From positions 129,236 to 193,235 of the forward strand of contig JADKCG010000001.1 in NCBI GenBank assembly GCA_016714745.1: a stretch of 64,000 nucleotides of DNA, in the 5' to 3' direction. Every line of letters begins with the position of its first letter. Positions within the stretch are counted from its first letter, which is position 1. This DNA comes from Elusimicrobiota bacterium. Lineage in GTDB: Bacteria > Elusimicrobiota > Elusimicrobia > FEN-1173. Made by a program: the position numbers and the translations under genes. Shown piece after piece: positions 1 to 64,000 of this stretch. A model generated the notes under the pieces. The model ran no database searches. It was not told the origin of the DNA and saw only the letters and a list, made by a program, of their open reading frames with translations.

Positions 1-499
1 AATGCGCTCCACTGGGGAAGTTATGGGTATTGACGTGGATTATGGCACGGCCTTCGGGAAATCCCAAGCGGCCGCCGGCGGCGCTTTGCCGAAAAAGGGA
101 ACGATTCTCTTTAGCCTGCGAATTCGGGACCGGGCCCAAGCCCTCCCCATCGCCCGCGCCTTCGAGAAAATGGGATACGGTTTAATGGGTACCGAAGGAA
201 CGGCGGTCTATTTACGGGAGAACGGTTTGAACATTCAGTCCGTCAAAAAAATTGCGGAAGGCAGACCCAACGTGCTGGACGTCATCAAAAATCGGGAAGT
301 GGTGCTGGTGCTCAACACGCCGGAAGGCCACCGTTCTCGTTCCGACGGGTTCCATATCCGCCGCACCGCCCTTCTTTCCAATGTTCCTATCATCACCACC
401 CACGCCGCCGCCCGTGCTGTGGTCGAGGGTTTGCAACAATCCAGAGAACGCCGCTGGGAAGCCCGTTCCCTTCAAGACCTCTACAAGTCTGGGGTGTAG
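1..499 (+). CDS. carB: carbamoyl-phosphate synthase large subunit, C-terminal MGS-like domain (5' end outside window)
   Basis: ORF 2..499 ends with the CarB MGS-like allosteric domain (…GTILFSLRIRDRAQALPIARAFEKMGYGLMGTEGTAVYL…PIITTHAAARAVVEGL). The window begins inside the gene. Confidence 0.8.
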   Translation, partial: MRSTGEVMGIDVDYGTAFGKSQAAAGGALPKKGTILFSLRIRDRAQALPIARAFEKMGYGLMGTEGTAVYLRENGLNIQSVKKIAEGRPNVLDVIKNREVVLVLNTPEGHRSRSDGFHIRRTALLSNVPIITTHAAARAVVEGLQQSRERRWEARSLQDLYKSGV

Positions 500-1309
500 T
501 TACTTCAGAGCCTTTCCGTAGCTTCTACGGATCAGGCGATCGGCGAGAGAGGGAAAGAGGGTGCTGAACCAAATTCCCGGGCGGTTCCACCAGGGGACGT
601 GAATTTCTGTGTTTTTTCCTTCCACGGCTTTCACAACCGCTCGTGCGGCGCGCTCGGCGGACACCCGGGAGCGTTCGTGGGAAGGATACGTAGGGGGAAG
701 TCGGGACCGGTCAAGATTCGCCGGCATTTCGGTTTCTGTGCCTCCGGGAAGAACCAGGCTCATGGTAATTCCCTTCGGGGCCAACTCCATCCGTAACCCT
801 TCCGTCAATCCCAACAACGCAAACTTGCTCGCCGCGTAGGCGGCCATGAAGGGCAAGCCGCGCCGGCTGACCCCGGACCCCACCTGCACGATATGTCCCC
901 CGCCTTGTTTTTCCATCACGGGAATGGCCGCCCGCACCGTTTCAATCGTCGCCCAAAAGTTCGTCTCAAAAATTTCACGCATTTCGTCAACGGGCATGTC
1001 CATAAACGGAGACATGCGCAGAATCCCCGCGTTGTTCACCAAAACGTCCAACCGTCCGAAATGGGCCACCGTGCTCAACACCACCGCCCGGGCCTGGTCC
1101 GGCTGTGAAATGTCCGCCGGCAAAACGAGGGGGGGGCGTTCGCCCCGGGGACATTCGTCCCCTTTTTCAAAGCCGTTGGCCAGGGTGTCCAAGCGGGCCT
1201 TTCGGCGGGCGGTAACAGCCAGTCTCCAGCCACGGGCGGCGAGGAGCTTGGCGGTTTCCCAGCCGATGCCCGAGGAGGCGCCGGTAATAAGCGCAACCTT
1301 AGGAATCAT
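500..1309 (-). CDS. short-chain dehydrogenase/reductase (SDR) family oxidoreductase
   Basis: TGxxxGIG Rossmann motif (KVALITGASSGIGWETA) and NNAG plus the YxxxK catalytic motif (AYAASK). The likely start is the ATG at 1309 (MIPKV), not the longer ORF start that overlaps nadE. Confidence 0.7.
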   Translation of the reverse strand: MIPKVALITGASSGIGWETAKLLAARGWRLAVTARRKARLDTLANGFEKGDECPRGERPPLVLPADISQPDQARAVVLSTVAHFGRLDVLVNNAGILRMSPFMDMPVDEMREIFETNFWATIETVRAAIPVMEKQGGGHIVQVGSGVSRRGLPFMAAYAASKFALLGLTEGLRMELAPKGITMSLVLPGGTETEMPANLDRSRLPPTYPSHERSRVSAERAARAVVKAVEGKNTEIHVPWWNRPGIWFSTLFPSLADRLIRRSYGKALK

Positions 1310-2998
1310 ACGGCCGGAACCGGTTGGTGATGGGCATCCGCCGGTCGCGGCCAAACGCGCGGGGGGTGATTTTGACGCCCAAAGGCGCTTGGCGGCGCTT
1401 GAACTCCATCTCATCGATGGTGCGAAGCGTTTTCGCCGCAACGCCGGGTTCAATGCCGTCTTTAATGATTTCGGCCAAGCCGTGGTTTTCTTCCACGTGG
1501 TGGGCAATGATGGCATCTAAAATGTCGTAGGGCGGAAGCGTGTCTTGATCTTTTTGGTGGCGACGCAATTCGGCCGTGGGGGCGCGGGTGATCGTTGATT
1601 CAGGAATCACGGGGCGTTTGTCCCGTTTGTTCCGCCACCGGGCCAGATCGTAAACGAGGGTTTTGGGAATATCTTTGATCACGGCGAACCCGCCCACCGA
1701 ATCGCCGTAAAGGGTGAAATAGCCGGCGGAAAGTTCCGATTTGTTCCCCGTGGTCAGCACCAGCCAGCCGAATTTGTTGGAGAGGGCCATCAGAAGTGTG
1801 CCCCGCACACGGGACTGTAAATTTTCTTCCGTCACATCCACCGCCCGCCCCGCGAAGAGGGGGGCCAAGGTTTTTAGGTAAGACTGGACTGTTTCTTCAA
1901 TCCCAATGGTCAGAAAGTCGATCCCCAGATTTTTGGCCACAAGTTCCGCGTCGGCTTTGGTCTCCGTGGAATTGAAGCGCGAGGGAAGCGTCACGCCCAC
2001 CACGTTCTCTTTGCCCAGTGCGTCCACGGCAATCGTGGCCACCAAAGCGGAATCGATCCCGCCGGAAAGACCAATGACGACTTTCCCAAAACCGTTTTTC
2101 TGAACATAGTCCCGCGTGCCCAGTGTGAGGGCGGCGTAAATTTCATTTTCCCGAGAGAGAGAACCGTTATTTGTGGGAGCGGGAGTTCTTTTTTGAGAGC
2201 GGGGACCGTTATGGATGTTTCGGCGGCGCGGCCGCGCGCTATCGGCAAGTCCATGTCGACAATGAGAAGTGTCTCCTCAAACATGGGGGCTTGGGCGATG
2301 ACGTTCCCCCTTCGGTCCATCACAAGACTTCCCCCGTCATACACCAATTCGTCCTGGCCGCCGACCATATTGCAATAGGCGATGGCCGACCCGCATTCGC
2401 GGGTCTTTTTTCGAAGGATTTCCAGCCGCTCTTTTATTTTGCCCGCGTGGTAGGGGCTGGCGGATAGGTTGAGAATGACGGAAGCGCCCTGTTCGGCGGC
2501 CGTGAGCGCCGGGCCTTTGGGCCGCCAAACATCTTCACAGATCGAGAACCCGATTCGAACGCCGTTGAGGTCCAACACCGCCGGTTTTTCGCCTTCGGAA
2601 AAATAACGTCGTTCGTCAAAGACCCCGTAGTTGGGTAAAAACCACTTATGAAACGATTGGCGAAACCGGCCGCCAGAGAGGACAAAGGCTCCGTTGTAAA
2701 GGGCATGGCCCTTCTTGGTGGGGGACCCGACCACCACCACGATGTCTTTTGGGACGGAGCGAAGAAGGGCGCGGAGGGATTTTCCCGTTTTGGCAAGGAA
2801 GAGCGGTTCAAAAAGTAAATCTTCGGGCGGATACCCCGTCAGTGCCATTTCGGGGAACAGGACCAGGTCGGCTCCTTTTTCCCGGGCTTGCCGACTGAAC
2901 GACACAATGCGGGCCGCGTTCCCATCGAGATCCCCAACGGTGGGGTTAATTTGGGCGAGCGCGGAGTCGGGGTGCGCGGCGGCCACAGGCGCAGTCAT
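1299..2998 (-). CDS. nadE: glutamine-dependent NAD+ synthetase (CN-hydrolase + NAD synthetase domains), frame-broken near 2100-2200
   Basis: N-terminal nitrilase/CN-hydrolase domain in the frame of ORF 1991..3742 (LVLFPEMALTGYPPEDL…FSICEDVW). The NAD-synthetase domain is in a different frame (ORF 1299..2045; EIYAALTLGTRDYVQKNGFGKVVIGLSGGIDS found by re-translation). One indel lies between the domains. Confidence 0.75.
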
Positions 2999-4225
2999 CT
3001 CCTGCCCCAGATCCTCGGCCAACAAAAGGGCTTCGGCGATTTCTTTCATGGATTTTCGACGGTCCATGCTCTGTTTTTGGATTTCGCGGAAAGCTTCGGG
3101 TTCCGAAAGTCCTCGTTTTTTCATGAGCGCGCCCTTGGCCCGTTCCACGAGCTTCCGTGTCTCCAGCGCTTCCTGAGCAGAAAGCTTTTCTTGAAGAAGC
3201 CGTGTTTGCATAATGGCCGAGGCACATTGGTTGGCCACCGATTGCAGAACCGAAATATCTTCCTTTGAGAAGTCGTATTCCTGGGCAGAGTAGGTGTTGA
3301 TAACGCCCAACACCTTTTCTTTGAACATCATGGGCAGGGACAGCAGGGAGACCAGTCCTTCGGACACCGCGATGTCGGGATAAGAAAACCGTTTATCTTT
3401 CCGCACATCGGCCACGACGATCGGTTTTTTCTCCAACACCGCCCGGCCGGACAAGCTTTGGTCCACGGGAACCGGCGGTTTGTTGCGGTAGGCGTCCGAC
3501 AGCGACTGGGTGGCCGCGATGCGGAGCTGACGTTTTTCTTCGTCCAACAACATCACCGAACAAATCTTCGAGCCCAAAAGCGACGCTGTCATGGCCACAA
3601 TCAATTGGAGAATTTCGTCCATGAACCGATCGGAAGTGACGGTCCGACTCACGGCGGAGAGGGTTTGGATCGCGTCGGCTTTTCGCCGGGTTTCTTCGTA
3701 GAGCCGAGCGTTTTTCAATGGCGCCGCCCACCTGCCGGGCAATGGTCGTCAATAGTTTTAAGGCATGTTCACTGTAAGCGTAGGATTTTTTGTGTTGGAC
3801 GTTGATGACGCCCACCACCCCGTCTTTCACCAATATCGGAACGGAAAGGAACGCCTCGAACTTGTCTTCCGGCAGGTTGTGGAAAAACTTAAACCGATGG
3901 TCTTCATGGGCTTTTCCGGGATGGAGAGGGGTTTTTTGTGTTCCGCGACCCAGCCGGTCAATCCTTCTCCCATGCGCAATCGCAGTTGGTCGATCTCTCC
4001 TGGGTGGGGCGGTTTTGACGCCGACAACACCAGGCTTCGATGCGACGGCTCATGCAGGTAAATGAAACACGCGTCCGCCTTGGTCAACCCGCTGACCAGG
4101 GCAACAATTTCCTGCAAGATGGTGCGCAGGTCAAGGGTGGATCCAATAATGTGCGTGATGCGATGCAATAAATCCAATTCTTCGGTAGTGGAAAGAGAAC
4201 GCGGAACAGTTTTGGCGCGAGGCAT
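2999..4225 (-). CDS. GAF-GAF-ANTAR RNA-binding antiterminator-type regulator (two homopolymer frameshifts; no stop before nadE in the present frame)
   Basis: GAF domain 1 (ORF 3827..4225), continuation in a second frame (KFFHNLPEDKFEAFLSVPILVKDGVVGVINVQ), GAF domain 2 and an ANTAR motif (ETRKLVERAKGALMKKRGLSEPEAFREIQKQSMDRRKSMKEIAEALL) in a third frame. An AGGAG sits 8 nt before the ATG at 4225. Confidence 0.6.
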
Positions 4226-4262
4226 GGCATACTCCTAAAGTGGAACCTGAGACGTGACTTTA

Positions 4263-5441
4263 TCACCTTTCCCTTAGAGCGTCAAACACGAGGCGGCATT
4301 GCCGTTGATCCGCACCAATAACCTGAACTTCCGAGTTGGACCTGGCGGATACTTCTTTTCCGGTTTCGATTGAGTGACGAATCTGATCGGTGCCGCAGAG
4401 AATGTCCATGGGTTTCTTTTTAGTTTCGTATTCGTAGGGAGGGTTTTTCCATTGAAATTTTGGGGAGAGTTGTCGAACGGTTTGGATCAGGCTCAGCCCT
4501 GTTCGGAAGGATTGGAATCGGGCAGGGTCCGTGACATGAAGTTGTACTCCGCCGCAAAGTTGGCCGGCCCATTTGTTGAACGTGGGCCGAAAATGGAGCG
4601 GTCGAAATTGAACTCCCGGAATTTTTTGCGACGTTAGTCTATGGGCCAGTGTTCCGCTCTCAATAAAAGGCGCGCCCACAATTTCAAAGGGCCGCGTGGT
4701 TCCCCTTCCTTCCGAAAGGTTGGTGGCTTCCAAAAGGCACATGCCGCCGTAGACGGTTGCGGTGTCCAACGTGGGCATGTTCGGAGAGGGAAGGACCCAA
4801 GGCAGACCCGTTTCGTTGAATCGCATGGACCGGCGCCAACCGGTCATGGGGACCACATGTAAGTCGGCGCGCCAATGTTGTGTTCGATTGAAATGGCGGG
4901 CCAACTCAGCTGTTGTCATGCCGTGAAGAACCGGAAGGGGAAGCAATCCGACGAAGGAAGCAAAGGCGGGGTCGGGCAGGTTGCCTTCCATCTTTTCTCC
5001 GCCCAGGGGGTTCGGTCGGTCGAGAACGATAACGGGTTTTCCTGCTTCGGCGCAGGCTTTCATCGCGAGAGCCATGGTCCAGATAAACGTGTAGTAGCGA
5101 ACTCCGATGTCTTGCAAGTCAAAGATCACCGCGTCGACTTTGGCCAAGGCGGATGGGGTGGGGGAAAGCGTTTTTCCGTAAAGACTAAAGAGGGGAAGGG
5201 CGGTTTTCGGATCTTTCGCCCCGGGGACCGGGCATTGGTCTTGCAGGTCAGCGTTGAGACCGTGTTCTGGCGCGAAAATCGCGGTAATACGAAACCCTGT
5301 TCGCCGCAGAGCGTCCACGGCGTGTTCCAGTCGGTTCGTGACGGAGGCGCCGTGAACGATGAGCCCCAAACGCCGCTTTTTCCAGGGACGGCCCAAAGGC
5401 CCTAAAAACCGATCGAGACCACAACGTACGGTTCTGTTCAT
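4263..5441 (-). CDS. DUF1343 family protein (NamZ-like exo-beta-N-acetylmuramidase family)
   Basis: Full-length 392-aa ORF with a conserved DUF1343 architecture. Confidence 0.65.
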   Translation of the reverse strand: MNRTVRCGLDRFLGPLGRPWKKRRLGLIVHGASVTNRLEHAVDALRRTGFRITAIFAPEHGLNADLQDQCPVPGAKDPKTALPLFSLYGKTLSPTPSALAKVDAVIFDLQDIGVRYYTFIWTMALAMKACAEAGKPVIVLDRPNPLGGEKMEGNLPDPAFASFVGLLPLPVLHGMTTAELARHFNRTQHWRADLHVVPMTGWRRSMRFNETGLPWVLPSPNMPTLDTATVYGGMCLLEATNLSEGRGTTRPFEIVGAPFIESGTLAHRLTSQKIPGVQFRPLHFRPTFNKWAGQLCGGVQLHVTDPARFQSFRTGLSLIQTVRQLSPKFQWKNPPYEYETKKKPMDILCGTDQIRHSIETGKEVSARSNSEVQVIGADQRQCRLVFDALRER

Positions 5442-5460
5442 TTGCCGTTAGAAAGAAAAC

Positions 5461-6290
5461 TCATGCCGAAAATATTTCAGGGTCGGTCATTGACCTTTGT
5501 CGACGTGCTTCCATTAATAGAATGCCCGCCGCCACGGCCACGTTAAGGGATTCGACTCTGCCTTCCATGGGGATTTTGATCCGCTCAACGGCGAGATCCC
5601 CTAAAGTTTTTGGGTCCACCCCCCTGGATTCGCCCCCCAAAATGAGCACGCAGGGGAGGGTCCAGTTCCATTCGCTGTAGGTGCGCGGACCGGTGGCATC
5701 CGCTACCAGCAACGAAGGGAGGTCTTCATGGTCGTCAGAATGGATTGGACCGATGGAGCGCGGAAAAGGGGCATTCGGAAAGCGCTCCCAGCGGACGCGC
5801 GAAGGGCTTTGGATGAAAGGGGGTCGGCTGTCCCGGGCAGGACACCAACGGCGTTTACCCCGGCCGCTTCCGCCGACCGAACAATCGCTCCCACATTGGC
5901 GGGGGACTGAAGAACGTCCAAAAGAACGATCAAGGGAGTTGGCGTGCCCAGTCCGTTGAGATGAGTGAGGGGGAAAGGTTCGGGTCTGTCCGCTCGAATC
6001 GCGATCCCCGGCGATGTTTCCAAATCAGAGAGGAAGTCCATGACCGAGGGGGACACCGTATACAGGGCGGCGCCCCGTTCTTTGAGGTCCTCCAGAAGAG
6101 GGGCCACCCGATTGTCCGCCGCAATCGCGGGTGTGACCGCCACCTCCCGCGGGGTGAGGGGGGAATCTAAAAACTCTTCCACCAGTCGGCGGCCTTCCAC
6201 CAAAATCGAACGATGGTCTCGGCCGTCACGAGCCTCTCTGAAACGGGCGATCACGGGGTGGGACCGAGAACCGATGGTGGGAATGGACAC
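5461..6290 (-). CDS. SpoU/TrmH-family RNA 2'-O-methyltransferase (frameshift near 5705)
   Basis: N-terminal part in ORF 5703..6290 (…DVLQSPANVGAIVRSAEAAGVNAV). The C-terminal SpoU knot is in ORF 5461..5712 (LILGGESRGV…IPMEGRVESLNVAVAAGILL). Confidence 0.65.
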
Positions 6291-6293
6291 CGG

Positions 6294-7406
6294 TTACTCT
6301 GTGGGAAGTTTCCGTTCTGTGCGGGCCAACTGTTCGCCGTATATCTTCGCGAACGCCAGCACGCTCGCGACGGTCAGGGGGCCCACCAAGAGCCCGATGG
6401 GGCCATAGGCCTGGAGACCGCCCAGGGTTCCGAAGAAGAGAAAGACGATGGGCAGTTTGGCTTTTTCACCGATAATGAAGGGGCGAAGGAAATTGTCGAC
6501 CATGCTGACGACAAGCCCGCCCCAGATCAAAATCCCAATTCCCTGCACCGCCCATCCTTTCAAGAAGAGATAGACTCCAATGGGAAGCCAAATGGCCGCC
6601 GCGCCAACAAACGGAATAAGCGCCATAAACGCTGTGGCAAACCCCAAAACGACCGAAAACCTTACCCCCGCCACAGCGAACCCGATTCCCGCCAGCAGGC
6701 CCTGGACCGACGCGGTCACGAACATGCCACGGACCACGGCCGTGAGAGTTTGGTTTAACCGTCCTAAGATGTGGGTTTTGTAGGCGGTTTCCATGGGAAT
6801 AAGGCCCATTACTTTCTCGGCAAGACGTGTCCGTCCCGGAAGATGAAAAAAGTGTGAAAATCATGATGACCGTTTGAAAGATGAGGAGGAAAACGTTTTT
6901 GACAACGGCGGCTCCCACAGTGGAAACCTTGCGACCCATCGTTTCAGCGGTGCGGAGAATCGTGACGCGGGGGTTGACCCCCGCGTCAAGTAAAATGTCC
7001 TGCGAACGGGCCCAGATCTTTTTGACGGGCGCGGGAAGCCGGTTGAGGATGGCGGCGTCGGGGTCCAGTCGAACTTCCCGCACCTGATCTTGAGCCCAGG
7101 GGTATAACGCGGCCGCTTGTCGACCGAGCAGGGTCAAAAAGAAAGCGGCCGGAACAATGACGATTAAAAAAAGCGCGGTGACGCTCAATCCCGCCGCGAG
7201 GTTTGACCGCCCTTTCGTCCAACGCAGGAACTTGGCGTGCACCGGGTAGAACACCAAGGCCAGAGTGATGGCCACCAAAATTCCTTCCAAAAACGGCGAC
7301 ACGATGCGAAGCAGTTGATATAAAAGAAAGCCAAAACTCCCGAAAAAAAAGATCCGAAACAATACCGGGCGGGATTCCATTCGCCGTTCGGGGAAATTGC
7401 CAGGAT

Positions 7407-7425
<19 letters not shown>
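6294..7425 (-). CDS. AI-2E family (PerM-like) transporter (frameshifted)
   Basis: Two overlapping minus-strand ORFs (6466..7425 and 6294..6809) together give a multi-TM AI-2E-family protein. Confidence 0.6.
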
Positions 7426-9471
<2,046 letters not shown>

Positions 9472-9555
9472 TGAATAATATTATATCAAACAGACGGCCT
9501 TTTTACGGTCATTATGTTGCAAGAGGATGGATAAAGAATTTGACTTGTTTCAGGG

Positions 9556-9584
9556 GCTTGACAGGGGAAGGGATTGAACGCATA
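9556..9584 (+). promoter_or_regulatory. candidate sigma70-type promoter (TTGACA-N17-CATATT) upstream of the acyltransferase gene
   Basis: TTGACA at 9556-9561 and CATATT 17 nt downstream. GGGAGGGG precedes the ATG at 9600. Confidence 0.2.
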
Positions 9585-9599
9585 TTACGGTGGGAGGGG

Positions 9600-10549
9600 A
9601 TGAATCCTCTCTTCGGGACGGGGACAAACCTTATGATTACCTTTGGGGATTTTAAATTTGTGGTGGCGACGACCCCTGAGTTGTTGGAAGGGGTCTTTCG
9701 GCTCCGTTACCAAGTGTATGTGGATGAGTTTGGTTACGAGCACGCCGGGGACCATCCAGAAGGAAAGGAAATGGATGAGTGGGACCCTTTCTCTATCCAT
9801 ATGGCGGCCTTGAACCCTGAAGGCGACGTTGTGGGGACCATTCGGTTGGTTCTTAACTCAACGAATGGGTTGCCCACCTTGAACGTGGTCGTTCCTTTTA
9901 TCAAGATCAGAATCCCCAATCGAGGCACATTGGAGAAGTGTCCCGATTGGCGGTGGCGCGCGTCTTTCCGTCGACGGGTGGAAGACGGGTTTCAAGGAGT
10001 CGGAGTTAGCCTCGCCCAAGTCAAGCATTGCTTTCCACAGCCAGAGAAAGGAATTCCCAGCCAGGAGCGTCGCAAACGATTTTGCTGTGGTCTTGGGGCT
10101 ATTTAAAATCATTACCATGAGCAAACGGATGGATCTAAAGACTGGTATATGGTGGCGGAAAAACAGTTGTGTATCTGAAACGATACCACATCCTTTTAAC
10201 GCCATTGGGCCAGAAATGGATTACCACGGAAACCGTATCCCTTACCTGGGGCACATCCAGGACATTGAAAGCCATGATGATGAAAGTGAGCTCGTCGTTG
10301 GCGGATTCTTTTCAGGAAGGATTGGAGATTAAAAAGCCGATCGTTCCACCGATCGACGAGGCATTACCTCCCCCTGAGCCTGAACCCGTCCATCCGCCCA
10401 CGTCCTATTTTATTCGACCGGAGAAATCGGAGACGGCTCCTGTGACGCTTCCCTTTTCAGAAGAAGAAACGGAACGGAAAGCCCGCGCGGCCGCGGAGGT
10501 CGTGGCGGAAATCGTTTGGCCCCACCGTATCCCCAGACGTCAAGCATGA
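9600..10549 (+). CDS. GNAT-fold N-acyl amino acid synthase-like acyltransferase (at least 3 frameshifts)
   Basis: FVVATTPELLEGVFRLRYQVYVDEFGYEH is the family N-terminal signature. The continuation is scattered over three frames (HIGEVSRLAVARVF; LGLFKIITMSKRMDL; FNAIGPEMDYHGNRIPYLGHIQDIESH). Confidence 0.5.
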
Positions 10550-10550
10550 G

Positions 10551-11487
10551 TCAGGGGTGTTCCGCCAACCAACGTTCGGCTTGGATGGCGGCCATGCACC
10601 CCTGGCCGGCGGCAGTAATTGCTTGGCGGTACGTGTGGTCCACGCAGTCTCCCGCGGCAAAAACACCTTCGATGTTGGTGCGGGTGTTTCCGTCGGTTTT
10701 TAAATAGCCCACGTCGTCCAGGTTCAAAATCCCCTTAAAAAGTCCGGTGTTTGGTTCATGTCCAATGGCGAGGAAAAGTCCCGCCGCGGACAGAGGTTCG
10801 ATGGCCCCGGTTTTGACGTTTTTTAATTTCAACTGTTCGAGGGTTTTGTCTCCGCTCGAGTCCTCGAGCGTGTAGGGCGTTTTGATCGTGATTTTGGGGT
10901 TCGCCTTCACGCGTTCAAGCATGACGCGGGAGGACCGGAACTCGTCCCGCCGATGAATCAGAATGACCTGGGAGCCGAACCGGGTCAAATACAAAGCCTC
11001 TTCCATGGCCGTGTCGCCGCCGCCAATGACGGCGATGGGTTTGTTGCGGAAAGAGGGAGCGCGCCGTCGCAGGTGGCGCAGGCGGAAATACCTCGGTTCC
11101 AAAATTTGGCTTCGCCTCGTTGTGGAGTCGTTTGGCCGTGGCACCGGTGGCGATGATCACGGCTTTGGCGAAATACTCCGCTTCGTCCGTCACAATCTTA
11201 AAAGGGCGTTTGGAAAAATCGACGGAGTCGACGTCCTTGTCTAATACTTCCGCGCCAAACCGTTCTGCCTGTTTGCGCATGCGGTTCATGAGTTCGGGCC
11301 CCATGATGCCGTCAGGAAAGCCCGGAAAATTTTCCACCTCGCTCGTGGTCATCAACTGTCCGCCGGACTGGCCTCCCTTCATAAATCCGCCCAAAACAAG
11401 CGGTTTTAAATCCGCCCGAGACGCATATAAGGCCGCCGTATAGCCGGCAGGCCCGGAACCGATAATGATAACGTTGTGTGCATTCAT
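10551..11487 (-). CDS. trxB: thioredoxin-disulfide reductase (frameshift near 11100)
   Basis: [25 protein letters not shown] (FAD GxGxxG motif) from the ATG at 11487, with GAGGGG 8 nt upstream. The C-terminal half is in ORF 10551..11144 ([17 protein letters not shown]…[10 protein letters not shown]). Confidence 0.75.
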
Positions 11488-12030
11488 GGAATTCCCCTCA
11501 GTAGTTTTCTTGAAACGGAAAGAGTAACGCAACACGTCTCGGATAAGCAGAATACTTACGGGCGTGCCGTCAGGCCTCAACACGGGGACATGCCGGTGGC
11601 CGCCCATGGCCATTTTATTGAGGGCGTAGGCGATGGGGTCTTCGGGGTGCACATAGCTGGGGTCGCGGGTCATGATCTCTGCCACTTTGACCTTGGACAG
11701 ATCGGTGTGGACGCCCGCCACCCGCAGAAGCAAATCCCGGTTCGAGAGGATCCCCACCATTTTTTGGTTCTGATACACCAAGACACAGCCTTTTTTTCCT
11801 TCTGGAAAATTTTGACAATTTTTCTCGATGGAATCGTCGGGGCTGCACACCAGCAAATCGAGGCCTGTCAGCAGTTCCGACACCGGTTCGTTCAAAAGGG
11901 CGTCCTGAAATGCGTCGCCCTTCCGCCGAGAAGCGGGAATGTCACGTTTCATCAACGAATGCAAACACTGGGCGCAATGGTCGGCGCCCAAGGGGTATTC
12001 AAAACCGCAAAAAGGGCATGAGTTTTTCAT
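11488..12030 (-). CDS. zinc-ribbon + CBS-pair domain protein (no stop before trxB in the present frame)
   Basis: CPFCGFEY…CAQC zinc ribbon followed by two CBS motifs. A one-base deletion in the AAGAAAACT run would restore a TGA overlapping the trxB ATG (ccATGA). Confidence 0.5.
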
Positions 12031-13058
12031 TGGACCGTCCAGGTGGAATCGTCATAGAGAAGGTTCTTTAAGTTGCCGCGTCCTTCTTTTTTGATCACTG
12101 TTTCAATTTGTTCATTTAAGAGATCATCGTAGGTCGGTTTTTCCACACAACGGAACACGCCGAAGGGAACGGGGAATTCAGGGTAGACCAACTGCGTTAA
12201 CAGGTAGGCGTGGTTGGGCCGGGGGTCCGCCTCGTCATGAATCATAAGGGCCTGCGTATTGGTGGCATCAAAGCCTACTATCTCCGGGTAAAGCCCATTC
12301 AAACGGATCGACTTTTTTTTTGTCGGGCCGGCCAAAAACCAACGGTTTGCCATGTTCCAGGTAACCATGCGGTCTTCGCGCGTGTCGCGCCCGTCACGGG
12401 GCGTGGGTCTTATCGTTAAAAATGATGCAGTTCTGATAAATTTCGATGAAAGAGACGCCCTTGTGCCGCATGGCCCGTTCGAACATGGCGCCCATGTGGC
12501 GGGGGTCGGTGTCGAGCGTGCGGGCGATAAAAGTGGCTTCGGACGCAATGGCCAGGCAGAGCGGGTTGATGGGATGCTCGATGGATCCATAGGGGGAGGA
12601 TTTGGTCACTTTCCCCATGGCCGAGGTGGGGGAATATTGTCCTTTGGTGAGCCCATAAATTTGGTTGTTGACCAGAGGATATTGAAGTTGAGGTTTCGCC
12701 GCATGGCGTGGAGGATGTGGTTTCCTCCAATGGAAAGGCCGTCCCCGTCCCCCGTGATCACCCAAATGGAGAGGTCCTTATTGACACAACGGAGCCCTGT
12801 GGCCACAGTGGGAGCTCGACCATGGATCGTGTGGAACCCATAGGTGTTCATGTAATAGGGAAACCGCGACGAACACCCGATACCGGAAACAAAAACATAG
12901 TTCTCCCGTGGGATATCGAACTTGGCCAGGGTCTGCTGGACAGTTCCTAAAATCGAATAATCGCCGCACCCCGGGCACCAGCGCACTTCCGCGCCCGAAA
13001 CAAAATCGTTCTTGGTGTATTTCGGTCGCGACGCGCCAACGGGTAAGTTGACTTCCAT
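12027..13058 (-). CDS. korB: 2-oxoglutarate:ferredoxin oxidoreductase beta subunit (TPP-binding), two frameshifts
   Basis: [11 protein letters not shown] and [12 protein letters not shown] (ORF 12606..13058), [11 protein letters not shown] (ORF 12394..12765), and the C-terminal part in ORF 12027..12590. Confidence 0.7.
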
Positions 13059-14999
13059 TAGAGGACCTCCTCAATGGCCTGCCGCACTTCCGAGACGAAA
13101 AATGGAATTCCTCTGACGCGGTTCAACCCGACAAAACGCGTGGCCAAGTCGGGAAATTGAGAACGGAGGAGCATGAGAAGCTGGCCCAAGTTAAGTTCGG
13201 GGACTAAAACCGTGTGGAAGTTCTTCAGGACGTCGTGGGTGTTTTTGGGGAATGGGTTCAAGTAATGGAGATGGGCTTGGGCCACGGGCCCTTTTCCGTT
13301 AGAGTTCACTTCGTCGACGGCGGCGTGGATCGTGCCGTAGGTGGATCCCCACCCGAGCACAAGAACCTTTCCACGGGCAGGGCCCCGGACGCTCAGAGCC
13401 GGAATATCATCGGCAATGCGGGCCACTTTTTCCGCCCGCAATTGAACCATTTTTTCGTGATTGTCCGGATCATAACTCACTGACCCGGAAATGTTTTGTT
13501 TTTCCAGCCCACCGATCCGATGCTCAAGCCCAGGCGTCCCCGGAATGGCCCAAGGTCGCGCCAACGTTTTTGAATCTCGCGCATAGGGGGCGAAGGTCCC
13601 ATTCGGGACCTTTCCTCTCTCTCCCGCTTGAGAAGGATGATTGACTGGGATTTTGGGGAGATCATTGATTTCCGGCAGTTTCCAGGGTTCGGCGCTGTTC
13701 GCCAGGTAGCCGTCCGATAAAAAAACAACAGGCGTCATAAACTTCATTGCGATGCGACAGGCTTCGACCGCCAAATCAAACGAGTTTGCCGGGCTTTGGG
13801 GCGCCACGACACAGACGGGGGACTCTCCGTTCCGCCCAAAAAGGACCTGCAAAAGATCTGTCTGCTCCGTTTTAGTGGGCATCCCGGTCGAAGGACCGGT
13901 GCGTTGGACGTCGACCACCACCAGAGGCAGTTCCGTAATGACCGCCAGGTTCAGGGCCTCGGATTTTAAACAGAAGCCGGGGCCCGAGGTTCCCGTGACG
14001 CCCAAGGCGCCGCCGAAACTGGCCCCGATGGCGGACCCGATGGCCGCGATCTCGTCTTCCGCTTGAAACGTTTTGACCCCAAAATCCTTGTGTTTTGAAA
14101 GTCCTTCCAAAATCCCCGACGCCGGGGTGATGGGGTAAGACCCGTAGAAAAGCGTTTTGCCGGACAGTTCCGCCGCGGCGATGAGTCCCAGGGCAGTGGC
14201 TTCGTTGCCGGTGATTTTCCGATAGGTGCCGGGGTCCAATTTGGATTGCCGAACTTCAAATCGGGTGGGCATTAATTCAGTGATGTCCGCGTGGTTATAG
14301 CCCGCTTTGAGAGCGGCGATATTGGCGTTCACGAACTCCGGTTTCTTGGCAAACTTTTGGGAAATCCAATCGATGGTGTGGTCCAGTTTCCGGTCGTAAA
14401 GCCAGAACATGAGCCCTAACGCGAAAAAATTTTTACAGCGATCTTTTTCTGAGGCCCGAATGGGATGGTCTTTCAGCGCGTTCAAGGTGAGCTCGGCCAA
14501 GGGCACTTTCAGCACCTGCCACTCCCGCAAGCTCCCATCCTCCGTCGGGTTGGTGGTGTAGGCCGCTTTCTCCAGTCCCTCTTTATCAAAGGCGTTTTCG
14601 TTGAGGATAATCAGGCCGCCTTTTTTGACGTGGTGGAGGTTGACTTTGAGGGCGGCGGGGTTCATGGAGATGAGAACGTCGGCTCGGTCGCCGGGAGTAA
14701 ACACGAGAGTTTCGGAAAATTGGAGTTGGAAACTGGACACCCCGGGCAACGTGCCCGCGGGGGCTCGGATTTCGGCGGGAAAATCGGGGATCGTGGCGAA
14801 ATCATTCCCCATAACGGCGGTGGTGTCGGTGAACTGGTCCCCGGTCAACTGCATGCCGTCGCCGGAATCTCCCGCAAACCGGACAGTGACCGCTGTTAAA
14901 ATTTGTTTGCCCTTGGTCGAGCCTATGGCCCCAGTTTCCCCTTTTTACGGCCGGTGTCTCCCTGCCGGGGGCCAGGGGACGGCTGTCGGTCGACGTCAT
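13058..14999 (-). CDS. korA: 2-oxoglutarate:ferredoxin oxidoreductase alpha subunit (Mycobacterium KorA type), frameshift near 14935
   Basis: The 598-aa ORF begins inside the conserved VRFAGDSGDGMQLTG motif, found upstream in the same frame with no start codon. The ATG at 14999 (GGAAGG RBS) is in frame +1, and an A5 run at about 14935 joins the two frames. Confidence 0.75.
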
Positions 15000-15469
15000 C
15001 CGCCTTCCCGCTGGGAGGCAATTTGATGGGGATTGGGGGGGATGTTATACACTTCCCCCGGATAAAATTCCGCCAAAAAGCGTACGAGGGTGCGCACGCT
15101 GAGCACGTTCACCAACTGTTGTTTTTCGTTCACCAATGGAATGTGATAAAAGTCGTGTTCCGCCATGAGGTCCACCGCGCGGCCCACGGTGTCGTCCTGC
15201 CGGAGAACCAAAGGGTCGTCCGACATGAAATCCGAGATCGGACGGGTCCACACCACGTCTTTGTTAATAATTTTCTGAGCCACATCCGATTCGGTGAACA
15301 TCCCCACCACGCGCTTCTTTTCAGAAACGACGATGTAAGCCGATTTGTTCTCCCGCATCATCTCCACAGCCCGCTCAATGGACGTGGTGGGAGGCGCTTG
15401 GATCAACCGGGGGTTAATGATCTCCCCAATTTTCTTATCTTTCAGCCGCCGTTCAGAAGGTGAGCTCAT
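14996..15469 (-). CDS. CBS-pair domain protein, translationally coupled to korA (ATGA overlap)
   Basis: 157-aa ORF with two CBS motifs. GAGGG lies 5 nt before the ATG, and its stop overlaps the korA ATG. Confidence 0.65.
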   Translation of the reverse strand: MSSPSERRLKDKKIGEIINPRLIQAPPTTSIERAVEMMRENKSAYIVVSEKKRVVGMFTESDVAQKIINKDVVWTRPISDFMSDDPLVLRQDDTVGRAVDLMAEHDFYHIPLVNEKQQLVNVLSVRTLVRFLAEFYPGEVYNIPPNPHQIASQREGG

Positions 15470-15538
15470 AAGACCCTCATTTTATAACTTTTGGGGGCGG
15501 TAGCGTTTAACGGGGAACACACAAACCTTGATTTCCAG

Positions 15539-15549
15539 TGATGACATCA
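15539..15549. promoter_or_regulatory. perfect palindrome TGATGACATCA about 70 nt upstream of the CBS-korAB operon start
   Basis: Read directly from the sequence. A TATAAAAT -10-like element lies just downstream on the minus strand. Confidence 0.2.
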
Positions 15550-15563
15550 TTAGATTTCAAGGT

Positions 15564-17100
15564 CTATTTTTTCGACCCCTGGGTGCGCGTCGAAAGGAAA
15601 GAAGGTCTCCGTTCGTGGGGGTTGCGCCAGGAGGTCGTTATCGATTCCAAGAAAGTTCTTGGGGGTTGATGGGCTAGAAAAAGACGCCACACATCTTCTC
15701 GGAGGAGGGCGTAGTCGGGGGTCAACATCTGAACCGGGGGGAGATTTTTTGACGCGATCGGTCCCAGAATATTTTCGTACGAATCGTGGGAAACGCCCCA
15801 GGAGATCCGCCACGTTTGATCGGGAGGATACATCCGATCATCCGGCAAGAACGCGAGCGTGTCTTTTCCCGTGGCCCAGGTGTAGTAATAGTTTAGTCCC
15901 AGGTGGCAAATGACCAGTGAGAAGTCGTTCTTCGGCATCCGATCAATGACGTGTTGGTAAGTTCTGGTGTTGGTTTCGTCGAAGCGTGGGTCATAGACCT
16001 TTTTGGTGAAAAACCCCAAAAGGGTCGAAAACCCCAATCCCCATAGGAGATATCTCCATCGGGAAGGAATTCCCCAGGACCAGAGGACGGCTCCCGGCAA
16101 AAGACCGTGAGGATGAGTCGATAACTCAAATCAAGAACGTTGTTGTTGAGGAAGGGGCTGAAGAGGGCCGGAATCAAAAGCAACCAAGCGAGGGTTCGAT
16201 AGCGAGAATGGGGGAGGGTTTTGAGAAGCCATAGCCCGGGAATGAGGGCGAGGAGAGACAAAACGATTTCGGTCTGCAGGGCCGGAGGCAGAAAGACGCG
16301 CTTGCCGAGTAAGGTCAAGGGCCATCCCTGGGGCCACGTCAGCGCGGGGAAAACACGCATAAGGTCCGTTGGAAGAAATACTTTGCCTATGGCCAGGAAA
16401 GAAACGAACAGGAGGAGGCCGAAAAGGGATGTTCGCCAATGAAAAGAAATACGTTCAGCCGAATGGTCAATCACTGTTCCAACCGCGACCCACGCGCCGA
16501 TCAAGAAAAGGAGTTTGTGAGCAAAGGCAAGCGCGACAAAAAGAATTCCGCTGAGAGCCCGAGCTTTTTTGTTGGGGTTGTCCTTTAAAAAGCTCGACTC
16601 CAGGGCGGCGAGGGCCGCGAACAGGAACGCGGTGGCTCCCGCGGTTTTTGGGAAATGGGCGGAGAGGGAGGAGAGGCAAGGCGATACGGCCAGAAGGGAA
16701 CCCAAGAGAATCCCCGTCTTGATTCGACCGGTAGAATTTATCCCGTACAAAAGGCCCATCGGGGCCGCTAACCCCGCCAGGAGCGACACGCCGATTTTGA
16801 CAGCCAGGACGGGGTCTCCCAGGATGCGCTGGATCGCCGCGAAGAGGAGGACAACGATTGAATTTTCAAAACTTCGGAAACGTCCGTGTTCCGCCAGGAA
16901 TTGGGCTTGCTCGGCAAAATAGTATCCGTCCACGCCTGTGGCCACGTTGGTTTGGGTGAGCAGGCTCCAACGTAATCCAAAGGAGATTAAAAAAAGGAGA
17001 ATCCCCCAGAACCACACCTGGCGTGGGGTGTGAAGCGCGGGAGTCGCCTGAAAATTATGTTTGACGGAGCATTTCCGTCCGGGAGGGCCCGAAAATTCTG
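15564..17100 (-). CDS. polytopic membrane protein, putative ArnT/PMT-like glycosyltransferase fold (frameshift near 16100)
   Basis: Many predicted TM helices across ORFs 15893..17173 and 15564..16100, with a C-terminal soluble domain. The start is uncertain. Confidence 0.35.
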
Positions 17101-17147
17101 TTCCAGACGCTCCGGACAGTCGCCCTGCGCCAACCGGGGAATCCCGG

Positions 17148-18128
17148 TTAGAGTGTGATGGGGTAGAGAACACGGGATCGGTTTTTCCAGAGAAGTGTCT
17201 CCGATAAAACAGCGCCGTCCTTCTTCACACGATGGATGCTGTTGCTTCGGTAGACGATTCCGGCGGGATCTTTTGTGAAGCGATGGTCTCGCTCTTCAAT
17301 GGAAAAAATGCCCGCCCAAATGTCTTCGGAAGAAAGACCAACCGCCAGTTCATTTTCCATAACCCGAACGGAGAGCCGCGCTGTTTGGCCCGATCGATTT
17401 TGGAGCCGCAGGTCATGGTGATTGTGGAAAACAGAGGCTCCCGTTCCGAAGGGGACGCGGCGGTTTTCGTCCGGGAACAAATCGAAGTCATGATGGTGGC
17501 GCTCGATCACGTCAAACCCGGCGTGAAGCATGACCCATAAAAGAGAAGAGGCCAATTGGCACAGTCCGCCGCCAATCCCTTGTCCCAACCCTTGGCCGCT
17601 CACTTCATAGCCCGGACAAAACCCGCGTTTTGCCGATGGACGACCCAGCAAACGATAAAAAGAAAAGAGTTGTCCAGGGCGAATCAATACCCCATCGAAC
17701 AGGGGGGCCGCCAGCGCAATGTTGGTTCGTTTGCCCTCTTGCAGTCGTCGGTTGGCCCCCTTCCATGATTTTACAATGGCGCTTTTGTTTTCAAAAACCC
17801 AATGGGTGAAACGAGTGGCGTCTCCCGGATCACGATCCAAAGCAAACGGAGGTCGACAAAAGGCATCCGAGGCCCAACGCCCCGCGCGTCGAACCGAAAT
17901 CCGGAAACCGAGGGGGATCCATGGGGAAACGATTTTTACCAGTCCGATTCGAATGTCTCTCTTTGAAATCCCAGGGAACTGGAATACCATGTTTCGTAAT
18001 AAAAAGACACAAAAGCAGGATCCTCCCCCTCCTCGAGGGGGCGGGGCGGGGGTTTTCCAAAATATTTCTTGTGGGCTTCTAAAATCGGATCCTCGGCGAG
18101 TCCTTGTTTTGTCAGTATGTCTTTGCAT
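17148..18128 (-). CDS. VanW-like family protein
   Basis: GQLFSFYRLLG and GYEVSGQGLGQGIGGGLCQLASSLLWVMLHAGFDVIERHHH are typical of the VanW domain. Confidence 0.6.
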   Translation of the reverse strand: MQRHTDKTRTRRGSDFRSPQEIFWKTPAPPPRGGGGSCFCVFLLRNMVFQFPGISKRDIRIGLVKIVSPWIPLGFRISVRRAGRWASDAFCRPPFALDRDPGDATRFTHWVFENKSAIVKSWKGANRRLQEGKRTNIALAAPLFDGVLIRPGQLFSFYRLLGRPSAKRGFCPGYEVSGQGLGQGIGGGLCQLASSLLWVMLHAGFDVIERHHHDFDLFPDENRRVPFGTGASVFHNHHDLRLQNRSGQTARLSVRVMENELAVGLSSEDIWAGIFSIEERDHRFTKDPAGIVYRSNSIHRVKKDGAVLSETLLWKNRSRVLYPITL

Positions 18129-19381
18129 TCGGAATACATGAGATGGCTGGGGCGAGTGATGGTCATTTTTATTTTTTCAGCGGTTCGGCTTTTTAGGACG
18201 AGGACGTTGCCGTAATTGTCAAAGTCGGCGCGGTCCAAATATCCTTCCAGGTCGAGAACCGTCTTTTTTGAGGAGGAGCTCACCACGCGTGCGACTCCCT
18301 TAAAAAGGGAATCCCCGTTTGGGACAGAGAAAGAAAAACGCGCGGTTTTAAAGTCATATTGAAAAAAAGATCCCCAAAGGGGGTCGCTGTATTGATCTTT
18401 GAGGGTCCGACGATTGTTTTCAACGGTTTGTCTCGTCCCCTCCGTTTTGGGGCGGAGGACGGTGTCTCGGATTTAAAACCCATTTCAGTTAAACACAAAT
18501 CTTGTATCTTTGTCCCTGGGTAATGGGAGAGAATCTTTAATTCGAACGTTGAATCTTGAACAGCCTTTTTTAAAGGGATGATCTGCAGACCCGATTCATT
18601 TTTGAGTGTATAGGTTTCTCCCGCGAATGAGACCTCTCTTAATTTCCCGTTCTTATCAAACGTTTCATCGTCGCGCTGGTGTCCATTTGAAAACCAGAGA
18701 CCCGTGAGTTGAGGGGGGGTATCGAATGTGAATGTGATGGTGGTCCCCTCGCCATACCCGGGCGCGCCTTCTGCCCAAACGGTGTCTAATTCGCCGTCAA
18801 ACAGATTGTCGACGCTGTAGACCATGGGGGGTGAGTGTGGAGGAGGCCAAAACCTTGACGGCCTTTTCGCGGGGAGCAATGAGCTGGATTCTCTCTCCCT
18901 GGTGATAAAAGTCAATTTCCGAAGGCACCGCGTCCTGTGTCCTCTCCTCCGAATTCACAAAGCATTGGATCGAGAAAAAGGAACCACGGAGGGGGGGATT
19001 CACAGGAATGGATTGAACGCCACGATCATCTGCCCGAACATCAAAACCGGGGACTCCGTTGTATCGATCCAATGTCCAGTCGGGGCTTCGATGCCCGAGA
19101 AGATAACAGATTTGAGCGCCGGGAGCTGTGCGGATATCGATTCGGTCGATGGTGACCTCCTCTCCGAATGAGATTTGAGCCTCCTCAAAAAGCTGGACAA
19201 TTTCCTCGGATTCGGATGAGGGGATCGTGGCGTACGTCTGTCGGGGGGCCGTGCCTGTATCGCCATCAAAATAAGCCCCACCGCCTCGAAGATTGATGAG
19301 TGAGACATTCTTTGCGTTGAGGAGCACCGGAAAAAGAAAGAGGGCCAGGATTATTGAAACGAAAGGGCGAATCAACGTCAT
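17936..19381 (-). CDS. secreted protein with an F5/8-type C (discoidin-like) domain; frameshifted over three ORFs
   Basis: Signal peptide MTLIRPFVSIILALFLFPVLLNA. NLFDGELDTVWAEGAPGYGEGTTITF resembles a discoidin/NPCBM-type carbohydrate-binding domain. Confidence 0.4.
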
Positions 19382-19391
19382 GAAGCCTCCA

Positions 19392-20078
19392 TTATTGAGT
19401 TAGGCTATGCCAAGTTTCGACAATGGAATACCGGGCTTTCACTTCCTCTTTTGGAAGTGCGTCGAAGTGCCACCATTCCAAGGGAAGTTGTCTGAACCCC
19501 GCTGTTTCCATGACATCGCGCAAGAGGTGTCGATGGAAAATCTGTGCGGAGGTTAATTTTCCCTGATGCAAGAACATGTCCTCCTTTTTGGGTTGTGCCA
19601 ACGGTTCGAACGAATCGAAAGGTGTCCCCATGTCGATCTCTGTGCCCTTTTCGTCTCGAAGCGACACATCCACCGCGAATCCATAGTTGTGAACTGATCC
19701 CTTTTTTGGGTCGGCCACATAAATTTGGCTCTCTGTTCCTTTCACTTTATTCCAGAGTTGTTGCTGAACGTCCCTGGGACGCAGAGCGTCGAAAACGAGC
19801 AAAGTCCAACCCGGTTTCCTTTTTTGCAAGAGAACAGTCGCCTTGCGCAATTTTGCGGAGGCGATTCTGTGCAGGTATGCGGTGTGGAAAGTTCCGTAAA
19901 GATTTTCACCCATAAAATTATTGGCAGTGGAGTAGCGAAGGTCCACTTGAACCCAGGGAATTTGAGCAACATCTTCGAAGTCTTTTTGTTTTTCTTTTGC
20001 AAAGGAGGGTTTGACTAAAAGAGCAACGGTTCCCAGGAAAAGCATCAATGGGCGGAATCGAGGCCAAAATTTATTCAT
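19392..20078 (-). CDS. exported D-alanyl-D-alanine dipeptidase (peptidase M15D, VanX/DdpX-like)
   Basis: Signal peptide, then the conserved region ending LPLEWWHFD. Confidence 0.7.
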   Translation of the reverse strand: MNKFWPRFRPLMLFLGTVALLVKPSFAKEKQKDFEDVAQIPWVQVDLRYSTANNFMGENLYGTFHTAYLHRIASAKLRKATVLLQKRKPGWTLLVFDALRPRDVQQQLWNKVKGTESQIYVADPKKGSVHNYGFAVDVSLRDEKGTEIDMGTPFDSFEPLAQPKKEDMFLHQGKLTSAQIFHRHLLRDVMETAGFRQLPLEWWHFDALPKEEVKARYSIVETWHSLTQ

Positions 20079-21775
20079 GCTTGAGAAAGAACTTCCAGAA
20101 ATTGTTCTCCATACTGCGCCAGCTTGGCAGGGCCGACGCCTGAAATGCCGCGCATTTCCTCGAGGGTTTTGGGTTGAACCGCCGCCATACGGGCCAAGGT
20201 GGAATCGTGGAAGACCACAAAGGCGGGGAGATTTTTTTTGTTGGCCAACTCTCGGCGGAGAGTTTTAAGGCGCTCGAATAGGGGGCCGATGTGGGGCGCG
20301 GGGCTTTCAATTGATGTGCTGGCCCGTTTCGAACCCTTTTGACGGGGGGAATCAAAGGCGTCGGTCTTATCAACCAGCGACGGCCGCGGAAGTTGGGCTC
20401 GGGCCTTGTCCCAGGTGACTCCCAAACAGATATCACAGGAGGTCCCACAATTCTCCATGGTTTCCTCAAAATGGGCCGAAAGGCCCCGGTGGCGGCAATG
20501 GGGGCGGTCCGCCCAGCGGAACATCTCCCGGGACCGTTGGTTCATTTCTGCCGCGAGGGCGGCATCGTTCGATTCGGTGGGGAATCCGTCGTAGGCCATG
20601 ACATCCGCCCAAGAGTAAAACAGCAAGCAGTCGGAGGGGTTCCCGTCCCGCCCGGCGCGGCCGATTTCTTGGACATAGCTCTCGATGGATCTCGGCATCT
20701 CGCGGTGGATGACGAACCTGACGTTGGGTTTGTCGATCCCCATGCCGAAGGCGATGGTGGCCACGGCCACGGGTGTTCTCCCCGCCAAAAAATTATCTTG
20801 CACCCGGGCCCGTGCCTGGTCGGACATCCCCGCGTGGTAGGCCTCCGCTTTAATGCCTTTCCCGCGGAGAAATTCCGCCAGGGATTCCACGTTCTTGCGT
20901 GTCATGCAATAGATGATTCCGCTCTCGCCCGCCCGTCGGCGCAGATAATCCACCAGTTCTTTCCGAAGATCTCGGCCTTCGCCTTTCTTTTGGGCAATGA
21001 TCCGCAAATTCTGACGGAAAAAGGTTCCCTTGAACCCTTCGGGCTTGACCATGCCCAACTGGCGGATAATGTCCGCCGCCACTTTTCGCGTGGCCGTCGC
21101 CGTGAGCGCCAAAATGGGGACATCTCCCAACTGGGCCTTCAACCCTGACAGCTTTCGGTAAGCCGGGCGGAAATCGTGGCCCCAGGAACTGATGCAGTGG
21201 GCTTCGTCCACCACCACGAGCTTGATCGGGCACCCTTGAAGAAATTCCCGCAGGGACCCTTCCAAGGCTTCCGGTGCCAGGTAGACCAAGTCCCACTCCC
21301 CGCGATGAAGGCCGCCCAAGCGTTTCCGACGTTCCTCGAAGGAGACGGAGGAATTAATCACCGTTGCACGGAACCCCTTCAGGAGGAGCGCGTCCACCTG
21401 ATCTTTCATAAGCGAAATGAGGGGGGAAATGACGAGGGTGGGACCGTTTAAAAGTTTTGCGGGCAATTGGAAGGTGAGTGATTTCCCCGCCCCCGTCGGC
21501 ATCACCGCAATGCAGTCCCGCCCCGCCAACACGGCGTTGATCACTTTTTCCTGCCCCGGTCGAAACGTTTCATACCCAAACGTCTGGCGAAGGACGTCAA
21601 AGGGCGAAAGCTGATTTTCTCTAGGGATCAGTGTCGAAACGGGTGCGGACGGAGGTTTCACGACAACCCCATTGGCTCTGCTCTGGGGGGCGAGGGGCGC
21701 CGTCGTTAACCCGAGACGCCGTTTTAAATCGTCGTTTTCCTGTTTCAGCCGAAGAAGCTCTTGTTCAATGTCCAT
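20075..21775 (-). CDS. recQ: ATP-dependent DNA helicase RecQ
   Basis: [56 protein letters not shown], a zinc-binding C4 segment and a C-terminal HRDC-like region. 566 aa. Confidence 0.85.
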
Positions 21776-23222
21776 TTTGTTTTTCCTCTGGAGGGCTTCT
21801 CCGCCAATTCACGGCGGCCAGTTGGCCTTGGCGGGCTTCGTCGGCGGCTTCGGCGAGGATGCGGGATGTTTCTTGGGGGGCGTGGAATCCCATGGAATTT
21901 TCGGCGGCAACGAAATCTAGGCGCCATTGGGCTTTGCGTTGGTGGTCGTAGGAGAGTTGAAGATCTTTGGGGGTGGCTCCCTCCTTCTTTGCCTGGGCGA
22001 TGGCGTCGAATTGGTCCATCAGCGCTTTCGCGGCGCGTTGGAGCAGGGCGTGGTTGCGGTCTTGAATAATGTCCACGCGGGATTGGATCTCCGCTTCGGA
22101 GAACCGGTGACAGGATTGGCAGGCGCGGTTGATGTTAAGGAGAGGGCTTCGCAACCAATGGTCCGACACTTTGGTCGCGCCGTCCCGTTGGTAGGGCATA
22201 TGGCAATCGGCGCAGGCCACGCCACTTCGGGCGTGGATGCCTTGGCTCCACAATTCGAACTCGGGGTGTTGGGCTTTGAGCACAGGGGCGCCTGTTTCCG
22301 CGTGATTGAAATCTGAAAAAGGGGTTCCGTCTTTAAACTTCGTTTCGTTCCAATGCCGTTCGAGATCCTCCGCTTTGAGCCCTTTGCTCCAGGGGAAGGT
22401 CAGCGGCATTTTGGTTCCGCAATAATATTCCACGTGGCATTGGCCACAAACGAAAGAGCGCATTTCCGTTCGCGAAGCTTCGGTGTTGGGGTCGTAGGGT
22501 GTTTTTCGGTCGCCCGCGCGCCAGCGTTCGATGGACGGCATGGGCGCCACGGGCGCGTCGGAGGCGGCCAAGGATTGGATCCCAAGAATGAAACCGGGGC
22601 GCGTGACGCGCAACCTCATGGTTTTTGGATCGTGGCAATCCACGCAGGAAACCGGGTGCGCGTGGCCGGACTCATGCAAAGCGGAATTCATTTCTTTGTA
22701 CGTCAGGGTGTAACTTTTTTCAAACCCTTTCATGGCATCACCGTCGCCCATTTTCCGATACAGGGGCATGATGGAGGCGTGGCAATGCAAACAGGACCCC
22801 GATTGGGGTTTGGTGAGCCGTTGGGTGGCTTCTTGGTCAGCCAGCATATACGCGTGGCCGCGCCGATCTCGGTAATCAATGGAAAAGGCATAGCCCGCGA
22901 ACATGCGTTTCAGCCAAGGGTTTTGGTCCATTTTTTCTTGGGGCATGGCTTCGCTTCCGCCGTGGCCGCCGTAGCGGGTTTTGGTGGTCTGGGCGGTCAA
23001 TTTGTAGGAATCATATTCCTTGGGCCAATTGATCCCCCAATGGGCGGGGTCGGTGTCGTCTTCCGTCACGTCCACGAGTCGGACATAAGGGTTGCGCGCT
23101 TCGCTTTTCCGCTCAAAAATATTCACCAAAAGAGCGGCCACGAGTGCGGCGCCGATGGCCGCGCCCAACACGATGAGAGCATGGAACCGCAACCCCATCA
23201 AACGACGAATAAGATATTTCAT
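21765..23222 (-). CDS. nrfA: pentaheme cytochrome c nitrite reductase (ammonia-forming); all five motifs are CXXCH
   Basis: CLHCH, CVDCH, CGQCH, CADCH, CQSCH. The likely start is MKYLIRR at 23222, with AGGAGGT 9 nt upstream. The ATG overlaps the nrfH TGA. Confidence 0.85.
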
Positions 23223-23719
23223 TTTTCGTTTACCTCCTGAATTTGATTCGGTTCGTATCGCCCCATCCCCATCCGTTCGCCATGACCAACCGAGGAATGG
23301 CAATGAACACATCGAAATGTTTCGTCTTTGTTTTTTAGAGGTTTAAGGTCATGCACCATCGCCGCGTGGCATCTCACGCAGTTCTCCTGAAGGACCGCGG
23401 CTCCGCGAGGGGAAATGACGATGGGTTCATGAAAGTCCTGAAACGTAAACCCCTTGGAGTGGCGGTAGCCGTTATCGGATTTGGCAATGTATTTGGCCGG
23501 AAACGTTTGGGGCAAGTGGCAGTCCACGCACGACGCCGCCGTGTGATGACTGGCTTTCTGCCACGCATCGAATTGTGGCCCCATGATATGACAATTAAGG
23601 CAAGCCCGCGCGTCCGTTCTGAAATACGAAAACCCCGCCGCGTATTGAAACGTATAAATCCCAAGCCCCGCAAAAAGTCCCAGACAAAGAGCGGCCCACA
23701 GTCTCCAATCGTTTTTCAT
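23219..23719 (-). CDS. nrfH: NapC/NirT-family tetraheme cytochrome NrfH (membrane quinol dehydrogenase)
   Basis: One TM helix and four CXXCH motifs (CLNCH, CVDCH, CVRCH, CVHCH). Confidence 0.8.
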
Positions 23720-23764
23720 CCATTCAATCTTAGGAAATAAAACCAAGGAACTGAAATAAGAAGA

Positions 23765-23786
23765 TTTAGGGGACGTTTAGGGGACG
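23765..23786. repeat. tandem 11-bp direct repeat TTTAGGGGACG x2 next to an AT-rich TATAAT-containing stretch in the nrfH 5' region
   Basis: gatTTAGGGGACGTTTAGGGGACGttg followed by tctatattatatatattctat. Confidence 0.6.
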
Positions 23787-23866
23787 TTGTCTATATTATA
23801 TATATTCTATGGCTTTGGGATTGGAACTATTAACAGATTGGCATGAAGGGCGGGGGATGATTCTGG

Positions 23867-26800
23867 TTATTTTATTATGGCGAGTTTGCTGATTTCTCGG
23901 ATTTTTTTCCCTTCTTTTTCTGCTTCTACGGCCCAGTAATATGTTCCCGCCGCCATGTTTTCGGTTGACCAAACAGATTCAAAGGCCTGCCACCCGTTGG
24001 ACGTCTCGACAATTTGGGCGGGGGGGGTGTCTAAAACCAGTTGCCCTGTCAGGGAATAGATTTTTTGGCTAAAGCGGTCCGCGTTTTCAACCTCCACCCT
24101 CAGGGTCGCCACGCCTCCGGAGACCGGGCTGGGTCGAGCATAAAAATCTCCGATCCTCACTTCGTTGCCGGGGGTGGGGGGCGGGACATCCATTGGTTCT
24201 ACAGCAAAGGCCAGGTCGTCGTAGTCGTCGTAGTCCCCCGCGCTACAGACTCCCGCGGTTCCTTGGTAACGGAAATTGGCACGGACCGCGTGGATCGTCC
24301 CGCCCGCTGGAAGCGTGAACGTACTCGAAAGGATCGTGGATCGGGTGGCGTTCGGTCGAAGGGTCGCGATGAGAGACCACGCGGGGTGTGCCGTGTCGGA
24401 GGAGATGTACAGGTCCAAATAATTGTTTTTTGTGGAATAGGCCCACACTTTGGCGTCGACTCGGACCAGGGATCCCGCTTTCAAGGGTCGCCCATTGAGC
24501 GAGGTCACCTGAACCCAATCGTTGGATTCGTCATTGTGGTATCGTCCAGACGCCCCGTCCGCGCACCCACCGAGAACGGTGTTGGGTTGATTGGGTTCTG
24601 GGAATTTATCAACCTCGCTTCGGGCTTCCAGCAGGCCGCCCGAGGCGCAGGCCGCGCCGGGGCGAGAACACAGCGGAACCCCAAGGAGGGGGTCGAAAAG
24701 GGCGACGGTTCGGCCGTTTTCAATGAGGACGGATCGATCGTCGTCCTGGCTGTGATCGGCTGAATCAAAGGAGCGCGCCGTGACCTTATGGGCACCATCG
24801 TTTAATTGGGTGGTGTCAAGGGAATAGGTCCAGGTCGTGGTTTGGGCGTAAGTGTGGACAAACGGCGTGGGTTCCCTTTCTCTCTCGGACCCAATACTGG
24901 CCTGGGGCGGCGGGGATCCAAAAACGGTTGTCCAATAGTGACCGTCCACCAAGAGGTCCACGCGCGATAGAGTGTTCTCGTCAAACGAACGTCCGGTCAC
25001 CTCGACGGTTCCTGCCACGATGGCACCGTTCTCCGGGCTCGTGATCCCCCCTATGGGCGATTCTTCGTCCGATGACACAAACGTCGCGGTGCTGGAATAC
25101 CCGATATTTCCCACATTATCCCGCGAAACGGCCCGGTAGTAATACAACGTGCTGGGGGGAAGAGCAGAGATGTCCGCTTGGTGGATGGCGGTGAACGCCG
25201 TTTGCTGGGGGGAGAGGAGACCCAACGCGGGAGACGTGCCGTATTCGACTTGAGTGTCCGAAGGTTCGTCGGTGGTCCATGTCAACCGCACGTTATTATC
25301 GGAAACGACCACATTGAGCGCGGATAAAAGCGGAGGTTGAATGTCCGGAATCACGGTGACAGTGATGGTGTGCGACGAACGGAAATTCGATGCGTCCACA
25401 GCGGTGGCTGTCAACGTGTGAGTGCCCAGAGAGAGTCCCAGGGTGGTCAGCGTGGCGCGGTAGGGGGGGGAAGTGTCGTTTCCGAAGACGGTCGATCCGT
25501 CCAGAATGAACTGAACATAATCAATCGCCACGTTATCAAATGCGGCGGCCTCCACCGTTACGGTTCCAAAAATATCACTGTTCGGTGCCGGAGAATTGAA
25601 GACCACCGTGGGTGGAGTGGTATCGTTAATAACGGTGACATGGAATATCCGTTCGGCCGTGTTTCCCGCAGAATCATAGGCTCGAACTCCCACCGCGTGG
25701 GGCCCCGCACCTGCGGCCCCGGCGTTCCAGGTATACGCGGCTGTGAAGTGGGAACTCTCTTCGGTTGTGGAACTTGAGGAAACGAGAATTCCGTTGACAA
25801 GGAATTCAATTCGGGAAATTCCATAATCGTCCGTGGCGGACGCGCTGAGGGAATAATCCGCCGCGGGGATGTCCACGTTGTCGTTGGGACTCACGGAAAG
25901 GAATTGAGGGGCGGTGTGATCTATCCGGACGGGAGAGACCTTAAACGTGACGTTGGTGCCCTCGGCATCCGTCGCGGTGAGCCTCAATGTGTAAAGTCCC
26001 TCCGGGAGGGCTCCGGTGTTCCACAGGCCCAAAGACCCGTTCGTCACCGAACCTGTCGACGCTGTTCCGATGGGATAAAACGATGAGGGCGATCCCCCTG
26101 ACCCGTAGTCTAATCGGCGGGAAGAGATCGCCGTCCCATCCGCAGATCCGCGCACATCGACGACGTTGCCGACAGGGGCGAATTGATGGGGGGAAGTGAT
26201 TGTGACGTTCGGGAACGTTTTTGCTTGGAGGGTTTTGAACGCGTTGATTCGCCCAAACCCGGATTGGGTATCGAATCCGGCGGCCCCCACATCGTCGGCC
26301 GATTGCCGGATGGCTTGGCGCACCTGTTCGTTGGTGAGTGAGGGGTGTTGAGAAAGGAGGAGGGCCGCGAGCCCCGCCACATGGGGGCAGGCCATGCTGG
26401 TTCCGTTGTAGGAGCTGTAATATCCCCCCGGGACTGTGGACTGAATGCCAACTCCCGGAGCCGCCACGTCGATTTTTGCCCCAAAATTTGAGAATGATGC
26501 CATCACATCCGCTGAATTGAAAGCGGAGACAGTCACCACAGAGTCATATTTCGCTGGAAGGAATTGGGAGGCATCAATGGCGCTGTTTCCGGCGGCCGCC
26601 ACCAAGACCACTCCCAGAACGCGGCGTATCGCTTCTTCAATCACGGGGGAATCCCCGGTTCCGCCCCAACTCATGTTAATCACATCCGCGCCGTTGTCCG
26701 CGGCATAGACAATGCCTTGGGCTAAATCCACGTCGTAGCCGCTTCCGTCGTCGTCCAGCCCTTTGATCGCCATGACATGAGCGGACGGCGCCACACCAAT

Positions 26801-27424
26801 GACCCCCACTCCGTTATTTCCCACTGCCGCAATCGTTCCGGACACGTGGGTCCCGTGGCTGTGCCCGTCGGATATAGAATTCGTGTTGGCGACGAAATTC
26901 CATCCCCGCACGTCGTCCACATAGCCGTTGCCATCATCATCAATGCCGTTCCCTGTGATTTCGCCAGGGTTAGACCATATGTTAGAGGCTAAGTCAGGAT
27001 GGGTGTGGTCCACCCCGGTGTCCACCACCGCCACCACGACCCCGTTTCCCTGTGCCATGTCCCATGCCGAAGGGGCCTGGATTTTCGCCATGCCCCACAG
27101 ACCGGGGTAGGCGGGATCGTTGGGGACCCCTTGAATTCGAAACACGCGCACCGGTTCCGCCCATTCAACGTTGGGATTAGATCGATACTCCGAAAGGGCC
27201 TGAGAAAGTTCGGCCCCAGGAGCCAATTCCAGAACGGCCGTTCGGCGGAAAGTGGTACGGAGGTCTTTTGCTTGGGCGGGTCCGGATTTGGGCGCGCGTG
27301 CGGCGACCTGGCTGACCGGGGCGGCGGTGCCTTTTTTCATATGGGGTTCGGTTCCCCCGTGGTGGACGCGTGACAATGATTTCACGCCCCACCGGGCGTG
27401 AAGTTTTTGAACCCCTTTTGGCAT
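23867..27424 (-). CDS. large secreted subtilisin-family (S8) serine protease with Ig/FN3-like repeats and a T9SS-type C-terminal sorting domain
   Basis: I9-like propeptide, then S8 Asp/His/Ser motifs (VAVVDTGVD…HGTHVSGTIAA…GTSMACPHVAG). C-terminus …KIYSLTGQLV…GTYYWAVEA…KLAIIK. The signal peptide seems to lie upstream in another frame (MSKHPTPFISFVLGSFFG, about 27460-27640). Confidence 0.8.
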   Translation of the reverse strand: MPKGVQKLHARWGVKSLSRVHHGGTEPHMKKGTAAPVSQVAARAPKSGPAQAKDLRTTFRRTAVLELAPGAELSQALSEYRSNPNVEWAEPVRVFRIQGVPNDPAYPGLWGMAKIQAPSAWDMAQGNGVVVAVVDTGVDHTHPDLASNIWSNPGEITGNGIDDDGNGYVDDVRGWNFVANTNSISDGHSHGTHVSGTIAAVGNNGVGVIGVAPSAHVMAIKGLDDDGSGYDVDLAQGIVYAADNGADVINMSWGGTGDSPVIEEAIRRVLGVVLVAAAGNSAIDASQFLPAKYDSVVTVSAFNSADVMASFSNFGAKIDVAAPGVGIQSTVPGGYYSSYNGTSMACPHVAGLAALLLSQHPSLTNEQVRQAIRQSADDVGAAGFDTQSGFGRINAFKTLQAKTFPNVTITSPHQFAPVGNVVDVRGSADGTAISSRRLDYGSGGSPSSFYPIGTASTGSVTNGSLGLWNTGALPEGLYTLRLTATDAEGTNVTFKVSPVRIDHTAPQFLSVSPNDNVDIPAADYSLSASATDDYGISRIEFLVNGILVSSSSTTEESSHFTAAYTWNAGAAGAGPHAVGVRAYDSAGNTAERIFHVTVINDTTPPTVVFNSPAPNSDIFGTVTVEAAAFDNVAIDYVQFILDGSTVFGNDTSPPYRATLTTLGLSLGTHTLTATAVDASNFRSSHTITVTVIPDIQPPLLSALNVVVSDNNVRLTWTTDEPSDTQVEYGTSPALGLLSPQQTAFTAIHQADISALPPSTLYYYRAVSRDNVGNIGYSSTATFVSSDEESPIGGITSPENGAIVAGTVEVTGRSFDENTLSRVDLLVDGHYWTTVFGSPPPQASIGSEREREPTPFVHTYAQTTTWTYSLDTTQLNDGAHKVTARSFDSADHSQDDDRSVLIENGRTVALFDPLLGVPLCSRPGAACASGGLLEARSEVDKFPEPNQPNTVLGGCADGASGRYHNDESNDWVQVTSLNGRPLKAGSLVRVDAKVWAYSTKNNYLDLYISSDTAHPAWSLIATLRPNATRSTILSSTFTLPAGGTIHAVRANFRYQGTAGVCSAGDYDDYDDLAFAVEPMDVPPPTPGNEVRIGDFYARPSPVSGGVATLRVEVENADRFSQKIYSLTGQLVLDTPPAQIVETSNGWQAFESVWSTENMAAGTYYWAVEAEKEGKKIREISKLAIIK

Positions 27425-27654
27425 GCCTTTTAATCGCCCGGCGGGCGCGGTGTCTTCCGTTAGGGAAAGACCCGTGGCCGACTCGGATCGGAACCGGACG
27501 ACGATGCGTTTGTCTCCTTTGTTTTATCCGACGAATTTTTAAGGGCGGGCAACGGGAGTTGGACCACGAACAACCGCCCCGGTCCAAAGAAGGACCCCAA
27601 AACAAAGGAAATAAATGGGGTGGGATGTTTGCTCACGATGGATGGTCTCCTTGT

Positions 27655-28605
27655 TCAGAATTCCCATGTCAATGTCGCGTGTTGGGTGGCGGGAGCTCCC
27701 GCGTCAGCCAGATCTTCCCCTGCGGGTTGGAAGGCGTAATCCAAACGAAACTTGCCCAGGAAGACTCCGATTCCGCCGACCAGTTGACCCAATCCCGATT
27801 GTCCCTCCGCTCCGGTTTCCGCCACGTAGTGTCCCCGCAACGCAAGGATATTCCGATCCGATAATCTGCGCCCAAAGAAATGTTCATTAAATCTTGCTGG
27901 GTCTGGTAAGACCCTCCACCTATTACGGCGAACGTTGAGAGCGCTTGATAGGACGCGGATAACCCAAAAGAAGTTGGAAGCGCCGAACGATCCGTTAAAA
28001 GTTTTGGTCCTTGCCCCAGATTCAGCGCCGTGGCGGCCAGAGTGAGAGGAACCCCTTTGATCCGATGGCGAAAGCCTAGATCGATGGCGAGGCCCGTCCC
28101 GTTGTATCGATCGATGCGAGACTGGATCCCTTTGACGCTGGCGCCGCCCGCGATCTCAATGTCACGCATCACGAAAGAGTGAGCCGCGTGAAGGCCCACC
28201 ATTTGGTCTTCATGGTTAAATTCTCCCGCGTGTTCTCCCGACTCGGTTCGACGCTCAAGCCCCTCAGAGCGAAGAGTCGTGTAACTGATCGCGATGGTCG
28301 TATGAATCGGCTGGAGGGGCCAACTCAACGCTGTTCCGTTCAGTCTGGTGTCCAGGGGCATTTGTCGATATGTGGCGTTCCATTCCCGTTTCGCGCCCGA
28401 CAATCCCGCGGGGTTCGATCCCAGGGAGTCCAGACCGGAGAGAAAAGCGCCCCCTTCGCCCACCGCCGTGGCCGCCGCCGAACGGTCCAACAAGGGGAGA
28501 GAAATAACACTTTCCTGGGCGTCCAGCTTTAACCCCAGACAGAAGAGGCCAAGAAAGTTCTCACCGCGGTTCTCATTTTTTCCCTCACAATGGGCGCACG
28601 AAAAA
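27655..28605 (-). CDS. outer-membrane beta-barrel protein (PorP/SprF- or PorV-like candidate), two frameshifts
   Basis: Signal peptide MRTAVRTFLASSVWG (ATG at about 28605). Main body in ORF 27669..28493 (…GSNPAGL…). The C-terminal strand ends …TLTWEF* (ORF 27655..27840). Confidence 0.45.
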
Positions 28606-28828
28606 CTGTAGGAGTCAAAGCTCTTGGTGGCCGTGTAAAAACAACGGGCGCGTGCCTGTCCACTTAGGTTATCGTCAACATCGGCAAAACTTTAGTGCGG
28701 ACAAAAAAATGCCCGGTTGAGCTCTTTTTTCTGATTTTTCCGTTCGATACGATTCGCGTGAACTGTGCTGGAAATGTCTTGTGAATTTGTAAAATAACCC
28801 ATTGAAAAACGCACCGAAGGGGGACGCT

Positions 28829-30138
28829 GTGGGAAAGAGTCAAAGCAAGGCATCTTTTAAGAAGGCGGGTTTGCCCCCTTCCGATTACACCCCTGAGTTG
28901 ATTCGCCAGTGCGCCCAAGCCAAGGAGGCCAGCCGGATCCTGGCGGTGACCCCCGTGGAACAACGCAACCGGCCCTCCTGGCCATCTCCGACGCTTTGGA
29001 GAAAAATAAGGCTGATATTCTCTTTCGAAACGAAATCGACTTGGAAGCGGGCCGGCGGGCGGGACTCACTCCTTCGCTCCTGGATCGTCTGGCTCTCACG
29101 GATCGGCGGGTGATGGACATGGCCAAAGGGCTTCGTGACGTGGCCGCGTTTCCCGACCCTTTGGCTGATGTCCTGGACGGTTGGGACCGGCCCAACGGGC
29201 TTAAAATTCAAAAGGTGCGGGTCCCCCTGGGTGTCATCGCCATGATTTATGAGGCTCGGCCGAACGTGACGGTCGACGCCACCGGGTTGTGCATTAAGTC
29301 GGGGAACGCTGTTGTTCTTCGAGGCGGCAAAGAAGCGGTGGATTCCAATTCGATTTTGGTCCATGTGGTTAAAGACGCGCTGGTCAAGGCGGGGCTCCCC
29401 GCGTCTTCTGTTCAGTTCGTGGGAACCACGGACCGTTCGGTGATCCGGGATTTGGTCCGCTTGGACCGGTTCATTGATCTGGTGATCCCGCGCGGGGGCG
29501 AAGAGATGGTAAGCGCCATTCGCGAAATGGCGACCGTCCCCGTTCTGTCCCATGGAAGAGGACTCTGCTCGGTTTTTGTTGATAGGGAGGCGGACCTGGA
29601 AATGGCGGAACGGATTGTTTTGAACGCGAAGATTCAGCGGCCCGGCGTTTGCAACGCCATGGAGACGCTTCTGGTCGATCGTGATATCGCCGCCGAATTT
29701 ATCCCTCGGATCGTGCGACGATTGGCGGAAAAAAATGTGACTGTCCACGGCGACAGCGAGACTCAAAAACGGGGAGGAGGGGCGGTGACGCCCGCCCTCC
29801 CGGCCGATTTTGATACGGAGTTTCTTGGCCTTGAACTGGCCATGAAAGTTGTGGGTTCGACGGATGAAGCCATCGCCCACATTAATGCGCACGGAAGTCA
29901 CCATTCCGACGCCATCGTCACGACCAACGAGGAGACGGCCCGGAAATTTTTGGCCGGGGTGGACTCTGCCGCAGTATTCCATAACGTGTCCACCCGCTTT
30001 CACGACGGGGGTGAATTGGGGCTGGGAACTGAAATGGGTATTTCTACCCAAAAACTGCATGCCCGGGGAAGCATGGGGATGAAGGAGCTCACCACCACCA
30101 AATATCTTATCCGAGGGTTCGGGCAAGTCCGGGAGTGA
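28829..30138 (+). CDS. proA: gamma-glutamyl phosphate reductase (frameshift near 28975)
   Basis: N-terminus ELIRQCAQAKEASRILA in the frame of ORF 28802; the rest in ORF 28909..30138. A GTG start at about 28829 follows AAGGGGGA. Confidence 0.8.
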
Positions 30139-30734
30139 GGACCATCCCCCCGCGCCGTCCCCCTCTCCCCGCCTACGGATTTTTCGGCGGTTCCTTTGAT
30201 CCGATTCAGAAAGGGCATATCGCCTTGGCCCAGGCGGCGCTCCGCGAGCGAAAACTGGCCCGGGTCTATTTGGTCCCCGCGGCCCAATCCCCCCTTAAAA
30301 ACGATCGCCCACGGGCGTCATTGAAGGAGAGGGCGAGCCTGATCCGTAAAGCGATTCGAGGGAAGTCAGGGCTGTCTCTTGGTCGGTGGGAGATGGACAG
30401 GCCCGGCCCCTCGTTCACGTTCCGGACGTTGCGTCAGCTTCGGCACCAGTATCCTCGGCGTCGATGGGAATTGATCATGGGGGAGGACTCTTGGGCGCAT
30501 TTTCATCGTTGGCGGCGTTGGCGAGAAATCGCAGAACATCACCGCGTGATTATCGGCAAAAGAACCGGACCCCAACGCGCTATCGTGCGGGGCGAGGCTG
30601 TGTATTTAAAAACCGCTCTCCCCACAGTTTCTTCGACCGATGTCCGTCGGGCTATGTCTCAGGGGCGCAACGTTTCCCGCTGGCTGGATCCCGCTGTGGC
30701 GCAAACCATTAATAAAAAAGGGCTCTATCTATGA
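30135..30734 (+). CDS. nadD: nicotinate-nucleotide adenylyltransferase
   Basis: FGGSFDPIQKGH (the HxGH motif). The GTG start overlaps the proA TGA. Confidence 0.8.
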   Translation: MRTIPPRRPPLPAYGFFGGSFDPIQKGHIALAQAALRERKLARVYLVPAAQSPLKNDRPRASLKERASLIRKAIRGKSGLSLGRWEMDRPGPSFTFRTLRQLRHQYPRRRWELIMGEDSWAHFHRWRRWREIAEHHRVIIGKRTGPQRAIVRGEAVYLKTALPTVSSTDVRRAMSQGRNVSRWLDPAVAQTINKKGLYL

Positions 30735-31315
30735 TCTCCAGGAATGTCCTTATTCGGTCGGAACTGGCCCGTGAACTTTCGTCGTCGCGAGTGGATCATT
30801 CTCAATCGGTGGCGCGTTGGGCGAGCGTCTTGGCCCGTCTTCACGGGGCTGACCCCTCGCGTGCAGAACGGGCGGGATGGTTCCATGATTTGGCGAAGGA
30901 GTGGCGTTCGTCCCGTCTGACGGCCTATGTGCGAGCCCATAAAATTGCGGTTCCGCATCTCCGGCTCATATTGGCCCACAAGCGCGCAGGGCTCTTACAC
31001 GGCTACGTCTCCGCCCATCTCGCCCAGCGGCGAGGGCTGGTTCCGGACCGTCAAACGCGTGTGGCCATGGCTCGGCATACGCTGGGCCATGTGCGCATGG
31101 GCCTCCTGGACAAAATCCTTTACGTGGCGGACTTCTCTTCCCCGGACCGGCGTTACGCGCAGGCGGTTCGCGTGAGGCGCTGGGCCCGCCGGGATCTGGA
31201 CGAGGCCCTGCGTTTAACTGTTTCGTATAAAATAGGGGATGTCGTCCAGCGTTCGGGGTTTCTGCATCCGACAACTGTGGCCCTATGGAACGCGCTGTGT
31301 AAGGAACAGGCGTGA
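30731..31315 (+). CDS. yqeK: HD-domain phosphohydrolase YqeK
   Basis: HS…GWFHDLAK HD motif. ATGA overlap with nadD, the canonical nadD-yqeK pair. Confidence 0.7.
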   Translation: MISRNVLIRSELARELSSSRVDHSQSVARWASVLARLHGADPSRAERAGWFHDLAKEWRSSRLTAYVRAHKIAVPHLRLILAHKRAGLLHGYVSAHLAQRRGLVPDRQTRVAMARHTLGHVRMGLLDKILYVADFSSPDRRYAQAVRVRRWARRDLDEALRLTVSYKIGDVVQRSGFLHPTTVALWNALCKEQA

Positions 31316-32433
31316 ATAAAACGACGCTCGGGGTTCGTTTAATAGCGGGGGTTGGCCTGGGAGGGGTGGTCGTTTTGGGGTTTCTCTCCGCCACATCCGA
31401 TGTGGCTTGGGCGCTCCGCCTCGGGGATCCCGTTGTGGGAGTGGTCATTGGAACGGATCTGGCGGATCACGCGCCCCATTCGGATACGCTCATGGTATGG
31501 ATCTACCGCCCGACGGAAACACGCCTGGATGTGCTGTCCATTCCCCGGGACACAAAAATAGACTTGCCAGGATACCGTTTTCGACGTATAAATGAAGTGT
31601 TCGCTTACCACTACGGCCAAGGAGGCGACGGGGATCTGTCGGCCGGGAAAGTGTGCGAGGCGGTGGGGGCTCTTTTTGCGAAGGCCCGGGCGACCTTGCA
31701 ACCCCCGTACTATGTGCAAGTCGATTTTGACGGGTTCCGTCGAGTGATCGACCGTTTGGGCGGCGTGACGGTGATGGTGGATGAGCCCATGGACTACGAT
31801 GACAATGCGGGCAATTTTCACGTCCATTTGGCAACGGGCGTCCATCATTTGGCAGGGGGAGAGGCGTTGGGATTTGTTCGTTATCGCGGACGTAGCGGCG
31901 ATCGGGGTCGGATTCTCCGCCAAATGGAATTTGTCCAGGCTCTTTTCAAGCGGCTGGCGTCTCCGGAAATTGTGTGGCGCGGACCGCGGGCCATGGCAGA
32001 AGTCTTTAACGCGGTCCACACGAACCTGGCGCCTTGGGACATGGTCTTCTTGGCGGTGGAGGCCCGGCGTCTCACCTCTCAACAGGTGAACACCGTTTTA
32101 CTGCCGGGCCGTCCCAAGGGCGCGACCTGGGAAATGGATGTGGAACGGACCGCTTTCATCCTGGAACGGTTGGGGAAAGGGAAAATGGCCGACGAGACGA
32201 AGGGGCCTCTTCTTCCGGAAGGAGATGAGCCGGAATCGACAACGGCTGTAGATGTGTCGATGGCGCCCCCGGTTGTTGAGGGGACGTCCGCGAAGCAGAT
32301 CACCGTAAAGGTCTGGAACGCCTCCGGGCGTCTGGGGTTGGCCATTAAAGTGGTGCGGCGGTTTCGCGCGGCGGGGTTTGATGTGGTGGAATGGGAATTA
32401 CTCCCAGCGACAGAACAAGAGCCGGGTGATTGA
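31312..32433 (+). CDS. LytR-CpsA-Psr (LCP) family protein
   Basis: N-terminal TM helix, then LCP core (VLSIPRDTKIDLPGY…RRINEVFAY…QVDFDGFRRVIDRLGGV…LRYRG) and a C-terminal LytR_C-like domain. Confidence 0.75.
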   Translation: MNKTTLGVRLIAGVGLGGVVVLGFLSATSDVAWALRLGDPVVGVVIGTDLADHAPHSDTLMVWIYRPTETRLDVLSIPRDTKIDLPGYRFRRINEVFAYHYGQGGDGDLSAGKVCEAVGALFAKARATLQPPYYVQVDFDGFRRVIDRLGGVTVMVDEPMDYDDNAGNFHVHLATGVHHLAGGEALGFVRYRGRSGDRGRILRQMEFVQALFKRLASPEIVWRGPRAMAEVFNAVHTNLAPWDMVFLAVEARRLTSQQVNTVLLPGRPKGATWEMDVERTAFILERLGKGKMADETKGPLLPEGDEPESTTAVDVSMAPPVVEGTSAKQITVKVWNASGRLGLAIKVVRRFRAAGFDVVEWELLPATEQEPGD

Positions 32434-32585
32434 TCGCTCGGTCAATTCGACAGAGCTCGGAAAGTGGCGGCATCGTTGGACGTGGTGTCAATTTATTCAG
32501 ATGTAGATCCGGGCCTTCGGACCGATGTGGACGTTATTCTGGGCGAAGATTTAGGATCAAATGAGAGCCGTCAAGGAGCCCCCTC

Positions 32586-33686
32586 ATGGAAATGATCGAG
32601 ATTTTACAGGCCGCGGTGAAACAAGGAGCGTCCGACGTGCATCTCTTAATCGGTCGCCCTCCCATGACGCGAATGAACGGCGAAATGCTTGAAATGGCGA
32701 GCTTCGACCCTCTGTCGGCGGAAGAATCTAAGCGCATGATCTATTCCATTCTTTATGATGAACAGAAGCAGAATTTTGAGGAACACTTGGAGCTGGACTG
32801 CTCTTTTGCCATTCCCGGCCTGGCGCGGTTCCGCGTGAACGTGCTCCTTCAAATGAATGGAATCGAATGCGTGATCCGGGTGATCTCTTCAAAAATTCCC
32901 ACCCCCGACGAGATCAAACTGAATCCCGCCACGCTGGAATTTGCGAACCTTCCCCGGGGGCTGGTGCTCGTCACCGGAGCCACCGGACATGGAAAGTCAA
33001 CGACCCTCGCGTGTCTCATTGAACTGATTAACCAGGCCCGCCGCCAACACATCTTGACGATTGAAGATCCCATCGAATTTGTTTATGAACCCAAACGGTG
33101 CGTTATCCGTCAGCGGGAGGTCGGGGCTTCCACCCACAGTTTTCAGGAGGCTTTGAAACATGCTCTCCGGCAGGACCCGGACGTGATTTTGATTGGAGAA
33201 ATGCGGGACGTGGAAACGATTTCATTGGCGCTTACGGCCGCGGAGACGGGCCACCTTTGCTTCGCCACCCTCCATACCACCGACGCCGCTCAAACCGTGG
33301 ACCGCATAATCGACGTTTTTCCTCCTCACCAACAACAGCAGGTCCGCGTGCAACTTTCGACGGTGCTGAAAGGGGTCATTTGCCAGACGTTGCTTCCCAC
33401 GTCGGATGGAACGGGCCGGGTGGCCGCCCGGGAAGTGATGGTGGTGACTCCGGCCATCTCGAACCTTATCCGAGAAGGCAAGACCCATATGATCTACAAC
33501 GCCATCGATACGGGTTCCAAAGCCGGGATGATCCCGTTGGACCGGGCCATGGCGGATTTGGTCAATAGCGGGACGGTGTCCTTTGACGACGCGTTGGCTA
33601 AATCATCGGACCCCGAGAAACTGAGGGACCTCACCGGCCGCTCCGCCAGCGGACGGGGCGGCGGTTCGCGGGCCCCGGTCTACTGA
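32586..33686 (+). CDS. pilT: type IV pilus retraction ATPase PilT
   Basis: Walker A GATGHGKST and LTIEDPIEF. AAGGAG sits 8 nt before the ATG. Confidence 0.85.
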   Translation: MEMIEILQAAVKQGASDVHLLIGRPPMTRMNGEMLEMASFDPLSAEESKRMIYSILYDEQKQNFEEHLELDCSFAIPGLARFRVNVLLQMNGIECVIRVISSKIPTPDEIKLNPATLEFANLPRGLVLVTGATGHGKSTTLACLIELINQARRQHILTIEDPIEFVYEPKRCVIRQREVGASTHSFQEALKHALRQDPDVILIGEMRDVETISLALTAAETGHLCFATLHTTDAAQTVDRIIDVFPPHQQQQVRVQLSTVLKGVICQTLLPTSDGTGRVAAREVMVVTPAISNLIREGKTHMIYNAIDTGSKAGMIPLDRAMADLVNSGTVSFDDALAKSSDPEKLRDLTGRSASGRGGGSRAPVY

Positions 33687-33687
33687 C

Positions 33688-34818
33688 ATGGCCCCTTCCC
33701 TCACCATCCACGAGCTCTTGAAATCTGTGCACGATCGAGGCGCCAGTGATTTGCATTTGAAAGTTGGCCGGCCCCCGATGCTTCGGTTGAACGGAGAAAT
33801 TATCCCCGTGGAAGGGCAATCCCCGCTCGAAATAGACGACGTCATGGGGTATGTGTTCGCCATGATTAATTCCAACCAGCGGGCGGCTCTGGAGCGCGAC
33901 CGGGAATTGGACTTTTCATTTTTTCTCCGCGGTGTGGCCCGGTTCCGAGGGAACGCGTTTTATCAGAAAGGCGCTGTGGGGGCGGTTTTTCGACTGATCC
34001 CGGCCCAGGTCCCCACCCTGGACCAATTGGGATTGCCGCCGGTCTTAAAAGAACTCTTAACGCGGCGGCAGGGTTTTTTCCTTGTCACAGGTCCCACGGG
34101 ATCGGGAAAAACAACCACCCAGGCCGCCCTCATCAACCACATCAACGAGACCCAGCGGGTTCACATCATCACACTGGAAGATCCCATCGAATACGTTTTT
34201 GAAGACAAAATGGCGATCATCAACCAGCGTGAAATCGGGACCGACACCCATGATTTCGCCCAAGGCCTTCGCCGAGCGCTTCGCCAAGACCCCGACGTTA
34301 TTTTGATCGGCGAACTTCGGGACCCCGAGACCATGACCACCGCCATGAACGCCGCCGAAACAGGCCATTTGGTTTTGGGAACGCTTCACACCAACGACGC
34401 CAAACAGACCATTGACCGGATCATCGATACCTTTCCGCCGGAACAACAAAACCAGATCCGGCTCCAACTGGCTAAGTGTCTTTTGGCCGTTGTCGCGCAA
34501 CGGCTGATTCGCAAGGCCGGCGGCGACGGGCGGATGGCGCTTCAAGAAATCATGATCAATTCGGCCACTGTTCAAAAATTGATCGAAGACAACAAGGTGG
34601 GCTCCATTGGAAAGGCGATTGAGGATTCGGCGGAATATTACAAGATGCAGTCGTTCAACCAAGCCCTTTTGTCCCTGATCGCAAGGGACGCGGTGACAGT
34701 GGAGGAGGCTCTTTCCTACTCGCCGAACCCCAACGATTTAAAAATACGTCTTCAAACGGAAGGAATTATCGGAACCCTTTCGGCCCCGCCCCGTCCTTTC
34801 GGGGGAGCGCGACCGTGA
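33688..34818 (+). CDS. second PilT-family ATPase (PilT/PilU paralog)
   Basis: GPTGSGKTTT and ITLEDPIEYVF. It starts 2 nt after the pilT stop. Confidence 0.8.
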   Translation: MAPSLTIHELLKSVHDRGASDLHLKVGRPPMLRLNGEIIPVEGQSPLEIDDVMGYVFAMINSNQRAALERDRELDFSFFLRGVARFRGNAFYQKGAVGAVFRLIPAQVPTLDQLGLPPVLKELLTRRQGFFLVTGPTGSGKTTTQAALINHINETQRVHIITLEDPIEYVFEDKMAIINQREIGTDTHDFAQGLRRALRQDPDVILIGELRDPETMTTAMNAAETGHLVLGTLHTNDAKQTIDRIIDTFPPEQQNQIRLQLAKCLLAVVAQRLIRKAGGDGRMALQEIMINSATVQKLIEDNKVGSIGKAIEDSAEYYKMQSFNQALLSLIARDAVTVEEALSYSPNPNDLKIRLQTEGIIGTLSAPPRPFGGARP

Positions 34819-35789
34819 TCGCCCTCGAACGACTGGGGGTTCTCCCCTTTTTTGAGGGGGTGTCGCCCGAATTGCGCCAGCGTCTTGCCGGAGCCTTGAT
34901 GGAACAATCGCTCCCCGCGGGCCACACCGTTTTCGCTGAAGGCGAAGAAGGGGACGCCCTCTATTTCATCGCGGAAGGGCGGGTGGCCATCAAAAAAACG
35001 GTCGACAAGAAAAAAGGCTCCCACAAAATTCTTTCGATCCTCGGACCTGGAGATTTTTTCGGTGAGATGGCTCTCCTGGAAAAGGCTCCTCGCTGGGCGT
35101 CCGCGATCACTCAAACGCCCACGGTGCTGTTGTCCCTGCCCGCCGAAGAACTCGGAGCGTGGGTATCGGCGGATGCGAAAGTCCCGCTTCGACTGTTCTT
35201 GCCCGTTGTTCAATCGCTTAATGCGCGATTGCGCCAGTCTACACGGGAAATGATTCTCCTTTTTGATGTGGGCGGGTTGTTGGCGCAAAATCTGGACGCG
35301 CCCTCTTTGGCGGTTCAATTGGTGGAGGTCCTCACGCGAGGATTTGACGATCCCGTGAGCGCCTGTTTTTATTTGTGGAACGAATTTTCCGCCGAATTTG
35401 AACTGGTGGCGCCCTCGGGGACGTGGCCGGGACCTCTTTTGGCGGTTCGGCCCGACGCCGACCCCCTGTTCCATTGGATGGCGAAAAATAAGGAATGCGT
35501 TCTTTCCGTCGATTGGCTTTCCGATTCCCGTTTCGATGCCGAGACCCGTTCTTTGTGGCCCGGGTTTAAATCTCTTCTCGCGGCCCCGGTGATGGGGGAA
35601 CGACGGTCCATCGGCCATATCGTTTTTGGGCATGAGAGCGAGGGGGGGTATTTTACATCCACGCAACGGAGGGTTCTGGCCGGTGTGGTCAACTTGGTGG
35701 CGCCGGCTTTTGAAACCGCGTCAATGCGTTTGGAGCGAACCTCCCAAGAACGCCTCGCCCGGGCACGGCTCACTTCGATCGATTATTAA
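34815..35789 (+). CDS. cyclic-nucleotide-binding (cNMP) domain + GAF-like domain protein, translationally coupled to pilU
   Basis: N-terminal CAP-family cNMP-binding fold (GHTVFAEGEEGDALYFIAEGRVAI…FFGEMALL) and a C-terminal GAF-like region. The GTG start overlaps the pilU TGA. Confidence 0.6.
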   Translation: MIALERLGVLPFFEGVSPELRQRLAGALMEQSLPAGHTVFAEGEEGDALYFIAEGRVAIKKTVDKKKGSHKILSILGPGDFFGEMALLEKAPRWASAITQTPTVLLSLPAEELGAWVSADAKVPLRLFLPVVQSLNARLRQSTREMILLFDVGGLLAQNLDAPSLAVQLVEVLTRGFDDPVSACFYLWNEFSAEFELVAPSGTWPGPLLAVRPDADPLFHWMAKNKECVLSVDWLSDSRFDAETRSLWPGFKSLLAAPVMGERRSIGHIVFGHESEGGYFTSTQRRVLAGVVNLVAPAFETASMRLERTSQERLARARLTSIDY

Positions 35790-35792
35790 ACG

Positions 35793-36188
35793 ATGACGCA
35801 TCGACCATCCTTTCGGAAAGCGGCTCTGGAAGCCGCCCGCGCCTCTGACGATAAGAAATCCAGCGACATAAAATTGTACGATGTGCGACGGTCTTCCCCC
35901 CTCACCGATTATTTTTTGGTGGCCACGGTGGAAAACGCCCCGCAGGCCTCCGCTGTTCAAGACGAGATCGATCAGCGTGTGCGCACGGTGATGGGGGCGG
36001 TCGGCCGGCGGCGGGACGGCGGCCATCGCGCGAATTGGCGGGTCATCGATTACGGCGGGTTGGTTGTGCATCTCATGAACGCCGCTTCGCGCTCTTTTTT
36101 TGGAATAGAACGCTTGTGGGAAACCGCGCGTCTGGTTCGTTGGGACACCCCCCCCTCGGCCCCGCCCCGTCGAAAGGCCCGTTCCTAA
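35793..36188 (+). CDS. rsfS: ribosomal silencing factor RsfS (Iojap)
   Basis: DYFLVATVENAPQASAV…VIDYGGLVVHLM. Confidence 0.8.
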   Translation: MTHRPSFRKAALEAARASDDKKSSDIKLYDVRRSSPLTDYFLVATVENAPQASAVQDEIDQRVRTVMGAVGRRRDGGHRANWRVIDYGGLVVHLMNAASRSFFGIERLWETARLVRWDTPPSAPPRRKARS

Positions 36189-36208
36189 TCACAGGAGAAC
36201 GTTGAACC

Positions 36209-37894
36209 ATGAAAGATTCCGTCCGCGCCGTTTTATCTTCCGCCGCCCACCGCTGGGCGGCCCAGCAAACCCCTCCGCTGGTTTTGGGGGAAGCCCTCGT
36301 GGAGGTGCCCCCCGCGAACGTGGCTGGCGATTTCGCCTCGACGTGGCCCCTTTCTCTCGCCAAGGCAGTCCGAAAAGCCCCGCGCCAAGTGGCCCAAGAG
36401 ATCCTCTCTTTTGTGGAAAACGGTTCTGTTTTAGCGAAAGCAGAGATGGCCGGTCCTGGTTTTTTAAACTTTACCATGAGCACGGCGTGGTTGATGGAAG
36501 AACTTCGGCGTCTTCTTCTTGAACGGGGAGATTACGCGAAACGTGTCGGCTTGACCGGCGAGAAGGTCTTGATTGAATTCGTTTCCGCCAACCCCAACGG
36601 CCCTTTGCATGTGGGTCATGGGCGAGGTGCGGCGTTGGGCGATTCTCTGGCGCGGATCTTTCGCCATCTCGGATATAACGTGACCACGGAGTATTACATC
36701 AATAATGTGGGCAACCAAATGGAAAACTTGGGCGCCTCGGTGATGTGGCGGGCGGACGTGTTGGATTCCACCTATTTGAGCGAGGAAGAGCGTAGCGTGT
36801 ATAAGGCCAAAAAGGTTGACGACCTATATAAAGGCGAGTATTTGGTGGACACGGCCCGCGACATCATGCGCCGTTTTCCCAAAGACCAAGAGCGCCCCCG
36901 CGGGATCGCTTTTTTTCGCGACGAAAGTTTGGCCTTGATTCTATTAGGGATTAAAAGTGACTTGGGCGCGTTCGGCGTTTTCCACGATACGTGGTATCCC
37001 GAATCCCGCCTTTTTGAAGAGGGGCGTGTGGACGCGGCTCTGGCGGAACTGAAGCGCCGGGGGGATTTGAAGCAGGAGGACGGTGCCTTGTGGTTCCTGT
37101 CGACGAAATACGGGGACGACAAGGATCGTGTGTTGAAACGGGGAGACGAACGCCTTACCTATTTCGCATCGGACATCGCCTACCACCATGAAAAGTTTGG
37201 ACGGGGGTTCACCCGCCTGATTGATATTTGGGGAACGGACCACCACGGTTACGTTCCGAGAGTGAAAGCCGCCGTCCAAGCGTTGGGTCATGATCCGGAA
37301 AAGTTAACGATCCTTCTTTATCAGCTGGTCAGTCTGGTTCGGGGGGGGAAACCCGTGGCCATGTCCACCCGTACCGGAGAGTTCGTGCGACTGACGGAGG
37401 TGGTCGACGAAGTCGGCAAAGACGCGGCGCGATTTTTCTTTGCTCTGCGAAGCCCGAACAGTCAATTGGAGTTCGATTTGGATCTGGCCAAACGCGAAGC
37501 CTCCGACAATCCCGTTTTTTACGTGAAATATGTCCACGCTCGTTGTTGTTCCATTTTCCGAGAAGCTGAGAAACGCGGCGTCGGCCATCCCCTCCCCAAC
37601 ACCGCCGCTTTTTCCTCTCCGGAGACGTTCGACCCCGCCGAACGGGCGATCCTCCTGCGCTTGGCGTCGTTCCCTGACGTTTTGGATCAGTGTGCCAAAG
37701 ACCTCACGCCGCACCATATGACCGACTATTTGCTTAAACTCGCGGGGGACTTTCACCGCTTCTATGAAAATTGTTCCGTCCTCAACGCAACGGAGGCTCA
37801 ACGCCCTTTCCGCACCGCCCTTGTCGACGGTGTCCGCACCACCATCAAAAACGGTCTCTCCCTCCTGGGCGTCGACGCTCCTGAAACAATGTAG
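36209..37894 (+). CDS. argS: arginine--tRNA ligase
   Basis: SANPNGPLHVGHGRGAALGD HIGH motif and a C-terminal DALR anticodon-binding domain. 561 aa. AGGAG RBS. Confidence 0.9.
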   Translation: MKDSVRAVLSSAAHRWAAQQTPPLVLGEALVEVPPANVAGDFASTWPLSLAKAVRKAPRQVAQEILSFVENGSVLAKAEMAGPGFLNFTMSTAWLMEELRRLLLERGDYAKRVGLTGEKVLIEFVSANPNGPLHVGHGRGAALGDSLARIFRHLGYNVTTEYYINNVGNQMENLGASVMWRADVLDSTYLSEEERSVYKAKKVDDLYKGEYLVDTARDIMRRFPKDQERPRGIAFFRDESLALILLGIKSDLGAFGVFHDTWYPESRLFEEGRVDAALAELKRRGDLKQEDGALWFLSTKYGDDKDRVLKRGDERLTYFASDIAYHHEKFGRGFTRLIDIWGTDHHGYVPRVKAAVQALGHDPEKLTILLYQLVSLVRGGKPVAMSTRTGEFVRLTEVVDEVGKDAARFFFALRSPNSQLEFDLDLAKREASDNPVFYVKYVHARCCSIFREAEKRGVGHPLPNTAAFSSPETFDPAERAILLRLASFPDVLDQCAKDLTPHHMTDYLLKLAGDFHRFYENCSVLNATEAQRPFRTALVDGVRTTIKNGLSLLGVDAPETM

Positions 37895-37979
37895 GGAGCT
37901 TCAAATTTTCGAAGAGTTTCATGTAACATTCCTTTGGATTTCCTCTTTCCCAAAAGGATATAAAAAACCAACATTCCCC

Positions 37980-38008
37980 TTGATTATTTATTGAATTGGG
38001 GGTAAATA
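37980..38008 (+). promoter_or_regulatory. candidate sigma70 promoter TTGATT-N17-TAAATA upstream of the PilZ gene
   Basis: Read directly from the sequence in the AT-rich 140-bp argS-pilZ spacer. Confidence 0.25.
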
Positions 38009-38032
38009 TAAACAAAGGAAAACCCCGCGGGT

Positions 38033-38587
38033 TTGCCAGAGGGATGTTTTTCCTGGGGAGGAATTACGCCGGTGAAAGAAAAAGTGGTGTCGGGCGGGGA
38101 AACCCAAGAATTTCATTGGAGCATGGAAGGCATTCGCCGCCAGGCAGAACCGGCGGTTCGGTTGAAACCCGCTCCGGCCAGATCGTCCGTTGACGAAGAG
38201 GCGCCCACGGGGGTAGAAAGTCGGCGGTTCCCTCGCATCGATCTCACCTTGCCCATTTTGTACAAGATCCTTCCGGAAGAACCGATGGTCGCTTCTCAGT
38301 CCGCTGCGCCGGACCTGCACAGCAAGGTTGATAATATCAGTCCCACAGGGGCTTGCCTGGTCCTTGCCGAAAAACTTCCCCGAGGAACCAATTTAGCGCT
38401 TTCTTTTCACGTGGCACAAAAGGCCGCCATTTCTGCGGTCGGCCGTGTTGTCTGGGCCAAACCGACCGAAATAGCCCATCATTACCTTACCGGTCTGGAA
38501 TTTGTCGTCGTCTATCGAAAAACCCGAACCAAAACCGAATACCTTTCCACCGACATCCTAAAAGACCTGCTCGGTCCCACAGCCTAA
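38033..38587 (+). CDS. PilZ-domain (c-di-GMP-binding) protein
   Basis: RxxxR-like segment RRFPRIDL and a D/NxSxxG motif (DNISPTGA). The likely start is the GTG at about 38071, after GGGGAGGAA. Confidence 0.55.
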   Translation: MPEGCFSWGGITPVKEKVVSGGETQEFHWSMEGIRRQAEPAVRLKPAPARSSVDEEAPTGVESRRFPRIDLTLPILYKILPEEPMVASQSAAPDLHSKVDNISPTGACLVLAEKLPRGTNLALSFHVAQKAAISAVGRVVWAKPTEIAHHYLTGLEFVVVYRKTRTKTEYLSTDILKDLLGPTA

Positions 38588-38871
38588 CCCGTCCCTCTTT
38601 TGACGCCTGGTGCACCCGACTGGAAATGTATTTCGTCGTTGCTCCATTGAGAGGGCCCCCTTTTTCCAGGACAAGATCATACAACGGACAACCGCCCGAT
38701 AAATCGTTCAACCCGGACTTTGCAATAGGCGCGAGCACCGAGATGAAGAAGCCGGCGGCTTTTTCGACGAAAAACGCGAACGCGTGGCGGTGTCTACGGT
38801 TGAGCGTTTTGAGGAAAAAGCAGTCCCGAATTCTTCGTCGAATGCCGTGTCCTATTGCAAAATCCGGGTTT

Positions 38872-38908
38872 AATGTAAACCAATCGACATTGATTCTTGG
38901 TTGACATT
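38872..38908 (+). promoter_or_regulatory. BirA-box-like bio operator (TGTAAACC-N17-GGTTGACA) overlapping a TTGACA -35 element, 50 nt upstream of bioB
   Basis: aaTGTAAACCaatcgacattgattcttGGTTGACAtt. The half-sites match the E. coli bioO arms TTGTAAACC / GGTTTACAA. Confidence 0.45.
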
Positions 38909-38957
38909 GCTCGCGTTCTTTGGTTGAATACCCTCCTTGCATCGACGGAGGAAATCC

Positions 38958-40023
38958 CATGCCCCTGCTTGAAATCCCTGACGCCACTGAAGTGAGTAGA
39001 AAAAGTCTGGCGGGAGAACTGTTGTCCCGCGAAGAAGCGCGAGCGGTGTTGTCCTGGCCGGACGAAGAAATATTGGATCTGATTTCGGCCGCGTATCGAG
39101 TACGCCGAACCCATTTCGGCCGCCGAGTGAAAATGAACTTTCTGGTCAATCTCCAATCCGGTTTATGCGCTGAAGATTGTTCCTATTGTAGCCAATCCAA
39201 AATCTCCAAAGCCCCGGTGGAGAAATACAAATTCCTTTCCTCAGACGAAATATTAGACATGGCCGACCGAGCGGTGAAAGCGGGCGCGGCACGATTGTGT
39301 CTGGTGGCTTCCATGCGGGGGCCTTCGGAGCGGGATGTGGTCTCTTTGAATGAATCTGTTCGGCAAGTCAAAGAGCGTTATCCTCAACTTGAGATCTGTG
39401 CGTCCATGGGTTTGCTTAAGGAGGGTCAAGCGGAACGCTTAAAAGAGGCCGGCGTTGATGCTTACAATCACAATCTGAACACCAGCGAGTCCCATTATGA
39501 AAAAATCTGTCATACCCACACCTACAAAGATCGGGTGGATACCGTGGAACGGGCCAAAGAGGCCTCCCTTTCTCCCTGCTCCGGGGCTATTTTCGGAATG
39601 GGGGAAACCACGGAAGACATTATTGACGTGGCCTTCCGATTGCGGGAGACCGGGGTGGACTCCATTCCCATTAACTTTCTGATTCCCGTGCCGGGGACAG
39701 CTCTGCAGGGGAAAAATGATCTGACTCCCAACCAGTGTCTCAAAATCCTATGTCTCTTTCGGTTCATCAATCCCGCCATGGAACTTCGCATTGCCGGAGG
39801 GAGAGAGCTTCATTTGCGGTCCCTTCAGACGCTGGGGCTGTACGTGGCGAACTCTATTTTTGTGGGAGATTATCTGACCACCAAGGGACAGTCCGCCACC
39901 GCTGATCGCCAAATGGTGCACGACATGGGATTTGAGGTGGTGGGCGATCCTGCCCGGTCCGAGGGCCCCCCCGTTTCCCTCGCCGAGGGTGTCGAGATCG
40001 TTACCCGCGCCACGCGGCAGTGA
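38958..40023 (+). CDS. bioB: biotin synthase (radical SAM)
   Basis: CAEDCSYCSQ radical-SAM cluster motif. GGAGG sits 8 nt before the ATG at 38958. Confidence 0.9.
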
Positions 40024-40751
40024 TCTTGAGCAAGGTCGTTTTGATAACGGGGGCCAGCCGCGGCATTGGTCGAGCGTTGGCGCTTGATTTGGGGCGCGCG
40101 GGGTATTGCGTTGGGGTTAATTATCGCAGTCGACGGGCGGAGGCGGAATCGGTTGTGGCTGAGTTGCGCAATGGTGGGGCAGAGGCCGATCATTTTCCTG
40201 CCGATGTGTCCGATCCCCTTCAGGCCAAGGACCTGGTGGACGGCGTTGTTCGGAAATGGGGGAAAATCGACGGGCTGATCAACAACGCGGGGGTGACGCG
40301 GGACCGGAGCATTGGAAAAATGTCCCTGGAAGAGTGGCGCGACGTGATCGACACGAACCTCTCTGGCCCCTTCTATTGTCTTCAATCCGCTTCACATCAC
40401 ATGCGCCGTCAAAAAAGCGGTTTTATTATTAACATCGCTTCTATACTGGGGGTCCATGGGGCCGTGGGCTGTGCCAACTATGTGGCGGCCAAGGCCGGTT
40501 TGATCGGATTAACAAAAGCCGCGGCACGTGAGTTGGGACGGTACAATATTTGTGTGAACGCTGTGCTCCCGGGGTTCCATCCCACTGAAATGTCGGAAAA
40601 AATTCCTCCCGAACAAAATGCCCGCGTACTCGCTCAGCATTCGCTTGGCCGGTCCACCGACATCAAGGACCTTTCCCGGTTCGTAATGAATTTGACCGAT
40701 TTGTCCACGGTTTCTGGCCAGGTCTTTAACGTGGATTCCCGGATTTTGTGA
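40020..40751 (+). CDS. FabG-like 3-oxoacyl-ACP reductase paralog embedded in the bio operon
   Basis: [17 protein letters not shown], and [18 protein letters not shown] (the YxxxK motif). The GTGA overlap with bioB means it is co-translated with the biotin genes. Confidence 0.75.
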
Positions 40752-41887
40752 ACAACGAAAAAAGGCGTGTTGTTATAACGGGCATCGGTCTCGTCTGCCC
40801 CCTGGGCGCGGACCGAGAAACCAGTTGGCGTTCTCTCATCAGCGGCCATTCAGGGGCATTGGCCCCCAATGGGGTCTTTGCCCCGAATGGGGCCTTCGCC
40901 CCGAATGGGGCCTTCGCCCCGGTGCCGGAGGGTCCAGGTCCCAGGACTCTCATCTTGGCTCTGCGGGCGGCGGAAGAAGCATGGAACGATTCAGGATTGG
41001 GCGATGTGGATCCAGAGCGAGTGTCTTGCACCGTCAGTTCCAGCAAGCCCGTGTTGGGAAAGGACGATCCCTGGACGTGCCAGCCGCCCGAAATTATTTC
41101 AGCCGCCGTGGCTCGAGGACATAACGCGCAGGGCGCCGTGATGAATATCGCTTCCGCCTGTGCCACAGGGGCTCAGTCTCTTTTAACGGCGGCGGGCTGG
41201 ATCGAAGAAGGGCGGACAGACGTGGTTTTGGCGGGAGCGGCGGAGAGCGCCCTGCATCCACTCTATTTGGCAGGGTTCCGCCAGTTGGGTGTTCTTTCAA
41301 AAAGAGGGGTGGTCAGGCCTTTTGATCGTGGCCGAGACGGGTTTGTAGTGGGGGAAGGCGCCGCGGTGTTCGTGCTGGAATCCCTGGCGGGGGCGAACGC
41401 GCGGGGCGCCAAAATTTATGGCGAAGTGTTGGGGGGGAACTTCTCGTCGGACGCCCATCACGCCACACGGTTCAATTCTAACGGACGAACCATGGCGGCC
41501 TGTCTGCAAAAAGCCTTGAGTCAGGCCGGTTTGACTTCGAACGACCTGGATTACGTGAACGCCCACGGCACCGCCACCGTTTTAAACGACAGGCTGGAAA
41601 CCCAAGCCCTGTTGTCACTATTTCCAAAGAACCCGCCCCCCGTTTCGTCCACCAAGGGAGCCACGGGCCATCTGTTGGGAGCCACCGGCGCGGTTGAAAT
41701 CGCATTCAGTCTCTTGGCCATGAGAGATGGGCTGTTGCCTCCGACGCTGAACATGGAAAACCCCGAAACCGACCGTCTTGATTTTGTTCCGAACCATTCG
41801 CGCTCGGCTCCACTTGACCGCGTGGCATCTTTGTCTTTTGGGTTCGGTGGAACCCTCGCGGCGGTTGTTCTGGGAAAACCCACATGA
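40748..41887 (+). CDS. FabF/FabB-type 3-oxoacyl-ACP synthase (KAS I/II) paralog embedded in the bio operon; carries an internal tandem repeat
   Basis: Active-site Cys ([12 protein letters not shown]), His ([11 protein letters not shown]) and His ([13 protein letters not shown]). Start and stop overlap the SDR and bioF (GTGA and ATGA). Confidence 0.75.
40862..40915 (+). repeat. three tandem 18-bp units (GCCCCGAATGGGGCCTTC-like) inside the KAS gene, encoding [18 protein letters not shown]
   Basis: The second and third units are identical; the first differs at 3 positions. Confidence 0.8.
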
Positions 41888-43152
41888 TTTTTTCTCCACT
41901 GGATCATCGGCTTACCGCCGGATTGGCCGGGCTCGAATCCGAACACCGCCGCCGACGTCCGCGTACAGTGCAGACCATTCCCTCTGCGCACACCCGCGTT
42001 GCGGGTCGGGAAATCCTAAACTTTGCCTCTAATAATTATTTGGGTTTGGCCGAAGATTCACGCGTGTGTCGCGCCGCCGCCGAGGCCGCACACCTATGGG
42101 GCGCGGGGGCCACGGGGTCCCGGTTGATGGGAGGAACCTTGGCGTTCCACGAAGAATTGGAAACCGCCCTGGCAAAACTTAAAGAACGAGAATCCGCCTT
42201 GGTGTTTCCTTCTGGTTATCACGCGAATCTGGGTATGATCCCCGCCCTCGCGGGTCCCGACGATACACTTTTCCTCGATCGTTTGGCTCACGCCTCTTTG
42301 GTGGACGGTGCCCGTTTGTCCAAGGCCCGGGTGAGAATTTTTCGACACAACGATCCGGACGATCTGAACCGCGCGCTGTGCCGTGTCTCTGGGAACGGGG
42401 AGCGGTGGGTGATAACGGAAAGCGTTTTCTCCATGGACGGCGACCGGGCGCCGCTGAAAGATCTGGTCTCGGTTTGCCAAAAGCGGAGCGCTCGGCTTTA
42501 TGTGGACGAAGCTCATGGTACAGGAGTGTGGGGTTCTGGGGGCCGCGGCTGGGTGAACGAGCAAGGCGTGGCCGATCAGGTGGATGTTTGTATGGGGACA
42601 TTGTCAAAGGCGTTCGGTGCCCAAGGCGGGTTCGTTTGTGGTTCTTCCATGTTAACCCAGTGGGCCATCAACCGGGCCCGGGCTTTTATTTATTCAACCG
42701 CGCTGTCGCCGTCCGCCGTGGGCGCGTCGTTGGCGGCGCTCAAAATCATGCAAGAGGAGCCAGACCGGAGATCCCGACTGTTCGGCCTTTCTGCCCAGTT
42801 ATGGGCCGGTCTCAATCTTAAAGGGGAAGGCCCCATCGTCCCCCTCACCGTCGGTGAAGATACCCAAGCCTTGTCCCTTTCCTCCGCTCTTTGGGAAGCA
42901 GGTATCTTCGCCCCCGCCGTCAGGTTCCCCACGGTTCCCAAGGGCGCCGCCCGCGTCCGTTTTTCCGTAACAGCCAACCATGCCGCCGAAGACATCGACC
43001 GGGTTCTTTGGGCCGTCGGAAAATGGGGCCGTCTCAACGGGAACACCCACATTGAGAATAAATCTTCTCCCTCTCCCGCATCAGCGCCCCTGGCGCCCCA
43101 GGTGCCCATCGCTCTGCGATGGGCCGCTGGCGGGAGAGATTCGGTTTTATGA
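41884..43152 (+). CDS. bioF: 8-amino-7-oxononanoate synthase
   Basis: PLP-dependent alpha-oxoamine synthase signature including the GTLSKAFG lysine motif. Confidence 0.85.
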
Positions 43153-43838
43153 CGCCCTCTCTTTTCATCACCGCGACAGACACAGAAGTCGGAAAAACAT
43201 TTATCGCTTGCCTGTTGGCCGAAGTGATTCGTGCCTCAGGGAAAACCGTCGGCGTCTTGAAACCCTTTTCCGCTGGGGACCTCGATGACGCCACCCGACT
43301 GCAACGTGCCGCTGGGGGGCAAGGGACTCCACACCAAGCCACACTTTTGTATTGTCCATTCCCCGTGACGCCGGCCGCTCAGTTGGGGTTGGGATCCCCT
43401 GGCGAAAAGATCGTTAAAAAAACCTTTAAAGAATCTGTTTCTGCGGTTAAAGAGTTACAAAAGAAGCGTGACTGTGTTTTGGTGGAAGGATTGGGCGGCG
43501 TTTTGGCTCCCTTGGGGGGGCGTTTTTTTGTGACAGACCTGATGGCCACACTCAATCTTCCTATTTGGGTTGTCGCCCGCGCGGGTTTGGGAACAATCAA
43601 CCATACGTTGTTGACCGTAGAAGCCCTGACACGGAGGGGGCTGACACCCCGCCGAATTCTTTTGAATAATTATAAAGGTCGGGATTTGTCGGAACGAACG
43701 AATGCCAAAATTATTAAACGATTGACAGGACTCCCTGTCACAGAAGTTCCCTGTACTTCCACCCGCGCCACAGAACAGAAGGTCAAACGATTGTTGTGGG
43801 ACGCGTTTGTGGCGGATTTTTATTTCCATGAAAAATAG
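43149..43838 (+). CDS. bioD: dethiobiotin synthetase
   Basis: ITATDTEVGKT P-loop. ATGA overlap with bioF. Confidence 0.85.
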   Translation: MTPSLFITATDTEVGKTFIACLLAEVIRASGKTVGVLKPFSAGDLDDATRLQRAAGGQGTPHQATLLYCPFPVTPAAQLGLGSPGEKIVKKTFKESVSAVKELQKKRDCVLVEGLGGVLAPLGGRFFVTDLMATLNLPIWVVARAGLGTINHTLLTVEALTRRGLTPRRILLNNYKGRDLSERTNAKIIKRLTGLPVTEVPCTSTRATEQKVKRLLWDAFVADFYFHEK

Positions 43839-43899
43839 ACGCCAAAGCAAGGGGGCTCCACCCCCTCCTACCCCGGCCAGGCGCTCCGCCCTGGACCCG

Positions 43900-43935
43900 G
43901 CTGACTTTTCTTTGGACCCGCAAAGAAAAGTCAGC
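43900..43935. other. perfect 15-bp inverted repeat (GCTGACTTTTCTTTG-gacccg-CAAAGAAAAGTCAGC) in the bioD-bioA spacer
   Basis: Both arms are exactly reverse-complementary. They are flanked by a duplicated GGACCCG. Confidence 0.75.
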
Positions 43936-44229
43936 AAAAGAAACGGGCCCCGTCGGGCCGCTCCCACGCGGCACTTCCGCTATCGCGGTCGCCATGCGCG
44001 CGATTTTGTGCCGGAGGCTGACCCACCTCCCGCATCAGCGGCTCTGCCGCCCCAGGTGTCGAGAGCTCTGCGAGCGGCCGGCCCTAAGAAGCCTACGGGC
44101 CGGATCGGACAGGGTCAGCCCCGCTATCGGCACAAAACCGTGCTCGAATCGCCTCAATGGGGAATCAAAGGGCCAAACCAAAAGATTCACCAAAAAGGAT
44201 CAATTCCAAAACAAGAATCACCGAACAAC

Positions 44230-45618
44230 CCGATTGCCGCTCTCGACAAAAAATTCCTTTGGCACCCTTTCACACAGCAGTCGGAATGGGAAAAAGGCGA
44301 CCCGATTGTGATTCGCTCTGCCCGCGGGTCAACGTTCACGGATACCCGGGGCCGAACTTACATTGACGGCGTTTCTTCTCTCTGGGTGACGGCTCACGGA
44401 CATCGCCACCCGGCCCTAGACCGTGCGGTCCGACGCCAACTGGCCCGCATGGCACACACCACATTCCTTGGCTTAACGCACGAACCGGCGGCGCGATTGG
44501 GCCAGGCGCTCGTGGACATCGCTCCGTCGGGCTTATCGCGGGTATTTTATTCAGACAACGGTGCCACCTCCGTTGAAGTGGCGCTCAAGATGGCGTTCCA
44601 ATATTGGGCCCATCGAAGCGAACACCGGGCGGAGTATCTCGCTCTAGAAGGGTCGTATCATGGCGATACCCTGGGCGCCGTCTCTGTGGGAGGCATCGCC
44701 GCCTTTCACAAAACCTTTCGCCCGCTTTTGTTCAAGGCCCATTTCGCTCCCGCGCCCCATTGTTATCGATGTCCCTTTCGCAAAAAGTCCCCACAACCCG
44801 AACTGAGAAGTGGGGACGAACCAACCAACGTCCGCGCTCCGCGACCAGGGGACAAACGAGAGGAAACCGGTTGTCGGTGGGAATGTCTGAGGGGGGCGGA
44901 AAAATTAATAAAAGCGAGAAGGAAACGGTTGGCGGCGGCCATTTTGGAACCCATCGTCCAAGGAGCATCAGGCATGCGGGTGATGCCCCGGGGTTATCTA
45001 AAAGGTTTTGAGCGGCTCTGCCGCCAATACGGGATTCTCTTGGTTGCCGACGAGGTGGCCACCGGGTTCGGTCGAACGGGCCGGATGTTCGCCGTGGAAC
45101 AGGAGGGCGTTCGCCCAGATTTCCTTTGTGTGGCCAAAGCGCTCACCGGCGGCTATCTCCCCTTGGCCGCCACACTCACGACACAAAAGATCTATCGAAC
45201 ATTCCTGGGTCGTTACGAAGATTTTAAGGCTTTCTTTCACGGGCACAGTTATACCGCCAATCCCTTGGCCTGCGCCGTGGCGCTGGAAAACCTAAAGGTA
45301 TTTAAGAGGGAAAAGACCTTAGAACGTCTCGCCGAAAAACGCCAATGGATGACCGACTATTTAAAACAGATCGCCGACCATCCCAACGTGGGCCAGGTCC
45401 GCCAAGCGGGTTTCATGGGGGGCATTGAACTGGTCGCCGACAAAACCACCCACCGCCCCTTCCCCGCCGCCGCGCGAAGGGGCGCCCAGTTCTGCCGCCA
45501 AGCGTTGCAAAAAGGCGCCTGGCTTCGCCCTCTCGGCGATGTGATCGTCCTCATGCCCCCGCTTGGAATATCCCAAAAAGACTGGACCTCCCTCATCGCC
45601 GCCCTGGGACTCACCTAA
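44230..45618 (+). CDS. bioA: adenosylmethionine-8-amino-7-oxononanoate aminotransferase (start unresolved; long ORF reads through a roughly 400-bp low-information spacer)
   Basis: FLWHPFTQQ…SSLWVTAHGH…DEVATGFGRTG class-III aminotransferase motifs. The listed 603-aa ORF starts at 43807. The first 140 residues are Pro/Arg-rich and unlike any BioA N-terminus. An A7 run at about 44250 may hide a frameshift from the 44157 ORF. Confidence 0.75.
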   Translation, partial: PIAALDKKFLWHPFTQQSEWEKGDPIVIRSARGSTFTDTRGRTYIDGVSSLWVTAHGHRHPALDRAVRRQLARMAHTTFLGLTHEPAARLGQALVDIAPSGLSRVFYSDNGATSVEVALKMAFQYWAHRSEHRAEYLALEGSYHGDTLGAVSVGGIAAFHKTFRPLLFKAHFAPAPHCYRCPFRKKSPQPELRSGDEPTNVRAPRPGDKREETGCRWECLRGAEKLIKARRKRLAAAILEPIVQGASGMRVMPRGYLKGFERLCRQYGILLVADEVATGFGRTGRMFAVEQEGVRPDFLCVAKALTGGYLPLAATLTTQKIYRTFLGRYEDFKAFFHGHSYTANPLACAVALENLKVFKREKTLERLAEKRQWMTDYLKQIADHPNVGQVRQAGFMGGIELVADKTTHRPFPAAARRGAQFCRQALQKGAWLRPLGDVIVLMPPLGISQKDWTSLIAALGLT

Positions 45619-45864
45619 AATCATCCCAGCGGTAACGTGTCATAGCACTCTATGTCCGTGCGAAAAACAAGATGAAATAACGCTGACATATTACGCCGTA
45701 ATGTGTCGGGATGTTTATCAAGACCTGACCCCTTCCCCCCCATCCTCCGCTAAGGAGTATTTCCTCGTCTACCAGGCTTCCGTTATTGGGTGAAATCGAG
45801 AATTTGTAGCGCGGGCATCCGATCGCGCTATCGGAAGTGCCGCGTGGAGAGGCCTGCCCGGCCG

Positions 45865-46137
45865 GTCATTAACCCGGAACTTTCAGTTGGCGTAGGGCTA
45901 CCGTCGAGAGGGTCCGGAACAAAATTTCCCAACCCTCCCGGACGGAAATGTGCCGCCAGCTGAAAATTCTAGGTTAACCCGAAAAGTTCAGTTGGATCTC
46001 GGGATTCGTCGAAGGATGCCGGATTTTTTCTTCCTCAAAAAACATGACCAAAGTCACCGCTATGGCCTGCGGTTTCTTCGTCGAAAAAGCCGTGGCCTCC
46101 TTCGCCTCGGTCCCCGCGCCCAACTGAACTTTCCGGG
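45865..46137. repeat. three copies (two direct, one inverted) of a 20-bp motif AACCCGGAA(A/C)(G/T)TTCAGTTGG in the non-coding region 3' of the large minus-strand gene
   Basis: Copy 1 ends at 45891 (…ttaacccggaactttcagttgg). Copy 2 ends at 45994 (…ttaacccgaaaagttcagttgg). Copy 3, inverted, is at about 46118-46137 (ccaactgaactttccgggtg). Confidence 0.65.
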
Positions 46138-46249
46138 TGAAATAATTTCTTGATCATGCTCCATAAATCTTCAACATTTATGGATCTTTATCCAGTGGTC
46201 GCTTATTTTTTCGGTTAATAAATAATGTTTTTTTCCGTCTCTCGAGCTT

Positions 46250-49200
46250 CTATGCCGCTCTGAGGGCGGCGAGAAGAGCCTGGATCTCTTTGTTTATGGA
46301 ATTAGCAATCCTTTCAAAATATTGTCCCTTGTATTTCTTGTTTTCTCCGATAAAGTTTTTTGCCCCTTCCTGAACTAAAACAATGGCGGAAAGGGGAATG
46401 TCGTTGTTATTGTTTCGTTCGACCTCATTTATGGTGGTATAAACGTTGGCATTAATGTAAGTCTTGACCAAGACTTCCTGGTCATGTGTAACACCCACCT
46501 GCCGTAGAATTTCCGCTGGGGTACTTACTTCGGACACGATCAAAACGGGCTGATTTTCACCCAGCATTCCGGCGAGAACGGCCTGGGCGGTGGCTTTTAT
46601 ATTTTCGGGCCAATTGTGAAACCCCAAAAAGTTCATTGTGATTCGAGTGTGTGGTCCGTTGGTTTCACCCAATAATCTCCCGAAGTTTTTGGCGGCCCTA
46701 TTTGTTGCATTCTGGTCCTCAAGATCGGAAATTGCGGTCTTCATATCGGCTTGGGCAATTCCCTTAAATATATTGGGAGTAAACTTCTCGGCCGGTCTGA
46801 TTTGGTCTGGTATTCGTAAGAGGGGGTCACCGGTGATTAAATTCAAAACGGCTTCCCGAACGAGTTGTTGCTGGATGGGGGGGGGTGTTTGACTATTCTG
46901 GACAACAGGAGCAGGAGTCTGAGCGGACGCCATTCTGATCGCCAGCCTTTTTACCTCGGAAACAAAAGGGGTTTTTTTATTGAAGAGTTGTTGTCTGTCA
47001 TAAGCGAAATGGTCATAAGCGAAAACAGAAAATGCAAGCGCAAATAAAGCGGGGCTGGCGACCAAGAAGGGAAGGAACGCGTAAATCATCATTCGAGCCG
47101 TGTTAGACCAAAATCGGTTTTCCGGCGGGCTCAGACCCGGGTGTTTACCACCCCAAATTTTGTCCAACGCCAAGTGAAGGAATCTGAACGCCAAAATTCC
47201 CGCACCCATCAATAACGCCCCCATCATGGTCGGATCAAGGGCCAACATCCCATTCATCAACGGTTGAGCCCACCCCTGGGCGAACCATCCCGCCGCTCCC
47301 AAACCCATGATTTCAAGCGGGAGCAACCGCATGCCCCATCGCACCGCCGTCTCCGTCCCCATCCATGGGCGCAACAGGTGAAAGAAAATGTTGTTGGCGG
47401 AGGAAGGGTGTCGACTGGCTAAATATGCTTGAAAGGAATTGCCGTATTCATCATCTCCTTCAGAATAATAGGGCCCGCCCAAATGACGAAGGGTAAGACC
47501 GCCCAAGCCTTTTCTGGCCGAACGAAAAAAATCATTTTCATTAACGACCAACGTTGAATTATCAGCTAAATTTTCAGACACTTGCCCGATTATTTTTGGG
47601 AGAGAGTTAGGCAGGGGATATTGGGCCTTTAGATATAGACCGTCAAATTCAGTGCTCCCAAATCGGAGCGGGGGCCATCGATTCGAATGTTCGTCGGGGC
47701 CGAGGGTGGCTGGGACAAAAAAAATCTCAGTGCTGATTTCTCCCTGGGGCCCCGCCCGTTTAAAACGCAATCCTTTCCCATCCTCCGTTGGGGTGACGGA
47801 CTCCGGGCAACCTTCAAAGAAACCAATTCGAGAGCGATCAGGCTGGGTTCAAAACGAAGGTCATTAAATGTCCAGTAATTGGCATAGCCATGAGTCAGGA
47901 CCGATAAAGAGTAATCCTCGGTGATTAATTGTAAATTAGGATTAACCATTTCGCGCCGTATGGCATCGACGTCCAATCGTTTATTGTAAAAAAGGCCCAC
48001 CATTGTCACGGAAGTCGCCAAAGGGAAGGTGGTCAACACATTGGTTAAGTCGTATCCCGCCGCGAGATAAAGGACATTCGAGACAGTTTGGGTATGCTGA
48101 GATATGGCGTGGTTTCTGGCGGTGCGCTCCCCAGTCAACAAAAGTGAGGTCGGACGAAAAGCTGTTTTTAGAAAGGTGTTTGTTGCCCCGGCCTTAGAAA
48201 GAGTTAACGGGCTCCACAAGGCAAACAAGGTCAGAGTCCCCATCCATTGCCAAGCTAAGTTTGCACCGCTCCCTTCAAGCAGAAGGATGTCACTGAGGAG
48301 AAAAGTCCAAGGATAAGTCAGGCCGAGATCTAAACCCAGCCCTGGCTCCAGGAAGAAAGTCAGAGGCGCCAGAATAGGAACCGCGATTTTGTTCTTGAAA
48401 TCTTTAAGTAATTTCCCCCCCCAAAGGGTTTTTGGCGAAAGTCCTTGTTTAATCAGGTAGAACTTTTTTTTTCCTAACTCCAATAAGAGGATCAAAGTCG
48501 AAGGATCTCTAGGGTGTGCCCGGGATATTTTTACGGTGGAACTCACCGGGGATTCGCCCGCTCCCTGGGATACGGTGATTGCCGCATGCGCAATTCGGGC
48601 AGGATCTGATTCGGAGTCGGACAACCGAACCCGGCCTGCCAAATAAATCCGATCGCCAGCAAGAAGTTGTTCGATTGGGACGGGGTCGCGGGCGAGAACG
48701 TCGATATACTTATTGTCTTTAGGGATCGCGGTGATTTTGGGAGTGACAACAACATACGAGATTTGCTTTTCTCGCAAAAGGGCCGTCAATCCTTCCGTGT
48801 GGAACCCCCCGGCAACCAAAATGCCGGAACGCGTTTTGTCTTCGGCCATTCGCCGGGTCAGGTTATCGGTGAAAGCGGTGTTTCGCTCCGACGCCAGGCG
48901 GCAAAAATCTTCGAACGGGGTCAGGGAAATATTATTGGAAGGGTCCAAGGGTGCCGTCGTTGTAGGAGTCAAACGCGCCAATCGTTCGGTCGCGGTCCGC
49001 AATGTGTCTCCCCGGGATAGGTAATGGGACCAATCCGAGGGGCTCATTTCGTGTCGGACAAGTTTGTGAAGTAAAGAAAGATCGTATGTGATGGACACCA
49101 ACTCTTTTTCCAGGGAAGTTTTGGCCAAGAATTGGGGCAGGGTCCTCTCAACGGTGTCCAGCTCGTTCAGCAGGCCGTGATGGTCAATTTTGTCGGCGAT

Positions 49201-50370
49201 GATCACGTAGTCGATGTAGCGCTCCATTTGGGGATAGTCTTTGATCGAGATCCCGTTGAAACGGCAGACCCGTTTTAAATGGGTGTGGTATTCGACATGT
49301 CCCACCCGTCCGGAACGGTATTCGACACTTTTTTCCATCATTTCCGAAAGCCGGTCGGGGGAAAGTTTGTTCACCAACTTTTCCACCATTTGTCGGCGTT
49401 CGGTTTCGACCTGATTAAAGTCGATGGCTTTTTCCTGGTCTAGAGCCTGCTCTAACAGCTGAAGGTTGGGGGGTACCGAGCGACCTTTCGTTTGCATTAA
49501 AGCGCCGGTCAAATACCGCACATAGTCGACCAATTTGACCTTTTTGAATTGGTATCCCAAAAAGTTTTGGTCAAATGTTTTAAGGGGTTCTGAATACTCC
49601 AATTCCTTTAATTTGTCGGTCGTTGCTTTAAGCCTGTCCACCCAGACCATTGCGGCGTCCCGATCTTTGTAGGCTGTTTTCAATGCCTGCACGTTGGCGT
49701 TGTAAAGACCGCTGGATTCCACTCCGAAAAAGGTAGGCGCTTTGGGCATGGTCAACCCGGCGTACTCGGGACCGGCGATCATGTCCTTTTTCAAAAGAAA
49801 TTCAGCGAGGTCTTTGGTCATGGCGGGATTGGGAAAGTCCCGGTAGGCGTCTACCGAGAACGGTCCCCAGGCTCCTTCCACGCCGACCAGGGTGATGCCG
49901 GGGTCTTGGCCCAGCAGGGAAATCATGGACGAAATGTTACGTTGGGCCTCTTCAATGCCGTGGGCGTCCTGAATTTGGACAACGAAAGGGGCGTCTTTTA
50001 TGGGGGACAGGTAAGTATCATTGACCGTGCCGAAAGGGCTTACCAGTTTCCCAATCCAGTTGCCCGCTTTCGGGCCGATGGCGAACGGTTCCTTTAAATC
50101 GGCGGGCGCAGAAAAGGGTTTGGATCCTCCGCTGATTTCAACCGCCGAAGGGCGGGGCATGTTGGCCAAAACCGTTTGACTGTCGGTGTGGACGAGCGCG
50201 TCAGCGATGGGGGAGATGCCCCCCATTCGTTCCGCGGAAGCGCGCCGCCGTTGCGCCCAAAAGCTTGTTTCAGCCGAATGGGCCACTACGACGTTAACGA
50301 CAAAATAGAAACCGGCCAAACCGGCCGCTAATGTGCGTGGGATTTTGCCCTTGTTTTTTGGATTTTTCAC
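46250..50370 (-). CDS. large (about 1370 aa) hypothetical membrane protein in a low-GC island; one frameshift near 47650-47770
   Basis: ORFs 47629..50370 and 46250..47770 overlap by 140 nt in different frames. Signal/TM-like N-terminus and several C-terminal TM helices. GC is visibly lower (about 45-50%) than the roughly 60% of the flanks. Confidence 0.5.
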
Positions 50371-50671
50371 ACCTTCAGTTTACCCCACAAATTCGAAAGA
50401 TTGCCTTAAGAACTTGTAAACAACCTGTAAACTTTTCAATCCGAGTTCAATGTGTTAGTGCAACAGATGTCGGGAAGGTTTTTCGCGCTAAAATGAGGCC
50501 CTAGGAAAACCTACCGACACTTAACAAAAGAGGAACGCTATGGTTTCGGGTAGGGTGGGCCCAGAGTATTTATGTCGTGAGACCCTAACAGGTAGGAGAA
50601 GAAAAGGGGAAAAGTGTTTTTTTGTTCATGAGGAAAATCTGCAACTTTTGATTTGATAAAATGCTGGCGAC

Positions 50672-51097
50672 ATGAAGTGGGCGATCACACTTTTATTTCT
50701 TTTCCCGACAGTTTTGTGGGCGCGACCCAAGGCGCAGTTTACGGAATCGCGCTACGATTTTGGGGTTTTGCCCCAAGGGTCTACGACGACGCACACGTTT
50801 TCGGTGAAAAATGTGGGGGACAAACCGCTAAAGATCGAATCGGTAAAGACCACCTGTGGGTGTACGGTCGCGTCACCGACGAATTCCTTGATTGCGCCGG
50901 GGGATGTGGGTCAGATCCAGGTGACGTTTGATCCTCAGGGGAGGCTGGGAGATATTTCGAAACAGATTCGGGTGGAGACCAACGACCCCCATCATCCCAT
51001 GAGTTTTCTTACCATCGGCGGAACCGTGGCTCCCGTGAGTCATTCGGGAGTGATGGGACCGCCTCACAACGAGGTGAACACTTATGAGTCGAAATAA
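50672..51097 (+). CDS. DUF1573-domain exported protein
   Basis: Signal peptide, then YDFGVL…KNVGDKPLKI…TTCGCT, characteristic of DUF1573. Confidence 0.65.
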   Translation: MKWAITLLFLFPTVLWARPKAQFTESRYDFGVLPQGSTTTHTFSVKNVGDKPLKIESVKTTCGCTVASPTNSLIAPGDVGQIQVTFDPQGRLGDISKQIRVETNDPHHPMSFLTIGGTVAPVSHSGVMGPPHNEVNTYESK

Positions 51098-51683
51098 AAT
51101 CGTCGCCGCTTTGGCGATAATCTTAAGCACAGGAGCACTTATGGCCGCTGACGGTTGGAAGAAAGAAGCAGGGACGTACGCAGTGATTGAAACGGAAATG
51201 GGAACCATCGCTTGCAAGCTGTTTCCGGAAAAGGCGCCGGAAACGGTGGCAAACTTCGTTGGGTTGGCGGAAGGAACAAAAGAGTTCACCGACCCCAAAA
51301 CAGGAGCTAAAACGAAACGGCCCTTTTACGACGGAATTATATTCCATCGCGTGATTCCGGATTTTATGATCCAAACGGGGGATCCGTTGGGCAAAGGCAT
51401 CGGCGGCCCCGGATACCAATTCGAAGATGAGTTCGATGATTCCCTGAGCTTCGACAAAAAAGGCAAGTTAGCCATGGCCAACGCGGGTCCGGGAACGAAC
51501 GGGTCTCAGTTCTTCATCACCGTGGCGGCCACGCCGTGGCTTAACAATCGCCACACCATTTTCGGCGAAGTGGTGGAAGGACAATCGGTGGCGGACGCCA
51601 TTTCCAAGGCGCCCCGGGACGGAGGCGATCGCCCCACGAAAACGCTTTCCATGAAGAAAGTGACCATCGTTCGAGTCAAATAG
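51084..51683 (+). CDS. exported cyclophilin-type peptidyl-prolyl cis-trans isomerase
   Basis: FHRVIPDFMIQTGDP…GPGTNGSQFFIT cyclophilin core after a signal peptide. Confidence 0.85.
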   Translation: MSRNKIVAALAIILSTGALMAADGWKKEAGTYAVIETEMGTIACKLFPEKAPETVANFVGLAEGTKEFTDPKTGAKTKRPFYDGIIFHRVIPDFMIQTGDPLGKGIGGPGYQFEDEFDDSLSFDKKGKLAMANAGPGTNGSQFFITVAATPWLNNRHTIFGEVVEGQSVADAISKAPRDGGDRPTKTLSMKKVTIVRVK

Positions 51684-51701
51684 GTTAAGTTTTTATTGAA
51701 G

Positions 51702-51746
51702 GCGCCGCGGTCGGTGGGTGTTCACCGATCGCGGCGCTTTCTTTTT
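51702..51746 (+). terminator. Rho-independent terminator (15-bp GC-rich stem, 1 mismatch, then TTTCTTTTT) after the PPIase gene
   Basis: GCGCCGCGGTCGGTG-ggtgtt-CACCGATCGCGGCGC followed by tttcttttt. Confidence 0.65.
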
Positions 51747-52140
51747 GGGAGTCTCTTTACTGTCCGGTCCCCCGTTTTAGGACTTATACCAGGCACGGCT
51801 ATATATTGTGTTTTTTGACGGCCCATCTTCGGTCGATTTCTGCGTTGCTCCTCGGTTACATGCCACAGGGGGCATGCGCTCTCGTCGCGCCTTCAAATCG
51901 CCTCAAATCTGGGCCCCCAAAAAGCTCAATCAATGGCCTGACGGGTATAGCAGTCGAGGATACCGGGGTCAGGTATTGTAATCAAGCATCCCTATTGCGA
52001 AATGCGCGATTGCAAGACTTGACCTCGCTCTTCAGGGTTTGCCCAGGGCTCCCGTTAATAGGATGGTCGTTCCTATGGCAGGAGATGAAACTTCAAAAAA
52101 TGCTACCATGGCGATGCGCTTTTTTAAAAAAACTATTGCC

Positions 52141-52854
52141 ATGAAAAAAAACGACAAAACAAATCCTTTATTTTTTTGGACGTCCACCGGCAAGAAAGTG
52201 CTGATGGGCGGGTCCGGGTTGGCCTTGGTCGGTTTTGTCGTCGGCCATCTCGTCGGTAACTTGCAAATGTTTTTGGGGCCGGAAGCGGTGAACCGCTACG
52301 CGGCCTTTCTAAAAAGCACGGGGGAACTCCTCTGGGTGGTGCGGGGGGGATTGGTGGCCATGGTCGCGATCCATATCGCCACGGCCGTTTCTCTCAGCCG
52401 TGAGAACGCGGCCGCTCGGCCCGTGGGGTATGCCGTTAAAAGTTATAAAGAGGCGACGTACGCTTCCCGCACCATGGTCTACTCCGGCCTCGTCATTTTT
52501 GCCTTCGTGGTTTACCACCTTTGTCACTTTACCTTGCTCGTCACCCATCCCGAATACCGTCATTTGGTGGACGCCCAGGGCCGCCATGACGTTTACTCCA
52601 TGGTGGTTTTGGGCTTTATGCGTCCGGGGATCAGCGTCTGGTATACGGTGAGCGTGTTATTGCTGGGGATGCACCTCTCCCATGGGTTGTACAGCATGTT
52701 CCAGTCCCTTGGACTTCAGTCGGAAACGCTTCGCCGACGGGTTCGACCGGCGGCCGTCGCGGTGGGGGGGCTCCTCTTTTTAGGTTTTGCTTCCATCCCG
52801 GCGGGAGTGCTGTTGGGGTTGATCCGGTTACCGGCGGGAGGGGGACTTCCATGA
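52141..52854 (+). CDS. sdhC: succinate dehydrogenase/fumarate reductase cytochrome b subunit (type B, single 5-TM anchor)
   Basis: [13 protein letters not shown]… with five predicted TM helices and conserved His residues. ATGA overlap with sdhA. Confidence 0.75.
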
Positions 52855-54763
52855 TTTTGGATTCCAAAATTCCAGCCGGGCCGATCGCGGAGAAGTGGGA
52901 CAAACATAAATTTGACATGAAACTCGTCAATCCGGCCAACAAGCGGCGCTACAGCGTCATTGTGGTGGGATCCGGTTTGGCCGGCGCTTCAGCGGCCGCT
53001 TCTTTGGCCGAGCTGGGCTACAACGTAAAATGTTTCTGTTATCAGGACAGTCCCCGCCGGGCCCACTCCATCGCCGCCCAGGGGGGCATCAACGCCGCCA
53101 AAAACTATCAGAACGACGGCGATAGCGTTTATCGGCTTTTCTACGACACCGTCAAGGGCGGCGATTTTCGGGCCCGCGAGGCCAATGTGTACCGGCTCGC
53201 CCAGGTCAGCGCCAACGTGATCGACCAGTGCGTCGCTCAGGGCGTTCCTTTCGCGCGGGAGTATGGGGGCTTCTTTCCAACCGCTCTTTCGGCGGCGCCT
53301 TGGTTTCCCGCACCTTCTACGCCAGAGGACAGACCGGTCAACAATTGCTCCTGGGCGCCTACCAGGCCCTGTCCCGCCAGATTGGGCTGGGAACGGTGCA
53401 AATGTTTTCCCGAACCGAAATGCTTGACCTGGTGGTGATCAACGGGCAGGCCCGCGGCATCGTCGTGCGGAACCTCGTCACGGGGGCCATCGAATCCCAC
53501 GCCGCCGACGCTGTCGTGCTGGGGACCGGCGGGTACTCGAACGTTTTCTTTCTGTCCACCAACGCCAAAAACTGCAACACCACCGCGATCTGGCGCGCCC
53601 ACAAAAAGGGCGCCTACTTGGCCAACCCTTGCTACACCCAAATTCATCCCACCTGCATTCCCCAGTCGGGCGACCATCAGTCCAAACTGACGCTGATGTC
53701 GGAATCCTTGCGGAACGACGGGCGCGTCTGGGTGCCCAAGGCCGCCGACGATAAAAGGGCTCCCGGGGATATACCTGAAAGCGAGCGGGACTATTATCTC
53801 GAGCGGCTCTACCCCACCTATGGCAACTTGGCTCCGCGTGACATTTCCTCCCGCGCCGCCAAGCGCGTGTGCGACGAAGGGCGTGGCGTAGGCCCGGGCG
53901 GCCGAGGGGTCTACCTGGATTTTGCTGATTCGCTGAAACGCCTGGGAGAGGGCGTGGTTCGGGAACGTTACGGCAACTTGTTCGATATGTACGAGCGCAT
54001 CACCGGTGAAAATCCCTACCAAGCGCCCATGCGCATTTATCCGGCGGTCCATTACACCATGGGGGGCCTCTGGGTGGATTACAACCTCATGAGCAATCTG
54101 CCGGGCCTGCACGTCATCGGCGAGGCCAATTTCTCCGACCACGGCGCCAATCGTTTGGGCGCCAGCGCATTGATGCAGGGGTTGGCGGACGGCTACTTCG
54201 TCCTCCCATACACCATCGGCCATTATTTCGCCTCCGTCAAACGGGACCCGGTCACGACGGACCATCCCGAGTTCAAGAAAGCCGAAGAATCGATCCGGAC
54301 CCAGACGAACCGCTTGCTCGCTGTCCAAGGCAAACGAACCGTGCTCTCCTTTCATCGCGAACTCGGCAAAATCATGTGGGACGAGTGCGGAATGGCGCGC
54401 ACGGAGGCCAGCCTGAAAAACGCGCTTCAACGGATTCCCGCCCTGCGTGAAGAGTTTTGGAAAAATGTTCGGGTCACCGGTCAGAGCGAGGATTTCAATC
54501 AGGCCTTGGAGCAAGCCGGGCGGGTGGCCGATTACTTGGAATTTTCCGAACTGCTGTGCGCCGACGCGTTGCACCGGAAGGAATCGTGCGGCGGGCATTT
54601 CCGAGAGGAGTATCAGACCGAAGAAGGGGAAGCCCAACGCGATGATGCGAATTTCGCCTACGTGGCCGCCTGGGAACACAAAGGGGTGGGCCGGCCCGCC
54701 GAACTCCACAAAGAGCCCCTCGTCTTTGAAAACGTCCATCTTCAGCAGAGGAGCTACAAATGA
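52851..54763 (+). CDS. sdhA: succinate dehydrogenase/fumarate reductase flavoprotein subunit (frameshift near 53270)
   Basis: FAD-binding N-terminus ([14 protein letters not shown]…[10 protein letters not shown]) in ORF 52851..53438. The remainder (…[10 protein letters not shown]…) is in ORF 53228..54763. A G-run indel at about 53270 separates them. Confidence 0.85.
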
Positions 54764-55500
54764 ATCTGACCCTGCGCGTCTGGCGTCAGAAAAACCCTTC
54801 GGAACCCGGCCGTCTGGTGGATTATCCGGCCGCCGACATCAGCCCGGACATGTCCTTTTTGGAAATGCTGGACGTCGTCAATGAGGGTCTCATTCAGCAG
54901 GGGCAGGAGCCCATCGCCTTTGATTCCGATTGCCGCGAGGGAATCTGCGGTTCCTGTTCCCTGGTGATTAACGGAGTCCCCCACGGGGGCCATCAAGCGA
55001 CGGCGACCTGCCAGCTCCACATGCGGAAATTTCACGAAGGCCAAATCATCACCATCGAGCCCTGGCGCGCCAAAGCATTCCCCGTGGTGAAAGATTGCGT
55101 CTGCGACCGAACCTCCTTCGATCGGGTCATTCAGGCCGGAGGATTCGTATCCGTGGGGACCGGGGGCACTCCGGACGCCAACGCGATCCCCATTTCCAAG
55201 AAATCGTCGGACCGGGCCATGGACGCGGCTCAATGCATCGGTTGCGGGGCCTGCGTGGCGGCTTGCCGGAACGCTTCCGCCATGCTGTTCGTGGCCGCCA
55301 AGGTTTCGCAATTCGCCCAACTGCCCCAGGGGAAAATCGAAGCCAGGGAACGGGTCAAGGAAATGGTGGCCCAAATGGATTCCGAAGGGTTTGGCAATTG
55401 CAGTAACCAGTCCGAATGCCAAGCCGTCTGCCCCAAAGAAATCTCCGTCGATTTCATCGCCCAATTAAACCGAGAATACCTCAAAACCGCCCTCCAGTAG
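54760..55500 (+). CDS. sdhB: succinate dehydrogenase/fumarate reductase iron-sulfur subunit
   Basis: CREGICGSC (2Fe-2S), [11 protein letters not shown] and CQAVCP (4Fe-4S / 3Fe-4S) motifs. Confidence 0.85.
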
Positions 55501-55616
55501 TTAGAGGGCACGTTGTCAACCCATTAACCAAACCGGGATTCCCTGGTTGGCCAGAAAAACCCAGAGCAACATATTTCGGGCGAGCCGGAAACAAATAGTA
55601 CAGAGAAGAATTCACT

Positions 55617-55721
55617 GGCAAATCCCCCCTGCCCCCCTTTCAAAAGGGGGGAAAAAACCCGGGTTCAATGGGGCCCCCTTTGGTCCCCCCTTTGAAAAAA
55701 AGGGGTGCGGGGGGATTTGCC
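55617..55721. repeat. roughly 105-bp imperfect palindrome built from G/C and A/T homopolymer blocks; outer arms GGCAAATCCCCCC / GGGGGGATTTGCC
   Basis: ggcaaatcccccctgcccccctttcaaaagggggggaaaaaacccgggttcaatggggccccctttggtcccccctttgaaaaaaaggggtgcggggggatttgcc. The arms are reverse-complementary, with several mismatches between the inner blocks. Confidence 0.7.
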
Positions 55722-55825
55722 GTTCCCAGCGCAATGCCCCCAGGCTGGAATCGCCATCAAAAACTGAAAATAATGCATGCTCAGTCGGGTGCGCCAGGCG
55801 GCTAAAGAGACCCCACACAAGAACC

Positions 55826-55850
55826 TTGCATTATTGATAATCATTTGCAA
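55826..55850 (+). promoter_or_regulatory. Fur-family box-like palindrome (TTGCATTATTGATAATCATTTGCAA) immediately upstream of the fur-family gene
   Basis: The central ATTATTGATAATCATTTGC matches the classical Fur consensus GATAATGATAATCATTATC at 14/19 positions. It ends 10 nt before the ATG at 55861. Confidence 0.45.
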
Positions 55851-55860
55851 CAATAACCCC

Positions 55861-56283
55861 ATGGGGAACATTGCGAACGATCTGAGGTCGGCCCTGGCGC
55901 AGGACGGCAAGCGATGGACGGGAGTGAGGGAAACGGTGCTCTCGGTGTTAGAAAAAAGCGCGTTGCCGATTTCGGCCAAAGACATTTTTAAACAGGTGCG
56001 CTCGAGCGGGGTGAATTTGGCTTCGATCTATCGAACGACCGAAATGCTGGCTGATCGGGGAATCGCCATGCAGGTGGAATCCCGAGACGGCGTCCGCCGA
56101 TATGAATTGTCTGACCGCTATCGGCCGCACCATCACCACGTGGTCTGCCGGGACTGCGGGGAAACGCGGGACGTGTCCGGTTGCGGGGTCAAAGGGTTGG
56201 AAGAGAGAGCCGCGCGTTCGACTGGATTTAAAATTTTGGCGCACCAGTTGAGCTTGACCGGGCTCTGCCCCCGGTGTTCTTGA
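55861..56283 (+). CDS. Fur-family metalloregulator (Zur/Fur)
   Basis: DNA-binding helix region plus an HHHH…C…CG……CPRC metal-binding tail. Confidence 0.8.
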   Translation: MGNIANDLRSALAQDGKRWTGVRETVLSVLEKSALPISAKDIFKQVRSSGVNLASIYRTTEMLADRGIAMQVESRDGVRRYELSDRYRPHHHHVVCRDCGETRDVSGCGVKGLEERAARSTGFKILAHQLSLTGLCPRCS

Positions 56284-57384
56284 AGCATTTTTTTAAACTC
56301 GTAATGCAAACAATTATCAATAAAATTCGGAGATCCACAATGGTTTCGATGTTTCTGCGCTTTTTCAAGAACCGTTTCATTGACAAGAGTCTTTTTTTCG
56401 TTGCGAGGAGAGAGGGGACCTTTTTCTTCTGTTTGATCTTTGGTGTTGGCGTGGGGTTGGGCACGTCCATGAAAATGAATCCTCCCCAAATAGGCGTCGT
56501 GGCCGCTCATAGCATCTTGGGGGATTGGGTTCGCGAAGTGGCGGGGCCGGGGGTCTCGGTGCGGGTGTTTGTCGGGCCGAGCGCTGACGCCCACACCTAC
56601 CAACCGAGCCCGGACGACGTGCGTCTTTTGGCGGACGCCCAGGTTTTGGTGTTCAGCGGGGTCCACTTTGAACCCTGGCTTCCGGACTTGATTCGATCTT
56701 CGCGGACAAAGGCCAGAATGATCGATCTCTCCAACGCGGTTTCTCTGAGACGATTGGCGGGGCCTCATGGCGAAATCGACCCGCATTATTGGAACGACGT
56801 GCGCAATGCCCAATCCGCGATCCCGGGAAGACGCGGTGGTGGCCCTGCTTTCCAACGGCATGTTCGCCTTGGGGTTGGTTTGGATGGCCCGGTTGCGATC
56901 GTTTCGAGACCTGTCCCACATGTTGTTTGGCAACATCCTGGGGGTCTCGTCATTGGACCTTTGGGTCATGGCAGGGGTGGTAACGGTTTTGGCCGCGGCC
57001 CTCCTCCTTTTCAATAAAGAATGGGAACTGGTCTCCTTTGACCCCGTTCAGGCAAAGATGATTGGACTGCCGGTGGAACGAATGCGGTTACTGCTTCTGC
57101 TTCTCCTGGTTCTGGTGGTGGTCGCCGGAATTCAGGTGGTCGGAACGGTGTTGACCGGGGCCCTCCTGATCGCGCCGGCGTCGGCTTCGTTGTTGGTGTG
57201 CCGCCGTCTTTCACGGGTCATGATCCTGTCCTGCGCGGTCGGCGCTCTCGCAGGGATTTTGGGGCTATTGGCGTCCTATCTTTGGTCCCTGCCGTCCGGG
57301 GCGACCATTGTTTTGTTCGGCACGGCGTTTTACGTCATGGCCTGGGGGATTCATATTTTCATGAAAAGAAGGAGACTCTTGTGA
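56274..57384 (+). pseudogene. remnant of a metal ABC transporter: N-terminal lobe of a TroA/ZnuA-like binding protein fused to the C-terminal two-thirds of a ZnuB-like permease; ATPase gene absent
   Basis: The frame of ORF 56274 has hydrophobic leader-like stretches around TFFFCLIFGVGVGLGTS and QIGVVAAHSILG, then a TroA-like N-lobe ending GEIDPHYWNDVRNA, followed by nonsense. ORF 56767..57384 matches ZnuB TM helices 4-8 only. The 1.1-kb span is too short for intact A, C and B genes. Confidence 0.5.
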
Positions 57385-58385
57385 AAAAAAAGAGCACGAA
57401 CAAAACGGAAAATAAATTCGGGGCTGTCTCCCCGGTTTATGTCCTCTGCGGGTTTTTGGGAAGCGGAAAGACAACGCTTTTGATCCGACTTCTCTCGCAT
57501 TTTTTGGACCGCGGGGTGCGTCCATCGGTTTTAATGAACGAGTTTGGGGAAATCGACATTGACGGAAAATTGGTGGAGCAGGCCGGCCCGCGCGCACGCA
57601 ATCTGGTTTTGGAAAAAGTGTTGGGCGGGTGTTTGTGTTGCGACGCCAAAGAGGGGTTGGAAGAGTCATTGGTGAAACTGCTCCAGCGGGCTCCCGGTCA
57701 ACCGGTGGTCGTGGAAACCACCGGTCTCGCGGTCTCCGGAGCGGTCTCGGCAACCGTTGAAAAAACATTGGCGGGCCTTCCCGTCGACGGTCCCCGCGGA
57801 CGGCTGGCCCGGGTGATCGGCCTTGTGGACGCCCCGCGGTTCATCTCCTTGGCCGCCTTTTGGCCCGCGGCGCCATACCATCTGTTGGGGGCCAACGTGG
57901 TTGTCGTCAATAAAATGGATCTCTTGGCGAAGGAGGAGGAAGAAACGTTGTTCGGCGTTCTTGAAAAATCGGCTCCTTCGGCGCGGCTTCTCCCGGCCGT
58001 TCACGCGGAAGTCAATATGAATGAACTCTTGACGGGAAAAACCCGAGAGCTCCCGCCCCCGGACGACTTTCGAGGGGATTCCACCTCCGGGTATCGGAGC
58101 GCCGGGTTCAACGTGTCGGCCCCCGTGGACCTCGCCCGCCTGCAGGCGCTTTTGGAAAGACACCGGCGATCGGTTATTCGCGCCAAGGGGTTTCTTCGTG
58201 TTCCGGGGTTTCCGGAAATGCAGGAAATCCAATGGGCCGGCGGGCTCCTGAATTTTCAGAACGCTTCGGGGCGCCAAAAATCCCAAATCGTCGTGATCGG
58301 CCGCCGAGTGCCCTGGACGGGCTTTATGGAAGGACTGGACGCCTGCGCCCTCTCGCCCCAGCCCTCTGGAAGAAAGAAGACTTGA
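57381..58385 (+). CDS. CobW/COG0523-family GTPase (putative zinc metallochaperone)
   Basis: P-loop CGFLGSGKTT and the CxCC motif (GGCLCCDAK). The GTG start follows AAGGAG and overlaps the upstream TGA. Confidence 0.8.
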   Translation: MKKKSTNKTENKFGAVSPVYVLCGFLGSGKTTLLIRLLSHFLDRGVRPSVLMNEFGEIDIDGKLVEQAGPRARNLVLEKVLGGCLCCDAKEGLEESLVKLLQRAPGQPVVVETTGLAVSGAVSATVEKTLAGLPVDGPRGRLARVIGLVDAPRFISLAAFWPAAPYHLLGANVVVVNKMDLLAKEEEETLFGVLEKSAPSARLLPAVHAEVNMNELLTGKTRELPPPDDFRGDSTSGYRSAGFNVSAPVDLARLQALLERHRRSVIRAKGFLRVPGFPEMQEIQWAGGLLNFQNASGRQKSQIVVIGRRVPWTGFMEGLDACALSPQPSGRKKT

Positions 58386-58421
58386 AATGAAGGCCCGGTT
58401 TTGTTTTATAATGAAAACGGC

Positions 58422-58673
58422 ATGAAACGCATAGCGGCGATATTGGCGGCCCTCTTGATTGGGCTCGGCCCCGTGGCCCACGTGGTTTCTCACGCGGGGG
58501 ACGGGGACCACGACTGTCAGGCCTGTCAGTCGATTCGCTCCCCTTTAACGGGGGCGGCTGTTGCGCTGGCGGTTCGCGCTCACGTTTTTGCCGAGCTTGT
58601 TTTTTCGGGGGAAGTTCCCACCGATTTTGCCCTCGTTTCCGATCCTTCGCGTCCCCGCGCTCCTCCGCTTTAA
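58422..58673 (+). CDS. small exported protein with an HAGDGDHDCQAC metal-ligand-like cluster
   Basis: Signal peptide MKRIAAILAALLIGLGPVAHVVSHA, then a His/Asp/Cys-rich segment. No recognisable family. Confidence 0.35.
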   Translation: MKRIAAILAALLIGLGPVAHVVSHAGDGDHDCQACQSIRSPLTGAAVALAVRAHVFAELVFSGEVPTDFALVSDPSRPRAPPL

Positions 58674-58782
58674 CTTTCCTGGGAAGGCGTCCCGCCTTCC
58701 TTTGGCTGTCCTTGGGGGCGGCCATCCGTATTTCCCAAAAATAGAACTAACGAAGTCCTCCTTTTTTTAAAGGGAGGAAACA

Positions 58783-59284
58783 TGGGGTTTGAAAAAAAAG
58801 TTGAGGGATCAAGGACATTCCTTTTGAGGTTCGCCCGGGGGAGGTGTTCGGCTTTTTAGGAGGCTTCGACTCCGTAGGCAAAGCGACGGAGCCGAACGGG
58901 CGAGGAGTGACAGGGACCATCCCTGAGGCGGTGCGCGGCCTCAACGGCCGCCGGGTGGAAGTGGTGGGCTATGTGATGCCCATTGACATTGACGACAAGG
59001 GGATCCGTTCCTTTTCGCTGATCAAAGACCAGGCGTCTTGCTGTTTCGGTCAGACGCCGCGCATCAATCACTGGGTCTATGTGACCTTAGCGGGGCGGTC
59101 CCTTCGCGAGATTGATTTTGAGCCGAAACGGGTCGTCGGCACCTTGACGGTGGGTGAACATTACGACCAAGGCTATCTGGTGTGTTTGTATCGGATGACG
59201 GGGGAAAATCGTAGAAAAGAACCCCCCTCAGTGATGGAATTTATTTGTTTTCAGTCAAAAACAAAAAGAGGAGATAAAAAATGA
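58783..59284 (+). CDS. DUF3299-domain protein (N-terminus probably frameshifted at an A8 run)
   Basis: VVGYVMPI…SFSLIKDQASCCFGQTPRINHWVYV fits the DUF3299 pattern. The ATG at 58783 is in another frame. Confidence 0.55.
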
Positions 59285-60546
59285 AACAGCAGCAAAGTGT
59301 TGCATGGATGGCGGCCCTATCTGTGCTTCTTGCCCCGGCCGTTGCGGGTGCCCAGAGCAATCCGCTGGGAAGCGCCAAGATGAACCCTGACGTTTCCGCT
59401 ATTGTCGATATGTTCTACACAAACGATGATACGAAAGAAGGGATGGGACACGTCAAAGAAGAGATCGCGGGATTTACCGAAACGCCCGGGGATCGTCGAA
59501 GAAGGTGAGCATGCCCACGGCACCGAGGAGGGGTTCAATCTTCGGCATCTGGAGCTTCAATTCTCCGCCGCTGTGGATCCCTATTTCAAGGGGTCGGCCA
59601 TCGCCGCCGTCGACATGGAAGGCGCCGAGTTGGAAACCGCCGAGGTTGAAACCACTTCTCTCCCCTGGGGGCTGACGGTGAAAGGCGGAAAATTCTACAG
59701 CAACTTCGGCTACATCAACTCCAAACACGCCCATCAGTGGGATTTTACGGACCAGACCCTGGTTTATGAACTTCTGCTCGGCGAACACGGGTTGAACGAC
59801 AAGGGGCTTCAAGTGTCTTGGCTGGCGCCGACGCCGTTCTATATGCTTTTGGGAGCGGAATCTTTCCAGGGGAACAACGAAAAAATGTTTGCCTATCACG
59901 GCGACGGTTCCCTTCCTCGCCACGAGGGGCCCCGGGTCGGGACCGGCTGGCTCAAAGTGTCCCCCAACCTCCCTGGGGCCCATGCTCTGCAGGTCGGCCT
60001 TTTCGCCTCAAAGGCGTCCATCAGGAGGAACTGAGCCTTGACGATTCGGATCCCGGGGCTGACCAATTCCGGGACGGGTACAACGCCTTCCACGGGGCCG
60101 ACCTCATCTACAAATTAAACAGCCCCAAATCCTATGGCCAGAGCGATTTCTTCCTGCAAGGCGAATACATGAAGCGCAAAAAAAACATGGAAATCGTGGA
60201 AGACACTGGTCTGATTCCCGCTGTCGTGGGCACCCACCGCGTGGACGTTCAAGACGGCTACTACGCCCAGGCGGGGTACGGATTTTTGCCCCGGTGGCGG
60301 GCCGCCGCGCGTTGGGAAGAGCTGGGTCTGACGAACAAAACGGACTTGCCCGACGGAACGTCTCTCGTCAACGGGTCGAGCCGCAAATTTTCCGGCATGG
60401 TGGACTTTACGCCCACGGAATTCTCCCGCCTGCGTCTGCAGTTCAATAATGGTTCCTACGCCACGGAGGACGGCCGCATGCACGGTTCGGAGATTTTCTT
60501 GCAGTGGATGGTCTCCATTGGCGCCCACGGTGCGCACTCGTTCTAA
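59281..60546 (+). CDS. outer-membrane beta-barrel (porin-like) protein, two frameshifts
   Basis: Signal peptide MKQQQSVAWMAALSVLLAPAVAGAQS. Alternating amphipathic strands across ORFs 59281/59402/59818. Ends …GAHGAHSF* with the terminal Phe typical of OM barrels. Confidence 0.5.
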
Positions 60547-60633
60547 AAGGGTCCCCCGCCCGCTGTCCCAATAGTTTGAGCCCCTCTCCCGGGCGGGAGT
60601 TGTGAGTCAAAAGAGCGACTTAAGGAGAATGCA

Positions 60634-61543
60634 ATGAAGAAGCTTTTGGCATTGTTCAGCATCCTGTGGTTCGGCGGGCGGGCCTTCTGCCGCGCCTTTG
60701 AAAGTAGTGACCACCACGCCGGACCTGGCGGATCTGGCCCGTCAAGTGGGCGGAGACCGTGTGAAGGTGGATGGCTTGTCCCGAGGGTCCCAGGACCCCC
60801 ATTTCGTCGAAGCGAAACCTTCCTTGATCGTGAAAGTTCGCGACGCGGACCTGTTTGTCCAGACCGGTTTGGACCTCGAGATCGGCTGGGCTCCGCTATT
60901 GATCCAGGGGGCCCGCAATGCTCGCGTGCAACGGGGCGCCAAAGGATTTTTGGATGCGTCGGCTTTCATTCAACCCCTGGAGGTCCCAACCGTCGTGAGC
61001 CGGGCGGCGGGGGACGTTCACCCGGGGGGCAACCCCCACTTCCTCGCCGATCCGCACAATGCGTTGGCGGTGGTGAAAGCCTTGGAGGGAAAACTGGCCG
61101 AGCTGGACCCCGCCGGAGCGGTGGTCTACAAAAAAAATGCCGAGGATTATTCCGCCCGGCTGTCCGCCAAAATCGCTGGCTGGGAAAAACGCATGGCTCC
61201 CGCCAAAGGGGCGCGTTTTGTCAGCTACCACAAAAATATGGTCTATTTTGCTGACCATTTCGGCCTTGTGTCGGATGGACAAATCGAGCCCAAACCGGGA
61301 ATCCCGCCCACGGCCAAACACACGGCGGACCTCATCGCCGTGATGAAAGAACGGCGCACGCCGCTGATCCTCACCAATCCTCATTTCGAGCGGCGCACGC
61401 CCGACTCTTTGGCTCGGGCCACGGGAGCCAGTGTGGTAACGGTGGCGCTCACCCCGGATGCCGTCCCGGAGGCGGCCGATTATATTTCCGCCGTTGAATT
61501 CAACGTCGCCGGCGTTTTTCGGGCGTTAACCCCAAAACAATAA
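60634..61543 (+). CDS. znuA: TroA/ZnuA-family metal-binding lipoprotein (frameshift near 60690)
   Basis: Signal peptide MKKLLALFSILWFGG in the frame of ORF 60634. The mature domain in ORF 60698..61543 has paired His sites (DVHPGGNPHFLADPHN). Confidence 0.7.
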
Positions 61544-61655
61544 ATGACCAGGAGAACCGTCACCAAGGCCAGGGAAATGGGGTTCACCCCCTATGGTGAC
61601 AATCGCCCTGGATCCACCGGGGAATCCTGGTTAAAATAATGTAACCTTTCCGCTT

Positions 61656-62399
61656 ATGGCGCCTCTCATTCAGTTTGACAAGGCCAGTTTGGGGTATGGC
61701 TCGGCGACGGTTCTGCGCGACGTCAGTCTTCGGATTGACGAAGGGGAATCCGTGGGCCTCGTGGGACCGAACGGGTGTGGGAAAACCACATTCCTTCGGG
61801 CGGTATTGGGATTGCTCCCCCCTTTGGCCGGGCGGGTGGACCGCCGAGCGGGGCCGAGGTTCGCCTATGTTCCCCAAGCGGACGAGATGAACCTCCTCTG
61901 GCCGTTAACCGTGAAAGACGTGGTGGAACTTCCCGCCCGGGCGAAACGCTGGGGGGGGCGGGTCGCTGACTCGGACGCCTGCCGGGCGCGGGAAGCCATG
62001 GCGCGCGCTGGCGTGGAGCCGATCGCCGATCAACTTTTGCGCGAGGTCTCGGGCGGACAAAGGCAGAGGGCCGCCCTCGCCCAGGCCCTGGCCCAGGCGC
62101 CGGACGTCTATTTGTTGGACGAGCCCACCAAAGGGTTGGACGTGGTGGCCGAACGGGACCTGTTGGCTCTTGTCGCGGGTTTGTCGGAGGGGGGGAAGAC
62201 GGTTTTTCTGGTCAGCCATTCCCTCCATATTCCCCTCAACCTTTCCAAACGGATCCTCCTCTTTCATCAGGGGGCGGTGATCTCCTCCACGCCGGAGGAT
62301 ATTATTCGATCGAAACGGTTGGAAGAGGTGTACGGGGTGCCTTTCGTCCACATGGAACAAAACGGGCACCGGTGGGTTGTGCCCGAGGGGGTCCGATGA
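61656..62399 (+). CDS. znuC: metal ABC transporter ATP-binding protein
   Basis: Walker A GPNGCGKTT, signature LSGGQRQR, Walker B LLDEP. Confidence 0.8.
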   Translation: MAPLIQFDKASLGYGSATVLRDVSLRIDEGESVGLVGPNGCGKTTFLRAVLGLLPPLAGRVDRRAGPRFAYVPQADEMNLLWPLTVKDVVELPARAKRWGGRVADSDACRAREAMARAGVEPIADQLLREVSGGQRQRAALAQALAQAPDVYLLDEPTKGLDVVAERDLLALVAGLSEGGKTVFLVSHSLHIPLNLSKRILLFHQGAVISSTPEDIIRSKRLEEVYGVPFVHMEQNGHRWVVPEGVR

Positions 62400-63209
62400 G
62401 TTTCCTGGAGTTGCCGTTCATGCGGACCGCTTTCGCCGCGGGTCTTTTCGCGGGCACGGCCCTGTCCGTCATCGGAATCTTCTCGGCGACGAGGAGCGTG
62501 GCTTTTTCCGGATTGGCGGCTTCTCAACTGGCGGCCCTGGGCGGCGTGGTGGGGGTCGTCTTGGGTCTTCATGTTGGCGCGAGCGTTTTCTCCTGGTCTT
62601 TCGTTGTGGCGGGGTTGATGGCCCTGGCCTTTCTGTCGCGCTCCCGAAAAACGTCGGCCGACAGTTGGGTGGCGACCCTCTATGTCCTGGGCGCGGCCCT
62701 GGCGGTCTTGGTGTTGTCCAAATCCCCGCGCGGCGAGAGCGAGGCCCTCGGGGTGTTTTTTTGGAAACATTTTGTCCTTGGGAACCCTGGAAGTGTGGGA
62801 AGCCGGGGCGCTGTTCGTTTTAACCTTGGCGGGCTTGGCGTTGTGGTTCCGTCGGTGGGTATGGCTGGCCTTCGACCCGGTGGGCGCGGAGGTGGCGGGA
62901 CTGCGGGCGGGGCTTTGGAACGGGATCTTCCAGTTTTTCTTTGCGGCGGCCCTCACGCTCTCCATTCACATCTTTGGCGTCTTGTTGTCTTTCGCCTATC
63001 TCATTCTGCCGGCCACCGCCGGCCTCTTGGTCGTTCGGCGACTCCGAAGCCTGGTCATCTTCTGCGTTGTTTCTTCCGCGGTGGTCACGGCAGTGGGATT
63101 TGAACTTTCCTTCCGCTGGGATTTTCCCACAGGCCCCTTCGTCTCCGCTCTCTTGGCCCTCCTGGCCATCGGCGCCCGCCTTTACTCTTGGCGCAGAGGT
63201 GAGGGGTAA
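62396..63209 (+). CDS. znuB: metal ABC transporter permease (frameshift at a T9 run near 62752-62762)
   Basis: MSFLELPFMRTAFAAG… in ORF 62372. The C-terminal helices are in ORF 62682..63209. ATGA overlap with znuC. Confidence 0.75.
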
Positions 63210-63946
63210 AAGGACATTTTTCCCGGCGCGCTTTCGGCCCGCACGGGCTCAATGCGTTTAATTCCGTCTCGGTTCAGCACCAGGCGGATGCGCTCGTAGC
63301 GGGTTTCTCTTTTTGAGGTGAATCGAAGAATCACGTTGACGTGATACACGCGGGCGCCGGGAATTCTTTCACTTCGACCATCTTTTAACGCGTAGAGCGG
63401 TTTCACCGGTTCGTCCATTTTTAACAGGAAATTGCGGAGATTGAATCGGACAATGTCGGTGATGCCGGTTTTCCGTTTATGGAATTTCAAAAATTGGTTT
63501 GGATACAGTGTGATGTCTTTTGTGTAGTGGATCACTTTTTCTGCCCGCCAGGTGTTTTCGATTTCTGTGATATGGTCCCGGTTCCTCAACTGCAGGGCCA
63601 CGGGGTCCACGCGTTTTTCCGGCACGAACCCCACGGCTTCTCGGCAAACCCCCATCTTCTTTCCGGTCAAGGGATCATAGATGGAGGTCGATTGATCGTA
63701 GACATTTTTCGAAAGCCAACTTTGTACGCGGGCCTGGGAGATCGCTTTCATTCGGTCTTTCAGCATATAGCTGAGGACCAATATGACGAAGAAGCCCATC
63801 GACAGCGTGCCATAGACTTTTTGGTAATAAAACGCCACCGCCGTTGCGAACAGCATGGCAAATCCCGCCCCCATGGCGAGCAGAATTTGTTCGAGCCCTC
63901 GATCTCCCTCCCGTTTTCTCACCGTCAAATGCAATACGCTCCCCAT
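63182..63946 (-). CDS. hypothetical membrane protein (may extend beyond the window end)
   Basis: 254-aa ORF with two N-terminal TM helices. No family recognised. Confidence 0.35.
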   Translation of the reverse strand: MGSVLHLTVRKREGDRGLEQILLAMGAGFAMLFATAVAFYYQKVYGTLSMGFFVILVLSYMLKDRMKAISQARVQSWLSKNVYDQSTSIYDPLTGKKMGVCREAVGFVPEKRVDPVALQLRNRDHITEIENTWRAEKVIHYTKDITLYPNQFLKFHKRKTGITDIVRFNLRNFLLKMDEPVKPLYALKDGRSERIPGARVYHVNVILRFTSKRETRYERIRLVLNRDGIKRIEPVRAESAPGKMSFYPSPLRQE

Positions 63947-64000
63947 GAACTTTTTTAAAACGCTCAGCCGGAATACCAGTGTTTCGTTCTCATGGCTTTC

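Follow-up and report, generated by a model that had tools for sequence, protein, structure and literature searches.

Frameshifts in conserved genes of an Elusimicrobiota metagenome contig are very probably residual long-read consensus errors

Introduction

The window considered here is a 64,000-nucleotide stretch of a contig from an Elusimicrobiota bacterium (GCA_016714745.1, JADKCG010000001.1:129236-193235), and it raises a simple question: do its many interrupted genes belong to the organism or to the deposited record? Conserved peptides switch from frame to frame, with up to three frames used within one essential gene, and single-copy housekeeping genes are struck repeatedly (ispG, trxB, korA, korB, nadE, proA and sdhA). 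The original prediction held that more than 20 conserved genes are split across frames by sequencing error rather than by decay. The evidence presented below favors uncorrected long-read errors over gene decay, and the frameshifts are thus very probably artefacts of an imperfect consensus in a metagenome-assembled genome (MAG).

Extent and character of the indels

Frameshift-aware protein-to-DNA alignment with intact orthologues, together with direct DNA comparison with related contigs, pinned 40 indels of 1-2 nt in 21 conserved genes; ORF chains and codon-usage frame switches add three probable indels in two further genes. Pfam profile coordinates were also used for placement, and at split genes they fall cleanly into separate frames (GcpE, Pyr_redox_2, SpoU_methylase, TPP_enzyme_C, FAD_binding_2 and ABC-3). 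Every gene originally listed as split checks out, and the CBS, LytR and DUF3299 genes, absent from that list, are broken too. Deletions outnumber insertions (26 vs 10). The breaks are mostly of one nucleotide, as had been claimed; the exceptions are two −2 events (in the acyltransferase and LytR-CpsA-Psr genes) and the first znuA/znuB pair.

Sites between 1 and 20 kb

Genes in this segment lie on the minus strand unless noted. In nadE (glutamine-dependent NAD synthetase, 1302-2962; 76% identity to the relative L001), a −1 shift at about 2202 parts the CN_hydrolase from the NAD_synthase half, as read from Pfam frames. Upstream, at 2996-3012, loss of a stop codon fuses nadE in frame to a GAF-ANTAR gene, as DNA and three-frame comparison with L001 suggests. 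Removal of one G from a G4 run (CCCC on the plus strand, about 3006-3009) would probably restore a C terminus ending LGRR-stop and an ATGA start/stop overlap, which fits the one-base remedy proposed originally; in L001, the corresponding stop and start overlap as GTGA. The GAF-GAF-ANTAR regulator itself (3002-4225) carries +1 at 3710-3716 (A5; A4 in L001) and −1 at 3909-3917 (A4; A5 in L001), and is 93% identical to L001 once the frame is repaired. Both sites had been recognized beforehand, as GAAAAAC with an extra A near 3697 and as GGAAAAGCC, short of one A, near 3905.

Alignments place −1 at about 5716 in the spoU-type rRNA methyltransferase gene (5494-6284; SpoU_methylase 2-78 and 80-141 in two frames), −1 at about 6851 (a coding-strand T6 run) and about 6828 (no run) in the AI-2E family transporter gene (6327-7395), and −1 at about 9200 and 9171 in ispG (GcpE, 7413-9490; GcpE 1-67 and 67-246 in two frames). 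The GNAT-like acyltransferase gene (9562-10438, plus strand) has seven indels in 380 bp (−1 at 9898, +1 at 9962, −2 at 10002, −1 at 10136, 10171 and 10194, and +1 at 10276), and alignment with L001, where the orthologue is intact at 314 aa, shows conserved flanks at each.

Alignments likewise put −1 at about 11114 and 11052 in trxB (10554-11487; Pyr_redox_2 2-118 and 137-291 in two frames). The adjacent CBS-domain gene (11505-12048) has +1 at 11823 (A5) and −1 at 11797 (A7), and one to three more indels at 11506-11523 abolish its stop, so that it runs on into trxB; the L001 gene ends KKNY-stop, 10 nt ahead of the trxB ATG. In korB (12033-13070), −1 occurs at 12676, 12401 (C5 to C4), 12393 and 12364 and +1 at 12321 (an A9 run), with TPP_enzyme_C 2-78 and 79-151 in two frames and 89% identity after repair. 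The korA N terminus (14915-14950) has its start in another frame, the first start codon in the ORF list being at 14854. No start codon is in frame with its conserved residues KQILTAVTVRFAGDSGDG, and one shift in the A5/G4 runs near 14940 would, with moderate confidence, explain this; the A5 run, predicted at about 14935, lies at 14942-14946.

Two genes rest on ORFs, codon usage and Pfam. A membrane protein of unknown family (15567-17224) probably has a shift near 16050, where a 443-aa ORF overlaps a 188-aa ORF and codon usage switches frame. A lipoprotein with an F5/8 type C (NADase_transloc) domain (17939-19399) probably has shifts near 18830 and 18460; it forms a three-ORF chain with codon-usage frame switches at about 18810 and 18480. 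At 2-12.7 kb, where indels are densest, the reference L001 is a relative at only ~77% nucleotide identity, and the placement of single sites therefore depends on protein alignment.

A few sites fall within extended stretches of A or T (A9 at 12321, A7 at 11797 and, farther on, T7 at 62756), and tracts of this kind are known for transcriptional slippage in endosymbionts. Programmed recoding, whether by slippage or by ribosomal frameshifting, would restore the frames in vivo. It is effectively refuted because orthologues lack a shift at these positions: no site is conserved, and the L001, L086 and L087 relatives use one frame. A slippery motif or long run is missing from most sites, and one gene has as many as seven shifts, of either sign; we give recoding a negligible chance.

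Sites between 27 and 64 kb

Alignment with orthologues from L086 resolves the next group. The leader of a 1185-aa S8 peptidase (27493-27606, minus strand) and the body of the protein are in different frames, with a shift at about 27515. A 307-aa secreted or outer-membrane protein gene (27658-28576, minus strand; 78% identity) has −1 at about 28548 and 27853. On the plus strand, proA (28829-30135; 90% identity) has −1 at about 28971 (AACCGGCCC), the GGCCC site first placed near 28975, and the LytR-CpsA-Psr gene (31303-32592; 83% identity) has −2 at about 32395 and −1 at about 32439. At the former the window reads TGGGAAT, and the conserved W-G-N would need about two extra bases. L086 alignments then reveal a block of 13 kb without a frameshift (32600-45640, plus strand), containing two pilT genes, cNMP-GAF, rsfS, argS, pilZ, bioB, SDR, KAS, bioF, bioD and bioA.

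The large island gene (46253-50379, minus strand; ~1,420 aa after repair) has −1 at about 47807 (GCCCGG, probably C4 to C3) and is 79% identical to P0416 across the junction. In sdhA (52851-54763, plus strand), FAD_binding_2 2-107 and 113-414 fall in two ORFs, with a shift at 53265-53276, probably −1; the G5 run there, at 53265-53269, is the G-run predicted near 53270.

The remaining plus-strand genes could be compared with L087, the Logan assembly of SRR26424858, which is from the same species but a different strain and run. It is 98.5% identical in nucleotides over 57034-64000, with 79 substitutions. The DUF3299 gene (58844-59233) has an extra A at 59205 (A3 to A4) by DNA comparison. The outer-membrane protein gene (59280-60543), intact at 421 aa in L087, has an extra G at 59488 (G3 to G4) and −1 at 60007 (no run). 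The stretch 60007-60055 holds a cluster of indels among substitutions. The second znuA (60634-61540; Pfam ZnuA 1-257; 302 aa and intact in L087) has an extra C at 60672, in the signal peptide (TT[C]GG, no run), and the second znuB (62396-63206; ABC-3 3-108 and 115-254; 270 aa and intact in L087) has an extra T at 62756 (T6 to T7). The run predicted there as T9 at 62752-62762 is present as T7 at 62756-62762. Genes for DUF3299, the outer-membrane protein, ZnuA and ZnuB are thus intact in L087 at 5/5 sites covered, the window having +A, +G, −1, +C and +T; insertions make up four of these five events at 59-63 kb, contrary to the deletion bias elsewhere.

A deletion remnant at the first znuA/znuB locus

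The predicted split of znuA and znuB holds for this second locus only. At the first (56232-57381, plus strand), Pfam places ZnuA 1-111 directly against ABC-3 75-254 at about 56806-56820, and what is missing runs from the 3′ part of znuA through the entire znuC into the 5′ part of znuB. The arrangement is the junction of a ~2 kb deletion and not a single-base shift, and base-level error does not account for it. Comparison of the remnant with the complete znu locus found no similarity.

Run context and distribution of the indels

The breaks had been said to lie all in homopolymers, and this did not survive comparison with the orthologues. Recognizable run-length changes are only about half of the indels; the other half lie in runs of at most 2 or in contexts like GCGCGC[G]T, TT[C]GG and ATGATGATG, and two precisely placed indels, TT[C]GG and CGC[]CTC, fall in no run. 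Within ±6 nt, 18/39 sites (46%) have a run of at least 4, vs 36% of random windows (p=0.13, not significant); runs of at least 7 alone look enriched (3/39 sites vs 1.7%). Alignment of the split proteins with orthologues, proposed at the outset as a check, gives indels of 1-2 nt throughout, though not mostly in runs of at least 4.

This context bears on the platform, for which 454, Ion Torrent or Nanopore-type error had been suggested. Flow-chemistry miscalls of 454 or Ion Torrent, confined to mononucleotide runs, would give the textbook run-length changes seen at some sites (A4/A5, A5/A4, A9, A7, T6/T7 and C5/C4), but about half of the sites lie outside runs, −2 events and non-run insertions (TT[C]GG) are present, a 217 kb metagenomic contig is atypical for these platforms, and the accession series indicates a Nanopore project. 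Such miscalls are a highly improbable source; Nanopore error fits.

The rate also differs from the one first given: rather than a uniform break per 2-3 kb, the window averages ~1 per 1.5 kb, very patchily. Density reaches 2.4 per kb between 2 and 12.7 kb, 1.4 per kb between 59.2 and 62.8 kb and 1.0 per kb between 26.6 and 32.5 kb, and falls to zero over ~13.1 kb (about 32.5-45.6 kb), a gap with a probability of 6e-6 under a uniform rate. Indels also cluster, with 32% of the gaps between successive indels at most 70 nt.

Patchiness at the ~10 kb scale, indel clusters amid substitutions (e.g., 60007-60055), and the existence of several close Elusimicrobia MAGs or contigs (97.8-99.8% nucleotide identity) would all suit a consensus artefact of co-assembled strains, in which reads of close strains were merged or cross-polished, beyond raw read error. 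Merging alone, however, does not make 1-nt indels in conserved codons, and in the present data its expectation is the same as that of plain low-coverage error. There is little chance that strain merging is the cause.

Source assembly and sequencing technology

Proteins of the window correspond to GenBank MBK8574229-MBK8574279, a MAG record, and the contig is 217,287 bp long. A publication (PMC10448046) assigns MBK8002123.1, a protein of the same accession series, to the activated-sludge MAGs of Singleton et al. 2021, and by this series the window record appears to belong to the Danish activated-sludge Nanopore MAG set. In the pipeline of Singleton et al. (PMC8012365), Nanopore reads went through CANU, then Racon, twice through medaka v0.6.5 and once more through Racon with Illumina reads; this last step was probably run with --include-unpolished. 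The reads are almost certainly Oxford Nanopore, R9 era. Long-read assemblies are known for gene-breaking indels of this kind (bioRxiv 10.1101/285049; PMC12007338).

Comparison with relatives: error or decay

The indels exist in the deposited sequence, and they could be true mutations: genome decay or a mutator lineage would then have caused pseudogenisation en masse, very recently, in the Elusimicrobiota population represented by the window. The ~2 kb znuA′/′znuB deletion resembles real decay, and the same-species references are other strains only: L087 differs from the window by strain (98.5% identity), so its intact genes are strictly no proof for those of the window's population.

Several observations nevertheless count against decay. 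At every site the orthologues are intact and use one frame (L001, L086 and L087; three other assemblies), the genes broken, several of them repeatedly, include essential single-copy ones (ispG, trxB, nadE, korAB, sdhA and proA), and the source is probably a long-read MAG. The ~40 frameshifts are accompanied by no nonsense codon in the repaired alignments. Codon differences are still mostly synonymous and give no sign of relaxed selection, with synonymous and non-synonymous counts of 28:12 in broken genes vs 11:3 in intact neighbors, although these counts are small; amino-acid identity to L001 is similar in broken (61-93%) and intact (77-86%) genes. Instead of a mixed spectrum, the lesions comprise small indels plus the single ~2 kb deletion, and 13 kb are wholly clean. 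Against the same-species L084/L085 (97.8-99.8% identical), there are no 1-nt indels over 34992-42303, where the window genes are also intact.

Mass pseudogenisation is thus very unlikely. Its variant, a mutator or decaying activated-sludge population that lost dozens of housekeeping genes within less than 1.5% substitutions and was perhaps sustained by co-resident strains, is scarcely credible. The attribution to error rather than decay is upheld, by indirect evidence, through the intact orthologues, the lack of nonsense codons, the mostly synonymous differences and the intact L087 genes.

Under residual consensus error, the genes of the organism would be intact, and a noisy long-read consensus would have introduced indels of 1-2 nt, mainly deletions, persisting where that consensus was poor and short-read polishing failed to mend it. 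The patchiness would then mirror local long-read depth or unpolished stretches.

Comparison with known systems

Pseudogene build-up is familiar in host-restricted bacteria, including Mycobacterium leprae, Sodalis and, among Elusimicrobiota, the termite-gut endosymbiotic Endomicrobium lineage. The window resembles these in the many housekeeping genes interrupted by frameshifts. Unlike them, it is free of nonsense codons, IS elements, a relaxed substitution pattern and large deletions bar the one of ~2 kb; relatives from its habitat have intact genes, and one part of the contig has no errors.

Errors of 454 and Ion Torrent are matched by the pure run-length changes at some window sites, but not by the non-run sites (about half), the −2 events or the very long contig, and the platform is most likely another.

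The closest likeness is to indel errors of long reads (Nanopore or PacBio CLR), documented in “Mind the gaps” (bioRxiv 10.1101/285049) and tackled by tools like Kastor (PMC12007338). There, as in the window, indels of 1-2 nt truncate or split conserved proteins, survive several rounds of polishing, are deletion-biased and partly homopolymer-associated, and are revealed when predicted proteins are set against full-length homologues. Nothing essential differs; the window stands out for its patchiness, from 2.4 per kb to zero over 13 kb.

Reference contigs and frame analysis

Three coding-strand frames were translated and open stretches joined for a Pfam scan; shifts were localized with a purpose-written protein-to-DNA aligner that allowed jumps of +/-1 and +/-2 nt and took intact orthologues as queries, and the DNA around each aligned shift was then compared with references. 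Genes are densely packed in the window, whose G+C content is about 56%; the minus strand codes at 1-28.7 kb and again at 46.2-50.4 kb, the plus strand at 28.9-45.6 kb and again at 50.6-63.2 kb. GenBank proteins within MBK8574229.1-MBK8574279.1, titled “MAG: ... [Elusimicrobia bacterium]” and placed on a 217,287-bp contig, are identical to its NrfA, ArgS, RecQ, PilT, SdhB, ZnuC, and NamZ. Scans for tRNAs and Rfam families returned no matches.

Two contigs from relatives are colinear with parts of the window: L001, an Illumina-type contig from a related Elusimicrobiota MAG whose NamZ is 76% identical, with 1-15.4 kb, every L001 gene being intact; and L086, a JGI contig (ArgS 90% identical), with 26.5-45.6 kb. 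Three Logan contigs encode exact matches to proteins of the window; of these, L084 and L085 cover 34,992-42,303 at 97.8-99.8% nucleotide identity, and L087 covers 57,034-64,000 at 98.5%. Judged solely by how long they are, the Logan contigs were presumably built from accurate reads. Exact-protein look-ups found no match for NamZ, PilT2, SdhB, SDR, the CBS-pair protein, or the source's NrfA, so a same-species reference is absent for 1-15 kb. NrfA was dropped as an anchor, its neighborhood not being syntenic in relatives (L081-L083).

Extent and character of the breaks

Conserved genes of the window are truly split across frames. In the first 13 kb, Pfam profiles are divided between frames for GcpE (1-67 and 67-246), Pyr_redox_2 (2-118 and 137-291), SpoU_methylase (2-78 and 80-141), and TPP_enzyme_C (2-78 and 79-151); one GAF domain is likewise shared out, AI-2E profile positions 155-324 fall in a second frame, and CN_hydrolase and NAD_synthase lie in different frames. 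Elsewhere, sdhA carries FAD_binding_2 (2-107 and 113-414) and znuB carries ABC-3 (3-108 and 115-254) in separate pieces. Pfam gave no match for the island gene (the large gene at 46253-50379, minus strand), the membrane protein, the outer-membrane protein pieces, or a 307-aa secreted or outer-membrane protein.

Frameshift-aware alignment and DNA comparison located 40 indels in 21 genes. The GNAT acyltransferase gene has seven and korB five; two each are found in AI-2E, ispG, trxB, LytR, the 307-aa protein, a 421-aa outer-membrane protein, GAF-ANTAR (also fused to nadE through loss of its stop), and CBS (also fused to trxB at a junction). One indel each was placed in nadE (by orthologue alignment), spoU, korA (at the N-terminus), the S8 peptidase (in the leader), proA, sdhA, DUF3299, znuA, znuB, and the island gene, where a homologue, P0416, bridges the junction. 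Overlapping ORF chains and codon-usage frame switches support three further, probable shifts, at about 16.05, 18.46, and 18.83 kb, in two genes without usable homologues. The original prediction that many conserved genes are broken is thus borne out, with breaks even more numerous than it had stated; its example sites are all present, at slightly offset coordinates, and the run it called T9 is T7.

A rate of one break per 2-3 kb, also proposed there, underestimates the density and misses its unevenness. Indels occur at 2.4 per kb in 2-12.7 kb, about 1 per kb in 26.6-32.5 kb, and 1.4 per kb in 59.2-62.8 kb, while the 13.1 kb at 32.5-45.6 kb are free of them (p=6e-6 under a uniform rate). The background varies on a scale of about 10 kb, and within it events cluster tightly, in pairs 8-60 nt apart.

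Nor do the breaks all sit in homopolymers, as had been claimed. Recognizable run-length changes (A4/A5 at 3713, A5/A4 at 3909, A7 at 11797, A9 at 12321, C5/C4 at 12401, A3/A4 at 59205, G3/G4 at 59488, and T6/T7 at 62756) make up only about half of the events; others lie in GCGCGC[G]T, TT[C]GG, CGC[]CTC, ATGATGATG, or two-base runs. A run of at least 4 is touched within +/-6 nt by 46% of sites versus 36% of random windows (p=0.13), and enrichment appears only at runs of at least 7. Since such a run occurs in 36% of random 13-nt windows of this sequence, location in a homopolymer has little diagnostic value. Deletions outnumber insertions (26 versus 10), and two events are of -2.

Sequencing error or gene decay

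L087, assembled from a different run, has intact genes at all five coding indels that it covers. Relative to it, the window carries +A, +G, -1, +C, and +T, together with 79 substitutions, a ratio of frame-breaking indels to substitutions that is implausible as natural variation in conserved genes. In stretches where its own genes are whole, the window and the same-species contigs differ by no 1-nt indel. The roughly 40 frameshifts are accompanied by no nonsense codon; after frame repair, broken genes carry 28 synonymous versus 12 non-synonymous codon differences, similar to 11:3 in intact neighbors, and the two groups do not differ in identity to L001. Breaks recur in essential single-copy genes, whose conserved peptide segments alternate between two or three frames.

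Compensatory selection was considered and rejected. Net in-frame restoration is seen in only 4-5 of 10 multi-hit genes versus 3.3 expected, and the shift pairs are not functional compensation, because the real frames between them contain stops.

Intact L087 genes, the lack of 1-nt indels where window genes are intact, missing nonsense codons, synonymous bias, repeated essential-gene breaks, and clustering together support sequencing error over decay, as originally proposed, with the densest zone compared only with a distant reference. On this sequence evidence, we take the breaks to be an assembly artifact and not a biological feature.

The apparent CarB C-terminal end (2-499, plus strand) has 99% amino acid identity to L001 and only about 79% DNA identity. 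Such conservation shows strong purifying selection in the lineage, in contrast to the adjoining broken genes.

A deletion at the first znu locus

The first znuA/znuB pair, previously read as a frameshift, is instead a large deletion. At 56,232-57,381, ZnuA profile positions 1-111 run straight into ABC-3 positions 75-254, with the join at about 56,806-56,820; therefore roughly 2 kb is missing, comprising the znuA 3' half, all of znuC, and the znuB 5' third. Repeat collapse is ruled out as the cause, since the remnant has no detectable similarity to the znuA-znuC-znuB locus that is complete at 60.6-63.2 kb. Either genuine operon decay or a deletion made during assembly could have produced the remnant.

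Island gene, repeats, and strain variation

The island gene has low GC (48-51%). Its N-terminal domain of about 590 aa has no Pfam match. A representative library of 1.84 billion proteins contains 7,713 homologues of this domain (E<=1e-3); the best 150 of these are mostly giant proteins of 1,500-7,800 aa with the domain at the N-terminus. The family appears to be uncharacterized.

Downstream (3') of bioA, at 45870-46136, inverted repeats of about 20 nt (TTAACCCGAAAAGTTCAGTTGG ... CCAACTGAACTTTCCGGGTGAA) flank a noncoding element of about 165 nt, with an additional left-repeat copy at 45870. The element has no Rfam match, similar sequence lies in intergenic DNA of both relatives (L001 4809-4976, L086 19035-19240), and it resembles a MITE or REP-type repeat.

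Against L084, the window has 36 more bases at 40862-40897, where an 18-nt unit (GCCCCGAATGGGGCCTTC) is present in two additional copies, in frame, close to the 5' end of the ketoacyl-synthase gene; the difference is natural between-strain variation in a tandem repeat. The pilZ-bioB intergenic region (38647-38871) is a variable spacer: an 11-nt insertion sets it apart from L084, as does a stretch of 159 nt in the window and 51 nt in L084 that cannot be aligned.

Probable source of the errors and consequences for the public record

The accession series MBK6-MBK9 holds many “MAG: Elusimicrobia bacterium” entries, among them MBK8002123.1, a protein that one paper (PMC10448046) assigns to the Singleton et al. 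2021 set of activated-sludge MAGs. For that set, CANU v1.8 assembled Nanopore reads, and polishing used Racon, medaka v0.6.5 (twice), and one Illumina Racon round with --include-unpolished (PMC8012365). Judging by the accession series, the window's errors probably stem from that kind of assembly. Of the 454, Ion, or nanopore-type error first suggested, 454 and Ion Torrent do not fit; the mixed, deletion-biased, partly homopolymer-tied, read-length-scale indel profile fits a Nanopore-type assembly at modest depth, and Nanopore is the probable platform.

GenBank accessions run from MBK8574229 (NamZ) to MBK8574279 (ZnuC) across window positions 4263-62399. Fourteen accessions separate NamZ from the M15 peptidase, where about 12 genes, most of them broken, were counted; fragments of single genes are therefore probably entered as proteins in their own right in the public annotation.

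The importance of these findings is practical rather than biological. In places, gene-breaking errors occur about once per 1.5 kb of the public MAG record; until the contig is re-polished, the record's gene content, pseudogene counts, and completeness estimates are unreliable, as are dense-zone proteins (ispG, trxB, korAB, nadE, sdhA, and the znu genes). In hybrid-polished long-read MAGs, a single contig can have no errors in one part and over 2 per kb in another. Gene-breaking indels like those in the window are well documented in long-read assemblies (bioRxiv 10.1101/285049; PMC12007338).

What the first reader, a model, noticed from the sequence alone, without database searches (positions are those of the whole stretch)
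23867..28605. T9SS-type cargo protease next to an outer-membrane beta-barrel gene in a high-GC, non-Bacteroidota-looking genome
The 1185-aa S8 subtilase ends in a typical type-A Por/T9SS C-terminal sorting domain (…YSLTGQLV…GTYYW…KLAIIK). The divergently adjacent gene encodes a roughly 315-aa outer-membrane barrel with a terminal Phe and an NPAGL-containing N-terminal region, which is a PorP/SprF- or PorV-like candidate. Together they suggest a dedicated cargo and outer-membrane-partner pair for type IX secretion. This hints that the organism belongs to or borders the FCB group despite its GC content.
Basis: partly seen in the sequence, partly recalled or inferred. Interest (0 to 1): 0.55.

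Follow-up and report, generated by a model that had tools for sequence, protein, structure and literature searches.

The report
Surface protease with dedicated PorV-like barrel
In a bacterium of the phylum Elusimicrobiota, outside the group where type IX secretion is known, a large secreted protease carrying a type-IX-like sorting tail is encoded in a conserved two-gene unit with its own small PorV-like outer-membrane barrel; such tails are common in this phylum.

Summary
Both genes are real, but several details differ from the finding.

**Barrel.** It lies on the same strand as the protease, 18 nt upstream, not divergent. It is 307 aa, and only after two 1-nt deletions are repaired. It is PorV/PorQ-like, not PorP/SprF-like (NCBIfam PorV_fam E=1e-16, 61.6 bits, cutoff 90). 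The modelled fold is a 14-strand FadL/PorV barrel.

**Protease.** It is an intact S8 subtilase, but a third frameshift cuts off its signal peptide. Its tail scores below the curated type-A CTD cutoffs. A profile of this CTD family nevertheless finds the PorU and PorZ CTDs as the best matches in the whole PDB.

**Organism.** It is an Elusimicrobiota MAG, not a member of the FCB group.

**Conservation.** The barrel-then-protease operon is kept in seven independent relatives. Close copies of the CTD sit at the extreme C-terminus of many unrelated giant proteins. Every one that carries an organism name is from Elusimicrobiota. Several of these also have an adjacent PorV-family barrel.

**Best reading.** This is a cargo and cognate shuttle/anchor pair within a CTD sorting system that is widespread in the phylum.

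**Limits.** I could not test whether SprA, PorK-N or PorU exist in these genomes. The frameshifts are probably long-read assembly errors.

This is a new variant of a known kind, of moderate interest.

The parts
27655..28576 (-). PorV/PorQ-type outer-membrane barrel gene. It encodes 307 aa once two 1-nt deletions are repaired. It has a signal peptide (MRTAVRTFLGLFCLGLKLDA|QES), an N-terminal NPAGL hatch motif and a C-terminal Phe.
   Evidence: Three-frame reading. NCBIfam PorV_fam 61.6 bits, E=9.5e-17 (cutoff 90), and PorQ 58.3 bits. The AF2 model of the 78%-identical orthologue has 14 strands and an N-terminal plug, and matches FadL and T9SS-complex chains.
28546..28547 (-). Frameshift 1 in the barrel gene: one base missing relative to relatives (GGCC-TCTTC).
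   Evidence: DNA alignment column 45; frames.
27852..27853 (-). Frameshift 2 in the barrel gene: one base missing (GGAAAT in a relative, GG-AAT here).
   Evidence: DNA alignment column 740; tblastn frame change at 27852.
27460..27636 (-). True 5' end of the protease gene: GTG start and Sec signal peptide (…FISFVLGSFFGPGRLFV…). It is out of frame with the main ORF because of a third 1-nt indel in an A-rich run near 27515-27530.
   Evidence: Three-frame translation compared with the orthologue N-termini. tblastn of the L001 orthologue matches from 27523.
23867..27523 (-). Main body of the S8 subtilase gene: the stop-to-stop frame, with a 1185-aa ORF from ATG 27424. The frame upstream of the ATG still encodes the conserved propeptide (KRIVVRFRSESATG…).
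26252..27049 (-). Peptidase_S8 catalytic domain (residues 126-391). It is the most conserved part: 0.85 mean identity to the window sequence across 8 orthologues.
   Evidence: Pfam 227.6 bits; conservation profile.
24725..26065 (-). Stalk of Ig-like and FN3-like domains (Big_7 x3, Big_13, Big_3_3, Pur_ac_phosph_N), about residues 454-900.
24143..24724 (-). Cys-containing domain of about 190 aa with no family match (about residues 900-1094). It is well conserved among orthologues (0.74).
   Evidence: No Pfam hit; conservation.
23870..24142 (-). C-terminal beta-sandwich sorting domain (CTD), type-A-like, residues 1095-1185.
   Evidence: Below threshold on PF18962, TIGR04183 and CHU_C. All 6 orthologues hit PF18962, best 1.6e-5. 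NF052323 C-terminus at 2.4e-6. AF2 pLDDT 93, 8 strands. The family profile finds PorU at 5.1e-5 and PorZ at 1.1e-3 as the top PDB hits. There are 322 relatives, always at the C-terminus.

Best explanation
The locus is a two-gene operon of an Elusimicrobiota bacterium. The first gene encodes a 307-aa PorV/PorQ-type outer-membrane barrel with a 14-strand FadL fold. The second encodes a subtilisin-like protease of about 1,250 aa. That protease has a Sec signal peptide, a propeptide, an S8 catalytic domain, a long Ig/FN3 stalk and a type-A-like C-terminal sorting domain.

Proposed mechanism:
1. Sec exports the protease to the periplasm. This is inferred from the signal peptides of the orthologues.
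2. The C-terminal beta-sandwich is the outer-membrane sorting signal. Its homology and its modular C-terminal position are shown here. Its function is inferred.
3. The co-expressed barrel is the cognate receptor for that tail. It shuttles or anchors the protease on the cell surface, as PorV holds PorU, PorQ holds PorZ, and PorP/SprF-like barrels hold their neighbouring type-B cargo. This step is inferred.

The pair belongs to a CTD-based sorting system that is widespread in Elusimicrobiota. There, several large cargo proteins each have their own adjacent PorV-family barrel. What moves the cargo across the outer membrane is not known; it could be a SprA-type translocon or something else. The three frameshifts in the window copy are most likely assembly errors.
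For: - **Pairing.** Barrel then protease, on the same strand, with gaps of 4-275 nt as called, in L001, L003, L006, L008, L010, L011 and L012, at 52-78% barrel identity.
- **Barrel homology and fold.** PorV_fam E=9.5e-17 and PorQ E=6.6e-16. The family HMM hits a barrel that passes the PorV_fam cutoff at 2.7e-18. The AF2 model has 14 strands and a plug. Foldseek matches FadL 2r88_A at 6.8e-10 and T9SS-complex chains 8gl6_F at 6.4e-9 and 6h3i_F at 7.4e-8.
- **CTD homology.** All 6 orthologues hit Por_Secre_tail and CHU_C. NF052323 C-terminus scores 2.4e-6. The CTD-family profile ranks the PorU CTD (5.1e-5), PorZ (1.1e-3) and a Por CTD chain (0.015) top of 177,635 PDB sequences.
- **The CTD behaves as a modular tag.** There are 322 relatives at E<=1e-3, nearly all matching the last ~100 residues of proteins of 74-4502 aa. 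All 8 that carry an organism name are Elusimicrobiota. Some pass TIGR04183.
- **Other cargo-barrel pairs in the phylum.** L011 has a propeller/FN3 protein with a CTD next to a barrel scoring 125.9 bits on PorV_fam. L018 and L019 have 1700- and 2192-aa CTD proteins followed after 9-10 nt by a PorV-family barrel.
- **Sec export.** Orthologues carry signal peptides.
- **Assembly errors.** nadE, a trxB-like gene and proA in the same window are also split by frameshifts.
Against: - No physical link between barrel and CTD was tested.
- The barrel (52-67 bits against a cutoff of 90) and the CTD (15-19 bits against 23 and 27) both fail the curated family cutoffs.
- The CTD fold search returned only generic Ig domains.
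- Some Elusimicrobial CTD proteins have no adjacent barrel (L015, L017). Pairing is therefore not obligatory.
- The CTD is no more conserved than the other non-catalytic domains (0.66 against 0.62-0.74).
- No T9SS core gene was seen in any sequence examined. The outer-membrane crossing step therefore has no candidate machine.
- If the three frameshifts are real, this copy is dead.
Confidence: 0.55

Rival explanations
1. One reading: an ordinary cargo of a complete, canonical T9SS (SprA, PorK/L/M/N, PorU and the rest) together with its general PorV or a PorP/SprF partner, in an organism that is, or borders, an FCB-group member.
For: The CTD and barrel are homologous to T9SS parts. Many CTD-tagged proteins in the phylum imply some general export machine.
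Against: - The organism is Elusimicrobiota, outside the FCB clade.
- There is no PorP/SprF match.
- This barrel is linked to a single cargo, and other cargoes have their own barrels. In Bacteroidota one PorV is reported to serve all type-A CTDs (PMC12618676).
- Surveys and reviews place T9SS only in Bacteroidetes or the FCB group (PMC4793230; PMC12398890).
- No core gene was found in the window ORFs scanned.
Confidence: 0.15
2. The barrel is a FadL-type uptake channel for hydrophobic products such as lipids or peptides. It is merely co-expressed with a feeding protease and has no role in sorting the protease.
For: The best structural matches include E. coli FadL (2r88_A, 6.8e-10). The NPA-type hatch motif is shared by the FadL superfamily. 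A PorV/PorQ-annotated barrel in Brachyspira, outside the FCB group, has been read as FadL-like (bioRxiv 10.1101/2025.01.03.631275).
Against: - Sequence similarity is to the PorV/PorQ models. The FadL model PF03349 did not match this barrel.
- PorV-family barrels sit next to CTD proteins that are not hydrolases: a propeller/FN3 protein and laminin-G/TIG proteins. Shared metabolism would not predict that.
Confidence: 0.12
3. The protease-barrel pair is a functional analogue of PorU-PorV. A CTD-bearing protease tethered to a PorV-like barrel would remove or process the CTDs of the phylum's other cargo proteins.
For: The pair is syntenic among housekeeping genes across the clade. The best solved-structure match of the CTD profile is the retained CTD of PorU. 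The same MAG has other CTD proteins without a barrel that would need processing.
Against: - The barrel family is narrow: 21 clusters and 2 species in the genome collection. The CTD, by contrast, is spread across the phylum.
- S8 proteases are common ordinary cargo. A second S8-CTD protease exists without a barrel.
- PorU is a C25-type enzyme, not a subtilase. This rests on established knowledge and was not tested here.
Confidence: 0.08
4. In this particular genome the operon is decaying. The three frameshifts are genuine, and both genes are pseudogenes.
For: Four single-base indels fall within 27.5-29.1 kb, including one in proA. The downstream neighbourhood has also been rearranged relative to relatives, with NrfH/NrfA in place of SpoVG/IspE.
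Against: - The 3.5-kb protease body is otherwise open, with its catalytic motifs intact.
- One deletion shortens a base run (GGAAAT to GG-AAT), and the protease frameshift lies in an A-rich run.
- Essential-looking genes elsewhere in the window (nadE, trxB-like, proA) are split too. That is typical of indel errors in long-read assemblies.
Confidence: 0.1

Closest known systems
PorV (T9SS shuttle) and the PorV/PorQ family, NCBIfam NF033709
   Same: - Sequence homology over almost the full length (E=9.5e-17).
- A 14-strand FadL-type barrel with an N-terminal plug and an NPAG motif, and a terminal Phe.
- Structural matches to chains of the SprA-PorV translocon entries 6h3i and 8gl6.
- Association with CTD-bearing proteins.
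   Different: - It scores 61.6 bits against a cutoff of 90. Orthologues score 52-67.
- It is about 300 aa, against 345-367 aa for the matched PDB chains.
- It is genetically tied to one cargo rather than serving all type-A cargo.
- It occurs in a non-FCB phylum.
- No SprA partner is known.
The PorU-PorV and PorZ-PorQ sub-complexes of the P. gingivalis attachment complex
   Same: In both, a large surface protein is held at the outer membrane through an uncleaved type-A-like CTD bound to a PorV/PorQ barrel. The Elusimicrobial CTD profile's two best PDB hits are the PorU and PorZ CTDs. NCBIfam PorZ and PorU C-terminal matches recur in the relatives.
   Different: - The enzyme here is an S8 subtilase, not a C25-type sortase or a propeller protein.
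- Whether its CTD is retained is unknown.
- To my knowledge (not checked here), the P. gingivalis genes are not adjacent, whereas these are an operon.
Type-B CTD cargo with cognate PorP/SprF-like shuttle proteins (for example SprB-SprF)
   Same: The genetic logic matches: a cargo gene sits next to the gene for its own outer-membrane barrel, which determines secretion or localisation (PMC12618676; PMC9143113 listed).
   Different: There is no sequence match to PorP/SprF or to type-B CTD models. Here both the barrel and the tail belong to the type-A/PorV lineage.
T9SS type-A CTD (TIGR04183 / PF18962) and the related FlgD Ig-like domain (PF13860)
   Same: - An extreme C-terminal beta-sandwich of about 90 aa.
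- The GxY and K-x-x-[IV][IV]-[KR] end motifs. Relatives also carry the Y-x-[FY]-PNP-A motif.
- A modular tag found on many unrelated large proteins.
   Different: The window copy is degenerate (RPSP in place of PNP) and scores below the cutoffs. Two orthologues score better on FlgD_ig (4.6e-6) than on Por_Secre_tail.
FadL/TodX hydrophobic-compound channels
   Same: The fold and the hatch with an NPA motif. FadL is the top Foldseek hit.
   Different: There was no match to the FadL Pfam model for this barrel, and nothing in the gene context points to lipid or aromatic metabolism.

Membership tests
T9SS type-A C-terminal sorting domain (TIGR04183 / PF18962) | Score at or above the curated cutoff | tested here: not met
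   TIGR04183 gives 15.1 bits against 23. PF18962 gives 16.8 bits in the whole protein and 19.2 for the domain alone, against 27.
T9SS type-A C-terminal sorting domain (TIGR04183 / PF18962) | Homology to experimentally defined T9SS CTDs | tested here: met
   The profile of 21 family CTDs against all PDB sequences puts PorU 6za2_A (residues 1056-1154 of 1156, E=5.1e-5), PorZ 5m11_A (671-758 of 758, 1.1e-3) and 8glj_D (0.015) at the top. All 6 orthologues hit PF18962.
T9SS type-A C-terminal sorting domain (TIGR04183 / PF18962) | Sits at the extreme C-terminus of Sec-exported, otherwise unrelated proteins (a modular tag) | tested here: met
   322 relatives, nearly all with the match ending at the last residue, in proteins of 74-4502 aa. 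Orthologues have signal peptides.
T9SS type-A C-terminal sorting domain (TIGR04183 / PF18962) | Beta-sandwich fold | tested here: met
   The AF2 model has pLDDT 93 and 8 strands. The fold search returned only generic Ig domains, so this feature does not discriminate.
T9SS type-A C-terminal sorting domain (TIGR04183 / PF18962) | Secretion depends on T9SS and the CTD is removed by PorU | not testable with these tools
   This needs genetics or proteomics.
PorV/PorQ family (NF033709) | Score at or above the curated cutoff (90 bits) | tested here: not met
   The repaired window protein scores 61.6 bits and orthologues score 52-67. Other Elusimicrobial barrels next to CTD cargo do pass: 125.9 and 115 bits.
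PorV/PorQ family (NF033709) | 14-strand FadL-type barrel with an N-terminal plug | tested here: met
   AF2 model of the 78%-identical orthologue P0001 (pLDDT 75, pTM 0.73). Foldseek matches FadL and 8gl6_F / 6h3i_F. That these F chains are PorV is my reading of their lengths and the entry titles.
PorV/PorQ family (NF033709) | Binds CTDs and docks on SprA | not testable with these tools
   No complex prediction was available, and no SprA candidate is known.
PorP/SprF family (TIGR03519 / PF11751) | Any match to the family models | tested here: not met
   No hit at E<=1 in Pfam or NCBIfam.
Type IX secretion system (whole system) | Core genes (sprA/sov, porK, L, M, N, porU, porT, porW) present in the genome | tested here: inconclusive
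   None were found among the 20 window ORFs scanned, nor in the Pfam lists of about 150 kb of related Elusimicrobial loci. The rest of the assembly could not be read.
Type IX secretion system (whole system) | Host belongs to Bacteroidota or the FCB group | tested here: not met
   The host is an Elusimicrobia/Elusimicrobiota MAG, and that phylum lies outside the FCB clade.
Peptidase S8 (subtilases) | Family model above cutoff and the Asp/His/Ser triad motifs | tested here: met
   PF00082 gives 227.6 bits against 21.8. VVDTG, HGTHVSG and GTSMACPH are present in the translation.

The most novel reading that the evidence does not exclude
Elusimicrobiota may run a reduced, SprA-independent relative of type IX secretion. 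In it, a PorV-type barrel encoded next to each large cargo would be the cognate receptor for a type-A-like CTD, and perhaps also the export route. That would be a free-standing CTD-PorV module outside the FCB group. It could represent the ancestral core from which the Bacteroidota machine was elaborated.
Probability: 0.25. Interest if true: 0.8.

Novelty: new variant of a known kind. Interest (0 to 1): 0.5.

Why it matters
Reviews and genome surveys treat type IX secretion and its CTD signal as confined to Bacteroidota or the FCB superphylum (PMC12398890, PMC4793230). Here a different phylum carries many CTD-tagged giant surface proteins. It also shows repeated operonic pairings of such cargo with PorV-family barrels.

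If these genomes lack SprA and PorK-N, the pair defines a minimal sorting module. That would make the origin of T9SS, and the intrinsic function of PorV-type barrels, directly testable. If the genomes do have those genes, the known range of T9SS extends beyond the FCB group.

In practical terms, the barrel family is annotated only as 'hypothetical protein' in NCBI and now has a plausible role. The protease is probably a major cell-surface feeding enzyme in wastewater Elusimicrobiota, which are predicted to have few secreted proteins (PMC11495043).

Tried and rejected
- **Exact look-up of the window's own genes.** Neither the window's protease nor its barrel fragment was on record. I obtained context from homologues instead.
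- **CTD-only query in the word-indexed protein search.** It found nothing. The exhaustive phmmer search worked.
- **Six-orthologue CTD profile against the PDB.** It gave only a marginal Por CTD hit at E=1.7. The broader 21-sequence profile was needed.
- **Promoter and terminator scan of 23.6-29.0 kb.** It found no more sites than shuffled sequence.
- **CTD and barrel HMMs across the window.** No second CTD or PorV-like ORF turned up.
- **Literature searches.** Queries combining Elusimicrobia with T9SS, CTD, SprA, PorV and related terms found no paper linking them.
- **PorP/SprF identity.** Rejected, because there is no model match.
- **FCB affiliation.** Rejected on the taxonomy.
- **Profile search for more barrels.** It mainly recovered relatives of P0022, one of them named Zixiibacteriota. 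It added no named Elusimicrobial barrels.

Full report
**What is at the coordinates**

The 1185-aa ORF at 23867..27424 (-) is real. Pfam finds Peptidase_S8 at residues 126-391 (2.5e-67) and three Big_7 domains. It also finds weaker Big_13 and Big_3_3 hits and an FN3-like Pur_ac_phosph_N domain. The Asp, His and Ser motifs are visible in the translation.

The last ~90 residues hit CHU_C (17.4 bits), Por_Secre_tail (16.8 bits, cutoff 27) and TIGR04183 (15.1 bits, cutoff 23). All three are below threshold. The same stretch matches the C-terminal end of the NCBIfam model for a T9SS-dependent M6-like protein at 2.4e-6.

The neighbouring barrel gene is on the same strand, not divergent. In the window it is also not a single ORF. 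It starts at ATG 28576 in one frame (MRTAVRTF…) and continues in ORF 27669..28493. It finishes in ORF 27655..27840, which ends …TLTWEF*.

**The frameshifts**

Joining the three pieces gives a 307-aa protein. It aligns without gaps to twenty 306-317-aa homologues at 50-78% identity. A DNA alignment with two relatives shows that the window lacks one base at each junction. One of these is GGAAAT reduced to GG-AAT.

The protease has the same problem. Its orthologues are 1249-1277 aa and begin with a signal peptide (…FA|MV…). In the window that part lies in ORF 27460..27636, out of frame with the main body. The switch falls in an A-rich run near 27520.

proA next door is frameshifted too. So are nadE and a trxB-like gene elsewhere in the window. 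I therefore read these as indel errors of a long-read assembly rather than as gene decay. Only read mapping can settle this.

**Whose genome is it**

The barrel fragment as annotated is MBK8574249.1 (IPN90_00740). It is labelled 'hypothetical protein', from an Elusimicrobia MAG, on a 217-kb contig.

The only species-level genomes with this barrel family are two Elusimicrobia/Elusimicrobiota MAGs; their names suggest wastewater treatment (one is labelled EBPR). A distant third locus has 24% identity. Elusimicrobiota is a phylum outside the FCB clade. The suggestion that the organism is, or borders, an FCB member is not supported.

**Is the pair real**

Yes. In seven independent relatives the barrel gene is followed on the same strand by the orthologous protease. 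These are L001, L003, L006, L008, L010, L011 and L012. The gaps are 4, 31, 36, 114 and 275 nt as called, with barrel identity 52-78% and protease identity 63-75%.

Upstream, five of these show the proA-nadD-HD-LytR-PilT-PilT neighbourhood in their gene tables; L011 and L012 look similar by ORF order. Downstream genes vary. The window has NrfH/NrfA there, whereas most relatives have SpoVG/IspE/TPR/BamA.

In the window the barrel's stop (27655) and the protease's likely GTG start (27636) are 18 nt apart. This is an operon.

**What the barrel is**

The repaired barrel matches PorV_fam (NF033709) over nearly its whole length. The E-value is 9.5e-17 and the score 61.6 bits, against a cutoff of 90. 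It matches PorQ at 6.6e-16. There is no PorP/SprF hit at E<=1. Orthologues score 52-67 bits.

An AF2 model of the 78%-identical orthologue has pLDDT 75 and pTM 0.73. It shows 14 strands and an N-terminal plug that carries the invariant N-P of the NPAGL motif. Foldseek ranks E. coli FadL first (6.8e-10). Chains of the SprA translocon entries 8gl6_F (6.4e-9) and 6h3i_F (7.4e-8) follow among the top hits. I take those chains to be PorV from their length and the entry titles.

The family's own HMM hits a barrel that does pass the PorV_fam cutoff at 2.7e-18. The barrel is therefore a divergent, short member of the PorV/PorQ branch of the FadL superfamily. It fails the curated cutoff.

**What the tail is**

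All six orthologous tails hit Por_Secre_tail (best 1.6e-5) and CHU_C. Two hit FlgD_ig.

An exhaustive phmmer search of 1.84 billion representatives with the last 105 residues found 322 proteins at E<=1e-3. In nearly all of the 150 listed, the match ends at the final residue. The proteins range from 74 to 4502 aa.

Eight of the twenty clusters I looked up carry an organism name, and all eight are Elusimicrobia or Elusimicrobiota. They include another S8 peptidase, OmpL47-type and NHL/propeller proteins and an IPT/TIG protein. Several of these pass TIGR04183, with scores of 27.8, 35.2, 25.3 and 26.0 bits.

Their tails carry the canonical Y-x-[FY]-PNP-A, GxY and K-x-A-V-I-[KR] motifs. The window copy is a degenerate version with RPSP.

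With these relatives as an alignment, AF2 gives a confident 8-strand beta-sandwich (pLDDT 93). Foldseek returns only generic Ig domains for it. A 21-sequence profile searched against every PDB sequence is more informative. It ranks the CTD of PorU first (6za2_A, 5.1e-5), PorZ second (5m11_A, 1.1e-3) and an isolated Por CTD third (8glj_D, 0.015). The tail is thus a true homologue of the T9SS type-A CTD and behaves as a modular sorting tag across the phylum.

**Is cargo-barrel pairing a theme**

It is, at least in the loci I could read.

- In L011, the same MAG region holds a second pair. A 1172-aa DUF5122-propeller/FN3 protein has a C-terminus matching the PorZ C-terminus (4.6e-11). It is followed by a 320-aa barrel scoring 125.9 bits on PorV_fam.
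- In L018 and L019, CTD proteins of 1700 and 2192 aa are followed after 9-10 nt by PorV-family barrels. The L018 protein carries laminin-G and TIG domains. The L018 barrel scores 115 bits on PorV_fam, and both barrels hit our family HMM, at 2.9e-28 and 2.2e-36.
- Not all cargo is paired. A 1857-aa S8-CTD protease in the same MAG as L011 has no barrel neighbour, and neither do two adjacent CTD proteins in L017.
- Similar CTD-plus-PorV clusters occur in more distant loci. L013 has a PorV-OmpA fusion. L014 has a propeller-CTD protein with two tandem barrels, and one relative of its barrel is named Zixiibacteriota.

**Mechanism**

This sketch combines what is shown with what is inferred. The protease is made with a Sec signal peptide and a propeptide. 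Its CTD is the outer-membrane sorting signal. The co-transcribed barrel is the cognate CTD receptor that shuttles or anchors it at the surface.

The closest functional precedents are PorV-PorU and PorQ-PorZ, where CTDs are retained on a PorV/PorQ barrel. The gene arrangement resembles type-B cargo with neighbouring PorP/SprF-like shuttles (PMC12618676). Here a type-A-like tail is combined with a dedicated PorV-like barrel. In Bacteroidota, by contrast, a single PorV is reported to serve all type-A cargo.

I found nothing that identifies the machine that crosses the outer membrane. No core T9SS gene appeared among the 20 window ORFs I scanned. None appeared in the Pfam tables of roughly 150 kb of related loci. 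That is a small fraction of these genomes, so the result is inconclusive.

**Comparison with the literature**

TXSScan found T9SS in 60 of 97 Bacteroidetes genomes and in no other clade (PMC4793230). A 2025 review states that T9SS and CTD-containing proteins are limited to the FCB superphylum (PMC12398890).

A Brachyspira study notes a 'PorV/PorQ family' annotation outside the FCB group and reads it as FadL-like, with no link to CTD proteins. My searches found no paper that connects Elusimicrobia with T9SS parts.

Automated models would already label some of the phylum's proteins as PorV/PorQ family or type-A sorting-domain proteins. The raw observation is therefore latent in the databases, although this barrel family itself is annotated only as hypothetical.

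**Verdict**

This is a new variant of a known kind, namely a CTD cargo with a dedicated PorV-type barrel in a non-FCB phylum. Interest is moderate. It would rise sharply if whole-genome searches show that these bacteria lack SprA and PorK-N.

Noticed in passing
window 1299-3742, 10915-12600, 28829-30138: Other genes are split by apparent frameshifts. NAD+ synthase is in two ORFs (model positions 8-247 and 300-543). A thioredoxin-reductase-like ORF covers only model positions 2-122 of 300. proA changes frame near 28972-29074. This suggests a general indel error rate in the assembly.
   Followed up: partly
window 46250-50379: A low-GC stretch (0.48-0.51, against about 0.57 elsewhere) holds a 913-aa and a 506-aa ORF on the minus strand. 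Neither has any Pfam or NCBIfam match. The larger one has a signal-peptide-like N-terminus.
   Followed up: partly
window 21765-23746: NrfA (Cytochrom_C552, 403 bits) and an NrfH-like NapC/NirT cytochrome lie directly downstream of the protease. Relatives have SpoVG/IspE/TPR/BamA at that position, so nitrite ammonification genes were inserted or rearranged here.
   Followed up: partly
window 31303-32592: tblastn with the LytR/CpsA/Psr orthologue aligns in one frame past the stop of the 373-aa ORF (31312..32433). The window may contain an in-frame stop or an error there.
   Followed up: no
L011 15524-19959: A second cargo-barrel pair lies convergent to the first. It has a 1172-aa DUF5122-propeller plus three FN3 domains with a PorZ-like CTD, followed by a 320-aa barrel that passes PorV_fam (125.9 bits).
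   Followed up: yes
L018 10001-16017 and L019 10001-17560: Adhesin-like CTD proteins of 1700 and 2192 aa are followed after 9-10 nt by PorV-family barrels; the 1700-aa protein is named Elusimicrobia in NCBI. Upstream are conserved genes for a Peptidase_M15_3-like protein and an unannotated protein of about 285 aa.
   Followed up: partly
L013 8746-12882: An uncultured bacterium has a CTD protein that passes TIGR04183 at 38.4 bits. Next come a PorV_fam barrel fused to a FlgD-like domain and an OmpA C-terminal domain, and then another PorV_fam barrel.
   Followed up: partly
L014 7479-10903: A BNR-propeller protein with a classic PNP-type CTD is followed by two tandem PorV-like barrels (347 and 300 aa). 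The cluster sits next to lptC/lptA/lptB/rpoN. One relative of the second barrel is named Zixiibacteriota.
   Followed up: partly
window 24143-24724 (protease residues ~900-1094): A conserved Cys-containing domain of about 190 aa precedes the CTD (…FPEPNQPNTVLGGCADGASGRYHNDESNDW…). It has no Pfam match.
   Followed up: partly

Follow-up and report, generated by a model that had tools for sequence, protein, structure and literature searches.

The extended biotin cluster of Desulfovibrio (DVU2558–DVU2565) encodes a FabF-like protein, a FabG-like protein, a dedicated acyl carrier protein (ACP) and two FabZ-like proteins, supplemented by the nitroreductase DVU1220 (PMC545781, PMC10102598). When biotin is not supplied, growth depends on the FabF, FabG, ACP and FabZ homologs, and the organism lacks bioC, bioH and bioW (PMC10102598). 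This five-gene set, genetically required and biochemically undefined, is the closest precedent for the locus described here; the original prediction had mentioned such paralogs of undefined mechanism in deltaproteobacterial bio loci, and correctly so (PMC545781, PMC10102598). A dedicated condensing enzyme also occurs in bio loci of alpha-proteobacteria, in which BioZ makes 3-oxopimeloyl-ACP from a glutaryl primer and malonyl-ACP, so that bioC and bioH are unneeded. BioZ is a KAS III-type FabH homolog of about 330 amino acids with a Cys-His-Asn triad; it uses a CoA primer, and Ser84 and Ser287 hold the carboxylate. Short FabF-like ketosynthases are found in the type II polyketide synthase-like pathways to cispentacin and coronafacic acid (AmcF and Cfa3, about 369 amino acids), and AmcF accepts a C5 dicarboxyl-ACP starter with a free carboxylate, to which it adds a single C2 unit (PMC10698177).

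Our locus, from an uncultured Elusimicrobia bacterium (phylum Elusimicrobiota), lies in a 64-kb window, the whole stretch of DNA that was analysed, and resembles the Desulfovibrio cluster in gene types and arrangement. Both have a FabF-like and a FabG-like gene set between bio genes and lack bioC, bioH and bioW; in both, BirA regulation is predicted (PMC545781, PMC10102598 for Desulfovibrio) and pimeloyl-ACP is proposed to form without methyl esters. However, our locus has only two extra genes, whereas Desulfovibrio also has the ACP, hot-dog dehydratases and nitroreductase, and Elusimicrobiota is a different phylum, absent from the taxon list of PMC10102598. The best 120 matches of each of three homology searches include no Desulfovibrio-named protein, and the single Desulfobacteraceae-named match in these lists has a FabF-type gate. 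Compared with BioZ, the condensing enzyme (KAS) in the window is of KAS I/II type, with a Cys-His-His triad, a lysine gate and its own paired reductase. The NCBIfam model for AmcF/Cfa3 spans the full KAS at 230 bits, below its cut-off of 325, but the context is biotin rather than a natural-product cluster, and the window lacks an AmcG/Cfa4 partner, an adenylating loader and a dedicated ACP. Among solved structures, FabF and FabG come nearest; they share fold and catalytic residues with the KAS and its reductase but belong to a fab rather than a bio context.

Organization and predicted control of the biotin operon

The open reading frame listing, with Pfam and NCBIfam scans, identifies a chain of six genes on the forward strand: bioB, a FabG-like short-chain dehydrogenase/reductase (SDR), the FabF-like KAS, bioF, bioD and bioA. 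Biotin synthase, bioB (38959–40023), scores 400.8 bits with TIGR00433 (cut-off 225) and has Radical_SAM and BATS domains. The biotin-linked SDR ketoreductase (40020–40751; adh_short, 193.8 bits) is followed by the biotin-linked KAS, a 379-residue KAS I/II-type protein (40748–41887; PF00109 and PF02801), and by the 8-amino-7-oxononanoate synthase gene bioF (41884–43152), which has a C-terminal extension and scores 424.8 bits with TIGR00858, marginally below the cut-off of 426.45. The dethiobiotin synthase gene bioD (43149–43838) scores 116.7 bits with TIGR00347 (cut-off 83.3), and bioA (43828–45618), for the S-adenosylmethionine-dependent 8-amino-7-oxononanoate transaminase, scores 534 bits with TIGR00508 (cut-off 405). 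The range originally given, 38958–45618, does span the operon, including bioA, which was left unnamed; the bioB ATG is at 38959 rather than 38958.

Start and stop codons overlap from bioB to bioD, as had been claimed: all four junctions could be read from the sequence, as GTGA at bioB/SDR (40020–40023) and SDR/KAS (40748–40751), and ATGA at KAS/bioF (41884–41887) and bioF/bioD (43149–43152). The SDR start may be GTG at 40020 or TTG at 40026; the NCBI gene call for a 100%-identical protein (P0368) uses the latter, 3 nt past the bioB stop. The bioA ATG (43828) and the bioD stop share an 11-nt overlap; in L002, too, the ATG and the stop overlap. Conserved BioA sequence starts near 44225, behind an in-frame insertion of about 390 nt that follows the first bioA codons (43839–44225), is Arg/Pro-rich with nested inverted repeats and was not found in relatives. 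The insertion has a short repeat in common with the 3′ end of bioF (43073–43126).

A putative BirA-type operator precedes the whole unit and is kept in relatives. This palindrome, TGTAAACC-N17-GGTTGACA (38874–38906, forward strand), was found with the pattern TGT[AC]AACC-N14-19-GGTT[GT]ACA, which has five matches in the 1.54 Mb of DNA scanned: four lie upstream of bioB (the window, L001, L002 and L011) and the remaining one is the bioA/bioB operator of E. coli (L009:1767). The pattern had no match in 200 shuffles of the window. The right half of the palindrome overlaps the −35 box (TTGACA, 38901–38906) of a putative forward-strand promoter (38901–38929), which has a 17-nt spacer and a −10 box TTGAAT (38924–38929); the layout in L002 is alike (TTGACA-N17-TTAAAT). 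The Shine–Dalgarno sequence GGAGGA is read at 38947–38952.

Some 13 other independent loci, from Elusimicrobiota or metagenomes, share the order bioB-SDR-KAS(-bioF), which persists down to 38% KAS identity; loci with this order, in cases continuing into bioF-bioD-bioA, are L001/2, L003/4, L005, L006, L007, L011, L012, L019, L026, L094 and L098. Because it recurs in so many independent loci, the arrangement is not a chance one. No bio genes lie within 10 kb in any of 59 FabF-type loci sampled or 17 cyanobacterial short-KAS loci. Translational coupling, the upstream operator and the conserved synteny are thus three independent lines that place the SDR and KAS in the biotin unit, as originally proposed.

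Other genes for pimelate synthesis were sought with Pfam in about 60 candidate open reading frames of the window (non-overlapping, at least about 75 amino acids, minus a few of the shortest). None of these encodes a BioC-type methyltransferase, an alpha/beta-hydrolase esterase, BioW, a P450 (BioI), a KAS III (BioZ), a nitroreductase, a PP-binding ACP or a FabA/FabZ hot-dog protein, and the same scan found no bioH, bioG, bioJ, bioK or bioV. The stated absence of bioC, bioH, bioW, bioI and bioZ from the window therefore holds, and that of an adjacent ACP and dehydratase extends to the full 64 kb; ACP, hot-dog dehydratase and nitroreductase genes are likewise missing from every related locus.

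Residue signatures of the condensing enzyme and the reductase

By their sequences, neither the SDR nor the KAS is a housekeeping FabG or FabF. Each falls below its equivalog cut-off (KAS, 313 against 494 for the FabF model TIGR03150; SDR, 230.6 against 297.75 for the FabG model TIGR01830), and both have family-specific basic or polar substitutions in the pocket. A neighbour-joining tree, the kind of check that the original prediction had suggested, groups KAS sequences with Lys or Arg at FabF position 108 in a clade apart from FabFs (bootstrap 96/100). The KAS is thereby separated from fab-cluster FabFs, including the copy in an Elusimicrobia metagenome-assembled genome, which has a normal plsX-fabH-fabD-fabG-acpP-fabF cluster and whose FabF carries a G-S-G-I-G-G motif.

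The AlphaFold2 model of the KAS (pLDDT 90.3) has the FabF fold, with a TM score of 0.90. Cys138, His273 and His308 align with FabF Cys163, His303 and His340, bearing out the claim of an intact triad, and FabF Lys335 and Phe400 are retained. Relative to FabF, the KAS has deletions of residues 124–136, 56–67 and 212–216, a Phe in place of Pro272, and no equivalents of the ACP-docking residues Lys65 and Arg127/Lys128. Most members of the KAS family are without the 124–136 loop; Phe202 and the full catalytic set are retained. An 18-bp tandem repeat of 3.8 copies within the KAS gene (40853–40921, forward strand) encodes APNG[AV]F repeats; residues 39–52 are disordered in the model (pLDDT < 50), the repeat is missing from the relative P0008, and P0001, which is 97% identical to the KAS, is 12 amino acids shorter.

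At the end of the acyl pocket, KAS Lys100 aligns with FabF Ile108 and Tyr173 with Gly198; the lysine is present in 83/83 family members and the tyrosine in 71/83. In E. coli FabF, Ile108 and Phe202 form a back gate at about C7–C8 of the bound chain, as far as a glutaryl methyl ester loaded on the cysteine would reach (PMC9006962), and Ile108 and Gly198 direct the acyl tail (PMC4606726). The distance of a lysine at position 108 would seem right for a C5 primer and not obviously so for a C3 primer. The SDR retains the catalytic tetrad Ser-Tyr-Lys-Asn but differs from FabG in having His for Ile184 (119/120 sequences of the family) and, near the C terminus, Arg for Gly240 (all 120), as well as in loss of the ACP-docking Arg172; FabG Asn145 and Gln148 are not conserved. 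Roles for individual residues in both proteins we infer from alignment to FabF and FabG, not from coordinates.

Proposed routes to the pimeloyl thioester

Conserved synteny, the operator, the non-housekeeping scores and clade, and the pocket residues support the originally proposed pairing of a dedicated condensing enzyme with a ketoreductase. The SDR and KAS probably form a biotin-regulated module that makes a pimeloyl (C7 dicarboxylate) thioester for BioF, with the omega-carboxyl group free and without methyl-ester masking. In this scheme, the shortened acyl pocket of the FabF-fold, Cys-His-His KAS would be shut by a cationic and polar gate, Lys for Ile108 and Tyr for Gly198. The cysteine would take an omega-carboxy acyl primer for condensation with malonyl-ACP, and the step that best fits the pocket would be that from glutaryl to 3-oxopimeloyl. 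We favour an earlier round by the same KAS, from malonyl to 3-oxoglutaryl, by which pimeloyl-ACP would be made from three malonyl units. The SDR, with NADPH, would reduce the 3-oxo-omega-carboxyacyl thioester, the housekeeping type II fatty acid synthase would provide the carrier protein along with the dehydration and enoyl-reduction steps, and BioF, BioA, BioD and BioB would finish biotin. Since the locus brings no ACP, dehydratase or enoyl reductase of its own, housekeeping FabZ and FabI/K/L/V would have to accept short free-carboxylate C5 intermediates; to our knowledge, passage of free-carboxylate intermediates through these enzymes has been shown for C7 only, and the E. coli synthase reportedly completes the 3-oxopimeloyl-ACP produced by BioZ. 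Given the loss of docking residues in both proteins, the carrier could be CoA instead of ACP, or docking could differ.

A single BioZ-like round is a possible but distinctly less probable alternative, which has the general statement in common with the three-malonyl scheme and differs only in the origin of the primer. Here, the KAS would join glutaryl-CoA or glutaryl-ACP to malonyl-ACP, the SDR would reduce only the C7 keto intermediate, and the C5 primer would come from catabolism of lysine, 2-oxoadipate or glutarate instead of malonyl elongation. The lysine gate at about C7–C8 fits the position of a glutaryl carboxylate, lysine-derived glutaryl-CoA is the BioZ substrate, and the single C2 extension by AmcF is a parallel. 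In L098 and L026, from one Elusimicrobia subclade, saccharopine-dehydrogenase, aldehyde-dehydrogenase and HglS-family genes follow bioD directly in the operon; this set, which resembles one for lysine catabolism, is conserved (about 60% identity). However, HglS-type enzymes yield 2-hydroxyglutarate and not glutaryl-CoA, such catabolic genes are not near the operon in the window and most other loci, the cluster is without a CoA-transferase or ligase, and primers of KAS I/II enzymes are normally ACP-bound rather than CoA-bound. A dedicated reductase is also harder to explain here, because housekeeping FabG suffices in BioZ organisms.

It is unlikely that the pair are specialised isozymes for malonyl- and glutaryl-ACP methyl esters that aid a BioC/BioH-type route encoded elsewhere in the genome. 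Although a glutaryl-ACP methyl ester would place its methyl ester at the back-gate position 108, the invariant KAS lysine, the tyrosine at the pocket end and the SDR His and Arg would suit an anion better than a neutral ester. Furthermore, about 14 module loci, viewed up to 10 kb to either side as far as the contigs reach, have no linked methyltransferase or esterase, and housekeeping FabF/B and FabG of E. coli already process the methyl esters. Genomes of the related Endomicrobiaceae, in a genome-scale study, have bioFADB with an "unclear" pimelate route that differs from established pathways, which are missing (PMC11257099).

It is very improbable that the pair have no biotin role and are ordinary or lipid-related fatty acid synthesis paralogs, whose place in the operon would be a historical accident or would serve co-regulation with the biotin-dependent acetyl-CoA carboxylase. 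The FabF and FabG folds with their catalytic residues intact would fit this reading, as would a Lys-108 KAS of Gimesia panareensis and cyanobacterial Arg-108 relatives that are not bio-linked, but against it are synteny kept down to 38% identity, start/stop overlaps from bioB to bioF, an operator upstream of the entire unit, a separate housekeeping fab cluster in the phylum and the loss from the KAS of the hydrophobic acyl pocket needed for long chains. We prefer the dedicated module, in which the SDR and KAS probably build the seven-carbon chain of biotin.

The biotin operon and its surroundings

The genes bioB, SDR, KAS, bioF, bioD and bioA form a six-gene plus-strand unit at 38959–45618, identified by an ORF listing with Pfam and NCBIfam scans. 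The FabG-like reductase (SDR, 243 aa) and FabF-like condensing enzyme (KAS, 379 aa, with ketoacyl-synthase N- and C-terminal domains) lie between confidently assigned biotin genes: bioB scores 400.8 bits on TIGR00433, bioF 424.8 bits on TIGR00858 and bioA 534 bits on TIGR00508, and bioD matches TIGR00347. The chain of GTGA/ATGA overlaps in the original prediction is visible on reading the sequence (GTGA at 40020 and 40748, ATGA at 41884 and 43149). The predicted operon span stands as a whole, with the bioB ATG at 38959 rather than 38958, and the listed genes are correct as far as they go; bioA also belongs to the chain, its ATG at 43828 overlapping the bioD stop. The SDR may instead start at TTG 40026, following the NCBI gene call for a protein 100% identical to it (P0368), which is encoded on a 217-kb contig of an Elusimicrobia MAG.

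The predicted absence of bioC, bioH, bioW, bioI and bioZ from the window was confirmed by a Pfam scan of about 60 candidate ORFs across its 64 kb, which found no BioC-type methyltransferase, esterase, BioW, P450, KAS III or nitroreductase. Likewise, no PP-binding or FabA/FabZ match occurs in the window (Pfam), in agreement with the earlier remark that ACP and dehydratase partners are not adjacent. Rfam matches over 37800–46300 are at chance level only.

A pattern resembling a BirA-type operator, TGTAAACC-N17-GGTTGACA, is found at 38874–38906, 86 nt upstream of bioB, its right half overlapping a TTGACA −35 box. In the 1.54 Mb of DNA searched, the pattern has only five matches, against none in 200 shuffles of the window; four of the matches are upstream of bioB (the window, L001, L002 and L011, the latter three being contigs with homologous KASs), and the remaining one, a positive control, is the bio operator of E. 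coli. In L005, L006, L098 and L026, shorter-spacer variants of the pattern precede bioB. BirA thus probably controls all six genes, SDR and KAS among them.

Around the operon, the gene order is the same as in L001 (Elusimicrobia MAG GCA_016721625.1), comprising nucleotidyltransferase, HD, LytR, two T2SSE ATPases, cNMP/GAF, RsfS, ArgS, PilZ and the bio genes. Beyond it, the interval 46000–50400 has a GC content of 0.48–0.51, versus about 0.57, and contains two large minus-strand ORFs (46250–47770 and 47629–50370) without a Pfam match; in its place, the syntenic L001 encodes a MazE/PIN pair, and the interval is probably a strain-specific insertion. The window's far end (500–1516, minus strand) encodes a further SDR, 338 aa long and extended at its N terminus, that is unrelated to the first and not linked to the bio genes.

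In bioA, some 390 nt (43839–44225) are inserted in frame directly after the ancestral start that overlaps the bioD stop; for this reason, a reading of the bioD–bioA region as an intergenic spacer or terminator was rejected. The roughly 130 residues encoded by the insertion are rich in Arg and Pro and have no counterpart in BioA of L002, L006, L007, L019 or E. coli, and nested inverted repeats lie within it, among them a perfect 15-nt hairpin (43900–43935). At such GC, chance alone is unlikely to leave some 130 codons open (about 0.01 or less, a rough estimate rather than a calculation), and a comparison with plasmids gave no match. Pieces of a repeat are found at 43073–43126 (the bioF 3′ end), at 44027–44080 within the insertion and, on the minus strand, at 45810–45854 just downstream of bioA. 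The piece at the bioF 3′ end, where the window BioF has a C-terminal extension, matches the insertion at 83% over 54 nt; pieces of the insertion also recur at the bioF 3′ end of L001 and L002. The repeat looks like a small dispersed REP/MITE-like element at gene junctions.

Linkage of the KAS family to biotin genes

We traced KAS homologs to their contigs for gene order. The arrangement bioB–SDR–KAS, usually followed by bioF–bioD–bioA, recurs at KAS identities of 72% (L001/L002), 71% (L011), 55% (L012), 48% (L007, Endomicrobiales), 44–47% (L003–L006) and 38–39% (L019, L026), as well as in L098 and the more distant L094. By comparison, among the genome-scan matches listed, none of 59 FabF-type loci has bio genes within 10 kb, and many of the 59 are within fabD–fabG–acpP–fabF clusters. 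The matches listed comprise four Elusimicrobia loci, with FabFs and cyanobacterial short KASs making up the remainder and no Desulfovibrio locus among them. With E. coli proteins as phmmer queries, BioC and BioH have no match beside any bio-linked KAS, and AcpP and FabZ have none in the bio-linked loci. A profile search with the KAS alignment against 1.84 billion representative proteins returned giant multi-KS polyketide synthases as its best 150 matches, because scores sum over several KS domains. An identity search gave no record for the window KAS itself.

In the NCBI MAG contig L001, bioB and SDR are in fragments (8230–10004), and both are intact in the Logan contig L002 (300–2077), which encodes an identical KAS and the same neighbouring genes; the breakage is likely due to assembly errors. 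In a divergent branch, represented by L093:11288–12283 and L095:11156–11482, a conserved coiled-coil-like protein (about 410 aa) comes before a bio-linked KAS and a 331-aa protein after it, with no SDR; in L093, this KAS lies two genes upstream of bioF–bioD, with the gene for the 331-aa protein in between. The 331-aa protein of L093 is unrelated to the SDR and has a weak Rossmann signal at its N terminus (Pfam, E up to 1), and may be a non-homologous stand-in for the reductase. The same Pfam search of unrecognised neighbours in L093, L095, L007 and L097 (a Gimesia locus) gave nothing else of note.

Signatures of the condensing enzyme and reductase

The KAS is a FabF-fold enzyme with a different pocket. 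The predicted Cys-His-His triad is indeed intact (C138, H273 and H308, at FabF Cys163, His303 and His340), and K303 and F366 are the counterparts of FabF Lys335 and the Phe400 gate. An AlphaFold model (pLDDT 90.3) matches FabF structures with a TM score of 0.90 (Foldseek), whereas the score on the FabF model TIGR03150, 313.2 bits, is below the equivalog cut-off of 493.75. In FabF numbering, G-S-G-I108-G-G is replaced in the family by S-x-S-K-P or S-x-S-K-G (S-S-S-K-P in the window), with Lys at position 108 in 83 of 83 members, Tyr for Gly198 in 71 of the 83 and Phe for Pro272. The 124–136 loop, which includes the ACP-docking Arg127/Lys128 and a Pro-Phe-Phe segment, is deleted, as are residues 56–67 (including Lys65) and 212–216. 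These features place the KAS outside a hydrophobic FabF pocket defined by G-x-G-[IVL]108-G-G, a small residue at 198 and the 124–136 loop. Its genomic context is between SDR and bioF, not fabD–fabG–acpP–fabF; a canonical rpmF–plsX–fabH–fabD–fabG–acpP–fabF cluster is found in the Elusimicrobia MAG L096, and the phylum therefore possesses ordinary FAS II. In a bootstrapped neighbour-joining tree of 77 KAS sequences, the bio-linked KASs form a clade with cyanobacterial short KASs (96/100), and FabFs of fab clusters, including that of L096, fall outside.

Ile108 and Phe202 are described in a review as the ‘back gate’ of elongating ketosynthases, situated near C7–C8 of the bound chain; I108F blocks elongation past C8, and a cysteine-bound glutaryl methyl ester is about C7 long (PMC9006962). 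Ile108 and Gly198 are the two residues thought to direct the acyl tail (PMC4606726). The presence of Lys and Tyr at positions 108 and 198, with Phe202 kept, predicts a short pocket ending in a cation and a hydrogen-bond donor, and this end would be the place of the free ω-carboxylate of a glutaryl-enzyme intermediate.

The KAS gene also contains an 18-bp tandem repeat of 3.8 copies (40853–40921) encoding APNG[AV]F hexapeptides. The model shows this segment as disordered, and P0001, a homolog with 97% identity, has 12 aa fewer.

The SDR keeps the Asn-Ser-Tyr-Lys tetrad and the TGxxxGIG NADPH motif, and scores 230.6 bits on TIGR01830, below the FabG cut-off of 297.75. Compared with 11 FabGs, the bio-linked SDRs have His in place of Ile184 of the substrate loop PGFxxT (in 119 of 120 members of the family), a C-terminal G-G changed to S-R with the Arg invariant (120 of 120), and a deletion of two residues; Asn145 and Gln148 are not conserved. 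To judge from their position by the substrate site, the two new basic residues would fit an anionic substrate. Of the ACP-docking residues, Arg129 is mostly Lys and Arg172 is replaced by Phe, Tyr, Leu, Met, Lys or Ser, so the carrier could be either ACP or CoA.

The cyanobacterial short KASs (about 370–395 aa; Nostoc, Anabaena, Calothrix and others) share several of the same deletions and have Arg at the FabF Ile108 position. Their loci (L015–L018, L022, L023, L025, L028, L033, L035, L037, L038, L054, L059, L065, L082 and L086) have no bio genes within 10 kb. They resemble NCBIfam NF004618, on which 296 bits is the score of the window KAS and not of the cyanobacterial proteins. This Arg-gate sister clade, not bio-linked, might do the same job as the bio-linked KASs, in which case the pimelate route proposed below would be widespread and unrecognised. 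A 428-aa KAS with a Lys gate (G-S-S-K-G-G) is encoded in Gimesia panareensis (CP036317.1, L097:10001–11287), adjoining hisS and small unidentified genes without bio linkage; this cultured planctomycete could be a tractable organism for the Lys-gate family.

A proposed route to pimelate

Taken from sequence, the signatures and gene order make it likely that SDR and KAS are a dedicated module for ω-carboxy acyl thioesters. The KAS would condense a glutaryl thioester with malonyl-ACP to 3-oxopimeloyl-ACP, the SDR would reduce the keto intermediates, host FabZ, enoyl reductase and ACP would complete each round, and the pimeloyl thioester would pass to BioF. Within this model, we tentatively favour a KAS that also runs the preceding round, from malonyl to 3-oxoglutaryl. 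The full scheme, in which a cationic-gate KAS primes on undecarboxylated malonyl-ACP and, with the reductase and host FAS II, assembles three malonyl units into pimeloyl-ACP, leaving the carboxylate free, is more doubtful; if true, it would be a minimal pimelate pathway without a methyl ester.

The main rival keeps the same module and draws the C5 primer from catabolism, which we consider rather unlikely. The pocket signature is compatible with condensation of glutaryl-CoA and malonyl-ACP, and in one Elusimicrobia subclade (L098:13318–17089 and L026:13217–16901) the operon bioB–DUF423–SDR–KAS–bioF–bioD runs on, on the same strand, into lysine-catabolism-like saccharopine-dehydrogenase, aldehyde-dehydrogenase and HglS-family (PF07063) genes. 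Such genes could possibly yield a C5 or C6 dicarboxylate primer and, by analogy, recall the reliance of BioZ on lysine catabolism; the window, however, has no genes of these three types.

The proposed module of KAS and SDR has parallels in known systems. As in BioZ, the product of which is reportedly finished in E. coli by FAS II, host FAS II would finish the product; unlike BioZ, a KAS III (FabH-like), the window KAS consists of PF00109 and PF02801 without PF08545 or PF08541 (Pfam). The pair that defines the BioC/BioH methyl-ester route, a SAM-dependent malonyl-ACP O-methyltransferase and a pimeloyl-ACP methyl ester esterase, is absent from the window (Pfam) and from beside the bio-linked KASs (phmmer). 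AmcF, a short FabF-like KS, extends a C5 dicarboxyl-ACP by one C2 unit (PMC10698177), parallel to the step proposed for the window KAS. The latter nevertheless differs from AmcF/Cfa3 in scoring 229.9 bits on NF058662 (cut-off 325) and in having no second KS-like gene or AmcG-like partner.

The closest precedent is in Desulfovibrio, where a 2004 study predicted FAS-like genes within bio operons (PMC545781) and RB-TnSeq showed in 2023 that biotin-free growth depends on them; Desulfobacterota and Chrysiogenetes are the only groups from which comparable clusters were reported (PMC10102598). Both systems have FabF-like and FabG-like genes in a bio operon with predicted BirA control and lack bioC, bioH and bioW (here, in the window), and the Desulfovibrio proposal has the same ‘no methyl ester’ logic (PMC10102598). 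The Desulfovibrio cluster, from a different phylum, carries five additional genes, among them a dedicated ACP and two FabZ-like ones, whereas the Elusimicrobiota locus has two, neither of these kinds; no Desulfovibrio-named protein is among the top matches of sequence searches with the window proteins. The module is thus not categorically new but a minimal form of FAS-like bio genes known earlier. At two genes, without its own ACP or dehydratase, it is the smallest version yet. A literature search on DVU2563 (a FAS-like gene of that cluster), Elusimicrobia biotin and new pimelate pathways found no description of a two-gene module or of the Lys-108 signature.

No part of biotin synthesis is more variable or less complete than the making of the pimelate moiety, for which routes are known through BioC/BioH, BioI/BioW and BioZ and, since 2025, BioE. 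A 2024 comparative study says of the pimelate route in Endomicrobiaceae that it ‘is unclear and ... differs from the established pathways’ (PMC11257099). Lys in place of FabF Ile108, together with His and Arg in the reductase, provides a sharp structural hypothesis that would explain how a fatty-acid condensing enzyme uses a charged dicarboxylate without methyl-ester masking. Its minimal form and ready testability make the module of interest to specialists in biotin and in FAS. For annotators it would provide a pathway signature; it could supply parts for biotin or pimelate engineering, and would close the pimelate gap of Endomicrobiaceae and other Elusimicrobiota.

Follow-up and report, generated by a model that had tools for sequence, protein, structure and literature searches.

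The island at positions 55826-63209 of the window, the 64,000-nt stretch of Elusimicrobiota bacterium contig JADKCG010000001.1 that was analysed, is a zinc-starvation gene set, real yet partly decayed, whose zinc specificity is putative and read from context. We consider it reasonably probable that Zur-type repression is combined here with a second, post-transcriptional check, in which a metal-sensing arrest peptide gates a dedicated porin-ZnuABC route. The island comprises the following features:

55826-55850, unstranded: operator box 1, predicted to be autoregulatory, core 55831-55849 (+), about 10 nt 5' of the regulator ATG
55861-56283, plus strand: Fur-family metalloregulator, putative Zur, 140 aa (Pfam FUR, 85 bits)
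56303-56325, unstranded: operator box 2, core 56305-56323 (-), inverted relative to box 1, 20 nt 3' of the regulator stop
56340-56826, plus strand: znuA2' remnant, 5' part of a second ZnuA-type gene (Pfam ZnuA positions 1-111 of 263)
56818-57384, plus strand: 'znuB2 remnant, 3' part of a second ABC-3 permease gene (Pfam ABC-3 positions 81-254 of 258)
57381-58385, plus strand: COG0523 (CobW-type) GTPase, 334 aa (Pfam cobW 106 bits, CobW_C 52 bits)
58401-58673, plus strand: DUF2946-like leader ORF, start TTG 58401 or ATG 58422, 83-90 aa (jackhmmer and motif layout)
58674-58781, plus strand: structured spacer 3' of the leader, hairpins 58681-58701, 58703-58724 and 58756-58778 (MFE -52.9 kcal/mol, z = -2.48)
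58792-59284, plus strand: chimeric remnant, an ABC-ATPase fragment (58792-58860, 69 nt) joined to a 5'-truncated zrgE-like DUF3299 gene (58856-59284)
59281-60546, plus strand: porin-fold outer-membrane protein, about 421 aa (93% identity at 100% coverage to intact P0001)
60555-60597, plus strand: GC-rich hairpin 3' of the porin gene, stem 60555-60562 with 60590-60597, read from the sequence
60634-61543, plus strand: znuA, periplasmic binding protein with a three-His zinc-type site (Pfam ZnuA, 176 bits)
61656-62399, plus strand: znuC, ABC ATPase (Pfam ABC_tran; best NCBIfam model AztA, 167 bits)
62396-63209, plus strand: znuB, ABC-3 permease (Pfam ABC-3)

A preliminary description of this DNA had listed genes that were all found in place, and had proposed that every one of them fits a Zur regulon. 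Gene content and context support the proposal as regards a Fur-family repressor with conserved flanking operators, COG0523 and a three-His ZnuA, but it does not hold for the internal promoters. The palindrome-like box described at 55826-55850 is present, and exactly two copies of its 19-nt core, TTATTGATAATnnTTTGCA, are present in the 64 kb, with a chance expectation of 0.07 and two matches in 0 of 100 shuffles; boxes 1 and 2 are complementary at 17 of 19 positions. An equivalent of box 1 lies 5' of the orthologous regulator in L001, L003, L004, L005 and L088, and the box 2 position is occupied in L001, L003, L004 and L088, L005 having the upstream box only. The resulting consensus, of roughly 23 bp, is TTAaTGAnAATnATTTGCAAyAA. 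The expected shared operator 5' of 57381, 58422, 58783, 60634 and 61656 was missing, with no copy at any of these sites, and both boxes flank the regulator gene. Because the boxes stand only beside the regulator and the internal promoters carry no copy, the arrangement points to an autoregulated regulator followed by one long operon, which box 2 is predicted to control.

The regulator ends, much as previously described, in a tail of HHHH, CxxC...CxxC and a C-terminal His. It scored 86 bits against Bacillus Fur and 36 bits against E. coli Zur, about equally against Fur, PerR, Nur and Zur structures in a PDB comparison, and with small differences, all far below the curated cutoffs, among the NCBIfam classes; neither the NCBIfam nor the PDB comparison discriminated it among Fur, PerR, Nur and Zur. 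The Zur label is thus drawn entirely from context, since the sequence scores are about equal across these classes. Alignment with PerR places a Pro where PerR has His37, which we take to be a ligand of the regulatory metal site.

The COG0523 GTPase, recognised earlier and matched here by both of its domains, carries a Walker A GSGKTT and a GCLCC motif, its best NCBIfam match being ZigA, far below cutoff. Its orthologues hold the equivalent position in L003, L084 and L088. It had been described as following the regulator, but a fused remnant at 56340-57384 lies between. Positions 56494-56826 of the window align by blastn with L088 8480-8812, within an intact 297-aa ZnuA, and the 'znuB2 product matches the C-terminal portion of P0129, an intact protein of 271 aa, at 95% identity, its stop overlapping the COG0523 start (GTGA). 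The junction corresponds to the loss of L088 8813-10249 and shows a short CCGG microhomology. By these alignments, the 56.3-57.4 kb stretch is a deletion remnant of an Azt/Znu-type second importer present in close relatives.

The second deletion affects the gene previously called a DUF3299 periplasmic protein. The DUF3299 match is real (profile positions 43-134 of 139, 30 bits in Pfam), but the ORF is truncated and fused to an ABC-ATPase fragment, and has neither a signal peptide nor an in-frame ATG, while the full-length relatives P0122-P0125 have signal peptides. Relatives are about 5.7 kb longer at this point, and blastn places the junctions at the loss of L084 2428-8126; a 99%-identical NCBI protein, P0121, is annotated at just 125 aa. 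DUF3299 corresponds to ZrgE, a Zur-induced component of the Vibrio Zrg system (PMC9817125). What was lost is a Zrg/MacB-type ABC system that includes a His-rich lipoprotein and DUF3299; close relatives keep this Zrg-like module and carry a second COG0523 gene as well. The proposed outer-membrane-to-periplasm capture route cannot include DUF3299 as a working periplasmic part, truncated and without an export signal as it is here.

The His-rich-ended outer-membrane barrel that had been described is a true porin fold, tied to ZnuABC. Besides a signal peptide, the protein has a His-rich loop and ends in GAHGAHSF. Its AF2 model has 16 strands (pLDDT 72.7, pTM 0.73), with OmpT, OprP and OprO as best matches in Foldseek (E ~1e-13, TM up to 0.58). 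The family, 475 representatives at E<=1e-30, has a mean column identity of 69% across phyla, contains invariant His positions and ends in GAHGAHxF. The window porin has no Pfam match, and a single distant relative passed the Pfam Porin_O_P threshold. One relative bears the name "TonB-dependent receptor", which goes back to a weak, sub-threshold barrel match only. The hairpin downstream of the porin gene, which has equivalents in L001 and L003, may be a partial terminator or stabiliser.

Linkage was examined in a set of 83 loci from at least eight phyla, the porin loci coming from Elusimicrobiota, Verrucomicrobiota, Lentisphaerota, Kiritimatiellota, Planctomycetota, Acidobacteriota, Thermodesulfobacteriota, Campylobacterota and Pseudomonadota. 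In 73 of 75 loci, ZnuA (-ZnuC-ZnuB) comes immediately 3' of the porin. The ZnuA site was read from PDB alignments to Synechocystis and E. coli ZnuA; its ligand columns His, His and His are kept in 70-71 of the 72 porin-linked ZnuAs, which lack the Mn-type Asp. The complete znuACB importer reported earlier is borne out by the ZnuA, ABC_tran and ABC-3 matches, with the reservation that znuA and znuB each need one frame correction. Together with two in the porin (near 59488 and near 60007-60010), those in znuA (near 60672) and znuB (a T-run at 62756, T7 here and T6 in L001) make four, all of them single-base insertions or deletions that comparison with intact orthologues places in or next to homopolymer runs. 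Since the sdhA and Pyr_redox_2 genes elsewhere in the window are split alike, these homopolymer indels are assembly errors.

The leader ORF consists of an export signal, H..H.GDGDHDCQAC, a 43-residue spacer, RAPP and a Leu-stop end. The preliminary description saw in this short HAGDGDHDCQAC protein a zinc-capture component; a DUF2946/CruR-type arrest-peptide leader fits better (PMC9426467), and with its CruR/CutF layout the small Cys/His protein is most likely a metal-sensing, ribosome-stalling leader peptide. Homologues were detected by jackhmmer directly 5' of the porin gene in 56 other loci, and in 55 of 77 loci the porin has a leader ORF in front of it. The distance from CxxC to (R/C)(A/G)PP is 43-45 residues in 52 of 57 leaders (45 in CruR) and the tail after the PP motif measures 1-4 residues in 53 of 57 (3 in CruR), the stall motif being RAPP in 29, CGPP in 14 and RGPP in 8 of the 57. 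RAPP and RGPP are strong arrest motifs by experiment (PMC12992588), and CruR controls an outer-membrane transporter gene via RAPP and CxxC (PMC9426467). The alignment is conserved only in its motif columns (mean column identity 23%, CxxC invariant): outside the signal peptide these are CxxC, one His/Pro and the terminal PP. A His precedes the first Cys at -5 in 32 of 56 leaders and at -1 in 24 of 56, an enrichment in His/Asp that would suit a His2Cys2 zinc site. Pfam DUF2946 was matched by 23 of 32 leader relatives. It counts against our main reading that the window's own leader has no Pfam DUF2946 match even at E<=1, and that its ORF is not the first of the operon here and is followed by a remnant.

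The three hairpins of the spacer recur in L088, where some of the changes are compensatory, and in 47 of 57 loci the spacer is richer in C than in G. Within a PVC subgroup, a helix whose 5' arm lies over the leader stop codon was 82% paired versus 35-45% in slid controls; a crude test found stop-codon pairing no better than in shuffles, and RNAalifold gave no consensus structure. The ribosome-binding site of the porin gene falls outside the spacer helices in most loci.

We propose a control in two layers. The first, taken from context, would be a Zur-type repressor, the Fur-family protein, binding the two copies of the box and governing an operon of the order (znuA2'-'znuB2 remnant)-COG0523-leader ORF-(ABC'-'DUF3299 remnant)-porin-znuA-znuC-znuB. 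The second, suggested by architectural homology to CruR and CutF, would be arrest on the leader peptide: the leader would be exported co-translationally and the ribosome would stall on the C-terminal RAPP, keeping the structured, C-rich spacer open or shielding it from Rho, so that porin and ZnuABC are expressed. Metal bound to the nascent H-x3-H-D-C-x2-C, 43 residues upstream of RAPP, would relieve the stall, and downstream expression would drop. What the analysis shows are the gene identities, the doubled and conserved operator, the fold of the porin, its linkage to ZnuACB and to the leader, the spacing of the leader motifs and the two deletions; we infer the metal, the direction of this switch and the choice between Rho and unmasking of the ribosome-binding site. 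When expressed, the 16-strand, TonB-independent, His-rich porin would pass Zn2+ through the outer membrane, the three-His ZnuA would hand zinc to ZnuBC, and the COG0523 GTPase would redistribute zinc in the cytoplasm.

The small Cys/His protein could instead be a stable, exported or membrane-anchored zinc binder that, with the porin and DUF3299, makes up the physical capture route of the preliminary description and hands zinc to ZnuA. Its export signal and His/Cys cluster, its strict co-occurrence with the porin in the 55 of 77 loci and the His-rich porin itself would all agree with such a role, but we regard it as unlikely: the spacer varies freely in sequence while its length stays fixed, which is expected of a tunnel-plus-translocon ruler and not of a folded binding domain. 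Moreover, the family overlaps Pfam DUF2946, whose studied members, CruR and CutF, escape detection as proteins and work in cis (PMC9426467; 10.1101/2022.11.11.516240), and DUF3299 has no signal peptide here and was seen in none of the other porin loci of the first scan. A leader sensing copper like CruR/CutF, which would shut porin-ZnuABC against copper entry when copper is around, or a module handling copper as a whole, is suggested by the DUF2946 peptides characterised so far, all of which sense copper, not zinc, via CxxC or CxxxC (PMC9426467; 10.1101/2025.02.05.636593), and from the invariant CxxC. This too appears improbable, as the genes that follow are of ZnuA type and carry a three-His site, the conserved neighbours include no copper chaperones, PCuAC, CopC, YcnI or TonB-dependent OprC-type genes, the Elusimicrobiota operon carries COG0523 under a Fur-family operator, and the His/Asp enrichment before the first Cys would suit zinc.

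Doubts about the metal extend to the regulator, which might be an iron/manganese sensor (Fur or Mur) or PerR, with an ABC system importing Mn or Fe and no zinc regulon. Fur and PerR do give its best NCBIfam and PDB scores, the operator contains TGATAATCATT, a core of the classical Fur box, which counts against the Zur assignment, and JGI names of remnant-permease relatives read "manganese/iron transport". We nevertheless judge this quite improbable, given that the score differences are small and far below cutoff, the PerR His37 position is Pro, and the third ZnuA ligand is His, not Glu, with the fourth-position Asp missing. Relatives, in addition, carry COG0523 twice as well as a DUF3299-containing Zrg-like module, features known as Zur-regulon hallmarks (PMC2770081; PMC6103462; PMC9817125). 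Lastly, four frameshifts across porin, znuA and znuB and the stumps left by two large internal deletions could indicate a decaying, non-functional pseudogene cluster. This is very improbable in our view, because the frameshifts are homopolymer indels of the kind that also split sdhA and another oxidoreductase gene, the corrected proteins are full-length with 87-94% identity to intact orthologues, and the deletions left the regulator, both operators, COG0523, leader, porin and znuACB untouched; parts of the operon may be out of use, given the two deletions and many indels.

Among known systems, CruR (Bp2923, a DUF2946 upstream ORF of Bordetella pertussis; PMC9426467) has, like the leader, an export signal and an invariant CxxC; its spacer is of fixed length (45 residues, against 43 in the window), RAPP stands a few residues from the stop, and a long spacer comes after the ORF (162 bp in CruR). 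In both, the next functional gene encodes an outer-membrane uptake channel, and the logic suits an uptake system switched off by metal. The channel here is a 16-strand porin followed by ZnuACB, whereas that of CruR is a TonB-dependent transporter accompanied by PepSY. The gene neighbourhood here speaks for zinc and not copper, and the leaders have a motif rich in His and Asp (HDxDHCxxC), come mostly from phyla outside Proteobacteria and in many cases end in CGPP; the window leader misses the Pfam model and lies inside a Zur-type operon. Another exported nascent peptide is CutF of Rhodobacter capsulatus (10.1101/2022.11.11.516240; 10.1101/2025.02.05.636593), in which some 45 residues likewise separate a Cys motif from a Pro-rich stall site at the C-terminus and a structured spacer lies 3' of the ORF. 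It differs in having CxxxC and in that copper induces its stalling and turns a detoxifying oxidase on, whereas the uptake operon should respond oppositely, and in the position of the downstream ribosome-binding site, which here lies outside the spacer helices in most loci.

The importer resembles ZnuABC/AztABCD under Zur in its cluster A-I three-His binding protein, ATPase, ABC-3 permease, Fur-family repressor and COG0523 neighbour, and its best NCBIfam models are AztA, AztB and AztC, all below the equivalog cutoffs; unlike these systems, its ZnuA has no long His-rich loop and the order is A-C-B, behind a dedicated porin and leader ORF. The ZrgABCDE (Vibrio) and PA4063-PA4066-type Zur-regulated systems are matched by L084 and L085, which carry ABC ATPase, FtsX/MacB permease, His-rich lipoprotein and DUF3299 consecutively, whereas the window has lost the module and retains a signal-less stump. 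ZnuD and other Zur-regulated TonB-dependent zinc receptors have His-rich loops, as the porin does, and provide outer-membrane zinc entry co-regulated with ZnuABC, as the porin would, but the porin described here has about 420 aa, no plug domain and a 16-strand model. It resembles the OprP/OprO phosphate porins (Porin_O_P), OprP giving its best TM-score (0.58), and may resemble MnoP of Bradyrhizobium, a Mn2+ channel cited in PMC6011978: all would be 16-strand channels specific for a substrate, working without TonB and supplying a periplasmic binding protein. Sequence identity is 12-14%, and in contrast to these porins the present family is unusually conserved, with its invariant His residues and GAHGAHxF end.

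The open reading frames (ORFs) and the DNA of 54-64 kb were read and the products were scanned against Pfam and NCBIfam. All the genes that a preliminary description had assigned to a zinc-homeostasis island at 55826-63209 were found in place, as follows:

55861-56283, Fur-family regulator (Pfam FUR, 85 bits)
57381-58385, COG0523 GTPase (cobW and CobW_C domains)
58422-58673, small Cys/His ORF, the leader ORF of the text below (ORF reading)
end at 59284, ORF matching DUF3299 (Pfam PF11736)
59281-60546, barrel (porin) gene (ORF reading)
60634-61543, znuA (Pfam ZnuA, 176 bits)
61656-62399, znuC (Pfam ABC_tran, 98 bits)
62396-63209, znuB (Pfam ABC-3, 107 bits)

Some reading frames were broken, the barrel gene running across three frames and znuA and znuB across two each. 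When the breaks were compared with intact orthologues on the contigs L001 and L003 (83-93% nucleotide identity), every one proved to be a single-base indel in or beside a homopolymer:

near 59488, barrel gene, an extra G
near 60007-60010, barrel gene, a missing A
near 60672, znuA, an extra base
62756, znuB, T7 instead of T6

The succinate dehydrogenase/fumarate reductase flavoprotein gene was split likewise, one ORF covering FAD_binding_2 positions 2-107 and the following ORF positions 114-414, and so was a Pyr_redox_2 gene elsewhere in the window. Since the indels fall at homopolymers and the same type of split occurs in housekeeping genes, the island frameshifts were regarded as assembly errors and the genes were read as intact; the assembly appears to be indel-prone throughout the window and is probably built from long reads. 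The split housekeeping genes (sdhA/frdA flavoprotein and CBS-Pyr_redox_2 oxidoreductase) lie at 52851-54763 and 10551-12030 (- strand), and overlapping same-strand ORF pairs at 15564-17173, 18280-19381 and 38033-38904 are candidate splits.

Other irregularities of the island are of a different origin. The interval between the regulator and the COG0523 gene reads as gene remnants and not as spacer: 56340-56826 codes for a second ZnuA covering only positions 1-111 of 263 of the Pfam profile, and 56818-57384 for a second ABC-3 permease covering only positions 81-254 of 258. The full-length island was found in close relatives (contigs L088/L089 and L084/L085), in the order Fur, COG0523 (447 aa), a WD40 protein, ZnuA2, ZnuC2, ZnuB2, COG0523 (334 aa) and the small ORF, followed by an ABC-2 transporter, a TPR protein, a 369-aa protein and an ABC ATPase with FtsX/MacB permease, and then by a 261-aa protein, a 161-aa His-rich lipoprotein, DUF3299 (167 aa, with signal peptide), the barrel, ZnuA, ZnuC and ZnuB. 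The extra genes between regulator and porin, which make the relatives' island much larger, occupy L088 5502-10816 and L084 2246-8504; their WD40 beta-propeller protein has no obvious signal peptide. The deletions were mapped by blastn of the window against the relatives' contigs and by inspection of the junctions. In the window the junctions lie at about 56818-56826 and about 58779-58860. The first loss corresponds to L088 8813-10249 and took away the 3' half of znuA2, znuC2 entirely and the 5' end portion of znuB2, with a short CCGG microhomology at the junction. The second, of about 5.7 kb, corresponds to L084 2428-8126 and joined a 69-nt piece of the first ABC ATPase (…DIPFEVRPGEVFGFLG) to DUF3299 at about codon 43. 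The window island is thus a trimmed form of a roughly 20-gene island, in which the regulator, both of its operators, one COG0523 gene, the leader, the porin and ZnuACB survive, while the second importer and a Zrg-like module persist as stumps.

The second deletion decides the status of DUF3299, which had been described as a periplasmic protein. The ORF matches PF11736 with 30.2 bits (cutoff 22) over profile positions 43-134 of 139; because the deletion fused the ATPase piece to about codon 43, the first 42 or so residues and the signal peptide are missing and no in-frame ATG is left, so that it is a stump rather than a functional periplasmic protein. The fragment is 99% identical to a protein of "Elusimicrobia bacterium" in NCBI, which is annotated with only 125 aa. 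The partner genes of DUF3299, a MacB/FtsX-type ABC system, are deleted in the window and present in L084 and L085. DUF3299 is ZrgE in the Zur-induced ZrgABCDE system of Vibrio (PMC9817125), which the DUF3299-containing module of the relatives resembles. The annotation of this genome is corrected accordingly, several apparent pseudogenes being sequencing errors, and DUF3299 and the second importer genuine remnants.

The palindrome-like box at 55826-55850 upstream of the regulator (box 1) was confirmed. Its 19-nt core, TTATTGATAATnnTTTGCA, has exactly two copies in the 64-kb window, one at 55831-55849 and an inverted one at 56305-56323 within box 2 (56303-56325), downstream of the regulator; the chance expectation was 0.07 and two matches occurred in 0 of 100 shuffles. 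The two boxes flank the regulator gene in the orthologous loci L001, L003, L004 and L088 as well, and L005 has the upstream box only. The consensus is approximately TTAaTGAnAATnATTTGCAAyAA, and L001 has a perfect 7-1-7 palindrome (AAATGATAATCATTT). Being palindrome-like, placed ahead of zinc-uptake genes and kept in five related loci, the box is a predicted operator of Zur type. The preliminary description had proposed searching for the same operator before 57381, 58422, 58783, 60634 and 61656, where no copy was found within 3 mismatches. An autoregulated regulator gene followed by one long operon starting from box 2 is the simplest reading; the COG0523 start overlaps the stop of the permease remnant (GTGA) and the small ORF begins 15-36 nt past COG0523. 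A second operator candidate, the inverted pair 58399-58418 / 59247-59266, was discarded, as comparison with L003 showed just a T-rich stretch and a TATAAT/TACAAT -10-like element. A cross-phylum k-mer search upstream of leader ORFs returned no shared Zur box, just a -35-like CTTGACA.

The regulator has a Fur-family fold and a structural Cys4 zinc site (CRDC...CPRC, read from sequence), and its class was weighed among Zur, Fur, PerR, Mur and Nur. NCBIfam scored Bacillus Fur at 86 bits, PerR at 53 and E. coli Zur at 36, all far under cutoff, and the PDB sequence search gave 65 bits for Fur, 59 for PerR, 56 for Nur, 53 for S. coelicolor Zur, 52 for M. tuberculosis Zur and 30 for E. coli Zur; neither search discriminated among Fur, PerR, Nur and Zur. 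The operator box includes the classical Fur-box core. The assignment as Zur is likely but unproven and comes from context, namely the COG0523 genes (one in the window island, two in the relatives), the Zrg-like module of the relatives and the three-His ZnuA; COG0523 genes, a Zrg-like module and a zinc-type ZnuA are typically found in Zur regulons (PMC6103462; PMC2770081). The regulator is predicted to bind DNA and to repress in a zinc-dependent way.

Some non-coding features were recorded around the island. Between sdhB and the regulator, 55617-55721 holds a long imperfect inverted repeat rich in C/G homopolymers, with 24-nt arms that are 83% complementary, which may act as a terminator or represent a repeat element; a weak Rfam mir-4484 match there was dismissed as chance. 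An 18-21-nt motif (ACCGGGGAATCCTGGTT or its complement) occurs three times in the window (17129-17150, 55531-55551 and 61616-61633), two of the copies lying in island-edge spacers.

The COG0523 protein shows a P-loop (GSGKTT) and a CxCC motif (GCLCC) in its sequence, and scored 92 bits against the NCBIfam ZigA equivalog, whose cutoff of 600 was not reached. The binding protein, ATPase and ABC-3 permease stand together in one operon, the pattern of a cluster A-I importer. Alignments to Synechocystis ZnuA, E. coli ZnuA and MntC showed a His, His, His metal site without the Mn-type Asp and lacking the Glu/Asp pair seen in Mn/Fe binders, the three His columns being kept in 70-71 of 72 orthologues. 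The long His/acid-rich loop of classical ZnuA, DHDHAEKSDEDHHHGD in E. coli, is absent from the window protein, which has a short AAGDVHPGG instead; such a loop does not occur in all zinc-specific members. The znuA-znuC spacer measures 112 nt in the window versus 16 nt in L001 and L084, and the extra DNA of about 100 nt (61530-61629) carries a GTCACCA...TGGTGAC inverted repeat. A second divergent ZnuA/ZnuC/ZnuB set lies beside the porin operon in many PVC loci (L006, L014, L024, L025, L070, L077, L013, L015 and L026), an arrangement reminiscent of the two importers in the Elusimicrobiota island; in L026 a COG0523 gene comes after this second set.

The corrected barrel protein was then compared with known outer-membrane families. 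Its nearest relatives, in Elusimicrobiota metagenome-assembled genomes, share 82% and 76% identity. A word-indexed search returned 703 homologues at E<=1e-5, and a profile search of representative clusters returned 3326 at E<=1e-3, 2019 at 1e-10 and 475 at 1e-30. Conservation is unusually high: mean column identity reaches 69% across phyla, and the protein keeps a His-rich loop, ends in GAHGAHxF and has many invariant His residues, H89, H149, H151, H169 and H234 among them. Nothing in Pfam or NCBIfam matched the protein, Porin_O_P (PF07396) included; one of ten distant relatives passed the PF07396 threshold (22.9 against a cutoff of 20.9), and others gave weak, sub-threshold TonB-barrel matches, which explain a stray "TonB-dependent receptor" name. 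The AlphaFold2 model (about 421 aa; pLDDT 72.7, pTM 0.73) consists of a signal helix and 16 long strands forming a barrel without a plug. In Foldseek searches of the PDB it matched 16-strand porins, with the lowest E-values for Vibrio OmpT and Pseudomonas OprP/OprO (E ~1e-13) and the top TM-score, 0.58, for OprP. TonB-dependent zinc receptors of the ZnuD type have 22 barrel strands, a plug at the N-terminus and a TonB box; this identity was ruled out by the length of about 421 aa and the 16-strand model, from which the protein is predicted to be a TonB-independent porin.

Some porin homologues (L009, L023, L033, L064, L065, L069 and P0249) are 70-100 residues longer and carry an N-terminal coiled-coil-like segment past the signal peptide, which resembles the coiled coil in DcaP, a trimeric channel; DcaP is among the Foldseek matches of the barrel model. 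A GC-rich hairpin directly 3' of the porin gene (60555-60597), found at the same place in L001 and L003, may set the expression ratio of porin and ZnuABC.

The genomic setting of the porin was examined by tblastn with the island proteins in 80 loci carrying porin relatives and in L001-L003. In 73 of the 75 loci that extended far enough, ZnuA lay directly 3' of the porin on the same strand, at a median gap of 81 nt, and was usually followed by ZnuC and ZnuB. The loci belong to Elusimicrobiota, Verrucomicrobiota, Lentisphaerota, Kiritimatiellota, Planctomycetota, Acidobacteriota, Thermodesulfobacteriota, Campylobacterota and Pseudomonadota. Clustering of all the flanking ORFs returned no widely conserved neighbours beyond ZnuA, ZnuB, ZnuC and the upstream small ORF. 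A Fur-family gene adjoined the module only in the Elusimicrobiota loci, L023 and L054, COG0523 was near it only in L003 and L026, and DUF3299 was found in none of the scanned loci.

Iterative searching with the 83-aa product of the window small ORF detected a homologue directly 5' of the porin in 56 other loci, and the ORF immediately preceded the porin in 55 of the 77 loci having at least 600 nt of upstream DNA. Measured from its stop, the first aligned residue of the porin lay at a median distance of 162 nt and the refined start codon of the porin at 88 nt; in the window the ORF comes after COG0523 and is not first in the operon. A putative N-terminal export signal (MKRIAAILAALLIGLGPVAH) was read from the sequence and the aligned relatives are also hydrophobic N-terminally. 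The alignment has a mean column identity of 23%, conservation being confined to the hydrophobic N-terminus, the Pro/His following it, a CxxC (C32 and C35) that is invariant or nearly so, and a terminal PP. The CxxC is separated from an (R/C)(A/G)PP motif by 43-45 residues in 52 of 57 leaders, the tail after PP counts 1-4 residues in 53 of 57, and the motif reads RAPP (n=29), CGPP (n=14) or RGPP (n=8); the window leader has CQAC, 43 residues, RAPP (residues 79-82 of 83) and Leu-stop. DUF2946 (Pfam PF11162) was matched by 23 of 32 leader relatives (best E 3.5e-7), and the window leader itself gave no match at E<=1.

This product had been proposed as a component of zinc capture. A spacer free in sequence and fixed in length is expected of a ruler made of the ribosome tunnel plus translocon and not of a folded zinc-binding domain; the capture reading was therefore rejected and a DUF2946/CruR-like cis-acting regulatory leader is favoured, by analogy with the two DUF2946 members that have been studied. 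In Bordetella pertussis, CruR comprises an export signal, a CxxC, 45 residues, an RAPP three residues from the end and a 162-bp spacer; its stall allows transcription of a downstream outer-membrane transporter gene, and copper relieves the stall so that Rho terminates (PMC9426467). In CutF of Rhodobacter capsulatus, stalling opens a stem-loop that masks the ribosome-binding site (10.1101/2022.11.11.516240; 10.1101/2025.02.05.636593). Among arrest motifs, RAPP and RGPP act most strongly and depend least on context, the Pro-Pro occupying the P and A sites (PMC12992588). In the Kiritimatiellales/Pontiella loci L042, L044, L050, L055, L060, L062 and L043, a conserved non-coding stretch (…GAGTCGGGAAAGCTACACAC…GGAAAGCAACCGGG…) lies 100-200 nt upstream of the leader ORF and may represent a small RNA or some other element of regulation.

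The metal to which such a leader would respond was considered from its motif and its neighbours. Residues ahead of the first Cys are rich in His and Asp (consensus HDxDHCx[IL]CQLA), with His at -5 in 32 and at -1 in 24 of 56 leaders, a motif compatible with a His2Cys2 zinc site. Since the conserved downstream genes are all of zinc-uptake type and clustering of the flanking ORFs of porin loci showed no conserved copper-handling genes, zinc sensing is favoured over copper sensing; we only infer it, because all the studied family members sense copper.

As for the switch, the ribosome would arrest at the RAPP of the leader in a metal-modulated way. Following the CruR logic, metal would relieve the stall and expression would fall, which by analogy would be the natural logic for an uptake operon. 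The switch might operate through the Rho model or through the RBS-unmasking model. C exceeds G in 47 of 57 leader-porin spacers, as expected of a Rho-loading region. The window post-leader spacer forms three hairpins (MFE -52.9 kcal/mol, z = -2.48), and these hairpins are also present in L088. In a PVC subgroup, a hand-specified helix whose 5' arm includes the leader stop codon was 82% paired versus 35-45% in slid controls, with modest covariation; it was the only structure to stand out in these tests across loci, and a stalled ribosome would keep it from forming. RNAalifold found no consensus structure in 13 leader-porin spacers, the loci with long-range downstream pairing of the stop-codon region, counted crudely, numbered 28 against a shuffle expectation of 27.1, and Rfam returned no credible RNA families in 55.4-63.4 kb. 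A leader, spacer and reporter would provide a simple testable system.

The reading that we put forward, tentatively and as somewhat short of probable, is that a divergent DUF2946 arrest-peptide branch senses zinc and not copper via a nascent His2Cys2-type motif, post-transcriptionally gating, in at least 8 bacterial phyla, a TonB-independent zinc porin that is highly conserved and so far undescribed and that would supply ZnuABC with its missing partner in the outer membrane. If true, this would be the first case of an arrest peptide sensing a metal other than copper, and the porins would be the first family dedicated to zinc.

Islands of znuABC and COG0523 genes under Zur control are in themselves ordinary. 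A search of the open-access literature returned nothing specific on a znuABC-linked porin or a zinc-related RAPP leader; neither a dedicated, distantly OprP-like porin family linked almost obligately to ZnuACB nor a DUF2946-type RAPP leader ahead of a porin-ZnuACB operon is described there. Free zinc passage through the Gram-negative outer membrane is known chiefly via TonB-dependent receptors, and the porin family, standing before znuACB in 73/75 loci and with 475 clusters at E<=1e-30, is a concrete candidate for a passive zinc route.

With regard to the leader, the CxxC-RAPP spacing of 45 residues in CruR compares with 43 in the window and 43-45 in 52/57 relatives, and the Cys motif is CxxC in CruR and CxxxC in CutF. 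The downstream partners so far surveyed for such peptides are genes for TonB-dependent receptors, PepSY, YcnI, PCuAC, CopC and thiol-oxidoreductases, all in a copper context (PMC9426467; PMC12992588). Metal-sensing arrest peptides such as CruR and CutF have so far been copper peptides, and a relative built on the same ruler-like plan ahead of a zinc importer would broaden the mechanism to a further metal and to many phyla outside the Proteobacteria.
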